Shown in pieces: positions 1 to 51,549 of a stretch of 51,549 nt of DNA. The stretch comes from a virus (lineage: Duplodnaviria; Heunggongvirae; Uroviricota; Caudoviricetes), in the IMG/VR virus record IMGVR_UViG_3300020045_006153, positions 1-51,549 of that record. One strand, written 5' to 3'. A model generated the notes under the pieces. The model did not search any database. It saw only the letters and a program-made list of their open reading frames with translations, and was not told the DNA's origin. Positions within the stretch are counted from its first letter, which is position 1; every line of letters starts with the position of its first letter. A program made the translations under genes and the position numbers.

Positions 1-7
1 AACTGAG

Positions 8-505
8 TTATTCAAGGGCCTCCATTAAGAGTTCTTCGTCTATGGCATCGTCGAGTTCACTGGCTTCGTAGATGTCAAAGTGCGGGTTTTTTACAACGGC
101 GAAACAGAAATCTTCGTTGTCTTGGATGCGCAGCCACCGATACCGTGCCGCATCTTTGCGTAGCGTGTCGAGTTCTATCTGTAGCCTCCACACATTCCTG
201 GCTTCTGTCAGCCTCTCTATCTCCGCAGCCTGTGCGTCGATCTCTGCCCGCAGGCTGTCTGTTGCTTCTTGGTTCATACTATTCTTTACTATTTTATCTG
301 ATCCACTGCACGGAATGTCTTCTTCATAAAACCGCTTCCATAGACCTGTGTAATACATTACTTTATTACATTGGGTGCATTTGAAACGGCCTGTATCAAT
401 ATCTTCATACGTAAAATCTTCGTATGCAGGTACATTTTCCAACTCGCCGGTCCAGTCATTAAATGCTGGTTCAGGGTAGAACCATTTCTTATGATTACAC
501 TCCAT
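8..505 (-). CDS. Hypothetical phage protein with CxxC and a C-terminal Ead/Ea22-like segment
   Basis: 165-aa ORF with CTQC, a coiled-coil stretch and the DAARYRWLR motif typical of small phage accessory proteins. Its ATG overlaps the TAA of the upstream ORF. Confidence 0.6.
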   Translation of the reverse strand: MECNHKKWFYPEPAFNDWTGELENVPAYEDFTYEDIDTGRFKCTQCNKVMYYTGLWKRFYEEDIPCSGSDKIVKNSMNQEATDSLRAEIDAQAAEIERLTEARNVWRLQIELDTLRKDAARYRWLRIQDNEDFCFAVVKNPHFDIYEASELDDAIDEELLMEALE

Positions 506-651
506 TAGTCGGCCCTTGAGTAACTCAGTACATTGCCTTGGCCATATTGGGCTTCGGCTAATGCCTTAGCAGCCCAGTCATTATCTGCCCAAGTAATTGC
601 ATTAGTAGTTTGACGATCGTTAATGCGAATCCAAAGGTTGTATTTGTACAC
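505..651 (-). CDS. Small hypothetical protein, 48 aa (not in ORF track)
   Basis: Read by hand: GTG start with AGGA RBS, MYKYNLWIRINDRQTTNAITWADNDWAAKALAEAQYGQGNVLSYSRAD*. TAATG coupling to the next gene; directly downstream of a consensus sigma70 promoter. Confidence 0.75.
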   Translation of the reverse strand: MYKYNLWIRINDRQTTNAITWADNDWAAKALAEAQYGQGNVLSYSRAD

Positions 652-683
652 GTTAGTTCCTGTGCTTGTTAATCTATGTATTA

Positions 684-712
684 ATTATAGCAGGTTTTAC
701 CTACCTTGTCAA
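684..712 (-). promoter_or_regulatory. Sigma70-type early promoter
   Basis: Minus strand reads TTGACA-AGGTAGGTAAAACCTGC(17)-TATAAT, a perfect consensus. Confidence 0.9.
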
Positions 713-922
713 TCTCTTTATAGGTCTACTTTGTAAAGTAGCAGAGATTGCTAACGACAGCATCCACAGAAGTCCTGCCATAATAGCGGGAAATACCCCG
801 CATTTTACTGCTACCCATATAATACCTATCCATCCAAACAGGGTAGTCATCGTAATAGCAAATGCTAGAAATACAACTACAATCGCAATGAACGTTCCGA
901 ATACTTCTTTAAGAAAGTACAT
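701..922 (-). CDS. Small membrane protein, 73 aa
   Basis: Two or three hydrophobic stretches; overlaps the end of the upstream gene. Confidence 0.6.
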   Translation of the reverse strand: MYFLKEVFGTFIAIVVVFLAFAITMTTLFGWIGIIWVAVKCGVFPAIMAGLLWMLSLAISATLQSRPIKRLTR

Positions 923-1226
923 AGAAGTCCTCTACAACTGCTTGAGCAATCGCACGTTGCGGCGTTTTAGCATAGTAACGATATTCGCCGGTGCACACCC
1001 AATCTCCTGGAAAGAATCCAGACAGCGATGGAAACATATCGTACTTTTCAGCAATTGGACTAATTGTTCGCCATTCTTTGTAATTAAATTTTTCCCAGTT
1101 GTTATTAAACAACACATAAACATCATCTGATGTGAATGCTGTATAAATTTGTTCTCGAGAATACCCGATCGTAAGTGCAAGCCTATAGTTTACATCTCGA
1201 TCGGGTAAGGTGTTAGGACACATCAT
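909..1226 (-). CDS. Hypothetical protein resembling the DUF2591/NinX-like phage family
   Basis: N-terminal D.DVNYRLAL.IG, central ISPIAEKY and C-terminal TPQRAIAQAVV resemble the family pattern as I recall it; lies downstream of a sigma70 promoter. Confidence 0.5.
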   Translation of the reverse strand: MMCPNTLPDRDVNYRLALTIGYSREQIYTAFTSDDVYVLFNNNWEKFNYKEWRTISPIAEKYDMFPSLSGFFPGDWVCTGEYRYYAKTPQRAIAQAVVEDFYVLS

Positions 1227-1256
1227 AAAATCTTACAAGTTTGTTAAAGTAAGTAT

Positions 1257-1285
1257 ACTGTAACAGGTTTTACCTACCTTGTCAA
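1257..1285 (-). promoter_or_regulatory. Sigma70-type early promoter (near-duplicate of 684-712)
   Basis: TTGACA-AGGTAGGTAAAACCTGT(17)-TACAGT. The 22 bp at 1264-1285 are identical to 691-712. Confidence 0.8.
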
Positions 1286-1286
1286 G

Positions 1287-2066
1287 TTAAATGTAAAAAA
1301 TACCTTCATGAAAAGGAAAATAACATTCGTTTCTTTCAATTGGCAAGTCTCTACGTGCTTCACAGAACGCATTAGCATGCCCTAGTCCCACGGCTATACT
1401 AAATGCAACGCTTTGGTTACCTATAAACATATCAGCCCCGGCAATAATCTCAGCCATCTCTAACAGATCTTTAGTGGGGTGATGAGGAATATCCCACCCT
1501 GTGTGTTCCTTAAAGGCTACGTGTTCTTCAGGCAATCCGATAAAGACAGCAACATCTTCATGCCCCTCTGATTTCCATTCATTCCACAAGGGGTGTAACG
1601 TCGGGGGTAACCATCGGCCTGTGCGATTAATCACTATCCCCTTTCCTTCAATTGGACGAGGCTTGGGAACAGTTAGCCAAGTCTCGTTGCGCAGTTGCTC
1701 TTTAACAGCGGGGTCTGTGATATTAAACACATCACTATATATATCTACGTAATTTCCTGGGTGGCCTACAAAGGGTACCCTGAACTTATCTAAGTTATGG
1801 GTTACTTCTGCTGTCTTAGGGTCCATAACTTCAAATTTATTAATGTATGGTTGCGCTTCCATGAACGATTTCATGAAATTGAAATCGTTCATTGTCATAC
1901 GACCCTTATGAAATGGGCTAGGCTCTGCCCCATAAAAATGTTTCCCGATCCAATCTATTTGATGTAGGTGTAACAAAAAGTCTCCACCCCCGAAATGTTT
2001 AACAATTGGAAGAGAGTAAATTAAATCTCCCAAAGTTCCACTATGTTTAAATGTATTAGTTGTCAT
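1287..2066 (-). CDS. Glycosyltransferase family 9-like (heptosyltransferase-like GT-B) protein
   Basis: GDLIYSLP near the N-terminus and ADMFIGNQSVAFSIAVGLG match the two GT9 signature regions. Start moved to MTTNTF (2066), 5 nt after a TAAATA box; the ORF track starts at 2129. Confidence 0.65.
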   Translation of the reverse strand: MTTNTFKHSGTLGDLIYSLPIVKHFGGGDFLLHLHQIDWIGKHFYGAEPSPFHKGRMTMNDFNFMKSFMEAQPYINKFEVMDPKTAEVTHNLDKFRVPFVGHPGNYVDIYSDVFNITDPAVKEQLRNETWLTVPKPRPIEGKGIVINRTGRWLPPTLHPLWNEWKSEGHEDVAVFIGLPEEHVAFKEHTGWDIPHHPTKDLLEMAEIIAGADMFIGNQSVAFSIAVGLGHANAFCEARRDLPIERNECYFPFHEGIFYI

Positions 2067-2095
2067 ATAGATATTTAAAGTACTAGTATAACATG

Positions 2096-2124
2096 TTGAC
2101 ACATTGTGAGTAATACTGTACACT
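2096..2124 (+). promoter_or_regulatory. Sigma70-type promoter for the wall hydrolase gene
   Basis: TTGACA-17 bp-TACACT. Confidence 0.7.
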
Positions 2125-2206
2125 AACATTTCGTTAGTAGTTTATCCTTTTTTAAAAGAGATAACTATTACATTCAACTGAAACTACTAGTAAAAGGAGG
2201 TCTTTA

Positions 2207-2794
2207 ATGACTACAATGAAAATGGCTAAGGTGAACGATCTTGGGTCTAACTCTACTATGCTTTCTCAATTGAGTCAAGCATTATTGATCCTGTGTATGA
2301 TCTTAGGACTATTGATACTGTCCGCTCCCTTACTAAAATGGGCGTTTATTAAAACGCCAACCGCGGTGGAAGAACCACCACCTGCTATTAGCATAGCAGT
2401 AGACGAGCACCAATTAAAGTGCTTGGCTAAAAACATTTACCATGAGGCCAGAGGTGAGCCATTTGAAGGTAAAGTTGCAGTGGCGCAAGTCACGTTAAAT
2501 CGAGTAGATAGTGGCAAATTTGCTTCAGACATTTGCGGTGTTATCTACCAAAAAAGAACAGTGTCTGAAAGAATACTGTGTCAGTTTAGTTGGGTTTGTA
2601 ATCAGCAACTTGTTAATAAAAAGTTAAATGATGCAGACTATAACGATAGTCTGAATGTTGCAAGAAAAGTAATGGAAGGGTATCGTCTTCCATCATTAAC
2701 TAATGCAATATTTTATCATGCAAAATATGTAAATCCAAAATGGAAATATACGTTAATTGCAACTATTGGTCAACATCGATTTTATAAAATATAA
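2207..2794 (+). CDS. Cell wall hydrolase, SleB/Hydrolase_2 family, with N-terminal membrane anchor
   Basis: CLAKNIYHEARGE..EG..AVAQVTLNRV, CQFSW, FYHA.YV.PKW and IGQHRFY motifs; strong AAGGAGG RBS; hydrophobic N-terminal helix. Confidence 0.9.
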   Translation: MTTMKMAKVNDLGSNSTMLSQLSQALLILCMILGLLILSAPLLKWAFIKTPTAVEEPPPAISIAVDEHQLKCLAKNIYHEARGEPFEGKVAVAQVTLNRVDSGKFASDICGVIYQKRTVSERILCQFSWVCNQQLVNKKLNDADYNDSLNVARKVMEGYRLPSLTNAIFYHAKYVNPKWKYTLIATIGQHRFYKI

Positions 2795-2795
2795 A

Positions 2796-2846
2796 TAGTG
2801 GGCTAGCCCACTAATCTAATTCACTTAGTGGCAAGCCCACTAAGTG
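2796..2846 (+). repeat. Pair of related inverted repeats (double hairpin)
   Basis: Perfect 18-bp palindrome TAGTGGGCTAGCCCACTA (2796-2813), then CACTTAGTGG-caagc-CCACTAAGTG (2822-2846). AGCCCACTAA recurs at a 29-bp period. Confidence 0.85.
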
Positions 2847-2854
2847 AATTTCTT

Positions 2855-4117
2855 ATGAATATTGTTTTTGAGAACCCTAATACTTTGCGAAATTTTGAAA
2901 ATTGTTTTGCACTAACTGCTGGATCTAATCACAGCGTATTCGACGTATCTCCTATATTTTATCATTTAATCAACGTTGATCAAGAACACAAAGGTAAATT
3001 TATACCATTAGGCATTGAAAAAATAAAATGGATTGATCATTATATAATTCCTACACATGTAGGGTATCATCCTAAAGATTGGTTAGCCAAACGTAACAAT
3101 TTAATATTTGATAATCTTAATCCTGTTTATCTAAATGATTTGAAATCCGGAAAAGCATTACTTTGCATAGACCAATCATTGGAAGGTTATCAAACATTAT
3201 GGATGTGGGATAAGATGCATTTACAATGTGGTAATGTATGCGTTCCGCCTTCTTCCCTTATTTTTATAACAGGCAATGCATTAGCACCTGTTCAGTATGA
3301 TACGTGGTGTAATGAATACGGTATCTGTAATAAAATAAAAGTAATAGCGACAGAAGTACTAGAGAACAATGTTAATAATCCAAATTTAGATATTAATTGG
3401 GATACAAATTTAAATTATAAAATTGATAACATAAATGATATTAAAACGTTTAATTGTTTAAACAAACGGAGTCGTATTCATCGAATTTGGTTTTATCTAT
3501 ACCTGTATAGATCAGGACTACTAGATAAAGGCTTAGTAACAATGAATCCTTATTCAGAAGTGCCTCCACTAGATGGACATGTGATTGATTATACACTTCA
3601 ACAAGATGGATTAAGCAAATTACCTTTATACATATTAAATCTTCCAAATGACGAGCCTGATTTAGCAAATTATCATTTTTATGTATCGAATATATTCAGC
3701 GAAATATATCAAAATAGTTGGGTGAGCATAGTACCAGAATCGACTTTTACAGAAGAGCAACTAAGTGTATTCATTACAGAAAAAACATTTAAATCTATCG
3801 CAAGTATGCATCCGTTTATAATACTAGGAGGCAGGGGCAGTTTATCGAGATTAAGGGATTTAGGTTATCGAACATTTAGCGGATTTATCGATGAAACATA
3901 CGACACTTTATATAGTGTTGATAGATTAGACGCAATTATAAATGAAATTAAACGCATAGATGCTATTGAGGATAAACTAAGTTGGTTCTTATCGATGAAA
4001 GATATCTTAATGCATAATTACAATCTGCTAATATCACGAAATCAAAAGCGGCCGCCAGCTGTTCGAGAATTACTTGATTATTATAATGATTACTTTAGAC
4101 TAGCAGATAATAAATAA
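2855..4117 (+). CDS. Putative glycosyltransferase-like protein (C-terminal ITEKT...PFI..G family)
   Basis: FNCLNK.SR.HR, SWVSIVPES, FITEKTFKSI..MHPFIILG and LGYRTF; the TEK motif recalls GT10-like GT-B folds. ATG at 2855 preferred over GTG at 2828. Confidence 0.45.
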   Translation: MNIVFENPNTLRNFENCFALTAGSNHSVFDVSPIFYHLINVDQEHKGKFIPLGIEKIKWIDHYIIPTHVGYHPKDWLAKRNNLIFDNLNPVYLNDLKSGKALLCIDQSLEGYQTLWMWDKMHLQCGNVCVPPSSLIFITGNALAPVQYDTWCNEYGICNKIKVIATEVLENNVNNPNLDINWDTNLNYKIDNINDIKTFNCLNKRSRIHRIWFYLYLYRSGLLDKGLVTMNPYSEVPPLDGHVIDYTLQQDGLSKLPLYILNLPNDEPDLANYHFYVSNIFSEIYQNSWVSIVPESTFTEEQLSVFITEKTFKSIASMHPFIILGGRGSLSRLRDLGYRTFSGFIDETYDTLYSVDRLDAIINEIKRIDAIEDKLSWFLSMKDILMHNYNLLISRNQKRPPAVRELLDYYNDYFRLADNK

Positions 4118-4121
4118 CATT

Positions 4122-4403
4122 ATGAGAGCACAAGAATTTTTAGAATCTGCATGTAATTGCAATTGCCCTAAATGTGGCAAAAGAAAGTCTGACCAAGAAC
4201 TTGCTGAAAAAGCAAGTACTTCGTTATGTCATAGTACAAAGACATTAGGGTACAGCGACCATTGTTCGTGTGTATCCCAGGGACTGCGCCCGCATTCGTC
4301 TAAAGGAAAAGGTCATACTGATGGCCACGGTAATTATACCAAAGGTAAAAAAGCCAAAGGTACCGCATACGGCGGATCAGTTAAAGATTACAGCGGCAAA
4401 TAA
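4122..4403 (+). CDS. Small Cys/His/Lys-rich protein with MRAQEFLE N-terminus (possible virion-internal protein)
   Basis: 93 aa, 7 Cys including CNCNCPKC; TAAATA box 5 nt upstream of the ATG. Confidence 0.6.
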   Translation: MRAQEFLESACNCNCPKCGKRKSDQELAEKASTSLCHSTKTLGYSDHCSCVSQGLRPHSSKGKGHTDGHGNYTKGKKAKGTAYGGSVKDYSGK

Positions 4404-4958
4404 TTATTTCCAACGTGGGAATTTAGATAAGTTTTCCAAGAACCGATCAGGGTGTATTTTCCATACAGTTTGATCGGTTCCCCTGTAATGTACTTCTGTA
4501 ACTTTCTCTACAATGCCTAACTTAGCAAGGGTAGGAAAGTAATAAGAATGTACTAGTCGTTGACTAGCAACTTTACTAGTATTGCTAGTTGCGTAAATGT
4601 TGTTGCCTTTTGTATATTCAATACATGCAGGCAAAAGAAATTGATCTGTTAGATTTTGATGCTCTGCAATTAATTTCTTAGGAGTAATTAGTCCACCGTT
4701 TTGCCTTGCTTCACCAAACGAACATGTACGTGCTAATACCCTATATGATTTTAAACCCATAATATCGAATGTGTGAGTAACTACACTGCCTATTGCTTTA
4801 TTATCTTGATATAGTATCCATGCTTTTTTGTCAGTTTCATTATTAAAGCAATCAATCATTACTTTCTGATTTTTATTATTTTCAAATCCGCGAGCATCTG
4901 CTTCTGCATAGAACTCAGTAAGATCTAGTTCTGGTGACCAATCTACTAATTTATACAT
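4404..4958 (-). CDS. Hypothetical protein, possible GNAT-like fold
   Basis: AWILYQDNKAIGSVV...YRVLAR pattern. Start moved to MYKLVDW (4958), overlapping the upstream stop. Confidence 0.4.
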   Translation of the reverse strand: MYKLVDWSPELDLTEFYAEADARGFENNKNQKVMIDCFNNETDKKAWILYQDNKAIGSVVTHTFDIMGLKSYRVLARTCSFGEARQNGGLITPKKLIAEHQNLTDQFLLPACIEYTKGNNIYATSNTSKVASQRLVHSYYFPTLAKLGIVEKVTEVHYRGTDQTVWKIHPDRFLENLSKFPRWK

Positions 4959-5643
4959 ATATTTCCTTCGCTGATTCAATAAAGTCTCTTGGATAATTGT
5001 TACTAAAACTTTCAAAACATAATTGTTGTATGTTTCTTAAATGCGTAGGAGTATCCCAATCTATTCCCATAGATTTGCTTTGTTCGCGTAATACAACTCT
5101 ACGACCTTCACTTATATGGCTTAAAAAACTATTAACAGTAATAGGAGGGTCAGTTTGATCGTACGTGAAGAAATAGTTAATGCTTTTTAACTTGCCTTCT
5201 ACAACAAAATAACTGCTTGGATGCATTGATATTTTGTATAATCCGAGATCTTTATGTGCTTGAATAATAGCAAGCATTTGTTCTTGCCAATCCGGAATAA
5301 TTTCATCAAACGAACTTTGATTATTATCTAAACTTCGTTGCCAAAAGTCTACTCCGTCGATTTCTAAATAAATTTTTCGTTGTGTATAATCTATATCTAA
5401 TATTTTTGGTACTAGATGATTATATGCACCGTGCATTTTCTGAAGAAATTTTACTTCGCGTTCCCATTTCTCGTTCATTAGCGCAGGGTCTACTACTTCA
5501 TTTTTACCTTTATGGTAATCACTATCATTAACATAATGTTGTACAAATACTTTCTTATCCTCACTAATAAGGCTTGTATAAATGAGATTGTTGCGCCAAG
5601 GTTTTTCGCCTGGTACTTGATTGAAGTAGTATTGATATTGCAT
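4951..5643 (-). CDS. Protein-kinase-like fold protein with atypical catalytic loop
   Basis: EREVKFL (alphaC), VPKILD, IYLEI, then YKISMHPSS in place of HxDxxxxN and INYF in place of DFG. Paralogue of 8684-9379. Confidence 0.55.
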   Translation of the reverse strand: MQYQYYFNQVPGEKPWRNNLIYTSLISEDKKVFVQHYVNDSDYHKGKNEVVDPALMNEKWEREVKFLQKMHGAYNHLVPKILDIDYTQRKIYLEIDGVDFWQRSLDNNQSSFDEIIPDWQEQMLAIIQAHKDLGLYKISMHPSSYFVVEGKLKSINYFFTYDQTDPPITVNSFLSHISEGRRVVLREQSKSMGIDWDTPTHLRNIQQLCFESFSNNYPRDFIESAKEIYV

Positions 5644-5712
5644 ATTTTTTGATAACCTACTATAATTTAGCATAACTACGTGTATAAACACAATCTAATT
5701 GAAGAGGATAGT

Positions 5713-6525
5713 ATGATTAAAGGTATTGGTGGTATTCCATATATTAACATGGAAGAGCATTTAGATATGGCATCATTTGATAAATTACAACCAGAAATTT
5801 ATCGAGGGTTTGCAGATGCTAGAGAGTATGCTAAAGAAGGTACTTGGATGAAACCTGGTTTTAGTTTTGATAAAGCAAGTTACAAAATAAATTGGAAACC
5901 TATATATAAAGCAATTGAAGAGTTTCTTGCGTTGCCAGACGACGATCCAATTAAACTAGGTGGTATTGATTTGTACAGAGACTTTAATGATTTTCGTGTA
6001 CGAAACCGATTTACTCGTTATGTTAAAATGGCAATGGGGGCATACGACCCTTACATTTATTACTTTCTATCTGATCAAGGTAACTGGAATGATAGAACAT
6101 CTATTCGTCCGCCGACTGCTGAAGCAGCATTTTTTCCTGGACTAGTGCAATGGGTAGAAGATTTAAAAACTAGTGGAGTATTTGAATATATCGGGCGAGT
6201 CATTTTATTTCATGTTGAATCAGACGGAGTTCCTTTTGAACATAGAGATTTAGATGCAAAGAATGGAGTGTTTGATAATGACTTATATTCACCACATCGA
6301 AATGAATTTATTCACCTACGCCCAAATACAAAAAAATCGTTCTATTTGTGGGATCCTGATACTCAAAATAAAATTCATCTTAATACCAAAGCCGCCTGGT
6401 GGAACGACCAAGATTGGCATGGTGGCGATGCAATTAAAGAACAGAGTTATAGTTTGCGCATTGATGGTAAGTTTACAGAAGAATTCCGTAAGAAGTTAGG
6501 TATTTCTCACTTGGAGAATTATTAA
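5713..6525 (+). CDS. Cupin/2OG-Fe(II) oxygenase-like protein
   Basis: PFEHRD and DWHGGD give an HxD...H metal triad; GAGGA RBS supports the ATG at 5713. Confidence 0.5.
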   Translation: MIKGIGGIPYINMEEHLDMASFDKLQPEIYRGFADAREYAKEGTWMKPGFSFDKASYKINWKPIYKAIEEFLALPDDDPIKLGGIDLYRDFNDFRVRNRFTRYVKMAMGAYDPYIYYFLSDQGNWNDRTSIRPPTAEAAFFPGLVQWVEDLKTSGVFEYIGRVILFHVESDGVPFEHRDLDAKNGVFDNDLYSPHRNEFIHLRPNTKKSFYLWDPDTQNKIHLNTKAAWWNDQDWHGGDAIKEQSYSLRIDGKFTEEFRKKLGISHLENY

Positions 6526-7019
6526 TGATTTATCATGGAAATTTTAAAGATTGGATAAAACCCGAATGGACAGATTATTGGACAAATAATACCGGATTAT
6601 TGAGGCCTGAGCAAGGTGAGACTCCTAAGGAACAATATAAAAATGCATTACATGCCGGATTGCCAACGGGAGTAACCATGTGGGAATACTTCTCATTTAA
6701 AAACTGTCCGTTTAATATAACAGAATTTCCCTTAGATAATCATAGAAATATAGTTTGGTGGGTAACTAAAATGAAGCCTGGTATGTACTGCCCGCTGCAT
6801 ACAGATGATTATAATAACGATCGCAAAAATTGCACTCGTTATTGGATGCCATTGCAAGATTATACAACTGGACATATATTTTTGTATAAGGACGAATTTG
6901 TAAAGGACTATAAAATGGGAGATATTTGGTCATTTGATAGTGCAACTGAAATTCACGGTGCAGCAAATATTGGATATATTCCTAGAATGACATTTTTGTT
7001 TACTAGTTACGATTTATGA
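6525..7019 (+). CDS. 2OG-Fe(II) oxygenase, Asp/Asn beta-hydroxylase-like
   Basis: KMKPGMYCPLHTD ... IHGAANIG..PR; translationally coupled to the upstream gene. Confidence 0.7.
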   Translation: MIYHGNFKDWIKPEWTDYWTNNTGLLRPEQGETPKEQYKNALHAGLPTGVTMWEYFSFKNCPFNITEFPLDNHRNIVWWVTKMKPGMYCPLHTDDYNNDRKNCTRYWMPLQDYTTGHIFLYKDEFVKDYKMGDIWSFDSATEIHGAANIGYIPRMTFLFTSYDL

Positions 7020-7585
7020 TACACATTTTAGATGAATTCGATGTTGATTATGCTGTACAATATTATAACGAGTTAACTCTATCTAAACAGCAATTACATT
7101 GGCATTGGTATAATGATCATCCAGATCACGATATGGTAGATCCTAAAAATAACATATTAGATATGCATGGATGGGGTCTGCAGACAATCTATAAAGATAA
7201 ACAATTTCCATATCATATTGATATTGATCCACATGATGACGGGCCAGAACTATTTACTGATACTGAACTAGTATTTGGATTTGCTAAACAATTACTCAGT
7301 ATGTATCCCTCAGGATATAGACCGTTTTTACTTGTGTTACCTCCGGGCAACTTTGTAGATAAATGGAAGCCGCCACCGTCATCACCTGTACATGATATGA
7401 TGTTTGTTCCTATTATATCAAATAATAAATGCACGTTGATGTCACACACTATACCTGTAATACAATATCAGTTGGTACCAGGGACAACAGTTTTAGCAAC
7501 TACTAACGCAGACACAGAATTACGAAATGATGGAGATACTGACTTAGTTTTTATCTTATTCAACTTACCCAAAGGATCTCTATGA
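7016..7585 (+). CDS. Cupin-like protein with degenerate metal ligands
   Basis: LPPGNFVDKWKP and TELRNDG..D.VF occupy the positions of the PG...HxD and H...N motifs of its neighbours, but the His residues are absent. Confidence 0.4.
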   Translation: MIHILDEFDVDYAVQYYNELTLSKQQLHWHWYNDHPDHDMVDPKNNILDMHGWGLQTIYKDKQFPYHIDIDPHDDGPELFTDTELVFGFAKQLLSMYPSGYRPFLLVLPPGNFVDKWKPPPSSPVHDMMFVPIISNNKCTLMSHTIPVIQYQLVPGTTVLATTNADTELRNDGDTDLVFILFNLPKGSL

Positions 7586-8127
7586 TATATATTGGAAATT
7601 ATAAAGAGTGGATTGATAACACTGGAATAATTAAGCACCTTGACTTGCACGACGGCGACACTCGCCCTGTTTATCAGCCAGACAGATGGAAAGGAGATCC
7701 TGCACTTGATGCAGCATTTGCAATTCAGCGGCCTGCATATCAACATACTAATCATGTATTTCAACAATTTAATATTAACTCTGCCGATATGAAAGACTTT
7801 CCTATTGAAATGCCAACATTGCCCGACTATGAAGCAGGCAGAAACCGATCATGGTGGTTTATTAAATTGTTGCCTGGCCAGTTTCAACCAATGCATTTTG
7901 ATCCACATTTAGTTGAAGTTAAAAATCCTGTTAGATACTCGTTCTTTTTACAAGATTGGATACCTGGTCACATATATACATGGGCAGACGGAAAAACTAT
8001 TGCAAATTATAAAGCAGGTGACATGTATCGTTGGTCAGATGCTATGTGTTATCACGGATGCGCGAATATTGGATTTGAAAATAGATATACATTTCAAATT
8101 ACAACACACGGGTCACCGATAGCCTAA
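7582..8127 (+). CDS. 2OG-Fe(II) oxygenase, Asp/Asn beta-hydroxylase-like
   Basis: KLLPGQFQPMHFD ... YHGCANIG..NR; clear paralogue of 6525-7019 (MIYxGNxKxWI start). Confidence 0.7.
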   Translation: MIYIGNYKEWIDNTGIIKHLDLHDGDTRPVYQPDRWKGDPALDAAFAIQRPAYQHTNHVFQQFNINSADMKDFPIEMPTLPDYEAGRNRSWWFIKLLPGQFQPMHFDPHLVEVKNPVRYSFFLQDWIPGHIYTWADGKTIANYKAGDMYRWSDAMCYHGCANIGFENRYTFQITTHGSPIA

Positions 8128-8691
8128 TACATGAAACATAAGTGCAGGTTTCATACTTGCGTTTATGCCGCAATGCCATTCGCGAGGACTATTCCACTTA
8201 ACTATTGCACCTTCTTTTTGATTAAACAAATAGTCTTCACCTAATATCAGGATTTGACCTGGTGCAGATTCTTCAATAAAGATGCTGTACCGTAGTATTT
8301 CACCTTGTTTTAGATATTCTGCTTCGTTATCGTCTACATCCCAATGCCACGGTGCAATAAACCCCGGATCTATTCTACTAATCCAAGATCTATGCGGAGT
8401 AATGCGTAAGTATTTGCAAACTTGTTTAGTTACGTTATTATCAAAATGGTCATTAGGGTAATAATTAGTCCATTTAATTGCAGCAGGATTAAAGTTTCCG
8501 TTTTTCCACATAGAAAAAATATCAGTATATCCCGGTGTGTCTAAATGCCATCTAGTAGGATCAGTTGTAACTGAATCACCCTCTTGAGAAGTAACATGCG
8601 CAACTACGTCATTCCATTTAACTCTGCGATATCCTCCCATATAATCACAACTTGTAAGTTTTATAAACTTTGCGGCATTGGGATTAAACAT
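8113..8691 (-). CDS. 2OG-Fe(II) oxygenase/cupin
   Basis: RIDPGFIAPWHWD ... WHCGINAS; start at 8691 overlaps the upstream stop. Confidence 0.7.
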   Translation of the reverse strand: MFNPNAAKFIKLTSCDYMGGYRRVKWNDVVAHVTSQEGDSVTTDPTRWHLDTPGYTDIFSMWKNGNFNPAAIKWTNYYPNDHFDNNVTKQVCKYLRITPHRSWISRIDPGFIAPWHWDVDDNEAEYLKQGEILRYSIFIEESAPGQILILGEDYLFNQKEGAIVKWNSPREWHCGINASMKPALMFHVLGYR

Positions 8692-9379
8692 TTGCAATCC
8701 TGTTATAAAATTCAGGAAACGGATTAACAGGCCATCTTAATGCAAGTTGTTCTTGTAAAGTAATTTTATAGAATATTTTAAAATCAACGTCGCCGTTTTC
8801 GTTCGTTGCCCTATCAAATCTATTAGTTGAATCCATTCCAATAATACCTGATAATAATTGCTTAGAAATATATGGACTATCTTTTTCCATACACGCATAG
8901 AAATCAAATGTTTTTAGAATGCCGTCTTTGATGTAAAAACAATGTGGATATAAGGATACTTTGTATGTGCCTAGGTCATCGATTTCTTTTAAAAAATCAA
9001 ACATTTGTTCTTGCCAATCAGGACATTCAGTATCTAAATTACGACCAGTTATTAATATACGATTAATAGTATCTGGATGATATTCAATAAAAACTCGACG
9101 CTTATCAATATCAACATCAATTAATTTTGGCATCCATTTTTTACCTTGAAACTTAACAAGATTTTTAACTTCTCGCTCAAAAAAGAAATCAACTAAGTCT
9201 TTCTTAAGGACACCGTACGGTCGCTTATTTGTAGTTTGATATGTATGTGTTTCATCATACAACATACACATTATGTTTTCTTCAGGATTAACAATCGGAG
9301 TGTATAACATATTAGTGGTAACTGGATTGCCGCTAACATCTAATTTGTAAAAATAATGCCAATTACTTATATCTATCAT
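8684..9379 (-). CDS. Protein-kinase-like fold protein with atypical catalytic loop
   Basis: FEREVKNL, MPKLID, VFIEY, DWQEQM, YKVSLYPHC and FDFY; paralogue of 4951-5643. Confidence 0.55.
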   Translation of the reverse strand: MIDISNWHYFYKLDVSGNPVTTNMLYTPIVNPEENIMCMLYDETHTYQTTNKRPYGVLKKDLVDFFFEREVKNLVKFQGKKWMPKLIDVDIDKRRVFIEYHPDTINRILITGRNLDTECPDWQEQMFDFLKEIDDLGTYKVSLYPHCFYIKDGILKTFDFYACMEKDSPYISKQLLSGIIGMDSTNRFDRATNENGDVDFKIFYKITLQEQLALRWPVNPFPEFYNRIANV

Positions 9380-10050
9380 AAAATTTCCAGTGTTAATCCG
9401 TTTACTAGTTTACTTTGCAGATCAGATAACAGAGATCGATCCATTTTAAATGTTGCTTCTTCGCCGTGCTCAAAAGTAAAATTTGTTAAAGAATTAGTTT
9501 TGTTTGCCCAATTTAACCATGGACTTAAAATATCATCAAACACAAATCTACCGTGATCCTTTGTAAATCCTGCTGTGCTAATTTTAACTGAAATAGGATT
9601 AGAAATAAATCCAGCCTTTAACAATTTTCGAACAACTAATTGTGTACGAACTGTTCGTCCAAAGTTAACTGCACTATGTAACTTACCAGTATCCATTTCA
9701 TACCATATGCCATCTGTTTGCAGTCTATGCATATGTCCGTGTTCTAAATCAACTAGGTACGCTTTTTCGCTTGACAGGGTTAGATGATATCTATCATCTA
9801 TATCAGCATGGCTGTGATAACATGTACCTGGTAATAAGTTAATAATACGGGCTTCACCTACTACTAATGGTAGTGTTTCATATATATCTTTCCAAATCGT
9901 ATTTTTTAATTCATCCTTTAATACCCAAGGATCATAAAAGAAATTGCCTGTTGGTTTATTAATAGCAAAACGGAAATCAGGGGAAGGCAAATTGTTAACA
10001 GCAGTTTGCAACATATTAGGTGTTACTGTATAGTGTGTTTTAATTAGCAT
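9376..10050 (-). CDS. 2OG-Fe(II) oxygenase, Asp/Asn beta-hydroxylase-like, with extra C-terminal domain
   Basis: LLPGTCYHSHADIDDRYHL ... LHSAVNFG..VR. Confidence 0.7.
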   Translation of the reverse strand: MLIKTHYTVTPNMLQTAVNNLPSPDFRFAINKPTGNFFYDPWVLKDELKNTIWKDIYETLPLVVGEARIINLLPGTCYHSHADIDDRYHLTLSSEKAYLVDLEHGHMHRLQTDGIWYEMDTGKLHSAVNFGRTVRTQLVVRKLLKAGFISNPISVKISTAGFTKDHGRFVFDDILSPWLNWANKTNSLTNFTFEHGEEATFKMDRSLLSDLQSKLVNGLTLEIL

Positions 10051-10068
10051 GTAAATATTTATATGCTA
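10045..10068. promoter_or_regulatory. Palindromic bidirectional late-type promoter
   Basis: TAGCATGTAAATATTTATATGCTA: 11 of 12 pairs complementary, with TAAATA on both strands, each 5 nt before an ATG. Confidence 0.7.
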
Positions 10069-10938
10069 CTTTTTATAGTTAAATATTTCATGAAGTATAA
10101 AGTAGCACCTGCATATTCTGCAGAGTATTTAGAAGTAGAGCGACCGAGTCCGCTTTCTGATACAGTAATTGAACAACTAATACAAGATGTATTAAGCGGC
10201 AAACTAGACAAAGATATAACTGATTCAGTATATACTAATTTTAAAGTAGAAACTGCAAACTGGTTAATTACATCTAAATTAAACAAATTAACAGGATTAG
10301 AAGCATTTAATCGAGTTGACATTATAAACGGATGTACTCAATTTATTGATAATTTATATATGCAAGGACCTGTTCAAGTACTTAATGGAGATTATCGATA
10401 TCACAAACGATTAGGCAATTCATATATAAGAGAAGTCGGGTCGTTGATTCCTGGAATTCCATTAATTATTGCATTGCCGTTTCCTAGTATAGGAGCAATA
10501 CATGTTAACATGGATGAAATATTACATGAATGCCTTATAAAGAACATTCCTATACACATTGATGGCGCATGGGTTACCTGTTGTAAAGATATTATTTTTG
10601 ATTTTAACCACCTTTCTATTCATAGTGTAGGAATTAGTCTAAGTAAAGGATTAGGATTAGGCTGGAATCGAGTAGGGCTCCGATGGACTAGGAATCCTGT
10701 ACAAGATAGTGTTACAATAATGAATGACTTCCGCATGAATCTTCGTGCACCTGCAATGATAGGATTACATTTTGTACGTAATCTTCCACAAGATTATTTG
10801 TGGAATACATATGGTAACATATATTACGAAGTGTGTAATGACTTTAATCTCACTCCGACTAATAGTATATACCTAGCACATCAAAACGGAAACCCTGTAG
10901 GAGTAAGTCCTTTAATAAGATATGTCACAGAACAGTAA
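10063..10938 (+). CDS. PLP-dependent enzyme-like protein (fold type I)
   Basis: IHIDGAW (conserved Asp) and SLSKGLGLGWNRVG (Schiff-base Lys, RxG). Alternative start at 10090. Confidence 0.55.
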   Translation: MLLFIVKYFMKYKVAPAYSAEYLEVERPSPLSDTVIEQLIQDVLSGKLDKDITDSVYTNFKVETANWLITSKLNKLTGLEAFNRVDIINGCTQFIDNLYMQGPVQVLNGDYRYHKRLGNSYIREVGSLIPGIPLIIALPFPSIGAIHVNMDEILHECLIKNIPIHIDGAWVTCCKDIIFDFNHLSIHSVGISLSKGLGLGWNRVGLRWTRNPVQDSVTIMNDFRMNLRAPAMIGLHFVRNLPQDYLWNTYGNIYYEVCNDFNLTPTNSIYLAHQNGNPVGVSPLIRYVTEQ

Positions 10939-12184
10939 AACATTTTGTATGCACCCGTTTACGGGATTAGCAACTAGAGAAGACGGAGCAATACAAGCAT
11001 GCTGCCGCAGCCACCCCGTGGGCTTTATCACTAAAGACACATTGGAAGATATTTGGAATAATGATACGATGAAACGTATTCGCAAGCAAGTACTAAACAA
11101 TGAACGTCCTAAGGAGTGTGAGCCATGTTTTGGGCTAGAAGATCAAGGTGTTGAAAGCCTTAGACAACGGCATATTGCAGGAGTAATTCCAGAAGCACGG
11201 ATCACACTGTACCCGAATGCAGTTAGTACAATGAGGGATGATTATTCTATGCCCTTTGAAATTGCAACAATGGAGATTAAACTAAACAACCTTTGCAATC
11301 TCAAATGCCGCATGTGTCATCCTATGGATAGTACAAGTTGGAATGACTGGAAAGAAGTTGAAGAATTTTATGTAAAAGAAAACAACTTTATGGTAAAGGC
11401 AATTAAAGACCTTAACCTAATGCAAAAGCCTTATCTTGATAAGTTTGACGATAATCCTAATTGGTGGATTAGTTTTGAGAAATTGTTACCGTATTTTCGT
11501 AGAGTAGAATTCGCAGGCGGCGAGCCGCTTATGGATCCACAACATTATCGCATACTCGATATGCTTGCTCCGTATGGGCATCAAATAGAAATTAAGTATG
11601 CAACCAATGCAACTATGTTAGGCAAAGGCAAACGCACTGTTTGGGAATATTGGCCTAAGTTTAAATCTGTTGCAGTTAATGTAAGCATTGACGGTATTGG
11701 TCCTAGTTATGAATATATACGAGGTAATGCAGATTGGGACGAAGTAATCGCTAACATTAAATTAATGCAAACTATTCCTAATATTAGTCGTATCGTTGGC
11801 GCAGTAGCAGTTCAAGTAAGTAATGTATTAATATTAGATGAAATGATTGAATATTTCTTAAATGATCTCAACATTATATTTTACACCAATATTGTTAAGT
11901 ATCCAACTGTATTATCTGTACAAGTATTGCCAGTCGAAATAAAAGAACTAGCAATAGGTAAACTAACTGCAATACGAAAACGAGTACATATGTTTAAAAA
12001 AGTAATTGAAAATCCTATATTACTCGATCTTACTTACAAACAAATAGACGGCATTATAAATTATATCAATTCAAAAGATGAAAGCAGCAAATGGCAAGAT
12101 TGCATTTCATACAACAGTAAATTAGATGCAACCCGAACACAAAGTTTCTTCGATACAACTCCGGAATTTAAAGATTATGAATGA
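10922..12184 (+). CDS. Radical SAM protein with N-terminal SPASM/twitch-like Cys cluster (sub-family A)
   Basis: CNLKCRMC, FAGGEP and TN motifs; N-terminal FCMHPF...ACC...CEPC. Confidence 0.9.
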   Translation: MSQNSKTFCMHPFTGLATREDGAIQACCRSHPVGFITKDTLEDIWNNDTMKRIRKQVLNNERPKECEPCFGLEDQGVESLRQRHIAGVIPEARITLYPNAVSTMRDDYSMPFEIATMEIKLNNLCNLKCRMCHPMDSTSWNDWKEVEEFYVKENNFMVKAIKDLNLMQKPYLDKFDDNPNWWISFEKLLPYFRRVEFAGGEPLMDPQHYRILDMLAPYGHQIEIKYATNATMLGKGKRTVWEYWPKFKSVAVNVSIDGIGPSYEYIRGNADWDEVIANIKLMQTIPNISRIVGAVAVQVSNVLILDEMIEYFLNDLNIIFYTNIVKYPTVLSVQVLPVEIKELAIGKLTAIRKRVHMFKKVIENPILLDLTYKQIDGIINYINSKDESSKWQDCISYNSKLDATRTQSFFDTTPEFKDYE

Positions 12185-13007
12185 TTTTTGTTTAATTGGT
12201 GACAAAACAGTAGCAGATACAGAAGTTAACTTTTATTCAACTGATAGTGAAGAGTTATATCAGACAAATATAAAAAGAATTCCAAATTGGATATGGAAAG
12301 ACATTCCTATTATATACAAATGGAATTCATTAGGATATCGATCAAAACAATTTGAAGAAATTAATAAACTTAATTATGGAATTGTTGCAGGATGCAGCAA
12401 TACTGTAGGTGTTGGAGTTCCTAAAGAAAAAACATTTGCAGGATTAATCGAATCTAATTTATATGTAGATATAATGAATATTGCAAAAACAGGAGCAAGT
12501 AATGAGTTTATATTCTTTAATGTACTGCATATGCTCGATAAGTTAAAAACTACACCTCCGAAATTTGTTGTTATTAACTGGACATATTTAAATCGAATGC
12601 TATGGTTTAAAAAAACAGATGATGTAGAATGGTTATTTCATTGGACTCCGAATACACCAGGATGGCCACTTAAAAATAATCTTCATGCAACTACTGAAAG
12701 TAAAATTAGCGAAATGCATTTACTATTAGATAACGATTATCATATTAACATGAAATATTTTTATTACAGAAAAACAATTCGATTAATTGCAAATACCTTG
12801 AATATTAAACTAATCGAATTTACCTATGATCATATGCAGGATAGGACTCGTATTCATTATATAAATAATAGTGCTAACAATATAAATCAACGATTTGGTC
12901 GAGACATGCAAGTATACGACCAAATCAATCCTACAAAATCCGGTGGCCATCCTGGCACCGGATTACATCAAGAAACATTTAACTATATTAACCTATGTCT
13001 AAAGTAA
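12177..13007 (+). CDS. SGNH/GDSL-like protein
   Basis: WNSLGYRS, AGCSNTVG (block I Ser), NIAKTGASN (block II) and GHPG (block V His). Start moved to 12177. Confidence 0.5.
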   Translation: MNDFCLIGDKTVADTEVNFYSTDSEELYQTNIKRIPNWIWKDIPIIYKWNSLGYRSKQFEEINKLNYGIVAGCSNTVGVGVPKEKTFAGLIESNLYVDIMNIAKTGASNEFIFFNVLHMLDKLKTTPPKFVVINWTYLNRMLWFKKTDDVEWLFHWTPNTPGWPLKNNLHATTESKISEMHLLLDNDYHINMKYFYYRKTIRLIANTLNIKLIEFTYDHMQDRTRIHYINNSANNINQRFGRDMQVYDQINPTKSGGHPGTGLHQETFNYINLCLK

Positions 13008-13891
13008 TAGGTAAATGGCCACATCAGAATTCTATTAAAATTGAATGGAATTTAACAAAACGTTGTAACTACGACTGTTCTTATTGCCCTGCAAGTATAC
13101 ATGACAATTCAAGTAAACCAGTTGATATAGAAATACTAAAAGGAACTATTGACAAATTAGTTGCAATAGGTAAACCGATTCGTTTAAGTTTTACAGGTGG
13201 TGAGCCCACGGTGCATCCTAAATTTTCTGAATTATTACATTATGCAAGAGATAAAGGAATTAATTGGATTAGTGTAACTACTAACGGAACACGTACAGCA
13301 GATTGGTATATGGTACAACCTGTTGACCAGTATGTGTTTAGTATACATTTCGAGTACGATTGGTTGCGAGTTGTTAACACAATTAAAGAAGTTTCATTAT
13401 GCAGAAACATACAGTTGCTTGCACAAATTATGGCACATCATAACAAAATGGATGATGTAAGGACAGCCCATTCTATGTTATCATCTTCAATTGTTCCAAC
13501 GACTATCAGACGTATACGATGGACAGAAGGTGATCACGATTTGTTTGACGATATGCGATATCATCCAGATGACTTAAATTGGGTAACACACCATATAGCA
13601 ACTGTAAAACCAAATGTATTAATAGATGGTAAAGAATACCACGCCAATGACGTTATTAAATTACATCTTAACAAATACAAAGACTGGACATGTTTTGCAG
13701 GCATTGAAAGTCTAATGATAAATTGGGACGGAGACGTTCATAGGGCTACATGCAGAGTAGGCGGAAGTCTAGGAAATATGTACGAAAATACGTTTAAAAT
13801 TCCTGATGCTCCGATAATTTGTAATAGAAATCACTGTACTTGTGCGTCAGATATTCCTCTTACTAAATATACACAGGAGAGTTTGTTATGA
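12995..13891 (+). CDS. Radical SAM protein (sub-family C) with C-terminal Cys cluster
   Basis: CNYDCSYC, FTGGEPT, TTNG; C-terminal WTC...TC...ICNRNHCTC. Confidence 0.9.
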   Translation: MSKVIGKWPHQNSIKIEWNLTKRCNYDCSYCPASIHDNSSKPVDIEILKGTIDKLVAIGKPIRLSFTGGEPTVHPKFSELLHYARDKGINWISVTTNGTRTADWYMVQPVDQYVFSIHFEYDWLRVVNTIKEVSLCRNIQLLAQIMAHHNKMDDVRTAHSMLSSSIVPTTIRRIRWTEGDHDLFDDMRYHPDDLNWVTHHIATVKPNVLIDGKEYHANDVIKLHLNKYKDWTCFAGIESLMINWDGDVHRATCRVGGSLGNMYENTFKIPDAPIICNRNHCTCASDIPLTKYTQESLL

Positions 13892-14235
13892 ACCTAATTA
13901 CGCTTAGTATTGATTTTAGTAAAGTGATTGGCTTGCCGTCAATTGACAATAAGTATTGGTTGCATTTATATGCAACTAGTTTGCCAGGAATACCGAATTA
14001 TTGGACATGGGATTCAATTGAAATAATCGCACATTCAATTGCAGACCGATACGGTATTATGTTAGGCGACGAAGTGTCACCGTTTGCGTTTAATCCCACA
14101 ACAAGTGTATTAACATTAAGTTGGTTCCATGCTGATCCTAATGTTTTAGAAGCATTTAAGCAAGACATTCTTACTACGCAACCGTTTGTTGCGATATTTA
14201 CTGCGCTACGTAATGCAGGCGCAGTTATAGTTTAA
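13888..14235 (+). CDS. Hypothetical protein, 115 aa
   Basis: ATGA-type coupling to the upstream radical SAM gene, with CAGGAG upstream; no recognised motif. Confidence 0.6.
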   Translation: MNLITLSIDFSKVIGLPSIDNKYWLHLYATSLPGIPNYWTWDSIEIIAHSIADRYGIMLGDEVSPFAFNPTTSVLTLSWFHADPNVLEAFKQDILTTQPFVAIFTALRNAGAVIV

Positions 14236-15215
14236 TCTAGTTTTCTCTTGGTAGCAGAAGTGTTACCAGTACATGAACCACAAACCGGTAAGGTGCATAT
14301 AACAGGTGCAATTATCGGTTTAAATTTGTCTGCAAACTCTGGATCAAATAAATTAAAATTCTCAGTTGCACCGTACAGCATTTGTCCACAAGAACTATGT
14401 ACAGTTCCTTGATTGTTAATAAACAATATCTCGATGCCTACATTACATTCCCAACCTTTAAATCGATTATGTAAGTTAAGTCCAAACCAATTTGGATTAC
14501 TAGTCTTAAATGTAGTATCGTCGCTAAAGAATGCAGTGTAATTTTTAACAGCAACATCATCTTCGTATCTGTGCATCATACGATCTTCGGGCATTCGTTT
14601 TAATGTAGTTTCTAAAAACTTCATTTGCTCAGGAGTATAATCAAACACTCCGTCGATATACAACGGTTTAACGATAACAGGCCATTTCTTTTCAGTTGCC
14701 ATTATTCGATCGTAATTAGCCATACACTTATCCCAATTCTTATGATCCATAAGCACATTAGTATTAAACACTGCATCCTTATCGTATAATAGTTCTCCTA
14801 GTTTAACAATATGATCAATCTTTGCACTCTCGTGGTGCACACTAATATTGATATTAAAGAAGTGATGAGAATGTTCTTCCCACCAGCGCAATGTACGTGA
14901 TCCATTTGTTAGAAGAACTACTTTAACATTACAATTATCTAGTAGATGCTGAGTTAGTTCAGTTAGTTTTGACCATAATGTAGGTTCTCCGCCTAGCAAT
15001 ATAAGTTCGATATCATCGACTAAATTAGAAGTCCTATAGTGGTTTACTAACGCAACTAAACTCTTTTTGACTACTTCCACATCTGGCCACGGCTTATCTC
15101 CACTATTGAAGTCCGGAAAACAGTACCAACATTTATAGTTACATACATTGCTTAAATCGTAATATATCTTTAATAATTTAGGATGACTAGATTCAATTTT
15201 AATAATTTTTCTCAT
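14232..15215 (-). CDS. Radical SAM protein (sub-family C)
   Basis: CNYKCWYC, GGEPT, TNGS; C-terminal WEC...SC...ICTLPVCGSC. Confidence 0.9.
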   Translation of the reverse strand: MRKIIKIESSHPKLLKIYYDLSNVCNYKCWYCFPDFNSGDKPWPDVEVVKKSLVALVNHYRTSNLVDDIELILLGGEPTLWSKLTELTQHLLDNCNVKVVLLTNGSRTLRWWEEHSHHFFNINISVHHESAKIDHIVKLGELLYDKDAVFNTNVLMDHKNWDKCMANYDRIMATEKKWPVIVKPLYIDGVFDYTPEQMKFLETTLKRMPEDRMMHRYEDDVAVKNYTAFFSDDTTFKTSNPNWFGLNLHNRFKGWECNVGIEILFINNQGTVHSSCGQMLYGATENFNLFDPEFADKFKPIIAPVICTLPVCGSCTGNTSATKRKLD

Positions 15216-16624
15216 AGGATGGATTTTAGTTCGGGAAATACTGACAAGGCATCTAGTTTTCTAATAGTGTCAATATTAGTTATGTACTCCTTGAAATCAG
15301 GTAACAAATTACTATGATCTTCTGCTTCTACAAATTTAAGTATTGCTTCCCAACGTTTCCATCCATATGGATTATCTTTCCAAAAATTATCATCCTGTCT
15401 ATAATTATCCCATAGCCATTGTTTAAAGTCTGCAAATTGTTTACGTAATTCGTCTTTATCTTCTTTAGGCAATATTCTAGCACTAAGAAATGTAGGAATA
15501 TACAATAAGTGTAAATTAATAATGCCGCCGCCGGTTTCATAATCGTCTAATGTAAACTTATTAATTTTTTTAAAACCTTGTGATAGTTTCCACTTAGCAA
15601 ATTCTATAATATGTTTTATGTTCAACACCTGTACTGCACATGCAATTGCACAATGAACGTTGTCTGGTGCAGCATCCATCATCCATAAACTTTTCTCTAT
15701 ATCTTTCCAATCAGAAGGATATCGAATATAATGATTTCGATCCATTAATGCATCGATACTAAATGCATAACGCACTCTTTTAAATTGCGCCCATACACTA
15801 ATAATATCTTCATTTACAAATATACCATTACTGTTGTAACGCAGACTTATGTTCTTTGCATATCCACGTTTAATAATCTCGTCAAGAAATCTACGATGTT
15901 CCTTGATCATTAATGGTTCGCCACCTGCAAAGTACAATTGCGTTATGTGTGGAATCTGTTCAAATATTTCTTCCCACAGTTCAGGCTTCTCATACCAATA
16001 GTTGTCAAACGTTTTTGCATCCCATTCTATCTGTTTAATAACAATAGGACTTTTTGTCATTTTAACCAATGTTGGATGTTCCTGTACCCAACGACTACTA
16101 TCGTGAGGTGAACACATAACACATTTCAAATTACAGGTATGGCCGAGACGTAAATCAAAATAACGAATAACAGGAGGAACGGTTCCATCTTCCGCAGTAT
16201 CCTTAATAAGTTGTTCAACATCAAGTCCGTCTCTTGTCCATTCATACATTTCCCAAAGTCGCTTACTGACAACTCCATTACTTTCTTCTTCGAAGCATTT
16301 AGTACAACTTGCAGGTATCTTTTCATCTAACATTGCTAAACGAACATCTCGCATATAATCATTATTGAATGCTTCCATTAAGGTATCTTTGCCGAAGTTA
16401 GCAGGTTCTCCGTTTTCTTTTTTAATTAACCCGACGGTGTGATCTCCGGTGTGCGCCCCACTTGCGTTAGTAACGCAACAAAGGCGTGCATCACCATTTG
16501 GTCGAGTAGCAACATGTAACCAAGGAAGTGCACAGAAACTATGTGAACCAGATGCCTCTTTAATCTTGCGCTGTTCTTTACCAATGCGACTTGTTTCTGG
16601 TTGAAGCCAAAATATATTATTCAT
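15212..16624 (-). CDS. Radical SAM protein with N-terminal SPASM/twitch-like cluster (sub-family A)
   Basis: FCALPW...LCC...CTKC; CNLKCVMC; FAGGEP. Confidence 0.9.
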   Translation of the reverse strand: MNNIFWLQPETSRIGKEQRKIKEASGSHSFCALPWLHVATRPNGDARLCCVTNASGAHTGDHTVGLIKKENGEPANFGKDTLMEAFNNDYMRDVRLAMLDEKIPASCTKCFEEESNGVVSKRLWEMYEWTRDGLDVEQLIKDTAEDGTVPPVIRYFDLRLGHTCNLKCVMCSPHDSSRWVQEHPTLVKMTKSPIVIKQIEWDAKTFDNYWYEKPELWEEIFEQIPHITQLYFAGGEPLMIKEHRRFLDEIIKRGYAKNISLRYNSNGIFVNEDIISVWAQFKRVRYAFSIDALMDRNHYIRYPSDWKDIEKSLWMMDAAPDNVHCAIACAVQVLNIKHIIEFAKWKLSQGFKKINKFTLDDYETGGGIINLHLLYIPTFLSARILPKEDKDELRKQFADFKQWLWDNYRQDDNFWKDNPYGWKRWEAILKFVEAEDHSNLLPDFKEYITNIDTIRKLDALSVFPELKSIL

Positions 16625-17717
16625 TTACTTGTGTGTTCTTAACTGTTTGTTCTATAATCTGTATATACGGACTGCCTGCACTACACATTGTAATGCAAGG
16701 TCCTGATCCTTTGCTTGCCCACTTCTCTTCCCAAATAGTTTGCCATTTGGTATTGTCTAACAATGTTTTAATACCGTTATCGAGTGCGCTGATGTTACCT
16801 ACTTCTCTTACAAAATCCCATAACTCATTTTGAATTTCATGTGCAGGCGCTAGGACCATATCATCTAAGTATAGATTATATTGCCTATGTAAGTCAACAT
16901 CAAAGTTCATATAAAGGAAAGATGCAACCATACAACATGGAGTTATTTGATATTGAGCATCAATAAATATCTCTCGTCCTTTTTGTGCAAAGCAACTAAT
17001 TTCTGTTGCACGTGGCCAATCCTTATAAGTCTTAACCATGTCCTTACTAACAAACTTAATTGTATTGTTAGTTGGCTGATCAATGTAATGTGTAATTACA
17101 CCATCCGTATCAATTACGGGAAATGATCTACCAAATCGTTTGCTATCTTTAACCTTAAAGTTAACAAATCCGATCTCTTTAGCAAGTGCTTCGCATTGTT
17201 CTACTTGATGTTGATTATGTCTAAATCGTATAAAGTCCCAATCTGCAGTGCCGCCTGCATTAATAAAGGTAGTTGCATTCTTTATAATTTGATCAAAGTA
17301 TGTACCTATGCGATATAGTTTATGTGTATCTTCTAATCCATCTAATGCAAATATAACACGGTGATTAGTTGGCAATACTTTGTATAGATTTTTCCACCAA
17401 GTAGTTGATCTAGCACTGCCATTTGTATGTATAAGGATAGTAATAGAAGGCTTAACTGTAGACGCATACTCACACATCTTAATAAGATCGTTATTGAGTA
17501 TGGGCTCTCCGAAATTACCACAGAACGATATTCGAGATATCTGGTTAAGCACTTCTAATGTAAAGATGCTTTTAAAATCATCTAATGTCCAGTCATTCAT
17601 TTTTAATAATGGATTTTCCGGACCTCCGTTTATATTACGGGGACACATTGGACAACTGGCTTGGCAGTTGTTTGTAATCTCTAAGTGGACTACTTCTAAC
17701 TCTTCAAATTTGAACAT
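16617..17717 (-). CDS. Radical SAM protein (sub-family B)
   Basis: HLEITNNCQASCPMC, CGNFGEP, HTNGS; C-terminal SC...PCC...CITMC. Confidence 0.9.
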   Translation of the reverse strand: MFKFEELEVVHLEITNNCQASCPMCPRNINGGPENPLLKMNDWTLDDFKSIFTLEVLNQISRISFCGNFGEPILNNDLIKMCEYASTVKPSITILIHTNGSARSTTWWKNLYKVLPTNHRVIFALDGLEDTHKLYRIGTYFDQIIKNATTFINAGGTADWDFIRFRHNQHQVEQCEALAKEIGFVNFKVKDSKRFGRSFPVIDTDGVITHYIDQPTNNTIKFVSKDMVKTYKDWPRATEISCFAQKGREIFIDAQYQITPCCMVASFLYMNFDVDLHRQYNLYLDDMVLAPAHEIQNELWDFVREVGNISALDNGIKTLLDNTKWQTIWEEKWASKGSGPCITMCSAGSPYIQIIEQTVKNTQVNE

Positions 17718-17724
17718 GAAGTAT

Positions 17725-18819
17725 TTACATGCAAACAGATTGCTGTAAAATTTTAAAGTCGTCTATGTTCTTTGCCTTTGGAGTGCACATACCACACCCG
17801 CAGCGTATGTTAGGACATACGATAGATGGAATAACATCTTGGTTAAGTCTATTCTTAAGATCATCTAACATTTGTTGAGCGTTAGATAAGTTACCAATAG
17901 CACCTGTAGTCTTATCAAAGAATGCTTTGCACGTTTGGTGATGGTATACATCTTTCGTTTCTTGATCTACATATAGAAAGAACCAATCTACCATGCAATG
18001 CCAATTCTCGAATTTAGTTTCGATTAATTTAATAGGTTGCCATACCTCATCAACTTTGCCTTCTAACTTACGGCCACCACAACATGCTCTACCTAATTGA
18101 TTACCTTCTGCTGCGCCTGCGGGCTTTTCTTTAACGCCCATTTCATTCCAGAACCATGCTTGTTGCTCAACTGTATATTCGTGTGAGGTCCGACGATTAG
18201 TTCCATCTGAATCAATAAACCATCCCTTGCGTAATATTGCGCCGTCTCCGATTGGTCTAGGACTACATTTAATACCTTTGCTCTTAAGCATATTATACAC
18301 TGCAACTGTTTCATCCCAATAATCCACATGCAACATTATATTAACCTGTAACCACATATCGGTTTCAGCAAGTAATAATATGTTTTCAATTGCTTGATCC
18401 TTTAAAGATTGTGCTGCTTCTGCATGATAACTTACAGTAGCGCCACCGAAATTATCTATAATCTTCTTTGAAAATTTAGGATGCCATGCTCCGTTAGTTG
18501 TTAGACTAAGGTTGTATTCTTCTGGTTGTTCTTTAATGTAATCAACTAATTTCCAGAAGTTAGGATTAACAGTTGGTTCTCCTCCCGTGAAACTTATAGC
18601 AGTAGCAGGAGGATTCTTTCTCTTTGCATTATACATAGAAGACCATTGCTTAACGAAATCAAACGTCTCCTTGAGTTCATCTAGTGATTTGTGCTTGCTA
18701 TGGTTATCATGCCGTGATGCTTCGCAGTATGTACAATCGTAATTACACCTGCGGCCTGTATCCCAAACAACAAAGAATGCATCATTGTTTACATTTCGAA
18801 TTGCGGAAGTTTTAATCAT
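17725..18819 (-). CDS. Radical SAM protein (sub-family C)
   Basis: CNYDCTYC, FTGGEPT, TTNG; Cys-rich C-terminus ACCGG...WHC...TC...CPNIRCGCGMC. Confidence 0.9.
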   Translation of the reverse strand: MIKTSAIRNVNNDAFFVVWDTGRRCNYDCTYCEASRHDNHSKHKSLDELKETFDFVKQWSSMYNAKRKNPPATAISFTGGEPTVNPNFWKLVDYIKEQPEEYNLSLTTNGAWHPKFSKKIIDNFGGATVSYHAEAAQSLKDQAIENILLLAETDMWLQVNIMLHVDYWDETVAVYNMLKSKGIKCSPRPIGDGAILRKGWFIDSDGTNRRTSHEYTVEQQAWFWNEMGVKEKPAGAAEGNQLGRACCGGRKLEGKVDEVWQPIKLIETKFENWHCMVDWFFLYVDQETKDVYHHQTCKAFFDKTTGAIGNLSNAQQMLDDLKNRLNQDVIPSIVCPNIRCGCGMCTPKAKNIDDFKILQQSVCM

Positions 18820-19894
18820 TTAATGTACTACGTTCGATAAATTGGTCAATTGGTTTACTCATCTTATTAGTTCCGCATGTCCGCCCACATGTTATTAGTT
18901 TGTCTTCGGTCCAATGCTTATCCCAAACCGTTTGATATTCATAAGAATTAATGATAGAACGAATTGAATGTTTGCGTGTATCAATTGCATCTTCGCCACC
19001 TAAGTCTGCAATCAAGTTATTATACTGCCTTAGCATATCTTGTTTAACGTGTAACAATTCGGATGTTGGTTCTGTATAGTTGTAAGGAGTTGAGGCAAGG
19101 AAGCAGCATGGGAATAGTTTACCAAATGCATCTATGTATATTTCTTTGTTCTTAATTGCGTAACAATCAATTTCACTATCAGCAATTACCTGTTTATAAT
19201 TTTGTATGATTTTTCGATCAACAAATACTATCTTACTTTCAGTAGAAGGTTGCAATGTTGATACAGTGTTACCTTCTTTATCGTATACTGGAAACGATTC
19301 ATCTAGTAAGAACCTACTACTGTTTTTACGGGTAAATAATCCAAAGCGCATCTCTTTAGCAAGTGCTTGTGCTTCTTCAACCTGATGTTCGTTATGCTTA
19401 AACACAATATATGTCCAATCAGCAAATCCGCCAGCATTAATAAAGGCGGCAGCATTGTCCATTATTTTCTTAAACGATGTCCCTGCTCTGTATATGTGAT
19501 TAGTATCTTTTAATCCATCTATGCCGAATATAACAGAATGCCTTTTTGGCAATACTTTAGCAAGATTAGCCCACCATTCTGTGTTCTTAATACTACCATT
19601 TGTGTGTATCCTGATTTCAATATCAGGTACTTTGCTAGTAACGTACCGACACATTTCCAGTAGGTCATTATTCAATAACGGATCACCGAAATTACCACAG
19701 AAGAATATAGAGTTAATTGTTCTTAATACTTCTAAATTGATTGTATTTTTAAATTGTTCAAGTGTCCAGTTGTTTATAGTGAGTAGTGGGTTGTCCATTC
19801 CGCCGTGGTGGTTACGTGAACACATGGGACAACTTGCTTGGCAGTTGTTTGTAATTTCTAAATGTATTTGTCTTAGGTCGTTAAAGTAAAACAT
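18812..19894 (-). CDS. Radical SAM protein (sub-family B)
   Basis: HLEITNNCQASCPMC, CGNFGDP, HTNGS; close paralogue of 16617-17717. Confidence 0.9.
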   Translation of the reverse strand: MFYFNDLRQIHLEITNNCQASCPMCSRNHHGGMDNPLLTINNWTLEQFKNTINLEVLRTINSIFFCGNFGDPLLNNDLLEMCRYVTSKVPDIEIRIHTNGSIKNTEWWANLAKVLPKRHSVIFGIDGLKDTNHIYRAGTSFKKIMDNAAAFINAGGFADWTYIVFKHNEHQVEEAQALAKEMRFGLFTRKNSSRFLLDESFPVYDKEGNTVSTLQPSTESKIVFVDRKIIQNYKQVIADSEIDCYAIKNKEIYIDAFGKLFPCCFLASTPYNYTEPTSELLHVKQDMLRQYNNLIADLGGEDAIDTRKHSIRSIINSYEYQTVWDKHWTEDKLITCGRTCGTNKMSKPIDQFIERSTLND

Positions 19895-20807
19895 GTCTTG
19901 CCTTTTGTTTATATAATGCTGCGCCGATTGAACTCGAACAATCCCCGGGTTTATCTAATATCCATACACTATTCCATTTATCAGTCAATGTATTTGCATA
20001 TTTTGAATTTGCCGCACATCCGCCAGTGAATACTAGATTAGATGACACTGACATATCTCTTGCTATATTCATAACTTCTTGTGCTTGTTCTTCGAATACT
20101 AATTGAACGGCCGCAGCAATATCTGCTTTGTTATTAATAGTTACTCCGTATGGCCAATCACAAACGCCTTTGTGAAAATTAACTATTAGGTTCCAATCAG
20201 CAGTCCAATATGACTTTATAAAATGATAATACCTGCGCGGATCACCATACGCACTGAGTTCTTGCAATTTATGTTCTTCTTGCAACGGAGTAAATCCGAT
20301 TAATTTAGTAAATGCACTGTAGAACATTCCAAGACTAGTTGGATATTCTCTACTCCATAGTTTAGTTAATTCTGTACCTTTACCTGCCCATATAGTTGCA
20401 GACTCCCATTCACCTATGCTATCTAAAACAATAACAGTTGCTTCTTCATATGGGGATGTTAAGAATCCAGCAGCAGCATGACTTAGATGATGATCTAAAT
20501 ATGTAATAGGTTTAGTGTGCAAATCAAACTTCTTAAGATGTACACTAGGTAATTCATTTCTATCAAATGCTAATTTATATTGACCTGCATATAGTTGTCT
20601 GCCCTTCTTTAACCAAGGGCGTTCATACCATACAATTTCATCAGGAACACCGTATGCATATACTGTGCCAAGCAGCATAATATTTAAATTCTCGTCATTT
20701 TTAATTCCAGTGAATTCGCTACTTAATCGCCAGTTCATTAGTTTACCATTCTCAACTACTGCGATACTAGCATCGTGATTGAGTGCGTTTATTCCCCAAG
20801 TAATCAT
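19881..20807 (-). CDS. Carbamoyltransferase (NodU/CmcH family), N-terminal Kae1-like domain only
   Basis: GINALNHDASIA, DHHLSHAAAGF, DSIGE, SLGMFY, GGCAAN and SSIGAA motifs; only 308 aa. Confidence 0.85.
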   Translation of the reverse strand: MITWGINALNHDASIAVVENGKLMNWRLSSEFTGIKNDENLNIMLLGTVYAYGVPDEIVWYERPWLKKGRQLYAGQYKLAFDRNELPSVHLKKFDLHTKPITYLDHHLSHAAAGFLTSPYEEATVIVLDSIGEWESATIWAGKGTELTKLWSREYPTSLGMFYSAFTKLIGFTPLQEEHKLQELSAYGDPRRYYHFIKSYWTADWNLIVNFHKGVCDWPYGVTINNKADIAAAVQLVFEEQAQEVMNIARDMSVSSNLVFTGGCAANSKYANTLTDKWNSVWILDKPGDCSSSIGAALYKQKARHVLL

Positions 20808-20899
20808 TTGTAAATATACGGATCTGTTTCGCGAAGTTTTTTAAGGCGCTTCTTAATTTCAAAATACATTCTAATGCGCTCTATAAATCGTTTAAACAT
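20804..20899 (-). CDS. Basic microprotein, 31 aa (not in ORF track)
   Basis: MFKRFIERIRMYFEIKKRLKKLRETDPYIYK*. Fills the gap exactly, overlaps the upstream stop and has ATGA coupling to the carbamoyltransferase. Confidence 0.7.
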   Translation of the reverse strand: MFKRFIERIRMYFEIKKRLKKLRETDPYIYK

Positions 20900-21488
20900 G
20901 TTGCTTTCCTATTATCATATATCGAGTATAAAGCGGTAACTTTAACTCGCCGGCCCAAATAACTTTTATATCACTTTGATGTTCAAATTCTTCTAGGCTA
21001 GTTGCTGTTCGTATATGTTCGGGTATATCGTAGTTATTGCTTTGCAATACTATTAATGAATTAAACGGAATACCACTTAACCATATATCATATTGATCTT
21101 GTGTAATATGTTCGCAACTTGTATTAATTACAATGTCAGCATCACTTCGGATTGAACACATGTCTGATGTTACTGCACGAAATCGTCCTTTCATTTCTTC
21201 TTGTTTATTCATCATAGTAGCAACTGGTTCACATGCAGGATCGATATCTATGCTGCGGATGTTTTTAATAGGGCAGTGACTTTGGAATAACATACTTGCA
21301 AGTGTGCCTACCCATCCGCCGTGTATATCGACTGATGCATTTTGCAACACATAAGGACGAAGATGGTTAATCAGCCATTCCTTACTCGTTAGTTGTCCTT
21401 TCCAAAATGCATCTAGTGTTCGGTGTGGATCATTACTTTCACGTATAGCCATCATCCAATAGTGTAAATGGTCTGTATCAATTAACAT
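20892..21488 (-). CDS. Class I SAM-dependent methyltransferase-like protein
   Basis: VDIHGGWVG (motif I-like), IRSIDID (acidic motif II) and VINTSCEH. Confidence 0.7.
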   Translation of the reverse strand: MLIDTDHLHYWMMAIRESNDPHRTLDAFWKGQLTSKEWLINHLRPYVLQNASVDIHGGWVGTLASMLFQSHCPIKNIRSIDIDPACEPVATMMNKQEEMKGRFRAVTSDMCSIRSDADIVINTSCEHITQDQYDIWLSGIPFNSLIVLQSNNYDIPEHIRTATSLEEFEHQSDIKVIWAGELKLPLYTRYMIIGKQHV

Positions 21489-22464
21489 AAATTGGTATTA
21501 CTTTCTTTGTCATATTTGCTTCGAACATGCACCAACATTCAGTACGCTCGCATTTTGCAGGTTCGATAAGGGGTTGAAATTTTTCTTTAAAATTAGCATC
21601 GAAGATGTTGTATTGTTCTTGTTTTCCATATAGTTTGTTACTGCATAATCCAGTTAATGTGCCGTCCATTCTAATAGCAATCCAATCTATTCCTAAATTG
21701 CATTCCCAACCGTTAAAGTTGTTTAGTTTATTATGAATAATTTCGTGATCTTTTAACTTGTGAGTTTTACCTGCTTCATCTACTACTCGAACATTGCTAC
21801 GGCTGCTCTTATTGTTTTTAAAGAACCAAAACAAATTAGGACTTCTTGCTCGTCCTTTATTCAATATTGCTTTCTGTTCATCTGTGTACTTTACTTTGCT
21901 TTGTTCGACTATTTCCATATATCGAATACTCCAGCGATGCTTACTTGTTGTGTAATAGTTCACATGTGACATGCAAGTATCCCATGCAAATGGATCCATT
22001 AAAACAATAGTTGTAACGATTACATTCTTTTCATATAGCAAGTCAGCAACATTACTAAGGTGTACTGGATCTACAAATTCATGATGACTACTCAGAATAA
22101 CATAATCTAGATACGGAGCCATTTCTTCCCACCAACTTAGTTTCTTAGTCCCATTAGTGGTAAGTGTAAAGATGCAGTTATATCTAGTTTTAAAATATAC
22201 AATAAACTCTTGAAACTTCTTCCAATGTGTTATTTCGCCGCCCATTACATGAAAATCGAACTTTGTCTTACTGGTCATTTCTATATAATAATCAAGCATA
22301 TGTGACAAATTCTCAACGAACGAATCAAAGTCGGGCCATTTAATATCACCCGTATTACATCCGGGGAAACAGTACCAGCACTTATAGTTACAGATGTTAC
22401 CTATAGTAAGATCTATACGCATTGTGTCTTCTCGCCAATTTTGTTTTACTTCTGTTATATTCAT
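21478..22464 (-). CDS. Radical SAM protein (sub-family C)
   Basis: CNYKCWYC, GGE, TTNG; C-terminal WEC...LC...KCERTECWC. Confidence 0.9.
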   Translation of the reverse strand: MNITEVKQNWREDTMRIDLTIGNICNYKCWYCFPGCNTGDIKWPDFDSFVENLSHMLDYYIEMTSKTKFDFHVMGGEITHWKKFQEFIVYFKTRYNCIFTLTTNGTKKLSWWEEMAPYLDYVILSSHHEFVDPVHLSNVADLLYEKNVIVTTIVLMDPFAWDTCMSHVNYYTTSKHRWSIRYMEIVEQSKVKYTDEQKAILNKGRARSPNLFWFFKNNKSSRSNVRVVDEAGKTHKLKDHEIIHNKLNNFNGWECNLGIDWIAIRMDGTLTGLCSNKLYGKQEQYNIFDANFKEKFQPLIEPAKCERTECWCMFEANMTKKVIPIYVN

Positions 22465-23441
22465 TTTTGTTTTGGTATTTTACTATCAGCGGAACTAACA
22501 CACGATGGAGTTATACATATAGTGGGAGATTTAAATAGTTGGAAGCCCGCATCTAGCGTACCTAGTATTTGATCATGACAACTATAACTACGTTTTACTT
22601 CATTAGACTTTATTATAACACTTTGATAGCCGCTGTTGCAAGTCCATCCTTTAAATTTATTAAATCCAAATGCATTAAATCGTTCGGCTTGATCAAATTT
22701 ATATTCTACATTATTCTTGTCATATAATGATATTTGATATAATTCTTCTCCGAATGCATTTTGTGGAAATCCTGTTTGCATTATATTAATCATCTCATCA
22801 GTATATCCACTTACTACACTACTTGCTGTAGGATCACTTTGTGGTTTCAATGTTACGTTAATTCCCCGTTTGTTAAATCGTTGCAATCGTTCGTAGTATT
22901 CCCAAAAGAATTCAGGTACCATAACTTGGTTAATAGTAACGTACACGTTCTTATCTATCAAGTTGATAATTTTATCACCAAATTCTTGTTCTTTTGCAAA
23001 CTCTGCATGATAGGACGCAGTAATACTTCTGCGAGCAAGCATACTTGTTGCATCGGCCCAATTATTCCACCATTTAATACTAGGACTAAGGTTAGTGGTC
23101 ATATGAATACTTTGATACGGAGTAATAATTCCGTCATCTAAGTATTTGGTTAGTTCGAGCAAGTGCTTATATGCAGTTGGTTCTCCACCGCTGAAAGACC
23201 AATGAAACTTGTTAAATCCGTTTGCTCTTGCTTGCCTCTTGATTTCGTCTATTGTAATTTTATATACTTCAAGAGGGTGGTGATCGGGCGTATCAGATCG
23301 TGCATATGGCCAGCAATATGAACAATTGTAATTACAAAATCGACCGAGTATCCAACTAACCGAAAATAGATTAGATTCGAGCATTGTTCTTTGTCCGAAT
23401 CTAACAATGTTATTCCAGGGTATGTTTTGAAAATTGTTCAT
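22461..23441 (-). CDS. Radical SAM protein (sub-family C)
   Basis: CNYNCSYC, FSGGEPT, TTN; C-terminal WTC...SC...ICITPSC. Start uncertain (23441 or 23459). Confidence 0.9.
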   Translation of the reverse strand: MNNFQNIPWNNIVRFGQRTMLESNLFSVSWILGRFCNYNCSYCWPYARSDTPDHHPLEVYKITIDEIKRQARANGFNKFHWSFSGGEPTAYKHLLELTKYLDDGIITPYQSIHMTTNLSPSIKWWNNWADATSMLARRSITASYHAEFAKEQEFGDKIINLIDKNVYVTINQVMVPEFFWEYYERLQRFNKRGINVTLKPQSDPTASSVVSGYTDEMINIMQTGFPQNAFGEELYQISLYDKNNVEYKFDQAERFNAFGFNKFKGWTCNSGYQSVIIKSNEVKRSYSCHDQILGTLDAGFQLFKSPTICITPSCVSSADSKIPKQK

Positions 23442-24438
23442 GTAACCATTCAAAGTCATTTATCTTATATAAATCAGAGGCATGTTCTTCACCATATGCT
23501 TTGCCTTCATTAGCACCGATAATTGCCCATTCACCAAATGCTGCACCGTTGTTTATTGTACACCAAGTGTCTAGTCTGTGTTGATTTTCTGAAGATATAT
23601 CTCGATTAATTATTCCACTAGAAAGTTTTGCACATTCTCTAAACGCAGATCTCCATGTAGAGAATGCATCAGTATTGAATGCAGTAATATTACTTACTTC
23701 GTCCATTGCATTAAACTTTAGACTTAAACTCGTTGTCATATCAACTGCAGACTCTTCTACTGCAAGCGTTTGCTTGCGTGGTAATAATTTTGCGCCACCA
23801 TATCCGTATTCTAATCCGTTTATAGGATTCTTACTGCGCCAAACATAAACGCTATCAAAGTCCCATCTGTATATTGCATGTTTAAATTTAAATGTATCAA
23901 GTACCTGGGCATCTCCATCTAAAACCCAAAACATTTTAGTAGACGAAATTTTTGCTGCTGCCTTATGTGCTGCATGTATTCCCTTAATTCCGTCTACCCG
24001 TTTAGCATACGGTACTTGGGTGAGCAATTTTGCATAATTATCATTCGCATTTAATTCACCGTAACTAATAAAAATTACATCGTCGGGTCTTTCAATTGCA
24101 GATGCTATATTAATTATTTTTGTGTTATAAAAGAAATTGTAATCTCTTTCATCATTTGTAATTTTTGCAGTCTTTGAAAGTAATGCTACTCCGACATCGT
24201 CTTCTGTTAATTTGAATACATGCTTATATATTTTATCGACATCATTAACTTTATATTCAAATTTAAAATCGTCTAACGGAATAATACCAGCCGGTACTAT
24301 CCAACACATAGTAGTAAATGATTTACGTAATGCTTCTTGATATGTTTCTACCCGTTTAGCAGTTGGATATTTTCGTTTAAACAATGTAAATTGTTCATCT
24401 ATTTCGTCTTTATGTCGTATGAAGAAAATATCGTACAT
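23410..24438 (-). CDS. Glycosyltransferase-like (GT-A) protein with duplicated N-terminal module
   Basis: VIFISYGE, RVDGIKGIHAAHKAAA and FWVLDGDA (DxD); the N-terminus YDIFFI...KRV is a degenerate copy of the same module. Confidence 0.55.
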   Translation of the reverse strand: MYDIFFIRHKDEIDEQFTLFKRKYPTAKRVETYQEALRKSFTTMCWIVPAGIIPLDDFKFEYKVNDVDKIYKHVFKLTEDDVGVALLSKTAKITNDERDYNFFYNTKIINIASAIERPDDVIFISYGELNANDNYAKLLTQVPYAKRVDGIKGIHAAHKAAAKISSTKMFWVLDGDAQVLDTFKFKHAIYRWDFDSVYVWRSKNPINGLEYGYGGAKLLPRKQTLAVEESAVDMTTSLSLKFNAMDEVSNITAFNTDAFSTWRSAFRECAKLSSGIINRDISSENQHRLDTWCTINNGAAFGEWAIIGANEGKAYGEEHASDLYKINDFEWLHEQFSKHTLE

Positions 24439-25325
24439 TATTTTCTCCTAACAATACGGTCTGAATTTTGATACAACTTCTTAAAGAATTTAGAGCCATC
24501 ATCATCTAACGTTGAAATTTCTAATCCTAATCGTTTTAACTTAGATCCGTATTCATTTAATTTTTCATCAAGCATATAAGAATCAACATGTTGCTCTTTC
24601 CAATATTGTGTTAAGTAATCAAAGTCTCGTACTTGTGCATAATCCCAATCAGTACAGTTTGTTAAGTAACATCCTTCTCGAGCACCTAACATTGAATATA
24701 CACCTTGCTCAACATCTGCGCCTACATTGCACCACACTAATAATCTATCATAGTTCTGCCACCAAATTTTCTTCAAGTTAGAAACCTTGTGTCCTTGATC
24801 TAACGACATTTTAACCCCTTCACGAAATCCAGCACGCCACGCCTGAAAAGGAGAACCGTTCGTAAAACTCTCCGAGTAACTTTCGTTAAATTGATAGTAT
24901 CGCTTGTCAAAACAAAACTCAACTTTGCCTGCAACATCGTTTGTGTCGGAATTCTCGTGAGTACGCATGTTGTTGACAAAATCTTTTGTCCACATCTTTA
25001 ATCCACCGTTTCCGTACATTAAATTGTTAACATGTACCTTACCACACCAACTAAACACATTTTCAGCAGTAAGATTTAATTTAGTTAAATCAATTTCAAC
25101 CTGCAGAAATTTTGGATCAATGATATTATCTGCATCAACTGTAACAAAGTAATCAGTTTCACTAATTGCTGCGCATGCCTTGTGTGCAGAATCACTACCT
25201 TTTACACCATGCACTCGTTTAGCCCATGGTACTTTTTTCTTTAAGTCTGCATAGTTCTTCTCGGCATTTGCTTCATCATAACTTAGAAACACTATGTCTT
25301 GTTCGATTATTTTTATTTTACTCAT
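24438..25325 (-). CDS. Glycosyltransferase-like (GT-A) protein
   Basis: DIVFLSYDE, RVHGVKGSDSAHKACA and FVTVDADN (DxD); paralogue of 23410-24438. Confidence 0.55.
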   Translation of the reverse strand: MSKIKIIEQDIVFLSYDEANAEKNYADLKKKVPWAKRVHGVKGSDSAHKACAAISETDYFVTVDADNIIDPKFLQVEIDLTKLNLTAENVFSWCGKVHVNNLMYGNGGLKMWTKDFVNNMRTHENSDTNDVAGKVEFCFDKRYYQFNESYSESFTNGSPFQAWRAGFREGVKMSLDQGHKVSNLKKIWWQNYDRLLVWCNVGADVEQGVYSMLGAREGCYLTNCTDWDYAQVRDFDYLTQYWKEQHVDSYMLDEKLNEYGSKLKRLGLEISTLDDDGSKFFKKLYQNSDRIVRRK

Positions 25326-25882
25326 TTTACAATTAGTTTATATTTGCTGAATACTGGAGTTGTTACTAACTTGATTTTTGTAATGTCTGCTTCTAGTACG
25401 TGTTCAAACGGAATATATACAGGTCCGTTTTCAAACGATACGTTGAGTTGTCGAATCAAAAAATCTAAATTGTCTTCTAATACTACATAAAAATGCAATA
25501 TAAAATGTAAAGAATATTTTGCAATAACATTATTGCTTAATTCAAATTGCCATCCGTTTTTATTCCATGTTATAGTTACATCTGGATCAATCTCAACACT
25601 ATCAATGATTTTAAATCTGGAATGTGCCCAATCTGGAATAATTTCGATTGGTTTCTTAACAATATCATTTCCTTCAACTTTGTATTCGCTTGATATTAAT
25701 GTGCCATTAAGAAACCCTTTTACCTTACTATACGTTGTTACTAATATGTTATTAATTACATCAGGTAATATATGTGAAATAGATATAATGTTTCCAGTTA
25801 CATCAGTAACCACATAATATTGAGTAGGAGCAGTTAGTTTATATATAACAGCAATATCGTCTTCAGATAATTTATATTCCAT
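25322..25882 (-). CDS. Hypothetical protein
   Basis: Coupled ORF inside the operon; start moved to MEYKLS (25882); no recognised motif. Confidence 0.6.
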   Translation of the reverse strand: MEYKLSEDDIAVIYKLTAPTQYYVVTDVTGNIISISHILPDVINNILVTTYSKVKGFLNGTLISSEYKVEGNDIVKKPIEIIPDWAHSRFKIIDSVEIDPDVTITWNKNGWQFELSNNVIAKYSLHFILHFYVVLEDNLDFLIRQLNVSFENGPVYIPFEHVLEADITKIKLVTTPVFSKYKLIVK

Positions 25883-26717
25883 TTGATAATTCCTCAAGTG
25901 TTGATAAAATAGTCGGGGTTATAAAACATTTATCAACGTAATGAAATACCGCAGGTTGCTTAATATTTCCAATATATAATTGCCCACGTTTGTTAAAATT
26001 CCAAGGAATTGCATTTGTCCAACTTTCTGCATTAGTTTGTGTCCATCCTTGCACTTGTGGTTTCATATGAACAAATGTCAATGGCGAACACACATCAATT
26101 GCACTATATTGTAAACCTAACATTTCAATTGCAATCGCAGCCGCAAGATCCATGCTTAACCAATTCTGCCAACGAATCGGTGCAAATTTACTGTAACATA
26201 GTTCCCAATTATTAGTAATAAATTCTAATGTTTTGTAAAATTCATATGCAGTTTCGCTTTTCTTAAAATAATGTAGTGCAAAATACGGATTAGTTAATTT
26301 GTTTTCTACAAATGTTGCTCTGTGTATTAAATCGGAATTGATTGTCTCTAATTTGTGATTCATTACATTAGAGCAAAATTTAATATCATAATTTGAACAA
26401 TACTCCCACCATGGTGAAATATCATCCAGCAACAACATATCAGTATCTAGTACAATTGTTTCGTCGTATGGCGATGTATGATATAGTTTCCAACGATTTT
26501 CAACTTTCCATTTAGTATTAGCAGCATTATCATTCCATGGAATTTTAATCACTTTATCAAATACTTTTAAATATTCAGTTGGTATAGGATCGTTTGTTAC
26601 AATGGATATATTTTTAACTGCTAACTGAGTGGCGTTAATCGATAGTGCAAGTGCATATGCTTGATCAACATAATTTACATCGCTATTTTGAGCAATAACT
26701 AAAAATCCTTTAGTCAT
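25872..26717 (-). CDS. Glycosyltransferase family 8-like (GT-A) protein
   Basis: YALALSI, SPYDETIVLDTDML (DxD) and late HMK/HY motifs. Confidence 0.6.
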   Translation of the reverse strand: MTKGFLVIAQNSDVNYVDQAYALALSINATQLAVKNISIVTNDPIPTEYLKVFDKVIKIPWNDNAANTKWKVENRWKLYHTSPYDETIVLDTDMLLLDDISPWWEYCSNYDIKFCSNVMNHKLETINSDLIHRATFVENKLTNPYFALHYFKKSETAYEFYKTLEFITNNWELCYSKFAPIRWQNWLSMDLAAAIAIEMLGLQYSAIDVCSPLTFVHMKPQVQGWTQTNAESWTNAIPWNFNKRGQLYIGNIKQPAVFHYVDKCFITPTILSTLEELSNGI

Positions 26718-27555
26718 TTAATTCTCCAATCACTCGTGCTAGGCTGTATTTGTTCATGACATGCACATCTAGGCCCGAAGTCTTTGTCATTATATATTCG
26801 CCTTTATATTCTTTCTTTTGCAATAAAATTTGCATATCAGTATCATTAATTGCATGTAACACATCAACATCAAGAGAATATGTCATTTTTCCCGGCAACT
26901 CAGTTGCAAAATTGCCATTAGTTTTTCCATTCATGATATGTATGGCAATGCTAAATGCAAAATCATTTCTAAACAGTGGACTCTTGATACAATACAATAC
27001 TCTAAAGTAATTCCAGTTAGCCTTGATATATCCAATTAATTCAAATAATGCTTCTGTTGCAGGCGTCTTTTCAAATATGAATGCAGTTGCCCAATAAAAT
27101 GGAATTGACTGATCGTTCACACGTTTAAAATAATCAGTAGACCGCCATTCGGCTAAATCTAAACATTCTTTATATATTTGAAATTCAGCAGAGCGAGATA
27201 GCGCTGGCTTTAACACATCGGAGTTAATAATATAGTCACTATCTATAACTAATGTTTTGTCGTATGGTGTAAGATTATACACATGATTACGAGTTAAATT
27301 TTTCCACTTCAATCCTGTTTTAAACAATATACCATCGTGAAACAATTTAATATTAGATGTAGCAGACTCAGACGGAATTTTGATGATTGATTGAAAGTTA
27401 TTATTTGGATATACATCCATGTCTTGTGCTTCGTCAGTTACTAATGTAACTGGAATATTAAGAAACTTTGTAATACGACTAGCAGCAAAATTTGCTAAGT
27501 TAATATAATCAACACCGTCATTGTTGTGTGCAAAGATTAATGCACCTGTGCTCAT
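26710..27555 (-). CDS. Glycosyltransferase family 8-like (GT-A) protein
   Basis: TPYDKTLVIDSDY (DxD), FRNDFAFSIA and HVMNK; paralogue of 25872-26717. Confidence 0.6.
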   Translation of the reverse strand: MSTGALIFAHNNDGVDYINLANFAASRITKFLNIPVTLVTDEAQDMDVYPNNNFQSIIKIPSESATSNIKLFHDGILFKTGLKWKNLTRNHVYNLTPYDKTLVIDSDYIINSDVLKPALSRSAEFQIYKECLDLAEWRSTDYFKRVNDQSIPFYWATAFIFEKTPATEALFELIGYIKANWNYFRVLYCIKSPLFRNDFAFSIAIHIMNGKTNGNFATELPGKMTYSLDVDVLHAINDTDMQILLQKKEYKGEYIMTKTSGLDVHVMNKYSLARVIGELND

Positions 27556-27902
27556 AACTTTACTAACTCTCCGACTTTTCGTTTACTGTTTAATTCAGTA
27601 AACTTGGCAGTATATGTGTTCAATGCAGAGAAATATGTATTTGTTAATTCAGTTAAGAACGATTGAACATTTTCAATTATAACAGGCAAGTTATTTGCAT
27701 CAAGGAATGGAACATCTTCGACTTGATCCATACTTACTAAGGTTGATGCAAAATTAATAAGTTCAGGAGTAACTTTAAAGGTTGCTCCGTTAATGTAGTA
27801 AACTGTTTTTTGATTAAATTCTTCTAGAATTAATCTATGTTGATTTGACAACGTTGCCATGTAATTGGCAATCTCAAATGCTTTTTCGACTCTTTCGTCC
27901 AT
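27552..27902 (-). CDS. Hypothetical protein, 116 aa
   Basis: First gene of the long minus-strand operon; has its own sigma70-like promoter. Confidence 0.65.
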   Translation of the reverse strand: MDERVEKAFEIANYMATLSNQHRLILEEFNQKTVYYINGATFKVTPELINFASTLVSMDQVEDVPFLDANNLPVIIENVQSFLTELTNTYFSALNTYTAKFTELNSKRKVGELVKL

Positions 27903-27926
27903 GATTGATCTTTCAAGTAATATACG

Positions 27927-27955
27927 ATAATATACTACTTTAATTATCTAAGCAA
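27927..27955 (-). promoter_or_regulatory. Sigma70-like promoter heading the 13-kb minus-strand operon
   Basis: TTGCTT-17 bp-TATTAT. Confidence 0.5.
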
Positions 27956-27970
27956 GCAGTAGTGGACGAT

Positions 27971-29074
27971 TTATGTCATTACATAATTATTAATAAGATT
28001 GCCAACTGCACCAGGCAACGTTGGAATCGGAGCAACTATATAATAAGACGAACGCCTGATTGTTACTTTACTGTACAATCCACCGATCAATGTTTCGTCA
28101 ATACTATGCGCAGGCGCTTGTGTGCTATCATTGAATGTAATAACAAATCTAAGAGACGACACAGACGGCGCAGAAGCAACAATACTATAGAAAGAACCTT
28201 TACCGTCGTATGTTATACCGAATTGGTATTGGTACCCTGCGTGATACATTCCGTACCCTAATGCAGTATCTAATGTACTAGATCCTAGGTCTGCTTTGGC
28301 AGCAGCAACGGCTTCGGCCATTCCGTGTTTATAAATTGGATTAGGCATTCCGAACTGGCCGCCAACTGCATATGAAATTCCATTATTACTAGGTAAACCA
28401 GTAATTGGATTAATTGAAGTGGTGTTATTTCTACTGAATACAATTCGACCTATTCCGTATTTTGTATCGTCTGTACTTGTTAGATTTTCTGATAATAATT
28501 TCGACCATGCATAACTTTTGTGCTCTAATGGAATGCCTGTTAACGCAGCAGTAAATTCAATAACACTACCTGAATTAAAAAACCAACGAAGATTTTCTGC
28601 TGACCCAAACTCTACATCTACGGTATGTGTTAACCTTTGTGATACAACTGATGCAGCAGCAGTATATATCGGCCATCCTTCGATTTTATTTGTGGTATAT
28701 TGATCAGCAGTTAACAAATCCGCATCCGACACTAATAATCTGTCAGCAACTGCATTATCAATAGTTGATTTGATTAGATTTAGCATTGCATTGCTAATTA
28801 CTAAATTAACTCCGGGTTCGGGTAAAATAGCAGGAACAACTTCACCTTTTTGGTGCATCCGAATATTGTGCAAATCATTAATTAGTCGAATCCAATGCTG
28901 CGCAGCGATAGTAGTTCCTGATACTACAGGCGAACTAGTAACTGTCTGTCCGTACCCGTAATCACCATCTCCGGTGCCGAGAATGCGGGCAATTTTTGCT
29001 TGCATTACATTAAAATCAGTAGCAGTCTGTGTACTGGTGTTTGTAGAGGTAATAATTGGATTAAGGGTTGCCAT
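27971..29074 (-). CDS. Putative virion structural protein (tail/baseplate-associated)
   Basis: TATDFNVMQAKIARILGTG.GDYGYGQ N-terminus, Ser/Thr/Gly-rich beta composition, and a TATAAATA late box at 29127-29134. Start is 29074 or 29092. Confidence 0.5.
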   Translation of the reverse strand: MATLNPIITSTNTSTQTATDFNVMQAKIARILGTGDGDYGYGQTVTSSPVVSGTTIAAQHWIRLINDLHNIRMHQKGEVVPAILPEPGVNLVISNAMLNLIKSTIDNAVADRLLVSDADLLTADQYTTNKIEGWPIYTAAASVVSQRLTHTVDVEFGSAENLRWFFNSGSVIEFTAALTGIPLEHKSYAWSKLLSENLTSTDDTKYGIGRIVFSRNNTTSINPITGLPSNNGISYAVGGQFGMPNPIYKHGMAEAVAAAKADLGSSTLDTALGYGMYHAGYQYQFGITYDGKGSFYSIVASAPSVSSLRFVITFNDSTQAPAHSIDETLIGGLYSKVTIRRSSYYIVAPIPTLPGAVGNLINNYVMT

Positions 29075-29126
29075 ATGTTCGTTGTCTTTCATTGAGGTTG
29101 CATTCCCTCAAGTATTAATAATATAC

Positions 29127-29181
29127 TATTTATACATAGGTTTTGCGCACCAGCAGAACTAAGTTTAGCACATTATAAATA
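29127..29181. promoter_or_regulatory. Divergent pair of TATAAATA late-type promoters
   Basis: TATAAATA on the minus strand (29127-29134) and on the plus strand (29174-29181), each facing a gene. Confidence 0.7.
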
Positions 29182-29210
29182 CTAAGCACAAATACATTGG
29201 ACACACATAT

Positions 29211-29792
29211 ATGGTAAAATTGGTATACATACACGGAGCAAACGCAACAAGTTCGAGTTTTAATTACATTCGTGAAAAATTAAAACATAAAAATGAATTA
29301 GTAATTGAATACAGCAGTAAAGAGAAGTTTGAACACAATTTGGCAAGAATGCAAAATCAATTATCTAATCATGAAAATATGTATTTTATTTGTCATAGTT
29401 TAGGTGGAGTATATGCGTTACATCTATCACATTTACTAGGTGATAAAGTAAAAGGCGCGTTTACTATTAGTACTCCATATGGCGGAGCAGAGATTGCAGA
29501 CTACGCCAAATACATTATGCCGTTTAACCAATTGTTAAAAGACATAGGCCCTAAAGCACATCCTATTAAATCATCTGAATCAATAGTTAACACTAAACCA
29601 TGGGTTAATCTAGTTACTACACACGGGTCTAGCGCATTAATGCTTAAACCAAACGACGGAGTTGTAACAATTGCAAGTATGAAGCATCGAACAGATATGC
29701 AATTTGAAGAAATACAATCAAACCATTTTGAAGTTGTACTAATGCCAGAGACTGTTACATTGTTAAAGAAGCAACTAGATAGCATCTGGTAA
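29211..29792 (+). CDS. Alpha/beta hydrolase (lipase/esterase-like)
   Basis: VYIHG oxyanion motif, CHSLGG nucleophile elbow, NDGVV and a C-terminal NHF His. Confidence 0.85.
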   Translation: MVKLVYIHGANATSSSFNYIREKLKHKNELVIEYSSKEKFEHNLARMQNQLSNHENMYFICHSLGGVYALHLSHLLGDKVKGAFTISTPYGGAEIADYAKYIMPFNQLLKDIGPKAHPIKSSESIVNTKPWVNLVTTHGSSALMLKPNDGVVTIASMKHRTDMQFEEIQSNHFEVVLMPETVTLLKKQLDSIW

Positions 29793-29800
29793 AATAGATA

Positions 29801-29829
29801 TTGACAGTAGTGGTAAAATGCTGTACAAT
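29801..29829 (+). promoter_or_regulatory. Sigma70-type early promoter of the ligase operon
   Basis: TTGACA-GTAGTGGTAAAATGCTG(17)-TACAAT. Confidence 0.85.
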
Positions 29830-29835
29830 AACAGC

Positions 29836-31158
29836 ATGACTAATACAACTTGTGACCGCATTATTCGCAGCCTAGAAGAACATTCTAGCCGCAATAACAA
29901 AGAAGAAATTATCGAAGCAGAGGCCAAAGCAGGCAATGAAGAATTGTTCAACGGCTTTAAACTTGCGTTTGATCAACTTAAAACTTTCGGTGTGAAGAAA
30001 GTTCCTTCCCATAGCGGTCCTGACGGCCAAGGGTTGCCGTGGGTTGCATTTATGCAACTTGCAACAGCACTATATAAGCGCGATCTTACAGGGCATGATG
30101 CACGTGATGCAATTGAACTCGCGCTCACGGTATCTACTCAATCGCAATGGAATGATTGGTACCGTCGCATTTTGCTTAAGGATATGAAAGCAGGCTTCTC
30201 TGAAAGCACTGTTAACAAAGTATGTGAAAAGAATTATCCACAATATGCAATTCCGTTGTTTGAATGCCAATTGGCACATGACGGTGCAAAGCACGAGAAG
30301 AAACTTAAGGGTAAGAAAATTCTAGACGGTAAACTCGACGGCGTGCGGTGCCTTACTGTTATCAATATGGAAAGCCGCACTGTTCAGCAATATACACGCA
30401 ATGGGCAATTGTTGGAAAATTTTGGGCATATTACCGCTGCACTTGAAAAGAATATCGACGATTTTGATCGTAGTTGGGTAATCGACGGAGAAATAACTAG
30501 TTCGTCGTTCCAAGTACTTATGACACAAGTTAAGCGCAAAAGTGATGTGCAGGCACAAGATGCAATTTTGAACGCATTTGATATTATTCCGTTGAGTGAA
30601 TTCCTAAAGGGTAAAAGCACAATGGGTCAAAAGCGCCGAAAGGTACTTTTGAAATCGATGGATCCGATGCTTAAGAAAGAAACTGATAAAATTACAGTAA
30701 TCGATTACGTTGAGGTCGATTTGGATACCGAAGAAGGCCAAGTAATATTCAAAGATTACAATAAGGTTGCACTTGCAATGAAACTCGAGGGTATCATGAT
30801 CAAGGATCCAGAAGCACCTTACGAATGTAAACGTAGTGTTGCATGGCTTAAGCAAAAGCCCTTCATCGAAGTATCTTTGAAAATTATCGGATACGAAGAA
30901 GGCACAGGCAAGAATGTTGGCAAGTTGGGAGCATGGATTGCATCCGGTATTGAAGATGGCGTTCTGATCACAAGTAACGTGGGTAGTGGATTTACAGACG
31001 ATCAACGTGCTGAATATTGGAAGTACCGCGATGAATGCATGGAGCAATTTATCGAAGTACGTGCAGATGCAATTACACAAAATCAGGACGGAACATACAG
31101 TTTGCGATTCCCTCGCTTCCTTCGTTTCCGTGGATTTAAACCCGGTGAGAAAATTTAA
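29836..31158 (+). CDS. ATP-dependent DNA ligase
   Basis: KLDGVR (adenylation Lys), IDGEI, EGIMIK, WLKQK and SLRFPRF motifs. Start moved to 29836 because the ORF-track start lies inside the promoter. Confidence 0.95.
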   Translation: MTNTTCDRIIRSLEEHSSRNNKEEIIEAEAKAGNEELFNGFKLAFDQLKTFGVKKVPSHSGPDGQGLPWVAFMQLATALYKRDLTGHDARDAIELALTVSTQSQWNDWYRRILLKDMKAGFSESTVNKVCEKNYPQYAIPLFECQLAHDGAKHEKKLKGKKILDGKLDGVRCLTVINMESRTVQQYTRNGQLLENFGHITAALEKNIDDFDRSWVIDGEITSSSFQVLMTQVKRKSDVQAQDAILNAFDIIPLSEFLKGKSTMGQKRRKVLLKSMDPMLKKETDKITVIDYVEVDLDTEEGQVIFKDYNKVALAMKLEGIMIKDPEAPYECKRSVAWLKQKPFIEVSLKIIGYEEGTGKNVGKLGAWIASGIEDGVLITSNVGSGFTDDQRAEYWKYRDECMEQFIEVRADAITQNQDGTYSLRFPRFLRFRGFKPGEKI

Positions 31159-31415
31159 TGGGGGCATTTGACGGATACTGGGGTGGATATGGCGGAGGCT
31201 CCTTCATTCCACAAGTACAGTATCGCTATTTTAGTAATCAATCATCTTTTGAATTCTTTGAAGGATTTGAAATGCCTGAATTAAAAGTGCTGCTAGCAGA
31301 AGCAGAATCTGCTAACGAAGATACAGTTTGGGTGCCGTCTAAATATAAGGGGCGAGGTCACACTGGACTTAGCGTCTGGTATGTTAGAGCATTAATTAAT
31401 GAATATGATGTATAA
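31158..31415 (+). CDS. Hypothetical protein, 85 aa
   Basis: TAATG coupling to the ligase gene. Confidence 0.6.
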   Translation: MGAFDGYWGGYGGGSFIPQVQYRYFSNQSSFEFFEGFEMPELKVLLAEAESANEDTVWVPSKYKGRGHTGLSVWYVRALINEYDV

Positions 31416-31506
31416 ATTATTTTGGATGTCTTGCTCGGAATGTGCAATGACAGAACTTATGCAACCGTGCGAGGCATGCCCTAATAGAAAGGCACAATTT
31501 AAATGA
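31405..31506 (+). CDS. Putative zinc-ribbon microprotein, 33 aa (not in ORF track)
   Basis: MMYKLFWMSCSECAMTELMQPCEACPNRKAQFK*: two CxxC pairs, overlapping both neighbours. Confidence 0.5.
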   Translation: MMYKLFWMSCSECAMTELMQPCEACPNRKAQFK

Positions 31507-31664
31507 CAATTAATCTAACCTATCCGTACAGTGAGGGATATCGGGCCTTTATGGAAAAGAAGATCATCACACAAAATCCGTACAAAAGTGCAGATGAGTA
31601 TAACGCAAGCGAATGGGATTCTGGATGGACCCGTGCTTATAATGAATATGTAAGAGGAATGTAA
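31503..31664 (+). CDS. Ribosome modulation factor (RMF)-like microprotein, 53 aa (not in ORF track)
   Basis: MTINLTYPYSEGYRAFMEKKIITQNPYKSADEYNASEWDSGWTRAYNEYVRGM*: GYxA...xPY...WxxGWxxA spacing as in RMF; coupled to both neighbours. Confidence 0.6.
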   Translation: MTINLTYPYSEGYRAFMEKKIITQNPYKSADEYNASEWDSGWTRAYNEYVRGM

Positions 31665-33028
31665 TGGCAGTAGCAACAATTCACCCACGACTATATGTAA
31701 CAATTCAGTATCGCAAAGATGCTGGAAACGATGACGGCCACCTTGGGTTCGCTAGTCCGTACACTAAGGATGCAGCGTTTGAAAAACGTAGGGCTACACA
31801 AGAATCGTGGGCCTATGGCGGTTACGGCACTTCTTTTGAAATCTCAGACGACGGAAGTATTCTGCCTACTGCAAATTGCAAGATCGACAAGTTTACTTTA
31901 TTTGCAACAAAGTGCTATCCTATCATTGTAGACAATATCCCACTTGAAGGATTTGAAATTGCTAAGTCTGTACGGCGGTACGGATGGAACGGTGCCGGCA
32001 ATGTAAAGTGGCGCATCACTGATCCGCGTGGATTCGATTTAGAAATCTCTTCTGAAAACTTTGCAAGCGTCCTTTCTTGCACTACAATGATTAATGGCGT
32101 TATTCAAGGTAAGTGTGCATGGGGTCGTGCAGGTAAAGACAATGTACTATTGCCTGAATCATCGGACCCTTTTAAAGAAGCATATGCATTTACTTCGTTG
32201 TCCAAGAATAAAATCTCTCTCAAGGACATTAAGCGTGGTGACTTTGTTAAGATTGTTTACAAGCAGAAAGATACAGGAGTACTAGATTGCACATACCTTG
32301 GGCGTTTGTACTTTGTTTCTCCAGTTGATGCAACAACTGAAACTACTCATACTACTGATCTAACGGGCAAAGTAACTGATAAGTATGTATTCAGCGCAAC
32401 AGTTGACAATACAGTAAAATATTACTGTATCGGTAAGCCTGTTATTGGAGAGTTGCTAACTAAAGCAGCAACTGAATTACCAATTAGTGACAGTGTATCG
32501 TTGATCAATGATGCAATTCGTGATAACGATTCAAGTAATATCGAAGGCATTCCGGATAGTGCAATTATGGCAGTAGGTAGTGCAGCCGATGTAAAAGCGT
32601 TAACTATAGAACTACGCGACGAACCTGCATTAACTTGTGCATTGCTTCCTGAAATAAACACAAAATACAATTGGCGTAATGCCAGTAAATTTTTGATCCT
32701 ATCAAAGGATGCAACTAACTGGTATGCAGGTAAAAATGTTGAAACGGGAGGATATAATTCAAAAATTAATTCACCTGTTATATTTCCAGCATTACTAGGA
32801 ACGACATCAGTTGAAATACCTCTTAAGAGAACCAGACTAGATCGTAGTAGGTATCATTATTCGTCAAATTACAATGGATATAATATAGATCCTGCAAACT
32901 ACACAGTTAACTTTGATTACAAAGAGTTTACACATGTAAAGAGCATATGGTTAGTTTGTGCTAATACTGAAATGAATGTTAATCGTATTCCTGATACGTT
33001 AGGATACTTTATGGATAGGGCACATTAA
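31664..33028 (+). CDS. Hypothetical phage protein, 454 aa
   Basis: Long coupled ORF with WRITDPRGFDLEISSENF and GKCAWGR motifs; no function recognised. Confidence 0.7.
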   Translation: MAVATIHPRLYVTIQYRKDAGNDDGHLGFASPYTKDAAFEKRRATQESWAYGGYGTSFEISDDGSILPTANCKIDKFTLFATKCYPIIVDNIPLEGFEIAKSVRRYGWNGAGNVKWRITDPRGFDLEISSENFASVLSCTTMINGVIQGKCAWGRAGKDNVLLPESSDPFKEAYAFTSLSKNKISLKDIKRGDFVKIVYKQKDTGVLDCTYLGRLYFVSPVDATTETTHTTDLTGKVTDKYVFSATVDNTVKYYCIGKPVIGELLTKAATELPISDSVSLINDAIRDNDSSNIEGIPDSAIMAVGSAADVKALTIELRDEPALTCALLPEINTKYNWRNASKFLILSKDATNWYAGKNVETGGYNSKINSPVIFPALLGTTSVEIPLKRTRLDRSRYHYSSNYNGYNIDPANYTVNFDYKEFTHVKSIWLVCANTEMNVNRIPDTLGYFMDRAH

Positions 33029-33030
33029 AC

Positions 33031-33054
33031 GAAAAAGGCCGCAGTGCCTTTTTC
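33031..33054 (+). terminator. Intrinsic terminator
   Basis: GAAAAAGGC-CGCAGT-GCCTTTTTC directly after the stop codon. Confidence 0.85.
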
Positions 33055-33097
33055 AGATGATAACTATAAGTTAATAAGGAGATAACACAGTCATAAT

Positions 33098-33316
33098 ATG
33101 GCAAAAGAAGAATTGGTAACAGTAGAAGGGTTCGTAGAGGAAGTACTTCCAAATGCGATGTTTAGAGTAAAAATTAATGAGCAACATAAAATCGTTGCAA
33201 TTATTTCAGGCCGTATGCGCCAAAATCGTATTCAGATACTAGCAGGTGATCGAGTACGTATTGAAATGTCCCCATATGATTTAACTAAGGGTAGGGTAGT
33301 TTATCGTGAACGATAA
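33098..33316 (+). CDS. infA: Translation initiation factor IF-1
   Basis: MAKEE...[13 protein letters not shown]...[33 protein letters not shown]; 72 aa. Confidence 0.97.
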
Positions 33317-33569
33317 TATTCCAATTCGGTTGTCTGAAGAAGCATCAAGGCAGTTTAGAAAAGATGCAATAGATGCATTGCCTTGGCATATGACACAAGA
33401 GATACGCGATCACGCACACTTAGTTAGAAAGATCGAAGATGTTGCTCTCGAGTTAGGCGACAACGTAGATGATGCACAGCAAGCAGATAATCCGCACTGG
33501 TGGCGGATTCAAGACATGCTAGATGATGTGTTAGACATATTAGAGTATGTCACAAAAAAAGGCCCCTGA
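33306..33569 (+). CDS. Hypothetical protein, 87 aa
   Basis: GTG start overlapping the infA end; ends at the terminator. Confidence 0.55.
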
Positions 33570-33579
33570 GGGCCTTTTT
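33556..33579. terminator. Bidirectional intrinsic terminator
   Basis: AAAAAGGCCC-CTGA-GGGCCTTTTT between convergent genes. Confidence 0.9.
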
Positions 33580-34108
33580 ATTTGTCTTCAATTCCTAAAT
33601 ATACTGCCCAACTTGGGTGATGTAGATCAAACGGTAATTTCTTACGTTGTGCAACTAGTTGGTAATATGTCGGCTTAGTTGGCTTATGCTTAGGTACAAT
33701 TTTGTGATTGTTTCCTTTGTTTGCATTGCACGTACCGCAAGCACATACAGAATTTTCAAATGTGCTCTTTCCACCGAGTGATGTAGGTAGTACATGATCA
33801 AGGGTTGCATTGCTGCGTGACACTGAGATGTTACAGTATTGACATACATAGCCGTCACGTAGGAATACATTTTGTTTACTGTAACGAACTCCTATTTTCT
33901 TTTTAGAAAATTTATTCAAGATCATAACTGCAGGAACTTTGGTTTCCCAGTTAGCAGAATGCACTACCCAATTATCATGCCATTCTAACACTGTTGCATC
34001 ACCTGAGACAAGATAACTAATGGCTTTTTGCCATGGAATTGCACTAAGTGGGATTACTGATTCAGGAGAACCGTCTGCGTTTAGTAGTAAGGTTGCTTTA
34101 TTAGACAT
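33578..34108 (-). CDS. HNH endonuclease (McrA-like, Zn-binding)
   Basis: FLRDGYVCQYC, TLDHVLP.S.GG...EN.VCAC..CN..KG. Start moved to MSNKATLL (34108) because the promoters lie inside the ORF-track 5' extension. Confidence 0.9.
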   Translation of the reverse strand: MSNKATLLLNADGSPESVIPLSAIPWQKAISYLVSGDATVLEWHDNWVVHSANWETKVPAVMILNKFSKKKIGVRYSKQNVFLRDGYVCQYCNISVSRSNATLDHVLPTSLGGKSTFENSVCACGTCNANKGNNHKIVPKHKPTKPTYYQLVAQRKKLPFDLHHPSWAVYLGIEDK

Positions 34109-34115
34109 AGTTACA

Positions 34116-34170
34116 TATTTATAAGGGGTGTAATAGTAATTATTATAACATGATTTTACCATGAGAGCAA
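34116..34170 (-). promoter_or_regulatory. Tandem sigma70 and late-type promoters for the HNH gene
   Basis: TTGCTC-TCATGGTAAAATCATGT(17)-TATAAT at 34142-34170 and TATAAATA at 34116-34123. Confidence 0.7.
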
Positions 34171-34221
34171 TCAAAACTTTACCGAATATTCTAATAAATA
34201 CCGTATCAGTAGGGATACACT

Positions 34222-37200
34222 ATGGCAATACAGTACATTAATACCGGAACAGCACCAAATCAAGGTAACGGTGACACATTAAGAACAGCATTTACTAAAA
34301 TTAATACAAATTTTAAATTAATTGAGAATCTAGAAGGGTTTGCACCGGCAACTACCTCAACAATAGGTGCAGTAATGATCGGCGCCGGCATAACAGTGAA
34401 CACGCTGACCGGGTTGATTAGTGCATTTACTGGTGATTACACTAATTTACAAAATATACCACAAGCCTTAGGAATAACTGATAGTCCTACATTTAATAAC
34501 TTATTAGTAATTAACGAATTGTCAGTCGGAGTTCCCATTGGAACTCCTCCTATTAATACAAAAATTAATGTAACATACGATACTGATGCATATACTCAAA
34601 CATTGTTTCAGAATTTTAATAGTGGTGCTGGAGCAACAACTGATTTAATTATACCCAATGATGCAGGAACATGGGATAGTAACATGTTAGATATAGGCAT
34701 CAACAGTTCGAATTATGTAGAATCTGAATTTTCATTGCAAACTCCAGGGTCTGCATATATGTTTACAAACGGAGTTGATTTGTTCGTAGGAACACAATCA
34801 CCTGGAACAAAATTATATTTTCATGCAGGCGGCACCACTACTAGTGACAGTGGCGGATTTTTAGATGCTTACGCATGGAATTTTAATAGAAGCGTAAACA
34901 CTATTGTTGCTACTCCAGGTGCATTAAATTTTACTGTACAAAACACAAGTGCTGATGCAGCAGCAACTGCTATATATCAAGCAAAGAACGAAGTTGGTGC
35001 AACTTTAATCATGGGTGTTACTTCTAGTTATTACAACGGAATTCCAGCGGATCCGTTGGGCCCAAATGAAGCATTTATACGAACTAATAACACCGGTGAA
35101 ACAATGCACATCGGCGGCACTTCAAATTTACAGTTTTATGCAGCATCAGAAGGAACTCCTCATTATGGCCTTCCTGCACTAACGTTAAGCCATCACGGAG
35201 TGGATGCAATTTTAGATAGAAACTGGATTCCATTTGATTCTGAAGAATATGATCTTGGTAGTTTAAACGCAACATGGCGTTCATTGTATCTAAGTACTGG
35301 TACAATATACATGGGCGGGATTGCAATTCAAATGAATACGTCAACTCGTCAATTAACAGTTGATGGTATTGTAATAGGTGAATCAACTCCGCCTAATATA
35401 TTAACGAGCGGCACTTATACTGTATCGTTATCGTCGATTGGCGAATTATCGATGTTAAATGGAACAACATTTAGCAATTCAACTGCAAGTGTTGTTTTTA
35501 ATATGACTGATGCAATTGTTAGTGAAATTTTAACATATAGCACAACGTCCACTGACCAATTGGTTGTTGGCCAGTACGGAATAACAACTACAATTAACGC
35601 TCCTTTTACTGTTACTGAATTTGTAACATCTCCGGTTGCTACTTTATTAATCGGAGACATTTTGTCTGGCCCAGGCTATTCGATTCCATCAAATATTGTA
35701 TATGTTGGTACAGGTACATGGACTTCTGTTGTTATAACAAATACTGATTTAAGTACAGCGCCCCCTATTACCCATCCATTGCCTGCTACTGAGGTTACAA
35801 TTGCTAGACCAACAACTACGTTAGCATTTGATATTCAATCTCCGAACAATACTAGCATATTAGTAAATCCAGGAACTAGTGGAAATGTTATAATTAATCA
35901 AGATGTTATTCCTTTTGAAAACAACGTGCAAAGTTTAGGATCAACTTTAAATCGATGGAAACATATTTGGCTAGGTGGTGGTTCTATTTTTATGAAAGAT
36001 GAAATAGCAAATATAGATGTCGGAATCACTGCAAAGAATAATCTTTTAACAATTTTAGGATCGACTGGTTTGTCAATTGGCGAATTTGTCCTGCAAGATA
36101 ATACAATTAAAATAGCAAATAAATCAAGAGATATTATAATAGGCGAATCTACCGCTACTGGTTATGTTCAGTTTAATAGACCAGTTAGGATGAAAAATAA
36201 TGTTAATGACACTTCTTTTGAAGTTAATCGAAATGGTTATACTTCAATACATGCAACTCCTTCTTTATTATCAAGTGTATTAACTATTGTAGGAAGTGAT
36301 AATCGCGATGTGCAACCTATTTCAAATACTGGAAGCATGTTACATATAACAGGCAAAGAAGGAATTTCTGCCAACGTTACTGTAGATGCATATAATAGTT
36401 TTGCTAATTGGAGTACTCGTCGTGCAAATGGCACTCCTACTACTTCTACACAAGTAACTAATAATCAATTATTGAGTAGAATTATTGCAACAGCATACGG
36501 AAGTAATGGATATGTCACAGATGGTGCGCATATTGATTGGGTAGCAAGCGAAACTACTACTGCTGGTGCGTCTGGAAATAAAATAGAAATTTGGACAACA
36601 CCTAAAGGCACTGCATCTGCAATTCGTGTTGTTACTATTGATTCTACTGGTACTAGCATTAATACTTCAACCGGTGGAATCAACTTTTTTGACGGATCTA
36701 GACAAACAACAGCATTCACTGGAACAGTAAGTGCATCTAACATCACAGGGCTAAATGCAGCAGCAGTAACTAGTATATCAATTGGTACAGGATTATCAGG
36801 CAACACAGGGCCAGGCGTTGCAAGTATTAACAATACGGGTGTATTAGATGTACAAGGTGCAGTTAATCAAATATATGTAAATGGAGTTACTTCATCAACT
36901 AACGGTCATATTATTTTGTCATTACCACAAAACATTGCTACTACTAGTAATGTAACTTTTAACGACATTAATATAACCGGAACATTGAACTTTTTATCAA
37001 CCGGAACGGTATTAATTCCTAATACAGTAGAAGGAGCAACATTGTATCTAGGGTTCACTTCTACTAATGCATCACAAATAGACGGTGGCGGAATTCTATT
37101 AGGCAATACATCAACTGGAATTCAATCGATATTATGGAACCGTACCAATAACTATTGGGATTTTAACGGAAGTGGAATTAATACACAGGAATTAATTGCA

Positions 37201-38646
37201 ACAACTAGTACATTATCTAGTTTAAAAGTTGATGACGTTGCAATGTTTGGTCATACACACTTTAATTACAAATTCTCAGCCGCCGCAGTGCAAGTCGATA
37301 GCAATGCAAATGCATATTCGCAAGTAGTTCATAAAAATCATAGCAACGGAACTAACGCATCTGCTGGTTTCACTTCGTTTAACAATACAGGTACAGACGG
37401 TGCAAGTTATATTACTACTGGAATTGTTTCTAGCAATTTTACAGACCCTAATTTCACAACATTATTACCTAACGACGGATACATGTTTAACTATAGCGGT
37501 AATTTAGTCATAGGAACTCAAACTTCTAACAACGTTATTAAGTTTCACACCGGCGGCGGGAATATAGATAAAATACGTGTTATTATTAACGATAATGGGC
37601 TAACTGTAATTAATACTGCGACAGCAGCACAGTTTGTAGGACCATTAGTTGGAGATGTTACTGGATCAATTTCAGGAAATGCAGAGTCAGTTACTAACGG
37701 CGTATATATTACTGAAAACTACATAAATCCTAATTGGATAACGAGTATTGCAGGCTCTAAAGTTACTGGAATAGTACCACAAGCATCCACAGTAACTAAC
37801 GGAATATATTTAACTGACACAGGAAGTGTAACTAACACTATGTTAGCAGGTAATATTGCGAATAACAAACTTGCTAACAATCAAATTACAATAAATGCAG
37901 GAACTGGTATAAATGTAAGTGTTGCATCACCTAGTCTAGGTGGAAACACTACTATTAGTAACACGGGAGTTACTACGATCACTGCTGGAACTGCTACGAA
38001 TGTTAGCACATCCACTGGCAATGTTGTTATATGGGCGTCTATTCCAATAGGGTATACCGGAAGCACCGGCGCAGGGTATACTGGTAGTCAAGGCACAATC
38101 GGATATACCGGAAGCACCGGTTACACTGGAAGTATCGGATTTGTTGGATCACAAGGCACTACCGGATCATTCTCGGGAAGTACAAGTACACAAATACTTT
38201 TTACTAATTCAACAGTATCTACAAGTACAACAACCGGAGCATTAGTTGTATCAGGCGGCATTGCATCAGGTGACGGCATTACAATTGGCGGTTCTCTTAA
38301 GTATACTACTGCAACTAACAATGTATTATCAGTTACTCAATTAACTAATAAATCTACTCCAGTGACTGCAAACGGTAGAACTGGAAGAATAATAATGCAT
38401 GCAGCAGCATTAGCCGGTGCAGCCTATGTTACTTTTACGGTAAACAACACATTTATAAAGAATTCAACAGATGTTGTTATTGTAAATATTCAAAATCCAA
38501 TTACTCTTCCTAACAATTATCTAGTAACAGTGTCGGGTGTATCAACTAACAGTTTTAATATTACTTTGTATAATGCAGATACTGGTGGCGGGTCGTCTCA
38601 TTCTGATGCAGTCGTATTAAACTTTGCAGTAATTAACGTAGGTTAA
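34222..38646 (+). CDS. Large virion structural protein (baseplate-anchored tail-fibre-like), 1474 aa
   Basis: N-terminal INTGTAPNQGNGDTLRTAFTKINTNF resembles the T4 gp9/gp10-type N-terminal motif; T/S/G/N-rich; short GYTGS collagen-like run; TAAATA at 34195-34200. Confidence 0.75.
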   Translation: MAIQYINTGTAPNQGNGDTLRTAFTKINTNFKLIENLEGFAPATTSTIGAVMIGAGITVNTLTGLISAFTGDYTNLQNIPQALGITDSPTFNNLLVINELSVGVPIGTPPINTKINVTYDTDAYTQTLFQNFNSGAGATTDLIIPNDAGTWDSNMLDIGINSSNYVESEFSLQTPGSAYMFTNGVDLFVGTQSPGTKLYFHAGGTTTSDSGGFLDAYAWNFNRSVNTIVATPGALNFTVQNTSADAAATAIYQAKNEVGATLIMGVTSSYYNGIPADPLGPNEAFIRTNNTGETMHIGGTSNLQFYAASEGTPHYGLPALTLSHHGVDAILDRNWIPFDSEEYDLGSLNATWRSLYLSTGTIYMGGIAIQMNTSTRQLTVDGIVIGESTPPNILTSGTYTVSLSSIGELSMLNGTTFSNSTASVVFNMTDAIVSEILTYSTTSTDQLVVGQYGITTTINAPFTVTEFVTSPVATLLIGDILSGPGYSIPSNIVYVGTGTWTSVVITNTDLSTAPPITHPLPATEVTIARPTTTLAFDIQSPNNTSILVNPGTSGNVIINQDVIPFENNVQSLGSTLNRWKHIWLGGGSIFMKDEIANIDVGITAKNNLLTILGSTGLSIGEFVLQDNTIKIANKSRDIIIGESTATGYVQFNRPVRMKNNVNDTSFEVNRNGYTSIHATPSLLSSVLTIVGSDNRDVQPISNTGSMLHITGKEGISANVTVDAYNSFANWSTRRANGTPTTSTQVTNNQLLSRIIATAYGSNGYVTDGAHIDWVASETTTAGASGNKIEIWTTPKGTASAIRVVTIDSTGTSINTSTGGINFFDGSRQTTAFTGTVSASNITGLNAAAVTSISIGTGLSGNTGPGVASINNTGVLDVQGAVNQIYVNGVTSSTNGHIILSLPQNIATTSNVTFNDINITGTLNFLSTGTVLIPNTVEGATLYLGFTSTNASQIDGGGILLGNTSTGIQSILWNRTNNYWDFNGSGINTQELIATTSTLSSLKVDDVAMFGHTHFNYKFSAAAVQVDSNANAYSQVVHKNHSNGTNASAGFTSFNNTGTDGASYITTGIVSSNFTDPNFTTLLPNDGYMFNYSGNLVIGTQTSNNVIKFHTGGGNIDKIRVIINDNGLTVINTATAAQFVGPLVGDVTGSISGNAESVTNGVYITENYINPNWITSIAGSKVTGIVPQASTVTNGIYLTDTGSVTNTMLAGNIANNKLANNQITINAGTGINVSVASPSLGGNTTISNTGVTTITAGTATNVSTSTGNVVIWASIPIGYTGSTGAGYTGSQGTIGYTGSTGYTGSIGFVGSQGTTGSFSGSTSTQILFTNSTVSTSTTTGALVVSGGIASGDGITIGGSLKYTTATNNVLSVTQLTNKSTPVTANGRTGRIIMHAAALAGAAYVTFTVNNTFIKNSTDVVIVNIQNPITLPNNYLVTVSGVSTNSFNITLYNADTGGGSSHSDAVVLNFAVINVG

Positions 38647-38679
38647 TTTTAGAAATAAATACACATAATAAAGGATGTT

Positions 38680-38913
38680 ATGGCATTAAATGGAATATCA
38701 ACTAGTACAATATCAGGCGATATAATTGCTACTAAATTATCTAGAAGAAATCAAAAGTTGGCAATTGCCGCGATTAAGCGATCAGATACTGGCACAAATA
38801 GTTATAGACTATTGCATACTATATCTGGAACACATATTGCATACGTAAGTACATCTACTACAAGTACTGTTAGCGGCTCAGCAAGTCCAAATATCGGCCA
38901 CCCGTGGGCGTAA
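38680..38913 (+). CDS. Small hypothetical late protein, 77 aa
   Basis: AAGGA RBS; TAAATA at 38656-38661. Confidence 0.65.
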   Translation: MALNGISTSTISGDIIATKLSRRNQKLAIAAIKRSDTGTNSYRLLHTISGTHIAYVSTSTTSTVSGSASPNIGHPWA

Positions 38914-38936
38914 TAAATAGCAAGTAAGGAATACAC

Positions 38937-39197
38937 ATGAGAGCCAAAGAATTTTTAAGAGTGTTGAGTAAATTAATAGACTCGATCCCTGCAAAAACTG
39001 CACCACCTGTAACAGTTAACGTAGTAAATAAAATAAGTCCCGATAATAAATCTTCGCCTGAAATAAAAACAGCACTTGATAAAGATGTATTTGTTCCTCC
39101 TTTACAAACTAAAATCGAATTGATGAAAAAATCTGTTGGGCAACAAGATAAAAATGCAGCAATGTTTGGATCAGAAGACGACGGACCGTTTGAATAA
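38937..39197 (+). CDS. Small late protein with MRAKEF N-terminus, 86 aa
   Basis: AAGGA RBS; TAAATA at 38914-38919. Confidence 0.65.
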   Translation: MRAKEFLRVLSKLIDSIPAKTAPPVTVNVVNKISPDNKSSPEIKTALDKDVFVPPLQTKIELMKKSVGQQDKNAAMFGSEDDGPFE

Positions 39198-39206
39198 AGG
39201 TTACTC

Positions 39207-41741
39207 GTGGGAAAAACGTATAAAGTATTCACTAGTAGAACAAATGTAGAATCTAGTGCATTTATCGGAGAATTTGGCCGCATATTTTATGACGAAATAA
39301 CCGGTGAACTACGCATCAGTGACGGTAAAACTCCAGGAGGCAATGCAGTTGCGGGCGGATCCGGTAGTGGTACTGGATATGTTGGATCACGAGGCATAAC
39401 AGGATTTACTGGATTTGTAGGTTCACAAGGCACAACTGGATTTGTAGGTTCACAAGGCACAACCGGTTTCAATGGATCACAAGGGAATATTGGTTTCGTA
39501 GGTAGTACTGGCTTTGTTGGTAGCATCGGATTCGTTGGATCACAAGGCACAACCGGTTTCGTGGGTAGTACTGGATTATCAGGCGATGTCGGGTATACCG
39601 GCAGTGTGGGCTTGTTAGGCGACATTGGATACACAGGTAGCACTGGTTTTGTTGGATCACAAGGAAATATCGGGTTTCAAGGAATAACAGGTGATATTGG
39701 ATACACAGGTAGCATCGGATTCGTTGGATCACAAGGTATACAGGGAGATATCGGTTACGTAGGATCACAGGGAGATATCGGTTACGTAGGATCAACCGGC
39801 GCATCTGGTGATCAATATCATACATTTTCTACAAGCACATTAACTATTCCCGATAGTGGTAATTTTTCTATTATTATAGGAACAGGATTAGCCTATTCAG
39901 TTGAGCAAACTATAATTATTCATGCAGTAATCGATCCAGTTGATCACATCGATGGAACTGTTGTTTCATATAATGAAACAACTGGCGAATTAGTTGCATC
40001 AGTTACAATAGCAACAGGAGTAGGTGATACTTATTCAAATTGGGTAGTTAATCTCTCTGGTGCAGTAGGTGCAATTGGGTTTGTTGGATCACAAGGAACA
40101 ACCGGATTCAATGGAAGTCAAGGGTATTTTGGTTCACAAGGTGCGCAAGGGTATGACGGTTCAAGGGGAATTCAAGGAATCGTTGGGTACACTGGTAGCG
40201 TAGGATACACTGGATCTATTGGATATGTTGGATCAACGGGATTTAACGGAAGCAGAGGTAGCACCGGTTTTGTTGGATCACAAGGAATCGGATATGTTGG
40301 ATCACAAGGAATAACCGGTGGTGCCACTGGTCAAGTATTATTTAATAATGCAGGGTTAGCAACTGGTACAAATAACTTAGTGTTCGATGGTACTGATTTA
40401 ACAGTACAAGGAAATGCAACATTCAACAGTACTGCAACTGTAAACAGTGATATGCATATCACTCAAAATTTAACAGTTGATGGTACTATTAATTTTGCAG
40501 GAACTGCTACTATATTACAAGGAAATTCTGGACAATTTTTTGGTGATACAATAGGCAACGGTGCATTATATGCAGGAGTTGCTACATTTACTCCATTTCC
40601 TCAAACTGTTATACAGGCAACTGGTGATTACAATGGTTACATTGAAATAAATGCACAAAATGTAAATTCCGGACCAATGGCTTCTACTGATATAGTTGCA
40701 ACTGCTGATAACGGTACTATATCAACAGCATACATTAATATGGGGATAACCGGAAGTCAATGGGATGGAACACAACCTAACACTTTAGGATCTGCCGCAG
40801 GAGTTAATGACGGGTATATTTTTGTTTCAGGACCTGACGCTGGCCTGGGAAATTTAGTATTAGGTACTAGTTCTTCGAGTACACATGTTACAATTGTAAC
40901 TGGATCAGAATATAGTATGTTGCCAGTTGCTACATTCAATCAAGTTAATACACCTTCGATTTCTACTACAACTGGTGCATTAGTTGTATCAGGTGGATTA
41001 GGCATACAAGGAAATGTTAATTTATCGTTTGGCTCAAAAATTACAGTCGGATCGGATGTAGCAGCGATTGCATTACCGAATGTTCCTGCACAATTTAGTG
41101 GCAATGTTAACAATTATTTTCAAATCAATACACAAAATATAAATTCAGGAACTTCTGCAAGTACTGATATTGTATTAACTGCCGATAACGGAAACGACAC
41201 GAGTTTTTATATAGATTTAGGGATTGCAAGTAGTAATGCCGCAGTAGCCGGCCAAGAAGTAATTGGTCCAAACGATGGATATTTATATATACAAGGTAAT
41301 GATTTAATTATAGGCACTGCATCAGCAGAAAAGAAGGTTGAATTTTATACCAGTGGTTTATCTACTAGTGCAAGTACGTACCATGTAATGACACTTGCTG
41401 ATAATACAGTTACAATTTATAATAGTTTAAATGTCACTGGTCCTATATATCAAAATGGGGTATCTATAGGAAATGCAATTGAGTTTAGAACAATTAATAG
41501 CAGTACTACATTGTTAGTTAATGATCAATTTGTATTAGCATCTGGTACAATCACATTACAGTTACCAGATGCTACTATAAATAGTGGAAAGCGTTTGCAA
41601 ATTAAGAATATTGACATCGGATCAATTACCGTTATAACTACTAGCACTCAAACAATTGATAGTTATAGCAATATGACAATGACCGAAGTTAATTCATTAA
41701 TGAGTCTTATATCAGACGGCAATAATTGGTTTATTAATTAG
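39207..41741 (+). CDS. Collagen-like fibre protein, 844 aa
   Basis: GTG start; GELRISDGKTPGG N-domain; two long Gly-X-Y blocks (about 39370-39810 and 40065-40325); beta-rich C-terminal modules. Confidence 0.8.
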   Translation: MGKTYKVFTSRTNVESSAFIGEFGRIFYDEITGELRISDGKTPGGNAVAGGSGSGTGYVGSRGITGFTGFVGSQGTTGFVGSQGTTGFNGSQGNIGFVGSTGFVGSIGFVGSQGTTGFVGSTGLSGDVGYTGSVGLLGDIGYTGSTGFVGSQGNIGFQGITGDIGYTGSIGFVGSQGIQGDIGYVGSQGDIGYVGSTGASGDQYHTFSTSTLTIPDSGNFSIIIGTGLAYSVEQTIIIHAVIDPVDHIDGTVVSYNETTGELVASVTIATGVGDTYSNWVVNLSGAVGAIGFVGSQGTTGFNGSQGYFGSQGAQGYDGSRGIQGIVGYTGSVGYTGSIGYVGSTGFNGSRGSTGFVGSQGIGYVGSQGITGGATGQVLFNNAGLATGTNNLVFDGTDLTVQGNATFNSTATVNSDMHITQNLTVDGTINFAGTATILQGNSGQFFGDTIGNGALYAGVATFTPFPQTVIQATGDYNGYIEINAQNVNSGPMASTDIVATADNGTISTAYINMGITGSQWDGTQPNTLGSAAGVNDGYIFVSGPDAGLGNLVLGTSSSSTHVTIVTGSEYSMLPVATFNQVNTPSISTTTGALVVSGGLGIQGNVNLSFGSKITVGSDVAAIALPNVPAQFSGNVNNYFQINTQNINSGTSASTDIVLTADNGNDTSFYIDLGIASSNAAVAGQEVIGPNDGYLYIQGNDLIIGTASAEKKVEFYTSGLSTSASTYHVMTLADNTVTIYNSLNVTGPIYQNGVSIGNAIEFRTINSSTTLLVNDQFVLASGTITLQLPDATINSGKRLQIKNIDIGSITVITTSTQTIDSYSNMTMTEVNSLMSLISDGNNWFIN
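39411..39794 (+). repeat. 27-bp coding tandem repeats in the collagen-like block
   Basis: GGATTTGTAGGTTCACAAGGCACAAC(T/C) twice at 39411-39464, and a perfect CAGGGAGATATCGGTTACGTAGGATCA duplication at 39741-39794. Confidence 0.9.
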
Positions 41742-41748
41742 GAAACAT

Positions 41749-42057
41749 ATGTCATATTTCGAAAGAACAAAAGTAACAAATGCAAATGGTATTGCAATTA
41801 ATCCAGCAACTGACGATAGTTTAACATTACTTCGTAGAATTTTATTATTACTTAAACCATTGGGTATAATTACTGGCAACGGTAGCAATAGACTTAGTGT
41901 TGATGTTAATAACGTTGCTTCTATTACTACTGTATCTACTGTATCTGCATCAACTACAATTAATCAAACAAACATGGGCGGAGTAACAGCATTTGATATG
42001 ATGAAGGCAATGTCACGCACTGCATACAATCAAGGCATTCGTTCACGATTATCATAG
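41749..42057 (+). CDS. Hypothetical structural/accessory protein, 102 aa
   Basis: AGGA RBS; sits in the fibre operon. Confidence 0.65.
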   Translation: MSYFERTKVTNANGIAINPATDDSLTLLRRILLLLKPLGIITGNGSNRLSVDVNNVASITTVSTVSASTTINQTNMGGVTAFDMMKAMSRTAYNQGIRSRLS

Positions 42058-42065
42058 GAATATAA

Positions 42066-44912
42066 ATGGCAAATAATAACTTACAAATGGTAGATTTACC
42101 ATTTTTTGAATTGTGTAATCAAGCACCAACCGCAGCATCAGCACTATCTGCAATGACAACAGTAGAAGAAGGCAATGATCGATTTATTTACTACATTGCT
42201 GGATCGTTATTTTATAGATACGATGCATACGCAGATACATGGCAACAACTTGCAACTCCAGTAGTTGCACCTGCTACTGTATTAGCAATACGATATACTG
42301 GCCGCAGAGGGTTTCATGGTAGAGTGTTATCTGCAACTTCGAATACTATCCAAATTCCAGGATTACGTGGACCTTCATTGGATAATGCTACGTTGACTAT
42401 ATTGGCTGGCCAAGGGCAAGGGCAAGAGCGGGAATTAACATATACCGGCGAAACCGTACATGATGCAGGTGTTATTACCGGTACATCAGTTAATTTATTA
42501 TCTGATTCTACTAAAAAATGGCAAGTTAATCAATGGGCAGGTTATATCGTTGGTATTACATTTGGTATAGATGCAACTCAATATAAAAAAATATTGTATA
42601 ATGATACAACGACTTTGTACATCGCCGACGTAATATTGCAGCCACACGATCCATGGAATAATCAGCCATTTGTAGCGGCAGCGCCATACGCTCTTCCTGT
42701 TACTACTGCTGGATCTCAGGCACATTATCAGATTATGTCGTCTACATATTCTGTTTTAGATTGGGATGTTATTCCTAATTACACAAGTTTCTTCACTGCT
42801 AAAACAGGTGGAATTTACCTAGTATCGTCAACAGCGGCAGCACCATTTTTTACTTTACAATATTATGATGTATTGCATGATTCGTGGCAAGTTAAAACAG
42901 TACCGCAATCGTTAATACTCGGAGCATTAGGCACTGACGTTGCTATTGAACGTACTGGCAAAGTTGGTTCGGCATCCATTACAAAAGTGGGCATAGTTTC
43001 AGGAACCAGCCGAACTCTTGATGATGACGGATTAACACTAATTCCTGGGGCATTTTCCAATTATCGTATTTCAATTATTGCAGGCACTGGCATAGGGCAA
43101 TCTCGTAGGATAGTACACAATAGTGCAACAACATTTACTGTACCTAGAAATTGGGAAATAACCCCAGATAGTACATCAGAATACGAAGTATGGCCAGATT
43201 ATGATCGAATTTACATGGCAGGTACTGGAAATGCTGCGATGTATGCATATTCTCCGGAAAATGATTATTGGATGCAGGGCCAGGCATTTGATGACGGTAT
43301 TGTTTCTAACATGTCTGCTACAATGACCGGATGGATGCCAGTTGGTGTAACATCCGGTGCTCGTATTGCTTCAGGAATACAAGCAATAAATGCAACTCCT
43401 ACTGCAGGAGGTACTAATTATGTAATCGGTGATGTACTCACTATTTCAGTAGGTGGCGGCGGCGCGCAAGTTGTTGTAACTTCAATTTCATCTGGCGGAG
43501 TAGTAACAGGATTAGCATTAGTTAATTCAGGAACTTCAACAGGGTATGCAACTGGCTCAGGAATTGCTACCACAGGAGGAAGTGGAACATTATGCACTGT
43601 GCAAATTACTACTGTTGGACCAACAGTTAACGTAATAACTAGTTCAGCAACTTGGTTTAAGCGAGGTGATAGTATTACATTTGCTGGATGTACTGATGTA
43701 ACGTATAATACTGCTTATACAATTTTAGGAGTATCTGCGGTTACAACTACTTCTTGTACATTTAGTATTGCTACTACTGCGGCTGCTAATATGAGTACAT
43801 CAAATGTACAATCATCAACGGTTATAACAGATTCAACTAAAAATTGGATAGTAAATGAGCACGTGGGTAGGTTAGTTCATGTAATGATTGCAGGTATTGC
43901 TCCTACTTCACAAATACGTTGGATTATTTCTAATACTGCAACGGCTCTCACAGTTTCGTCAATTACTGCGGCAGTAAATGGTACAAGCAAATATACAATT
44001 TATGATTCTAAAATATTCGGAGTCGACAATCAACGTAAAGAAACTACAATGTCTGCATTTGGTGTTGCAACAGGCGGCGGGACAACTACATTAATTGATA
44101 ATACTAAAACTTGGATACCTAATCAATGGGTAGGATATGCATTTAAAATTGAAGCCGGTACTGGTTATGGGTCAGGCCGTATTATAATTACTGCAAATTC
44201 TGCAACAACATTAACGTATACTACTCAATCATTTACTCCTAACTCAAGTACAAAATACGAAATTGCAGATTCTTGGGGATTAGCAACTGCTGGATCTTTA
44301 TCTACATTAACAGAAACAGGTACTAAAAATTGGGTAGTTAATCAATGGGCAGGTAAGAGAATACGATTAACTGGCGGCACGTTGCAAGGAACTGAAACCA
44401 CGCTTACTGCAAATAATGCAACAGCGTTATCACTTACTGGTACACCTGATGCAACTACTACTTACGCAATTTTGGGAATTCCAGTTAGAGGATCAGGAAT
44501 TGCACTGATTTGGACATGGAACGCAACTTCTCCAGTACAAAAGCGTAGCATGTATTTTCCACGAGGCGGCGGATCTAATACATTCGACGTTTACGATATT
44601 GCAACACAGCGTTGGACATTCGGAACATTCGTTAGTCCACAAAATGACGGCCTTACTACTGGTTCAAGTTATGCATACGACGGAACTGATTCGATTATTT
44701 TATCAAGATCAGTTACATCTGGACCAGTTCGTATATTTAAATTTAATATATCAACTAATAGAGTAGTTGGGTTAGCAACTACTACTGTTTTACAAAATGG
44801 CGTGCATGTAGGAAATTTCCTTGAAATCGTTGACTCACCTACGACTGGATTTTCTTATTTGTATTCGTTGCAAAATTCAGGAACGTTATTATCTAGGGCA
44901 CTATTGTTTTAA
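42066..44912 (+). CDS. Repeat-rich beta protein, putative fibre tip or receptor-binding protein, 948 aa
   Basis: About five copies of a D.TK.W..NQW.G...I..G......I..N.AT.L module; propeller-like ends (YDxxxxxWQ). Confidence 0.6.
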   Translation: MANNNLQMVDLPFFELCNQAPTAASALSAMTTVEEGNDRFIYYIAGSLFYRYDAYADTWQQLATPVVAPATVLAIRYTGRRGFHGRVLSATSNTIQIPGLRGPSLDNATLTILAGQGQGQERELTYTGETVHDAGVITGTSVNLLSDSTKKWQVNQWAGYIVGITFGIDATQYKKILYNDTTTLYIADVILQPHDPWNNQPFVAAAPYALPVTTAGSQAHYQIMSSTYSVLDWDVIPNYTSFFTAKTGGIYLVSSTAAAPFFTLQYYDVLHDSWQVKTVPQSLILGALGTDVAIERTGKVGSASITKVGIVSGTSRTLDDDGLTLIPGAFSNYRISIIAGTGIGQSRRIVHNSATTFTVPRNWEITPDSTSEYEVWPDYDRIYMAGTGNAAMYAYSPENDYWMQGQAFDDGIVSNMSATMTGWMPVGVTSGARIASGIQAINATPTAGGTNYVIGDVLTISVGGGGAQVVVTSISSGGVVTGLALVNSGTSTGYATGSGIATTGGSGTLCTVQITTVGPTVNVITSSATWFKRGDSITFAGCTDVTYNTAYTILGVSAVTTTSCTFSIATTAAANMSTSNVQSSTVITDSTKNWIVNEHVGRLVHVMIAGIAPTSQIRWIISNTATALTVSSITAAVNGTSKYTIYDSKIFGVDNQRKETTMSAFGVATGGGTTTLIDNTKTWIPNQWVGYAFKIEAGTGYGSGRIIITANSATTLTYTTQSFTPNSSTKYEIADSWGLATAGSLSTLTETGTKNWVVNQWAGKRIRLTGGTLQGTETTLTANNATALSLTGTPDATTTYAILGIPVRGSGIALIWTWNATSPVQKRSMYFPRGGGSNTFDVYDIATQRWTFGTFVSPQNDGLTTGSSYAYDGTDSIILSRSVTSGPVRIFKFNISTNRVVGLATTTVLQNGVHVGNFLEIVDSPTTGFSYLYSLQNSGTLLSRALLF

Positions 44913-44913
44913 T

Positions 44914-45357
44914 ATGAAACTACTTTTAATTTTATTAATGTTATCTTTATCAATCGGAGTACAGGCTAATGTACCTAAACAAAAAATAGGCAAAACATAC
45001 ACCGCAATTATTACTCGAGTAATTGACGGTGATACTGTTGCGTTTGAAGCCAAGTGGTTACCTGATCCATTAAAGAAAGAATTAAGTATAAGGGTATTTG
45101 GCGTGGACACTCCCGAAAAGGGATTCCGAGCAAAATGCCCTCAAGAAAGCAAAGCAGGACTTGATGCTACTGATTTTACTACCAGCATGGTAAACAATGC
45201 CACTGATAAAAAAGTAATACTAATGGATTGGGACAAATACGGCGGCCGTGTACTAGGTGATGTTATTTTAGATGGTAAGAGTTTACGTACTGAATTAATT
45301 ACAAATGGGTATGCTCGTGAATATTACGGCGAAACAAAACTAAGTTGGTGTAACTAA
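44914..45357 (+). CDS. Thermonuclease (staphylococcal nuclease family) with signal peptide
   Basis: RVIDGDT, IRVFGVDTPE, DKYGGRVLG and GYAREY motifs; MKLLLILLMLSLSIGVQA signal-like start at 44914. Confidence 0.9.
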   Translation: MKLLLILLMLSLSIGVQANVPKQKIGKTYTAIITRVIDGDTVAFEAKWLPDPLKKELSIRVFGVDTPEKGFRAKCPQESKAGLDATDFTTSMVNNATDKKVILMDWDKYGGRVLGDVILDGKSLRTELITNGYAREYYGETKLSWCN

Positions 45358-45415
45358 ACCTGACTACTCAATAATCAATATGTTACACTATATATGCACT
45401 TAAATATGCGTATAT

Positions 45416-48400
45416 ATGAACAAACTAAAAATAGCAATAGTTGACTGCATCGGTCTCAATTACGATGGAACAACATTAACAAAAAAAGGAATTGGAGGAT
45501 CTGAATCTTCCATTATTTCAATTGCTAAGGAGTTAGCAAAAATAGATTTCGAAGTAACAATCTTTAATGATTGTGAAACAGTTGATACACTTCCTGGTGT
45601 ATATGACAATGTAACGTACTATCCAATAAAGGCGCTAGGCGAACAAGACTTTAACTTTGATATAGTTATAAGTCAACGTACGGTTATTCCATTTACTCCG
45701 ATCGAATTATATTCGCAAGTGCAGCAACCTGCACCCAGAGATTATAATCCCGCGTTCTTTACACAACTACAACGTCCAAATCAATTAAAGATTATTTGGA
45801 TGCAAGATACATTCATCTGGGGTGATCATTTACTCGAACAGTTAGTACTGGCTGGGAATATCGATGAAATATTCTGTCTTAGTGATTGGCATGTTAGTTA
45901 CACCACTCATTCTACCCATGGGCCGCGCCGTAATTTTGAAGTACTAAAAGACCATATATTCCACACTCGAAATGCAATTAATCGATGGATTGACTGGGTT
46001 GATGTAAAAGCAAAAGACCCTAACTTATTTGTTTATAATGCAAGTATTACAAAAGGAATGGAGCCATTAGTACGAAAAATTTGGCCGAGACTTAAGCAAC
46101 AATTACCGAATGCTAAATTAAAAATTATCGGAGGTTACTATAAGTTTAGAACAGAAGATGTAAGTAGTGCACAAGCACAAGTAATGGCATTACAGGATCT
46201 TACTAGAGATGATCCGACAGTAGAGTTTACTGGAATTATTCCTCAACCTAAAATTGCTGAAATCATGGCCCAGGCTAGTTATAATTTATTTCCAGCAGCC
46301 TATCCAGAAACCAGTGGCATCAGTTCAATTGAAAGTATTAATTATAATACACCAATTATCGGAACACGATTTGGCGCAATGGAAGAAAGTGCAACAGAAG
46401 TAGCATCGTATTTTATTGACTACGCTATCGAACCGAATGGGTTATTTCCTAATATTAATTCTGATACACAAGTAGACAAATATGTCGATGCAGTAGTTAA
46501 TATTGTACGCAATCCGTATCTACACCAACAGAAACAATACGCATGTAATGCAATTAAGGATGTATCAACCTGGGATACTGTTGCATTGCAATGGAAGCAG
46601 CATTTTTATAACATAGCAGAGTTGGCATTAACTACTGAAGAAAAAGAAAAAGTAGAATGGATTAACTATAGAGTACATAAGTCGTTTGAGCGTAGGTTTA
46701 TAAATCCAGAAGAAATTATTGTTACTCCTCCACAACTTACAACAGTACCGTTACCAGGTCAAACCGCTAGCATTGCTATTATTGATATTGTAGGCATGGC
46801 ATATGACGGTGATACATTAAATCGAAAAGGAATGGGCGGCAGCGAAAGCGCAGTTATTTTAATCAGTAAAGAACTGGCGGCGCTGGGCCTTAATGTAACT
46901 GTATTCAATGCATGCAATGAAGAAGGAAACACACCAGGAGTATATAACGGTGTAACATATAAGCCCCTTGCAGAAATAGTAAACGCTAATGCATTTGATG
47001 TTGTAATTAGTTCTCGGGTAGTATATCCATTTATTCAACCTAATAGATATAACTATCCGCAATCTACTAATAGAAAATTTGATTATTCTGCATTTGAAAA
47101 GATTCGTAATGCTGCAAAGTTAAAAGTATTTTGGATGCATGATACGTTTTGTTGGGGTGATGATATATTAGAAGACTTAGTAGTAGAAGGTAGCATTGAT
47201 GAAATTTGGACATTAAGCGACTTTCATGCAATGTATGTAATGAACTGCACACATGGACCGAATATGCGTAACTACGAAGTATTACGCAAACGTATGTGGA
47301 CTACACGTAACGGCATTGTAAAGTATTTTGACAAAGTTGATATTGATACAAAAGACCCTAATATGTTTATATTTAATGCAAATATGAGCAAAGGACTTTC
47401 ACCGTTGTTAAACAACGTATGGCCAAGAGTTAAAGTAAGATTACCTGATGCTAGATTAACTATAATCGGCGGCCATTATAAATTAGGTGCAGCGTTTGCC
47501 CACAACAATGAAGAAGACGAATTTATGAAGATTATAGGGTCACACCAATCAGACTCTACAATTACGTTTACTGGCATTATTAGTCAAAAAGAAGTTGCAG
47601 AATATAGTGCAAAAGCAAGTTACTTTATCTATCCTGCTGCGTTACCTGAAACGTACGGGATTAGTACACTAGAAGCATTATACGCAAATACTCCATTGTT
47701 GACTTGCAAGTTTGGTGCATTAGAAGAAACAGGCAGCAAGTATAGTTATTACATCGACTATGCAATTGTTCCAAACGGATTGTACCCTAATATCAATGCA
47801 GAAATACAGGCTGACAAATTTGTAGATATGGTAGTCGAAGCATACAACGATAAAGACTCACATCGATATCGAATGGAAGAACTTGACAACGTAAAAGATA
47901 TTGCCGGTTGGGATGCAACGGCATTAGAATGGAAACAACATATATACAACGAGTTTGGTTTATATCTAAGTAGATCAGAAAGTATTCGTGCAAATTATAC
48001 ACGATCCAAATATCATGAAATATTCGGACGTAGGCTGTCTACTAAAGAAGAATGGTTAGCGCCAGCACAAAAAACTGAACAAAAGATAGTTGTTATTAGT
48101 CCGCTTTATAATGCAAGAGACTATGTTACGCGGTGTATAGCCAGCGTTGCAGCCCAGAATTATAATAATTATGAACATTGGATTATAGACGATGCAAGTA
48201 CTGACGATTCTGTAAATGTTGCAAAAGAATACATCGAAGCATTACCATTACCTATCCAAGATAAGTTTAAACTATTTAGAAATAAAGAGAATCACGGAGC
48301 CGTATCAAATCATATATCTGTAATTAATCGCCAAGATTCTGATACAATTATTATAATGCTCGACGGTGATGATAGTTTAACCAATAAACCAGATGTGTTT

Positions 48401-50146
48401 ACCTACTACAATAAATTGCACAATGATTACGATTTTACGTATGGCTCGTGCTGGAGTATGGTAGATAATATTCCGTTGATCTCACAACCTTACCCTCCTT
48501 CTATTAAAGAAGCAAAGATGTATAAGGATTATAAGTTTAATTGGAATATGCCCTACACTCATTTACGCACAATGAAAGCATTTTTGTTGCAGGACCAAGA
48601 GTATACTAAATTTAAAGACGCAGACGGTAAATGGTTTAAAGCGGGCGGTGATAATGCTACATTCTATACAGCATTAGAGAAATGTGATCCAAATAGAGTA
48701 TATGTTGTTTCTGATATAGTGTACAATTATAATGATGCTAATCCGTTAAACGATTATAAAGTAAACAAAGACGAACAAGACCGTGCAATTACTGAAATTG
48801 TTTACACACGGCCTGTATCTATCAAAGAAGAAGTTAAAAATATTGTGAAAAAAATATTAATTGCAATTCCTACAAACAGAAACATAGAAGCACAAACATT
48901 TAAAAGTGTATACGATCTTATTATTCCAGACGGATACGAAGTTACATTTCAATACTATTGGGGTTATCAGGTTGATCAAGTACGCAATCTAATTGCACAT
49001 TGGACAACACAATATGGTTATGATTACCTATTTGCAGTAGATAGTGATATTGCGTTTGCTCCAGATACACTTGTAAAACTATTATCTCATAATAAAGATA
49101 TCGTTTCTGGAATTTACATTCAACGTATTCCAGGAACGCATACGATTGAAATTATGCGAAAGAATGCCCGCGGCGGTGTAAGTCACGTTAATTGGGCAGA
49201 AATTAAAGACAAAGGATTAGTACCAATTGATGGATGCGGGTTTGGCTGTGTGTTAATCAAGGCTGAAGTATTCGCAGCAATTCCGTATCCACATTTCTTG
49301 TATCATAGTGCATTAGATCATGCAAATACAGTAAGCGAAGATGTGCATTTCTGTAATCAAGTTAGAGATCGAGGATTTACACTATGGGCAGACACGACAA
49401 TACAATGTGAACACATTGGCTCGTGGACTTTTAGAGTAGATAACACTATTCCTGCAGTTACTGTTGAAGATCCAAACACTGCAAGATTGCGTGAACTAAG
49501 CAATATGCCATTATTGCCACAAGTGCATTACGATTATTTGGTAAGAATGCGTGATGAAATGCATATTAATCCAACAGTAATATATGACATTGGTGCTTGT
49601 GTATTACACTGGACAAATCGTGCAAAAACTGTTTGGCCAGCAAGTTTTACAGCATTCGAAGCAATGGATGAAACTGAATTTCTGTATAAAGAAGCAGGTA
49701 TCAATTATAGCATAGGTGTTTTAAGTTCAGAAGACGGTAAGGAAATTCCTTTCTATCAAAATATAGAGCACCCAGGCGGCAATAGTTATTATCGTGAAAA
49801 TGTAGAGTATAGTCCACCTGCTGCATTCTTATTTGACGATGCACATAAAGTAATAAAACGCACAATGACCTTAGATACTGTAGTGAAAACAATGGGCTTT
49901 CCTCTACCTGATTTAATTAAGATGGATGTGCAAGGTGCAGAGTTTGATGTGTTACGCGGTGCACAAGAAACATTGAAATCATGCAAGGACTTGATTTTAG
50001 AGTTACAACATGTAGAATACAATACAGGTGCTCCAATGAGAGAAGAAGTTATTACTTACTTAGATAGTATCGGATTTAGGTTAGTTACAGGAATGTTTGC
50101 CCAAGGCCCCGGCGACGGCGACTATCACTTCACTCGATATAAATAG
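45416..50146 (+). CDS. Five-domain glycosyltransferase-methyltransferase (GT4 + GT4 + GT2 + GT-A + FkbM-type MTase), 1576 aa
   Basis: Two GGSE...ETxGIS..E GT4 modules; ISPLYNA...IDDASTD...LDGDD GT2; IAIP...VDSD...GFGCVLIK GT-A; YDIGAC...IKMDVQGAE FkbM. Confidence 0.9.
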   Translation: MNKLKIAIVDCIGLNYDGTTLTKKGIGGSESSIISIAKELAKIDFEVTIFNDCETVDTLPGVYDNVTYYPIKALGEQDFNFDIVISQRTVIPFTPIELYSQVQQPAPRDYNPAFFTQLQRPNQLKIIWMQDTFIWGDHLLEQLVLAGNIDEIFCLSDWHVSYTTHSTHGPRRNFEVLKDHIFHTRNAINRWIDWVDVKAKDPNLFVYNASITKGMEPLVRKIWPRLKQQLPNAKLKIIGGYYKFRTEDVSSAQAQVMALQDLTRDDPTVEFTGIIPQPKIAEIMAQASYNLFPAAYPETSGISSIESINYNTPIIGTRFGAMEESATEVASYFIDYAIEPNGLFPNINSDTQVDKYVDAVVNIVRNPYLHQQKQYACNAIKDVSTWDTVALQWKQHFYNIAELALTTEEKEKVEWINYRVHKSFERRFINPEEIIVTPPQLTTVPLPGQTASIAIIDIVGMAYDGDTLNRKGMGGSESAVILISKELAALGLNVTVFNACNEEGNTPGVYNGVTYKPLAEIVNANAFDVVISSRVVYPFIQPNRYNYPQSTNRKFDYSAFEKIRNAAKLKVFWMHDTFCWGDDILEDLVVEGSIDEIWTLSDFHAMYVMNCTHGPNMRNYEVLRKRMWTTRNGIVKYFDKVDIDTKDPNMFIFNANMSKGLSPLLNNVWPRVKVRLPDARLTIIGGHYKLGAAFAHNNEEDEFMKIIGSHQSDSTITFTGIISQKEVAEYSAKASYFIYPAALPETYGISTLEALYANTPLLTCKFGALEETGSKYSYYIDYAIVPNGLYPNINAEIQADKFVDMVVEAYNDKDSHRYRMEELDNVKDIAGWDATALEWKQHIYNEFGLYLSRSESIRANYTRSKYHEIFGRRLSTKEEWLAPAQKTEQKIVVISPLYNARDYVTRCIASVAAQNYNNYEHWIIDDASTDDSVNVAKEYIEALPLPIQDKFKLFRNKENHGAVSNHISVINRQDSDTIIIMLDGDDSLTNKPDVFTYYNKLHNDYDFTYGSCWSMVDNIPLISQPYPPSIKEAKMYKDYKFNWNMPYTHLRTMKAFLLQDQEYTKFKDADGKWFKAGGDNATFYTALEKCDPNRVYVVSDIVYNYNDANPLNDYKVNKDEQDRAITEIVYTRPVSIKEEVKNIVKKILIAIPTNRNIEAQTFKSVYDLIIPDGYEVTFQYYWGYQVDQVRNLIAHWTTQYGYDYLFAVDSDIAFAPDTLVKLLSHNKDIVSGIYIQRIPGTHTIEIMRKNARGGVSHVNWAEIKDKGLVPIDGCGFGCVLIKAEVFAAIPYPHFLYHSALDHANTVSEDVHFCNQVRDRGFTLWADTTIQCEHIGSWTFRVDNTIPAVTVEDPNTARLRELSNMPLLPQVHYDYLVRMRDEMHINPTVIYDIGACVLHWTNRAKTVWPASFTAFEAMDETEFLYKEAGINYSIGVLSSEDGKEIPFYQNIEHPGGNSYYRENVEYSPPAAFLFDDAHKVIKRTMTLDTVVKTMGFPLPDLIKMDVQGAEFDVLRGAQETLKSCKDLILELQHVEYNTGAPMREEVITYLDSIGFRLVTGMFAQGPGDGDYHFTRYK
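50138..50145 (+). promoter_or_regulatory. TATAAATA late-type promoter upstream of the structured RNA
   Basis: Exact T4-late consensus overlapping the GT stop codon. Confidence 0.65.
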
Positions 50147-50154
50147 TATTAGAT

Positions 50155-50265
50155 AAGAATCCCCTTAGGATCCGTTGATGTAACGGAAGCGAGTTCGCTC
50201 GCTACAGGCGTCCGCGCAATTGAACTGCTCCGCGTAGTGAGCCCGGTATAAAGTAAGCCGGTTTA
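50155..50265 (+). ncRNA. Candidate structured non-coding RNA (two hairpins plus a pseudoknot)
   Basis: GC-rich island in AT-rich DNA. Hairpins TCCGTT/AACGGA and AGCGAG-TTCG-CTCGCT (UUCG tetraloop); CGCG/CGCG plus GCTC/GAGC pseudoknot; terminal CCGG/CCGG stem. Confidence 0.7.
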
Positions 50266-50277
50266 ATTTAAATACTA

Positions 50278-50358
50278 ATGAGCAATCCAAACGATTATCC
50301 TGTATATCCAGAAGACGATGGCACCGACAGGCCACGCAATCCCTATAGCCCTGTATAA
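50278..50358 (+). CDS. 26-aa Pro/Asp/Tyr-rich micropeptide (not in ORF track)
   Basis: MSNPNDYPVYPEDDGTDRPRNPYSPV*; TAAATA 3 nt upstream; the next ATG follows 1 nt after the stop. Confidence 0.55.
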   Translation: MSNPNDYPVYPEDDGTDRPRNPYSPV

Positions 50359-50359
50359 C

Positions 50360-50764
50360 ATGAAATTATTTGAATTCTCCTCTGCTCCTATCCCTGACTT
50401 TACTGTAATGATCAGTAAAATGTTACCTATCGCAATGAAGGAACTAAAATTAGATTCGTTGCCTCATATTGTATTAATGAAAGAATTAGATGATACTGAA
50501 CAACCTACGTTTGGTTGTTACGTTGCTGGTGAAAATGTATTGTTCTTATCACTAAATAATCGTCATCCAGTTGATGTGTTACGCACTTGTGCACACGAAT
50601 TAGTACATTATAAGCAAGATCTAGACGGAATTCTTGACGATGAAAGCGGTAATACAGGCAGTGATGTTGAAAATGAAGCAAATGCAAAAGGCGGTGTTAT
50701 TATGCGACATCTTAATAAAGCACATCCTGAGTTTATGCGGGCTGAACCAATTGAACTTCCATAA
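50360..50764 (+). CDS. Putative zinc metallopeptidase-like protein (HExxH)
   Basis: RTCAHELVHYKQ followed by ENEANA. Start moved to MKLFEF (50360). Confidence 0.7.
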   Translation: MKLFEFSSAPIPDFTVMISKMLPIAMKELKLDSLPHIVLMKELDDTEQPTFGCYVAGENVLFLSLNNRHPVDVLRTCAHELVHYKQDLDGILDDESGNTGSDVENEANAKGGVIMRHLNKAHPEFMRAEPIELP

Positions 50765-50765
50765 G

Positions 50766-50787
50766 AAAAGGACCCGAAGGTCCTTTT
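50766..50787. terminator. Bidirectional intrinsic terminator
   Basis: AAAAGGACC-CGAA-GGTCCTTTT between convergent genes. Confidence 0.9.
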
Positions 50788-50820
50788 TGTTTATCTAATA
50801 ACTAGTATTTTATATTGGGA

Positions 50821-51081
50821 CTATGTCCGGGTGTTATTAGACTTATTAACAAAGTCGTACATCTTTTCTGCAGTCTTCAAGATGTCCTCGAGACCTGGAA
50901 ATTCTGGCATTGCAACTTCTGTAACAATTTGATTAGCATCAATCCGGCGTGAAGTTATCTCCCATCCTTGAAACTTTGCTTGAAAGTCTTGCAATGCAAG
51001 ATCCTTTGCCATAGCAAGGATGTCTGTGCGGATCTCATATCCGTTCTTATTGAATTTAACTTCTGGAAATTTTGGTGTCAT
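50821..51081 (-). CDS. Hypothetical protein
   Basis: CAGGAG RBS before MTPKFPEVKFNKNGYEIR; start moved from 51165. Confidence 0.7.
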   Translation of the reverse strand: MTPKFPEVKFNKNGYEIRTDILAMAKDLALQDFQAKFQGWEITSRRIDANQIVTEVAMPEFPGLEDILKTAEKMYDFVNKSNNTRT

Positions 51082-51167
51082 TTTATTCTCCTGTGTGTGT
51101 ATGACGTCTTGTATACATTTTTGTGTACAATACATTAGTATATAGCCTGCAACGCAAAGATTCATTA

Positions 51168-51356
51168 TTAATCCTGGCTAATTTTGTCGACCAAGTCTAT
51201 ATTTGCTCCATATGCCTTAGACAAATGAGCAAACATTTTTTTAGCAGTATCTTGTTCGGATGCAGTTTGTCCCAAGGACAATTGAGAAAATTGTCCTAAG
51301 GCTTTAACTATTATTTCATGCTGATGCTTGCTAATAATAAGCGTAATGTCTGCCAT
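51168..51356 (-). CDS. Hypothetical protein, 62 aa
   Basis: AAGGTGG RBS-like sequence upstream. Confidence 0.6.
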   Translation of the reverse strand: MADITLIISKHQHEIIVKALGQFSQLSLGQTASEQDTAKKMFAHLSKAYGANIDLVDKISQD

Positions 51357-51365
51357 AATCCCACC

Positions 51366-51549
51366 TTAGCGATAGTGGTAGCCGATATTAGCAGAACGTT
51401 GGTTAAACTGTGCACGGTCATATACATTAATCCAATATTCTACATCACCAACACTTGTTGGTTCTTGACGAGTAATAAAATCGTCAAGGCGTTCTTGCTC
51501 TGTCGGAGCAGAAAATATCTTTTGTAAAGATTCAATAAATTTAGATAGC
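51366..51549 (-). CDS. Small hypothetical protein, 5' end outside the window (weak DUF3563-like resemblance)
   Basis: Open frame ..LSKFIESLQKIFSAPTEQERLDDFITRQEPTSVGDVEYWINVYDRAQFNQRSANIGYHYR* running off the window edge. Confidence 0.55.
   Translation of the reverse strand, partial: LSKFIESLQKIFSAPTEQERLDDFITRQEPTSVGDVEYWINVYDRAQFNQRSANIGYHYR

Follow-up and report, generated by a model that had tools for sequence, protein, structure and literature searches.

A radical SAM-rich enzyme island of a freshwater T4-type phage and its possible role in sugar tailoring

The window, the whole stretch of 51,549 nucleotides that was analysed, belongs to the 353-kb genome of an uncultured freshwater T4-type phage. 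Between 2.8 and 29.1 kb it carries an island of tightly packed genes, with about 30 soluble enzymes in a 25-kb block, nine of them radical SAM (rSAM) enzymes (Table 1; genes are named below by their lower coordinate). The block placed at 2855-27555 by the initial annotation is real, but its 3' limit is not, as the island reaches 29092. The tight gene coupling described there was confirmed by overlapping or abutting genes all along the island, and no convincing membrane segment was found in any island protein. The late-promoter motif TATAAATA heads, in its exact form, three island units starting at 2828 (motif at 2790-2797), 9376 (motif ending 5 nt upstream of the ATG of the minus-strand gene 9376..10050) and 27971 (motif at 29127-29134, ahead of the minus-strand gene 27971..29092). 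Late promoters had been suggested earlier; across the window, however, the motif shows no enrichment (9 observed versus 10.9 expected).

Table 1. Genes of the island and a transferase gene outside it in the same window
Feature	Position	Strand	Evidence
GT-B-type glycosyltransferase-like (g2828 family)	2828..4117	+	AF2 model, Foldseek
93-aa ORF, Cys-rich, Gly/Lys-rich	4122..4403	+	sequence; no homologue in related loci
conserved 203-aa protein	4404..5015	-	present in 5 related loci
protein-kinase-fold	4951..5691	-	blastp 8e-20 to 8684-9379; family profile
candidate iron oxygenase, 281 aa, highly conserved	5680..6525	+	invariant HRD...H
small AspH-like cupin hydroxylase	6525..7019	+	invariant H92, D94, H144; Cpz10 7v4f profile match
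189-aa protein, HxD motif, candidate only	7016..7585	+	sequence motif; present in 5 related loci
small AspH-like cupin hydroxylase, paralogue	7582..8127	+	paralogy; HxD...H; Cpz10 profile
small AspH-like cupin hydroxylase, paralogue	8113..8697	-	paralogy; HxD...H
protein-kinase-fold, paralogue of 4951..5691	8684..9379	-	blastp; alignment; family profile
AspH-family hydroxylase-like	9376..10050	-	Pfam Asp_Arg_Hydrox 18.1 bits, below cut-off; invariant H81, D83, H125
compact fold-type-I PLP enzyme, class I/II aminotransferase type	10063..10938	+	AF2 + Foldseek; invariant K195, D167
rSAM family A, N-terminal-twitch NF033640	10922..12184	+	NCBIfam 342 bits vs cut-off 170
SGNH/GDSL-like (weak)	12126..13007	+	invariant G-C-S block + His; PDB profile GDSL esterases E 0.1-0.5
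rSAM family B, C-terminal twitch-like Cys motif	12995..13891	+	Pfam 51.9 bits; paralogy by sequence comparison
115-aa ORF, not conserved	13888..14235	+	comparison with related loci
rSAM family B	14232..15215	-	Pfam + paralogy
rSAM family A, N-terminal-twitch NF033640	15212..16624	-	NCBIfam 385 bits
rSAM family C (CQASCPMC)	16617..17717	-	paralogue of 18812-19894
rSAM family B	17725..18819	-	Pfam + paralogy
rSAM family C	18812..19894	-	Pfam + paralogy
NodU/CmcH-type carbamoyltransferase, Kae1-like N-domain only (truncated)	19881..20807	-	Pfam Carbam_trans_N 116 bits
conserved Rossmann, methyltransferase-like	20892..21488	-	glycine-rich + acidic motifs
rSAM family B	21478..22464	-	Pfam + paralogy
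rSAM family B	22461..23459	-	Pfam + paralogy
GT2-like DxD protein	23410..24438	-	blastp 2e-26 to 24438 gene; invariant D64, D66; GT2 support weak
GT2-like DxD protein	24438..25325	-	DxD alignment; GT2 support weak
191-aa ORF	25322..25897	-	no match in searches
GT8 (glycogenin-like)	25872..26717	-	family profile; invariant D93 = first Asp of DxD
GT8 (glycogenin-like), paralogue of 25872..26717	26710..27555	-	paralogy; family profile
116-aa protein travelling with GT8/GT2-like cassette	27552..27902	-	homologues in 17/80 viral loci + L071
phage-only 373-aa protein, Cys-free, 19% Ser+Thr	27971..29092	-	Atlas neighbours all viral
multi-domain transferase, 1576 aa, GT4 + GT2 + Anp1-like + FkbM methyltransferase	45416..50146	+	Pfam

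All nine rSAM proteins of the initial annotation were recovered, since the CX3CX2C motif is present in nine ORFs. Eight of them passed the own cut-off of Pfam Radical_SAM; the ninth, 16617, scored 24.4 bits, under the cut-off, yet is 43.7% identical to 18812. Auxiliary Cys clusters were found in all nine, as an N-terminal Pfam SPASM domain in 10922 (residues 9-69, followed by Radical_SAM at residues 122-283) and 15212 and as C-terminal Cys motifs in the remaining seven. The proteins fall into three old paralogue families, designated A (N-terminal twitch, NF033640; two members), B (CNYxCxYC; five) and C (CQASCPMC; two). None was assigned by NCBIfam to a characterised rSAM subfamily, and the literature search found no paper characterising these families.

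Among the six cupin/2OG oxygenases proposed for the island, 6525, 7582, 8113 and 9376 are supported (the last below the Pfam cut-off), 5680 is a lead, and 7016 shows a sequence motif only. An invariant HxD...H is common to the aligned 6525, 7582 and 8113 proteins, whose profile matched the Cpz10 beta-hydroxylase 7v4f (E 2e-3) and, by hhalign, the 9376 family (E 1e-5). The 5680 protein demonstrated an Atlas feature match to AspH-family clusters, with a weak hhalign similarity to cupins (E 0.008). Both predicted kinase folds were borne out by the 4951/8684 profile, which matches TTK/Bud32 at about E 1e-4. The PLP enzyme was also confirmed: the AF2 model of 10063 (pLDDT 90) matched AAT, HisC, CobD and C-S lyases in Foldseek (E 1e-8), placing it with the amino-acid aminotransferase type and not the DegT sugar type, and the gene is translationally coupled to the downstream rSAM gene 10922. 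The carbamoyltransferase assignment of 19881 holds for the N-domain, and a full-length paralogue lies at 282.5 kb of G000. The SGNH label of 12126 is weak (E 0.1). The methyltransferase label of 20892 is consistent with its motifs, with no match in the profile libraries searched, and the GNAT label found no support, 4404 having no Pfam, PHROG or PDB-profile match.

The initial annotation counted about five GT-like proteins; two GT8 and one GT-B were supported, while the two GT2-like assignments are weak. The GT8 family profile matched glycogenin (E 5e-7). The AF2 model of 2828, of medium quality (pLDDT 61), is confident in the C-terminal domain, and its top 50 PDB Foldseek matches were all GT-B proteins, e.g., WaaG, SdgB and FUT13; paralogues are located in sugar operons of relatives. 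The 27971 gene opens a 15-kb minus-strand unit, and its product, with no known fold found among its Atlas neighbours, is a candidate acceptor or virion protein. Outside the island, three fibre-like genes rich in Ser/Thr codons (34222-44912) immediately precede the multi-domain transferase gene 45416; the fibre-like gene 39207-41741 contains collagen repeats, and Cys is absent from the fibre-like proteins.

For comparison, 42 IMG/VR contigs were fetched with rSAM 15212, whose homologues there show 66-80% identity (best aligned segment). The linkage is conserved: all 42 contigs bear reshuffled versions of the island, with a median of five rSAM ORFs per locus, families A and B in 41 loci and C in 38. 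Ordered pairs recur, with C followed by A in 17 loci and the PLP gene followed by A in 11; A-then-B pairs are represented by 10922 and 12995 (17 loci), 15212 and 14232 (16) and 15212 and 21478 (10). The 20892 gene is present in 33-35 of the 42 loci and immediately precedes a family C rSAM gene in 19 of them; its product is a core partner of the rSAM enzymes. The fibre adjacency noted initially is not conserved, as large Ser/Thr-rich ORFs adjoin the core rSAM array in only 6/42 loci, and no fibre gene homologues were found in the five relatives examined.

Up to 10 kb from the core array, no counterpart of the phage's own NDP-sugar genes is present in these related phage loci, and the GT2-like family is present in only two or three. 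The initial annotation had recognised no nucleotide-sugar genes in the window, but this is not an obstacle genome-wide, because the phage has a deoxy/branched-sugar operon at 110.2-117.9 kb, outside the window, with two RmlD-like genes, RmlC, a 4,6-dehydratase, a split TPP E1-like enzyme, DegT, GT34, GT17 and a methyltransferase. A third N-twitch rSAM gene (157.3-158.7 kb) is flanked by sugar dehydratase-type SDR genes, one at 154.5 and one at 164.5 kb. The relative G001 has an orthologue of it (62% identical), whose gene run also includes two g2828-like genes, one RmlC-like gene, the two TPP halves and three SDRs. Among 80 viral loci picked solely by this third rSAM, GT2-like homologues of 24438 occur in 47, GT8 in 40, g2828-like genes in 15 and carbamoyltransferase in 10; NDP-sugar genes were present in 21 and within 800 bp in seven.

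The same rSAM families are found in Bdellovibrionales genomes beside GT2, NDP-sugar dehydratase-type and carbamoyltransferase genes, 22461 being the family B member best kept there (up to 52%). A Bacteriovoracaceae chromosome has at least 11 rSAM genes beside GT2, PMT_2 and further GT2 genes, and a Pseudobdellovibrionaceae contig carries two GT2, three rSAM and an MFS gene. One Bdellovibrionales contig contains two GT2 genes, an SDR, a carbamoyltransferase with DUF5989, another SDR, an N-twitch rSAM, more rSAM and GNAT, and another contains three rSAM, an aminotransferase, a GDSL-like gene and a carbamoyltransferase. A NodU-type carbamoyltransferase gene was located no more than 10 kb away in 10 of 80 bacterial loci.

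The island families are linked with one another and with sugar genes, and we tentatively favour, at slightly below an even chance, a soluble, cytoplasmic pathway building and editing a sugar-type molecule. The initial annotation preferred virion fibres bearing a modified glycan. The sugar half of that reading agrees with the bacterial gene context, the G001 operon and the phage's own deoxysugar operon, but the fibre half gains no such support, the adjacency being rare and fibre homologues missing from the five relatives. The 1576-aa transferase after the fibre-like genes, the lack of convincing membrane segments and the TATAAATA motif ahead of three units were also counted for the sugar reading. 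Counted against it were the amino-acid type of the PLP enzyme, the protein substrates of AspH-like and kinase-fold enzymes, the strongest sugar-gene linkage belonging to the third rSAM, outside the island, the scarcity of sugar genes near the core array of related phages, the fibre adjacency in 6/42 loci, the non-enrichment of TATAAATA and the lack of a characterised rSAM subfamily.

Direct post-translational modification, in which rSAM and AspH-like enzymes would alter virion proteins at their side chains or backbone (cross-links, epimerisation and hydroxylation, a RiPP-like chemistry on full-length proteins) and kinases would phosphorylate before transferases glycosylate, appears unlikely. 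Characterised SPASM/twitch rSAM enzymes are mostly peptide maturases, which are also numerous among the partial NCBIfam matches of the island rSAM, but none of these reached a maturase cut-off, and Pfam found no RRE/PqqD domain in any of the nine. AspH-like and kinase-fold enzymes have protein substrates as often as sugars, glycogenin-type GT8 also acts on protein, the Ser-O-GlcNAc transferases SdgB and GtfA are neighbours of the 2828 model, and the amino-acid type of the PLP enzyme and the collagen-like and Ser/Thr-rich fibre genes in the window fit such a role. However, the fibre-like proteins offer no Cys for thioether links, their adjacency is not conserved, and the bacterial counterparts lie beside GT2, SDR and carbamoyltransferase genes, not peptide genes. 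The analysis brought up neither a conserved small precursor ORF nor a protease or an exporter. The RiPP-like maturation raised earlier lacks its marker genes, namely RRE domain, precursor peptide and exporter. Remodelling of host envelope glycans (LPS core, O-antigen or capsule) in infection, e.g., as a superinfection block, is likewise improbable. GT8 is a classic LPS-core transferase family, and LpxO, an AspH relative, and the kinase-fold WaaP and KdkA act on LPS; Bdellovibrionales clusters with GT2 and PMT_2 resemble envelope glycan loci. Envelope remodelling has been proposed for glycosyltransferases of pelagimyophage host-recognition clusters, and the argument is made for GT8-rich islands by Zaragoza-Solas et al. 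2020 (PMC7029224). The island, however, lacks a flippase, a polymerase, a ligase and membrane proteins of any kind, and late-type promoter motifs are more in keeping with virion assembly than with an early conversion of the host.

It is quite unlikely that infected cells produce a free small molecule, aminoglycoside-like or nucleoside-like. As in the pathways to aminoglycoside and nucleoside antibiotics, the island combines twitch rSAM with a carbamoyltransferase, a kinase fold, a PLP enzyme, several transferases and a small AspH-like hydroxylase, but the likeness is at class level only. The best solved match of the cupin profile, Cpz10, is a caprazamycin biosynthesis enzyme (PMC9814697). An MFS transporter gene closes one of the bacterial cassettes, but exporter and resistance genes are absent from the phage island, and GT8 and the multi-domain transferase suggest macromolecular acceptors. 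Hypermodification of phage DNA (or RNA) bases seems very improbable. Thymidine-hypermodification clusters of the phage M6/ViI type combine kinases, PLP enzymes, rSAM and transferases, a mix that the island resembles at class level, and DNA glycosylation is common in T4-type phages. Nevertheless, the genome has one thymidylate-synthase homologue, scoring like true ThyA (332 bits), with neither a second one nor TGT/DpdA, which speaks against the DNA modification considered initially; the island kinases are of the protein-kinase fold, not P-loop, bacterial chromosomes carry these cassettes too, next to GT2 and SDR genes, and the phage DNA was assembled from ordinary metagenome data.

As regards the chemistry, step order, timing and acceptor of the favoured sugar-tailoring pathway, we infer the following scheme. 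The precursors would probably be supplied by the phage's own deoxy/branched-sugar operon, and the two GT8, two GT2-like and one GT-B proteins would attach the sugars. The nine twitch/SPASM rSAM enzymes, acting in recurrent A-then-B and methyltransferase-C-A-B modules, may carry out successive radical reactions on the sugar itself or on the groups it bears, e.g., epimerisation, deoxygenation/dehydration, oxidation or C-C branching. Hydroxyl, phosphate, amino-acid-like, methyl, carbamoyl and acyl groups would be put on or removed by the AspH-like iron hydroxylases and the kinase-fold, class I/II PLP, methyltransferase-like, carbamoyltransferase and SGNH-like proteins. The probable acceptor is a macromolecule that the phage makes and that is modified late in infection; a virion protein, favoured by the late-promoter motifs only, would be a first guess.

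The window covers the initial 51.5 kb of an IMG/VR record of 353,233 bp, whose completeness was estimated by CheckV as 99%. A T4-type Gp23 capsid gene is located at 258.5 kb and the main structural block at 258-279 kb, while the window begins at the contig end and has a G+C content of 32-42%. Small shares of the sequence are present in four sequencing runs, all of freshwater DNA, and no RNA runs were listed. A 14-kb portion of the island had no megablast match among 50,697 phage records, so no near relative was found among cultured phages. The tblastn search with the radical SAM (rSAM) proteins in the same records revealed only remote matches, in Sinorhizobium phage Phosso, Ralstonia phage RsoM2USA (where every gene of the matching region is annotated as hypothetical), Vibrio phages K566/K567, Campylobacter phages CP220/CP21/F379 and Pelagibacter phage Mosig. 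The PHROGs scan of 20 proteins, including 19 from the island, left 19 without a match. The initial annotation had placed the end of the island at position 27555, but the real end is at 29092. The minus-strand unit of 15 kb and 17 genes begins with a phage-only protein.

The nine rSAM genes counted in the initial annotation were recovered at 10.9-23.5 kb using ORF listing together with Pfam, NCBIfam and motif scans. The CX3CX2C motif of the SAM-binding 4Fe-4S cluster is present in all nine ORFs, and eight of them (31-52 bits) pass the gathering cut-off of Pfam PF04055, 29.5 bits. The genes form three paralogue families, A, B and C. Both family A proteins match the NCBIfam family NF033640 (N_Twi_rSAM) end to end (profile positions 1-397 of 398), with scores roughly double its cut-off of 170 bits. 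Their auxiliary Cys domain is N-terminal: Pfam SPASM (residues 9-69 and 31-110) precedes Radical_SAM, and the invariant C31, C49, C50, C107 and C110 lie ahead of C164, C168 and C171. NF033640 denotes radical SAM proteins with a twitch domain, which are abundant in Bdellovibrionales and occur there in multiple copies; the family is named without a substrate or reaction, and no paper on it was found. None of the nine proteins reached the cut-off of a characterised rSAM subfamily in NCBIfam. Literature searches for N-terminal-twitch rSAM proteins, Bdellovibrio SPASM rSAM proteins and twitch rSAM enzymes with nucleotide sugars returned no paper, and no paper giving a reaction for family A, B or C was found.

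Conserved linkage of the island genes, whose lack would have counted against the idea of the initial annotation, is present and strong. It was seen in all 42 IMG/VR loci fetched with the family A gene 15212-16624, whose relatives there are 66-80% identical (identity of the best aligned segment). Families A and B occur in 41 of these loci and family C in 38, with a median of five rSAM ORFs per locus; homologues of the methyltransferase-like gene 20892 were found in 33, of the PLP gene in 25 and of the 9376 hydroxylase in 22. The gene order is reshuffled, yet ordered pairs recur: the methyltransferase-like gene then C (19 loci), C then A (17) and PLP then A (11), as well as the A-then-B pairs 10922 then 12995 (17) and 15212 then either 14232 (16) or 21478 (10). 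Complex prediction for the recurrent A-then-B pair 15212-16624 and 14232-15215 gave a score of 0.00 and allows no call either way. Expansion of the rSAM paralogues in situ was ruled out by the identity levels, 21-44% among the paralogues vs a median of 58-77% between each paralogue and its orthologue in relatives. The duplications are thus old, since each paralogue has its own orthologue, closer than the sister paralogues.

The same enzyme families are encoded in bacterial chromosomes. A scan with the N-twitch alignment over one genome per prokaryote species gave 179 relatives, and the best 80 of these, which were examined, belong mostly to Bdellovibrionales, where a single locus often carries several of them. 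As read from precomputed Pfam contexts, a 2.9-Mb Bacteriovoracaceae chromosome carries at least 11 consecutive rSAM genes beside GT2, PMT_2, an FAD oxidoreductase and more GT2 genes. One further neighbourhood combines two GT2 genes with three rSAM genes and one MFS gene. Another groups three rSAM genes with a class-V aminotransferase, a GDSL-like gene and a carbamoyltransferase that has DUF5989, and a last one contains two GT2 genes, an SDR, a carbamoyltransferase with DUF5989, a second SDR, an N-twitch rSAM gene, three additional rSAM genes and a GNAT gene. The PLP, methyltransferase-like, GT2-like, GT8 and carbamoyltransferase genes of the island likewise have homologues in these loci. Four contigs binned as bacterial, L114, L122 (Haliscomenobacter MAG), L071 and L048, contain a phage-type cassette with many relatives of the GT-B-type gene 2828 and hardly any genes with a Pfam annotation; their DNA may belong to phages and have been binned wrongly.

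The labels of the remaining genes were tested one by one with family alignments built from the related loci. The profile of the small cupins matches the Cpz10 beta-hydroxylase (PMC9814697; E 2e-3) and, by hhalign (E 1e-5), the AspH-like family of 9376. Several relatives have five to seven such paralogues of 165-240 aa in tandem, compared with three in the window. No relation of 5680 to the 9376 family was detected by hhalign. The model of the PLP protein 10063 (pLDDT 90) gave Foldseek matches with E 1e-8 and probability 1.0 to AAT, HisC, CobD and C-S lyases. Judging by this model, 10063 is a compact fold-type-I enzyme of the class I/II amino-acid aminotransferase group and not of the sugar-aminotransferase (DegT/DesI) type; its length falls about 80-100 residues short of that of the typical matched members (350-400 aa). 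The carbamoyltransferase-like protein 19881-20807 fails membership in the NodU/CmcH/TobZ family, which requires a Kae1-like N-domain and a YrdC-like C-domain. The C-domain occurs only in a full-length homologue encoded elsewhere in the genome, and the 308-aa island copy is therefore a truncated paralogue, which appears from its sequence to work like part of the NodU-type family as an incomplete member. PDB profile searches with families 5680, 24438, 20892, 2828 and 4404 returned nothing usable, and the GNAT label for 4404-5015 has no support.

Features of the island, its surroundings and related loci (window positions, single numbers being ORF starts, unless G000, the phage's whole genome, or a fetched locus, L, is named)
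Position	Strand	Feature	Details
2828-4117		GT-B-type gene	medium-quality model; all top 50 PDB neighbours are GT-B transferases
4122-4403	+	93-aa ORF	seven Cys in first half, Gly/Lys/His-rich tail; absent from related loci fetched
4951, 8684		kinase-fold pair	profile match to TTK/Bud32, about E 1e-4
5680		oxygenase-like	weak label
6525, 7582, 8113		small cupins	HxD...H invariant
7016		oxygenase-like	putative label
9376-10050	-	AspH-like hydroxylase	Pfam PF05118 (aspartyl/asparaginyl beta-hydroxylase) 18.1 bits against cut-off 22.6; HxD...H iron triad invariant
10063-10938	+	predicted compact PLP enzyme	K195 (Schiff-base Lys) and D167 (pyridine-binding Asp) invariant
10922-12184		rSAM family A	NF033640, 342 bits
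12126		SGNH-like	weak or motif-level label
12995, 14232, 17725, 21478, 22461		rSAM family B	CNYxCxYC and C-terminal twitch-like Cys motif
15212-16624		rSAM family A	NF033640, 385 bits
16617-17717		rSAM family C	CQASCPMC; PF04055 24.4 bits, but 43.7% identity to passing ORF 18812-19894
18812-19894		rSAM family C	CQASCPMC
19881-20807		carbamoyltransferase-like	Carbam_trans_N positions 117-346 only (N-domain of NodU-type carbamoyltransferase)
20892-21488		methyltransferase-like	motifs only
23410, 24438		GT2-like	weak or motif-level label
25872, 26710		GT8	profile vs PDB: glycogenin-1 and -2, E 5e-7 to 5e-5, positions 5-112; D93 (first Asp of DxD) invariant; no match in Pfam itself
27971-29092	-	phage-only protein	first gene of minus-strand unit
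33098-33316	+	phage IF-1 (infA) homologue	adjoins rSAM array in 12 related loci
33578-34174	-	HNH endonuclease	immediately ahead of first fibre-like gene
34222, 39207, 42066		fibre-like genes	collagen repeats in 39207; Cys-poor, 23-25% Ser/Thr
44821-45357	+	staphylococcal-nuclease-like ORF	hydrophobic N-terminal segment; overlaps end of 948-aa fibre-like gene
45416-50146	+	1576-aa transferase, single ORF	GT4, GT2, Anp1-like region, FkbM methyltransferase domain
G000 110.2-117.9 kb (L131 4226-11867)		deoxy/branched-sugar operon	two RmlD-like reductases, RmlC, 4,6-dehydratase, split TPP-dependent E1-like enzyme, DegT, GT34, GT17, methyltransferase
G000 154.5-165.5 kb (L132)		region of third N-twitch rSAM	conserved neighbours of 283 and 411 aa; ClpP gene
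G000 157.3-158.7 kb		third N-twitch rSAM, 460 aa	between two 4,6-dehydratase-type SDR genes
G000 282.5-283.0 kb		full-length carbamoyltransferase	573-aa frame with C-domain
L005/L042 1375-5002; L012 209-5216; L001 2152-6089		cupin arrays of relatives	

Two links to sugar metabolism are new: the phage's own deoxysugar operon, located outside the window, and the occurrence of an N-twitch rSAM gene within the sugar operon of a relative. In that relative (G001, a 265-kb contig) a 62% orthologue of the third N-twitch rSAM lies inside a single gene run together with two genes similar to 2828, an RmlC-like gene, both TPP halves and three SDRs; in another locus, L026, the order is rSAM, 2828-like gene, SDR. 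Taken together, the two operons point to TDP- or GDP-4-keto-6-deoxy sugars as concrete substrate candidates. Among 80 viral loci chosen solely for carrying the third N-twitch rSAM, the 24438/23410 family occurs in 47, GT8 in 40, NDP-sugar genes in 21 (in seven of them within 800 bp), a small protein similar to 27552 in 17, 2828-like genes in 15 and a carbamoyltransferase in 10. Only the third N-twitch rSAM is linked to sugars directly; the core array is connected by way of shared families and bacterial contexts.

The island is real and conserved, and its best reading, which is held at slightly below even confidence, is that of a sugar-type tailoring pathway. The 1576-aa transferase directly follows the three fibre-like genes. 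Neither it nor the collagen-like fibre had homologues in five related phage records. Only six of the 42 loci have large Ser/Thr-rich ORFs next to the core array, which is below the own-genome density, vs 46 of the 80 loci of the second set, and adjacency to fibre genes is thus not conserved. The exact motif TATAAATA was found ahead of the units starting at 2828, 9376 and 27971, with a near copy ahead of 10063. It occurs nine times in the window against 10.9 expected and is thus not enriched, so that late timing of island expression is no more than plausible. The genes 9376-10050 and 10063-10938 start divergently 12 nt apart (10044-10066), and a TAAATA box stands in mirror image 5 nt upstream of each ATG, so that the leaders should be very short or absent.

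Other purposes can be imagined for such an enzyme set. RiPP-like modification, which the initial annotation had also considered, or direct protein modification is possible on full-length virion proteins, but an RRE/PqqD-like domain was not found with Pfam, all NCBIfam maturase matches are far below the cut-off, and no protease or exporter/transporter was found in the island. A conserved small precursor ORF is missing as well, as neither 4122-4403 nor 13888-14235 is present in relatives. Hypermodification of phage DNA through the hydroxymethyl-pyrimidine or 7-deazaguanine routes agrees poorly with the genome content: the single PF00303 match (332 bits, as for ThyA) leaves no second thymidylate-synthase homologue, PF01702 (TGT/DpdA) has no match in the genome, and the bacterial chromosomal cassettes would be left unexplained.

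Remodelling of the host envelope agrees with precedents for GT8, AspH and kinase enzymes and with a proposal made for pelagimyophage islands (PMC7029224), but a membrane component is absent from the island, and no convincing membrane segments were seen in its proteins. Synthesis of a free metabolite is likewise possible, although the island is without an exporter. Within the sugar-tailoring reading, a more specific and rather doubtful proposal is that A, B and C, with the compact PLP enzyme and the methyltransferase-like partner, would constitute a modular radical editing line that performs several radical steps in succession, with nucleotide-sugars or glycans already attached to virion proteins as substrates, a new class of glycan chemistry common to aquatic jumbo phages and predatory Bdellovibrionota.

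In desosamine biosynthesis, the PLP enzyme DesI and the rSAM enzyme DesII act on a TDP-sugar, and BtrN of butirosin biosynthesis is a twitch rSAM enzyme. The island resembles these systems in outline, with a PLP enzyme and methyltransferase beside rSAM genes, a twitch-type auxiliary cluster and linkage to 4,6-dehydratase-type genes. However, there is no sequence membership, the island PLP enzyme is of the amino-acid aminotransferase type, and the twitch domain of the island enzymes lies at the N-terminus. Chlorovirus PBCV-1, with its capsid glycans, and mimivirus, with its fibrils, encode their own cytoplasmic glycosylation of virion proteins. In gene content, the likeness includes soluble transferases (among them a multi-domain protein with GT and methyltransferase parts), sugar-nucleotide enzymes and collagen-like virion genes; these systems are not known to contain rSAM arrays. 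Several rSAM genes are also carried by the cultured T4-type Campylobacter phages CP220/CP21/F379, whose homologues of B and C are distant (24-25% identity); an N-twitch match was not found there, and the homology is very remote.

The closest published counterpart was described in pelagimyophages and cyanomyophages as the host-recognition cluster, a hypervariable fibre island located between VrlC and the neck gene gp14, with glycosyltransferases (GT8 being the commonest), rSAM cassettes and AspH genes, to which no function was assigned (PMC7029224, Zaragoza-Solas et al. 2020) and in which the rSAM cassettes were treated only in passing. Judged by gene content, Gp23 and synteny, both belong to T4-type aquatic phages and combine fibre genes, glycosyltransferases and rSAM cassettes, reshuffled among relatives. 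In contrast to that cluster, the present island belongs to a 353-kb freshwater jumbo phage, its nine rSAM genes form three defined families, and early-type genes (ligase, IF-1) stand between it and the fibre-like genes.

Aquatic T4-type and jumbo phages devote 5-10% of the genome to such islands, and the enzyme families are also multi-copy in Bdellovibrionales. If families A, B and C edit sugars, they would contribute many new radical reactions of carbohydrates, and many environmental phages would have elaborately decorated particles or would re-decorate their hosts, which would bear on host range, phage recognition and enzyme discovery.

Follow-up and report, generated by a model that had tools for sequence, protein, structure and literature searches.

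A conserved structured RNA at gene junctions of uncultured freshwater T4-like phages

Near the end of the window, by which we mean the whole 51,549-nt stretch of phage DNA analysed here, a gap separates a giant ORF from a micro-ORF, and the question raised by this locus is whether the gap encodes a functional RNA and, if so, of which kind. The initial annotation had described it as about 110 nt of GC-rich, ORF-free sequence behind a perfect late-promoter sequence, and had read it as a structured RNA with a core resembling SAM-II and SAM-V riboswitches. The descriptive part of that account holds: the promoter sequence is of the T4 type (Table 1), and over the 130 nt that follow the upstream stop codon the G+C content is 49-54%, as against 38% for the genome. 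Coding potential was considered and rejected, as homologous elements have lengths in each of the three classes modulo 3, and stops interrupt every frame in most of them. A 56-aa ORF on the minus strand is spurious because no frame is conserved across the element. A tRNA and tmRNA scan of the window returned no candidates.

A family of structured RNAs in freshwater phages

Comparative sequence evidence confirms that the GC-rich gap is a genuine folded non-coding RNA of about 105-110 nt. A covariance model built for the family matches the window at 50155-50276 with 121 bits (E = 1e-26), and both BLAST and this model find the element as a single copy in the 353-kb genome, with neither a second copy of this family, type A, nor any copy of its sister family, type D. 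Family members range from 95 to 135 nt, and type D elements are of similar size.

Homologues were collected from IMG/VR and from lake-metagenome contigs, yielding 119 distinct sequences, a number that is a lower bound for the family; its abundance in lake metagenomes amounts to more than 200 loci, with at least 119 distinct sequences among them. The family is confined to uncultured freshwater T4-like (jumbo) phages. BLAST found no homologue among the GenBank phages searched, the covariance model found no match in T4 or in the Synechococcus phages B23 and S-SRM01, and no cultured host-phage pair with the element has been found so far. When 185,579 genomes of bacteria and archaea were scanned with a pattern, one match appeared, in a Mucilaginibacter MAG, which was rejected as it fails the covariance model. 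Among the phages themselves, two relatives that are 92% and 100% complete do not carry the element.

The search of Rfam proposed in the initial annotation leaves novelty with respect to that database intact: a cmscan with all 4227 Rfam 15 models, at gathering scores and at E ≤ 10, covering the window and eight related loci, left the element unmatched. The orphan phage RNA motifs manA and wcaG (Weinberg et al. 2010, PMC2864571) are likewise conserved, covarying and intergenic, and the element matches neither. The family is therefore new with respect to Rfam 15, manA and wcaG, although it may be among the 8,495 unnamed candidate structured RNAs that Fremin et al. (2023, PMC10690425) predicted in IMG/VR. 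The alignment and the covariance model make the family directly testable.

Covarying helices and invariant loops

The fold predicted from the window's single sequence is no better than chance (z = -1.2), with neither strand significant, and the evidence for structure is comparative. Across the 119 homologues, 92% of the proposed pair cells are standard pairs, as compared with 29-42% when the partners are slid, and compensatory changes occur in 16-18 of the 23 pairs, a level of covariation that none of 500 shuffles reached. G-U pairs are found on the plus strand only, and the RNA strand is therefore fixed as plus. The stems named in the initial annotation thus prove to be real: all of them were tested for covariation except the optional P3, for which compensatory changes were judged by eye in the alignments and left out of the counts.

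Table 1. Features of the RNA element and its surroundings in the window.
Feature	Position	Strand	Basis
Perfect T4-type late-promoter box TATAAATA	50138..50145	+	sequence
Structured RNA element, type A family member, P1 to P5	50155..50264	+	family covariance model
P1 hairpin, AUCC/GGAU	50159..50171 (50159-62 with 50168-71)	+	covariation
P2 hairpin, CCGUU/AACGG, loop GAUGU	50172..50186 (50172-76 with 50182-86)	+	covariation
P3, optional UUCG-capped hairpin	50188..50203 (50189-93 with 50198-202)	+	compensatory changes by eye
Near-invariant core GGCGUCCGCG, palindromic 8-mer GCAAUUGA (P3b), ACU	50207..50226	+	invariant columns
P4, 5 bp, bulged U (50238), loop GCGUA	50227..50242 (50227-31 with 50237, 50239-42)	+	covariation
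P5, 5 bp, invariant 9-nt loop AUAAAGUAA, then UUUAAUUU	50243..50261 (50243-47 with 50257-61)	+	covariation
Second late-promoter-like TAAATA box, 3 nt before the micro-ORF ATG	50269..50274	+	sequence
26-aa micro-ORF (..YPVYPEDDGTDRPRNPYSPV)	50278..50358	+	conserved companion of the element
134-aa HExxH protein, N-terminus MKLFEF	50360..50764	+	PHROG 87 'metallo-protease', E 4e-7
Strong terminator after the HExxH gene	50765-50788		terminator scan

The two helices at the 3' end are the most constant. P4 and P5 never break across the family, with 100% of their cells paired and covariation in five of five pairs in each. P1 covaries in three of its four pairs (CG, UA and UG), and its invariant loop, ACCUUA, contains the CCUUA of a CCUUAGG segment that is itself invariant in A1; a YUNR motif (CUUA) lies in this loop. 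For P2, compensatory changes affect all four pairs in A3. P3 is missing from about half of the family and varies in length from 0 to about 40 nt. The short helix P3b, which lies outside the search model, is a CG pair in 71 sequences and an AU pair in 16, and is unpaired in none; the 8-mer at this position is a palindrome of 6 or 8 nt in 117 of 118 sequences. Homodimerization through the palindrome is not favored by cofolding, as the energy of -9.6 kcal/mol is no better than the -8.7 kcal/mol of shuffled sequences.

The core GGCGUCCGCG is single-stranded and invariant, and is able to pair with both the P4 loop and the P2 loop. The first of these pairings, between GCG in the P4 loop (50232-34) and CGC in the core (50213-15), is the pseudoknot of the initial annotation. 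The core is highly conserved and pseudoknot-capable, as CGCG:CGCG pairing is possible in every sequence. Both sides are invariant, however, which leaves this pairing a candidate. The second, candidate pseudoknot PK2, would join the P2 loop to GGCGUC of the core; its cells are paired in 81% of cases, as compared with 32-58% when slid, and its core side is again invariant. For a proposed switch, in which GGAU pairs alternatively with AUCC or GUCC, the alternatives are possible in 89% of cells, but GGAU:GUCC shows no covariation because GUCC is invariant. A mutual-information scan for further or alternative pairs recovered the proposed helices alone.

Placement between late-promoter boxes and at gene junctions

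By analogy with T4 biology, we infer that the box TATAAATA acts as a late promoter, with a predicted transcription start at about 50151, a few nucleotides before the RNA. The box consists of the final codons and stop of the giant ORF on its upstream side, which encodes a 1576-aa glycosyltransferase/FkbM-methyltransferase, and it overlaps the TAG at 50144-46. The 353-kb genome contains 26 occurrences of this sequence, most of which lie no more than 60 nt ahead of an ORF start, and the TAAATA at this methyltransferase stop codon is kept in relatives. In the window the element sits between two late-promoter boxes, and the RNA is therefore probably made late. No RNA dataset carrying the window was found in a search for its expression. 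Contigs from four metatranscriptome studies do cover pieces of the element of one relative (L035), at a low depth that shows neither ends nor strand and may reflect DNA carry-over.

The usual layout in the family is a stop codon, the element, a TAAATA box, and the ATG of a protein that begins MRxxEF. The element starts within 12 nt of the upstream stop codon in 78 of 105 members, TAAATA follows P5 within 22 nt in 64 of 105, and an ATG lies no more than 20 nt after P5 in 71 of 105 (68%), of which 58 open proteins with an MRxxEF-type N-terminus. While the downstream genes are functionally mixed, their proteins share these first codons. Upstream, the element is found behind many unrelated genes, and a TAAATA box of its own lies just upstream in 8 of 105 members, that of L212 directly following a terminator. 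A U-rich tail follows P5 in 11 of 105 members, such that about 90% lack a U-tract, and a consensus scan called no terminator after P5 in the window. In type D, what comes after the element is often a sigma-70-like TTGACA-N17-TATAAT promoter or a U-tract.

The gene family that most commonly adjoins the element is the HExxH family, with 285 relatives in IMG/VR. The micro-ORF lies within 330 nt upstream of the element in 39 of 105 members, and downstream of it in this window only.

The element has the placement and behaviour of a portable intergenic module. One TAAATA lies at the methyltransferase stop and a second after the element in the window, L093, L184 and L239, while in the element-free L014 and L016 the same stop codon is joined directly to the same TAAATA-ATG. 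As these two phages keep the stop-TAAATA-ATG arrangement, the downstream gene is independent of the element. Furthermore, 29 ORFs of the window's own genome have TAAATA 4-5 nt before their ATG; together with the TAAATA that follows P5, this implies, for the next gene, a late mRNA whose start lies downstream of the element. At the junctions that the element marks, these phages exchange genes whose products resemble injected effectors targeted to the capsid, and the element therefore bears on accessory-gene shuffling and late gene expression in T4-like phages.

Three divergent members (L177, L199 and L285; 3 of 119) lie inside tRNA clusters on the tRNA strand, with that of L177 abutting the 3' end of tRNA-Trp; the window's own copy has no tRNA cluster around it. 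This recalls the species 1 and 2 RNAs of T4 (rnaC and rnaD), small stable RNAs that likewise lie in a tRNA cluster and are 119 and 139 nt long, of unknown function, and located near the internal-protein genes, although most members of the present family lie outside tRNA clusters. Neither the sequence nor the structure of rnaC or rnaD matches the element: with filters off, the best covariance-model score in the T4 tRNA region was 7.6 bits, outside both genes, and the whole T4 genome gave no match.

Possible roles of the RNA

Complex conserved RNA folds with invariant junctions have repeatedly proved to be riboswitches, ribozymes or the cores of ribonucleoproteins. For the present element we tentatively prefer the reading that the RNA acts autonomously in trans as a small RNA. 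A gene-like module would encode a stably folded non-coding RNA of about 105-110 nt, in which a plus-strand row of hairpins (P1, P2, the optional P3, P3b, P4 and P5) is tied together by the core GGCGUCCGCG. The product would be either a discrete RNA or the first 110 nt of the transcript of the micro-ORF and the metalloprotease-like gene, and its invariant loops would be presented to a conserved partner, serving neither to sense SAM nor to control one gene. Autonomy is supported by the single copy, the absence from the relatives that are 92% and 100% complete, the unrelated neighbours, the three copies in tRNA clusters, the TAAATA box or U-rich tail that some members have to themselves, the element-free junctions of L014 and L016, the late mRNA start implied downstream of the element, and the lack of any alternative covarying structure. 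The YUNR motif of the P1 loop supports a loop of the antisense type, as YUNR loops and invariant loop sequences are common to the element and to the antisense RNAs C4 of P1/P7, CopA and Sok, and some phage and plasmid antisense RNAs are processed from longer transcripts. Unlike for those RNAs, no cis-encoded target was found: when sites antisense to the invariant loops were sought up to 1.5 kb away, none was consistent, and 23S rRNA alone shows notable complementarity.

Three aspects of the placement speak against action in trans. The closeness of P5 to an ATG, with the recurrent MRxxEF start, looks like a cis-regulatory association. As most members adjoin an upstream stop codon, the RNA would in most phages be promoterless and part of an mRNA. 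Finally, with no called terminator following P5, the element is possibly a plain 5' leader in the window.

A cis-acting boundary or cassette element of late genes is a possibility that we regard as real but rather doubtful. The folded RNA would end or insulate the upstream transcription or translation unit, by protecting the 3' end or by aiding processing or termination. It would also be one part of a portable unit, the others being the TAAATA box and the ATG-MRxxEF start, that is moved between junctions by recombination. The order of stop codon, element, TAAATA and ATG in most members fits this proposal, as do the promoters or U-tracts that often follow type D, the differing downstream proteins with the same first codons, and the two TAAATA boxes of the window, L093, L184 and L239 against one in L014 and L016, which resemble insertion at a promoter box.

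The element would then be a far more elaborate, late-gene counterpart of the PeSL/PmSL terminator-promoter cassettes of T4-like phages (Arbiol et al. 2010; Comeau et al. 2014, PMC4122927). PeSL stem-loops likewise directly precede a promoter and an accessory gene's start codon, in hyperplastic regions of T4-type genomes, and are linked to gene shuffling; their authors connect them with the internal-protein locus of T4 (PMC4122927). However, a PeSL is one short, simple hairpin, repeated many times in a genome and associated with sigma-70 or Mot promoters and a Shine-Dalgarno site, whereas the element is a single-copy RNA of about 105 nt with five helices, invariant loops, a late TAAATA and no Shine-Dalgarno site. 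A terminator or recombination site would need neither the invariant loops nor the core, the U-tract is missing after P5 in most members, and the compensatory changes show that selection acts at the level of the RNA fold and not of DNA homology.

An orphan riboswitch or protein-binding leader is improbable. Its core would bind a small molecule or a phage or host protein, and would control the translation or read-through of the gene that starts 10-15 nt after P5, here the operon of the micro-ORF and the metalloprotease-like gene. The anatomy is riboswitch-like, comprising an invariant junction, candidate pseudoknots, a variable optional hairpin, and a conserved aptamer-like fold with covariation support; an ATG is close to P5 in most members; in the window and in L212 the RNA would form the 5' end of a late transcript; and the GGAU:GUCC alternative pairing is possible. 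Yet the downstream genes are functionally heterogeneous, the TAAATA between P5 and the ATG would put the late start downstream of the RNA, and the same genes function without the element in relatives. In addition, the P5 loop is invariant, unlike an expression platform, and covariation for any alternative fold is absent.

Processing of polycistronic phage transcripts by a self-cleaving ribozyme at the gene junctions would suit the intergenic site in phage operons, the invariant core, the candidate pseudoknots and a size typical of small ribozymes. We nevertheless consider it very unlikely, as no known ribozyme family in Rfam was matched and the analysis identified no conserved candidate cleavage site and no computational sign of catalysis.

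The proposal of a SAM-II/SAM-V-type riboswitch variant or SAM sponge, which drew on a likeness of GCGCAAUUGAACUG to a SAM-V loop and on the many SAM-using enzymes elsewhere in the genome, can be set aside as highly improbable: RF00521, RF01826 and every other SAM family are unmatched within the element at E ≤ 10; the sole SAM-family match in a 601-nt scan, to SAM-SAH with 12 bits, lies on the opposite strand at 50029-50064, inside a coding region, and is due to chance; and the GCGCAAUUGAACUG segment is a covarying palindromic mini-helix, not a triplex strand. What the element has in common with SAM-II and SAM-V is a possible H-type pseudoknot with a GC-rich strand, but these are compact H-type pseudoknots of about 50 nt with a ligand-binding triplex, found in 5' UTRs of genes for methionine or SAM metabolism, as against five helices over about 105 nt and a different gene context, in which the neighbours are a glycosyltransferase/methyltransferase fusion, the micro-ORF, the metalloprotease-like gene and MRxxEF proteins, with no Met or SAM genes nearby.

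For a small RNA acting in trans, the complementarity to rRNA suggests one candidate partner. The invariant type A pattern ACCUUAGG-N0-2-CCGUU-N5-7-ACGG matches the antisense of E. coli 23S rRNA at 1908-1931, in the helix 69/70 region, where by our own estimate about 5e-6 chance matches of this pattern would be expected in one rRNA operon. For the window itself, the local alignment with antisense 23S scores weakly (z = 1.9), and the 3' domain of type A gave only 7-8-nt matches to rRNA, which are routine in shuffled sequences. Type D elements contain perfect antisense matches of 12-14 nt to 23S 1918-1933, of 9 nt to 23S 1929-1937, and of 10-11 nt to 16S 517-527, the 530 loop. Types A and D could accordingly be phage-made anti-ribosomal RNAs that pair with the universally conserved 23S region at about 1908-1937 and, for type D, with the 530 loop of 16S as well, although from sequence matches we judge this unlikely. 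Such an RNA would bind ribosomes or their precursors late, re-programming or silencing translation, and might favor the apparently leaderless TAAATA-ATG late phage mRNAs; if functional, the complementarity would constitute a new viral route of direct action on the ribosome. Against this, the evolution of P2 keeps its own hairpin and not its complementarity to rRNA, and the likeness could alternatively be the relic of a captured rDNA fragment.

A new family of structured phage RNAs

The record, of which the window forms the initial 51.5 kb, is 353 kb long and about 99% complete. The late-promoter box TATAAATA, described as perfect in the initial annotation, is present immediately upstream of the structured RNA at 50155-50264 (the element), and the 130 nt 3' of it have a G+C content of 49-54%, versus 38% genome-wide. 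The upstream ORF encodes a glycan-tailoring fusion that is unusually large for a phage, which comprises two GT1/GT4-type modules, one GT2 module, an Anp1-like region and the C-terminal FkbM methyltransferase.

Features of the element and its flanks in the window
Feature	Position	Strand	Length	Remarks
Upstream ORF	45416-50146		1576 aa	Several glycosyltransferase domains; C-terminal FkbM methyltransferase domain
Late-promoter box TATAAATA	50138-50145			Built from the final codons and TAG stop of the upstream ORF
P1	50159-62 with 50168-71	+		Helix
P2	50172-76 with 50182-86	+		Helix
P3	50189-93 with 50198-202	+		UUCG loop; optional, variable across the family
P4	50227-31 with 50237 and 50239-42	+		Bulged U at 50238
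P5	50243-47 with 50257-61	+		Helix
Micro-ORF	50278-50358		26 aa	Downstream of the element
HExxH protein	50360-50764		134 aa	3' of the micro-ORF after TAAc; PHROG 87 'metallo-protease'
Strong terminator	50765-50788			3' of the HExxH protein gene

The sequence of the element alone proves nothing, since its fold is no better than that of shuffled sequences (z = -1.2 on the + strand and -2.0 on the - strand) and no described family among the 4227 models of Rfam 15 matches, either at gathering scores across the entire window or within the element when 49900-50500 was searched at E<=10. No tRNA was found in the window by ARAGORN.

The 134-aa protein has 285 relatives in IMG/VR; homologues of the element were collected from their loci, of which 80 were kept. 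In 17 of these 80, the upstream non-coding stretch is 71-87% identical to that of the window, while the proteins there are only about 50% identical. A first covariance model was built from 11 sequences, and IMG/VR and metagenomes were scanned with a 14-base and a stricter 20-base pattern, respectively; the counts from both scans are lower bounds. The model confirms at least 55 IMG/VR matches and 99 of 100 loci among the metagenome matches listed; pooled, the scans yield at least 119 distinct sequences, many on contigs whose names point to lake or freshwater samples.

Covariation among the homologues supports the proposed helices. In alignments of 52 and 87 distinct rows, standard pairs occupy 92% of pair cells, as opposed to 29-42% after a shift of the partners by 1-3 columns. 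Both sides change in 16 of 23 pairs (52 rows) and 18 of 23 (87 rows), and none of 500 shuffles reached the observed covariation. No sequence breaks P4 or P5, and covariation extends to all ten of their pairs. The helices first proposed are all present in the comparative alignment, although compensatory changes in the optional P3 were judged by eye only. Fitting to the model's helices biases the alignments towards them, but this bias does not explain P3b, the closing pair of GC-AAUU-GA, which is absent from the model and yet covaries (C-G in 71 rows, A-U in 16, never broken). In 117 of 118 sequences the 8-mer at P3b is palindromic over 6 or 8 nt, and it may serve for dimerisation instead of forming a two-pair hairpin; by cofolding, real sequences were not separable from shuffled ones.

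The frequent U-G pairs assign the RNA to the + strand. As had been claimed for the GC-rich stretch, it is non-coding, because element lengths fall into every class modulo 3 and none of the frames stays open. Three further candidate pairings each have one invariant side, which makes covariation uninformative for all of them: the pseudoknot of the initial annotation, P4 loop GCG with core CGC; the P2 loop with core GGCGUC (paired in 81% of cells versus 32-58% slid); and an alternative helix, GGAU:GUCC (89% of cells).

Among the genomes representing 185,579 bacterial and archaeal species, the strict pattern occurs in one place, which fails the covariance model, and the element was not found in the GenBank phages searched. 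The structured RNA family is new, abundant and, in these searches, phage-only. Previously, 8,495 unnamed candidate structured RNAs were predicted in IMG/VR (Fremin et al. 2023, PMC10690425), and the family may be among them. The window's own genome carries exactly one copy, and two relatives, 92% and 100% complete, carry none; the element is portable and dispensable for the neighbouring genes.

Placement at stop codons and late-promoter boxes

Genomic context was scored on 105 distinct members with enough flanking sequence, among the matches listed. In 78 members, no more than 12 nt separate the start of the element from the stop codon of an upstream frame. After P5, TAAATA follows within 22 nt in 64 and ATG within 20 nt in 71, 58 of which encode MRxxEF or a similar N-terminus; a U-rich tail follows in 11. 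Just upstream, eight members have their own TAAATA and 39 a conserved micro-ORF (..YPVYPEDDGTDRPRNPYSPV), which lies downstream only in the window.

Most genes of the window's genome have AAGGAG-type ribosome sites at -6 to -9. In 29 ORFs, TAAATA stands exactly 4-5 nt 5' of ATG (for example at 10063, 34123 and 50269), compared with 0-3 ORFs at other spacings (0-15 nt counted), an indication that some late mRNAs form a (nearly) leaderless class. The box after P5 thus resembles a late promoter for an mRNA with almost no leader, and the RNA would sit upstream of that transcript.

In the related phage loci L014/L016 (2925-2944), which lack the element, the methyltransferase stop codon is joined directly to TAAATA and ATG, whereas the window and loci L093, L184 and L239 keep the box at the methyltransferase stop and have a second box after the element. 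This arrangement suggests that the element was inserted at the promoter box. At the methyltransferase C-terminus, ..GDYHFTR(Y)K followed by the stop, the codons themselves spell TAAATA (50138-50146).

The MRxxEF proteins are otherwise dissimilar (HExxH, HAD-like, ART-like with an STS motif, and others). The N-terminus, MR(A/I)xEF or MKIxELL, is common to unrelated proteins 3' of the element in L013, L035, L093, L109, L131, L147 and other loci, and at 50360 in the window. It resembles the T4 capsid-targeting sequence MKTYQEFIAE, and by this likeness the proteins may be packaged and injected. The micro-ORF (24-38 aa; in the window, at L035 2736-2822 and at 38 other loci) ends in ..(N/D)(D/E)YPVYPEDDG(T/Y)DRPRNPYSP(V/A) and a stop. 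In many cases its translation is coupled to that of a secreted nuclease-like gene 5' of it, and it can be present where the RNA is not, as a variant in L073 shows.

Three divergent members lie inside tRNA clusters on the tRNA strand, one abutting the 3' end of tRNA-Trp; T4 rnaC and rnaD are not recognised by the element's covariance model. Near the element in contig L177 are a group I intron (60 bits) and a betaproteobacterial-type permuted tmRNA (141 bits), at 9735-9964 and 11018-11285, which fits a betaproteobacterial host for the phage group.

Possible roles of the element

The element is tentatively regarded as an RNA that acts in trans and on its own. Late transcription from TATAAATA at 50138 would yield it in this phage, as either a discrete RNA or the leader of a small operon. 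No RNA runs with the window's own sequence were found. For the related locus L035, low-depth contigs from four metatranscriptome studies span parts of the element and flanking sequence, with no ends or strand readable, which is compatible with transcription.

A boundary or cassette element resembling PeSLs, the stem-loop terminator/promoter cassettes of T4-like phages (PMC4122927), is a somewhat unlikely alternative to such a trans-acting RNA. An orphan riboswitch or leader is improbable: a mutual-information scan detected no covarying pairs beyond the proposed helices, and hence no positive evidence for a switch. A ribozyme is more doubtful still. Finally, the SAM-II/SAM-V reading put forward in the initial annotation is rejected, as the sole SAM-family match in 49900-50500 at E<=10 is a chance-level SAM-SAH hit (12 bits) outside the element, within the coding region at 50029-50064 on the opposite strand.

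Sister types and complementarity to rRNA

Types B, C and D, found at other loci, share with the element (type A) its position, the 5' motif (..CCUUAGGNCCG..) and the AAAGU hairpin close to the 3' end, but differ in the middle. Type D, with at least 109 distinct sequences in a pattern scan, is often followed by sigma-70-like promoters (TTGACA-N17-TATAAT) or U-tracts.

In a comparison of the conserved motifs with the E. coli rrnH operon, CUUAGGACCG, which the types share, complements 23S 1920-1929 exactly. The type D loop UUCGCUACC complements the adjoining 23S 1929-1937, and CGGCUGCUGG, the type D hairpin, complements 16S 518-527. Overall, three conserved type D motifs are perfectly antisense to 16S 517-527, 23S 1918-1933 and 23S 1929-1937, and the invariant type A pattern, ACCUUAGG-N0-2-CCGUU-N5-7-ACGG, is found in the antisense of 23S 1908-1931. 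Matches of 8-10 nt to some part of rRNA are also routine for shuffled elements, and local alignment to antisense 23S is weak for the window (z = 1.9), with values of 3.6 for L035 and 4.2-5.1 for type D. Every member aligns to one and the same 23S site, and the matching columns are the invariant ones; compensatory changes in P2 keep its own hairpin, not the rRNA complementarity. The rRNA complementarity is a lead rather than a result.

Type D examples in IMG/VR (L005, L025, L026, L028, L060 and L328-L447) feature a conserved heptaloop hairpin, GGCUGCU, the loop AUUCGCUAC, and AAAGUGAGC.
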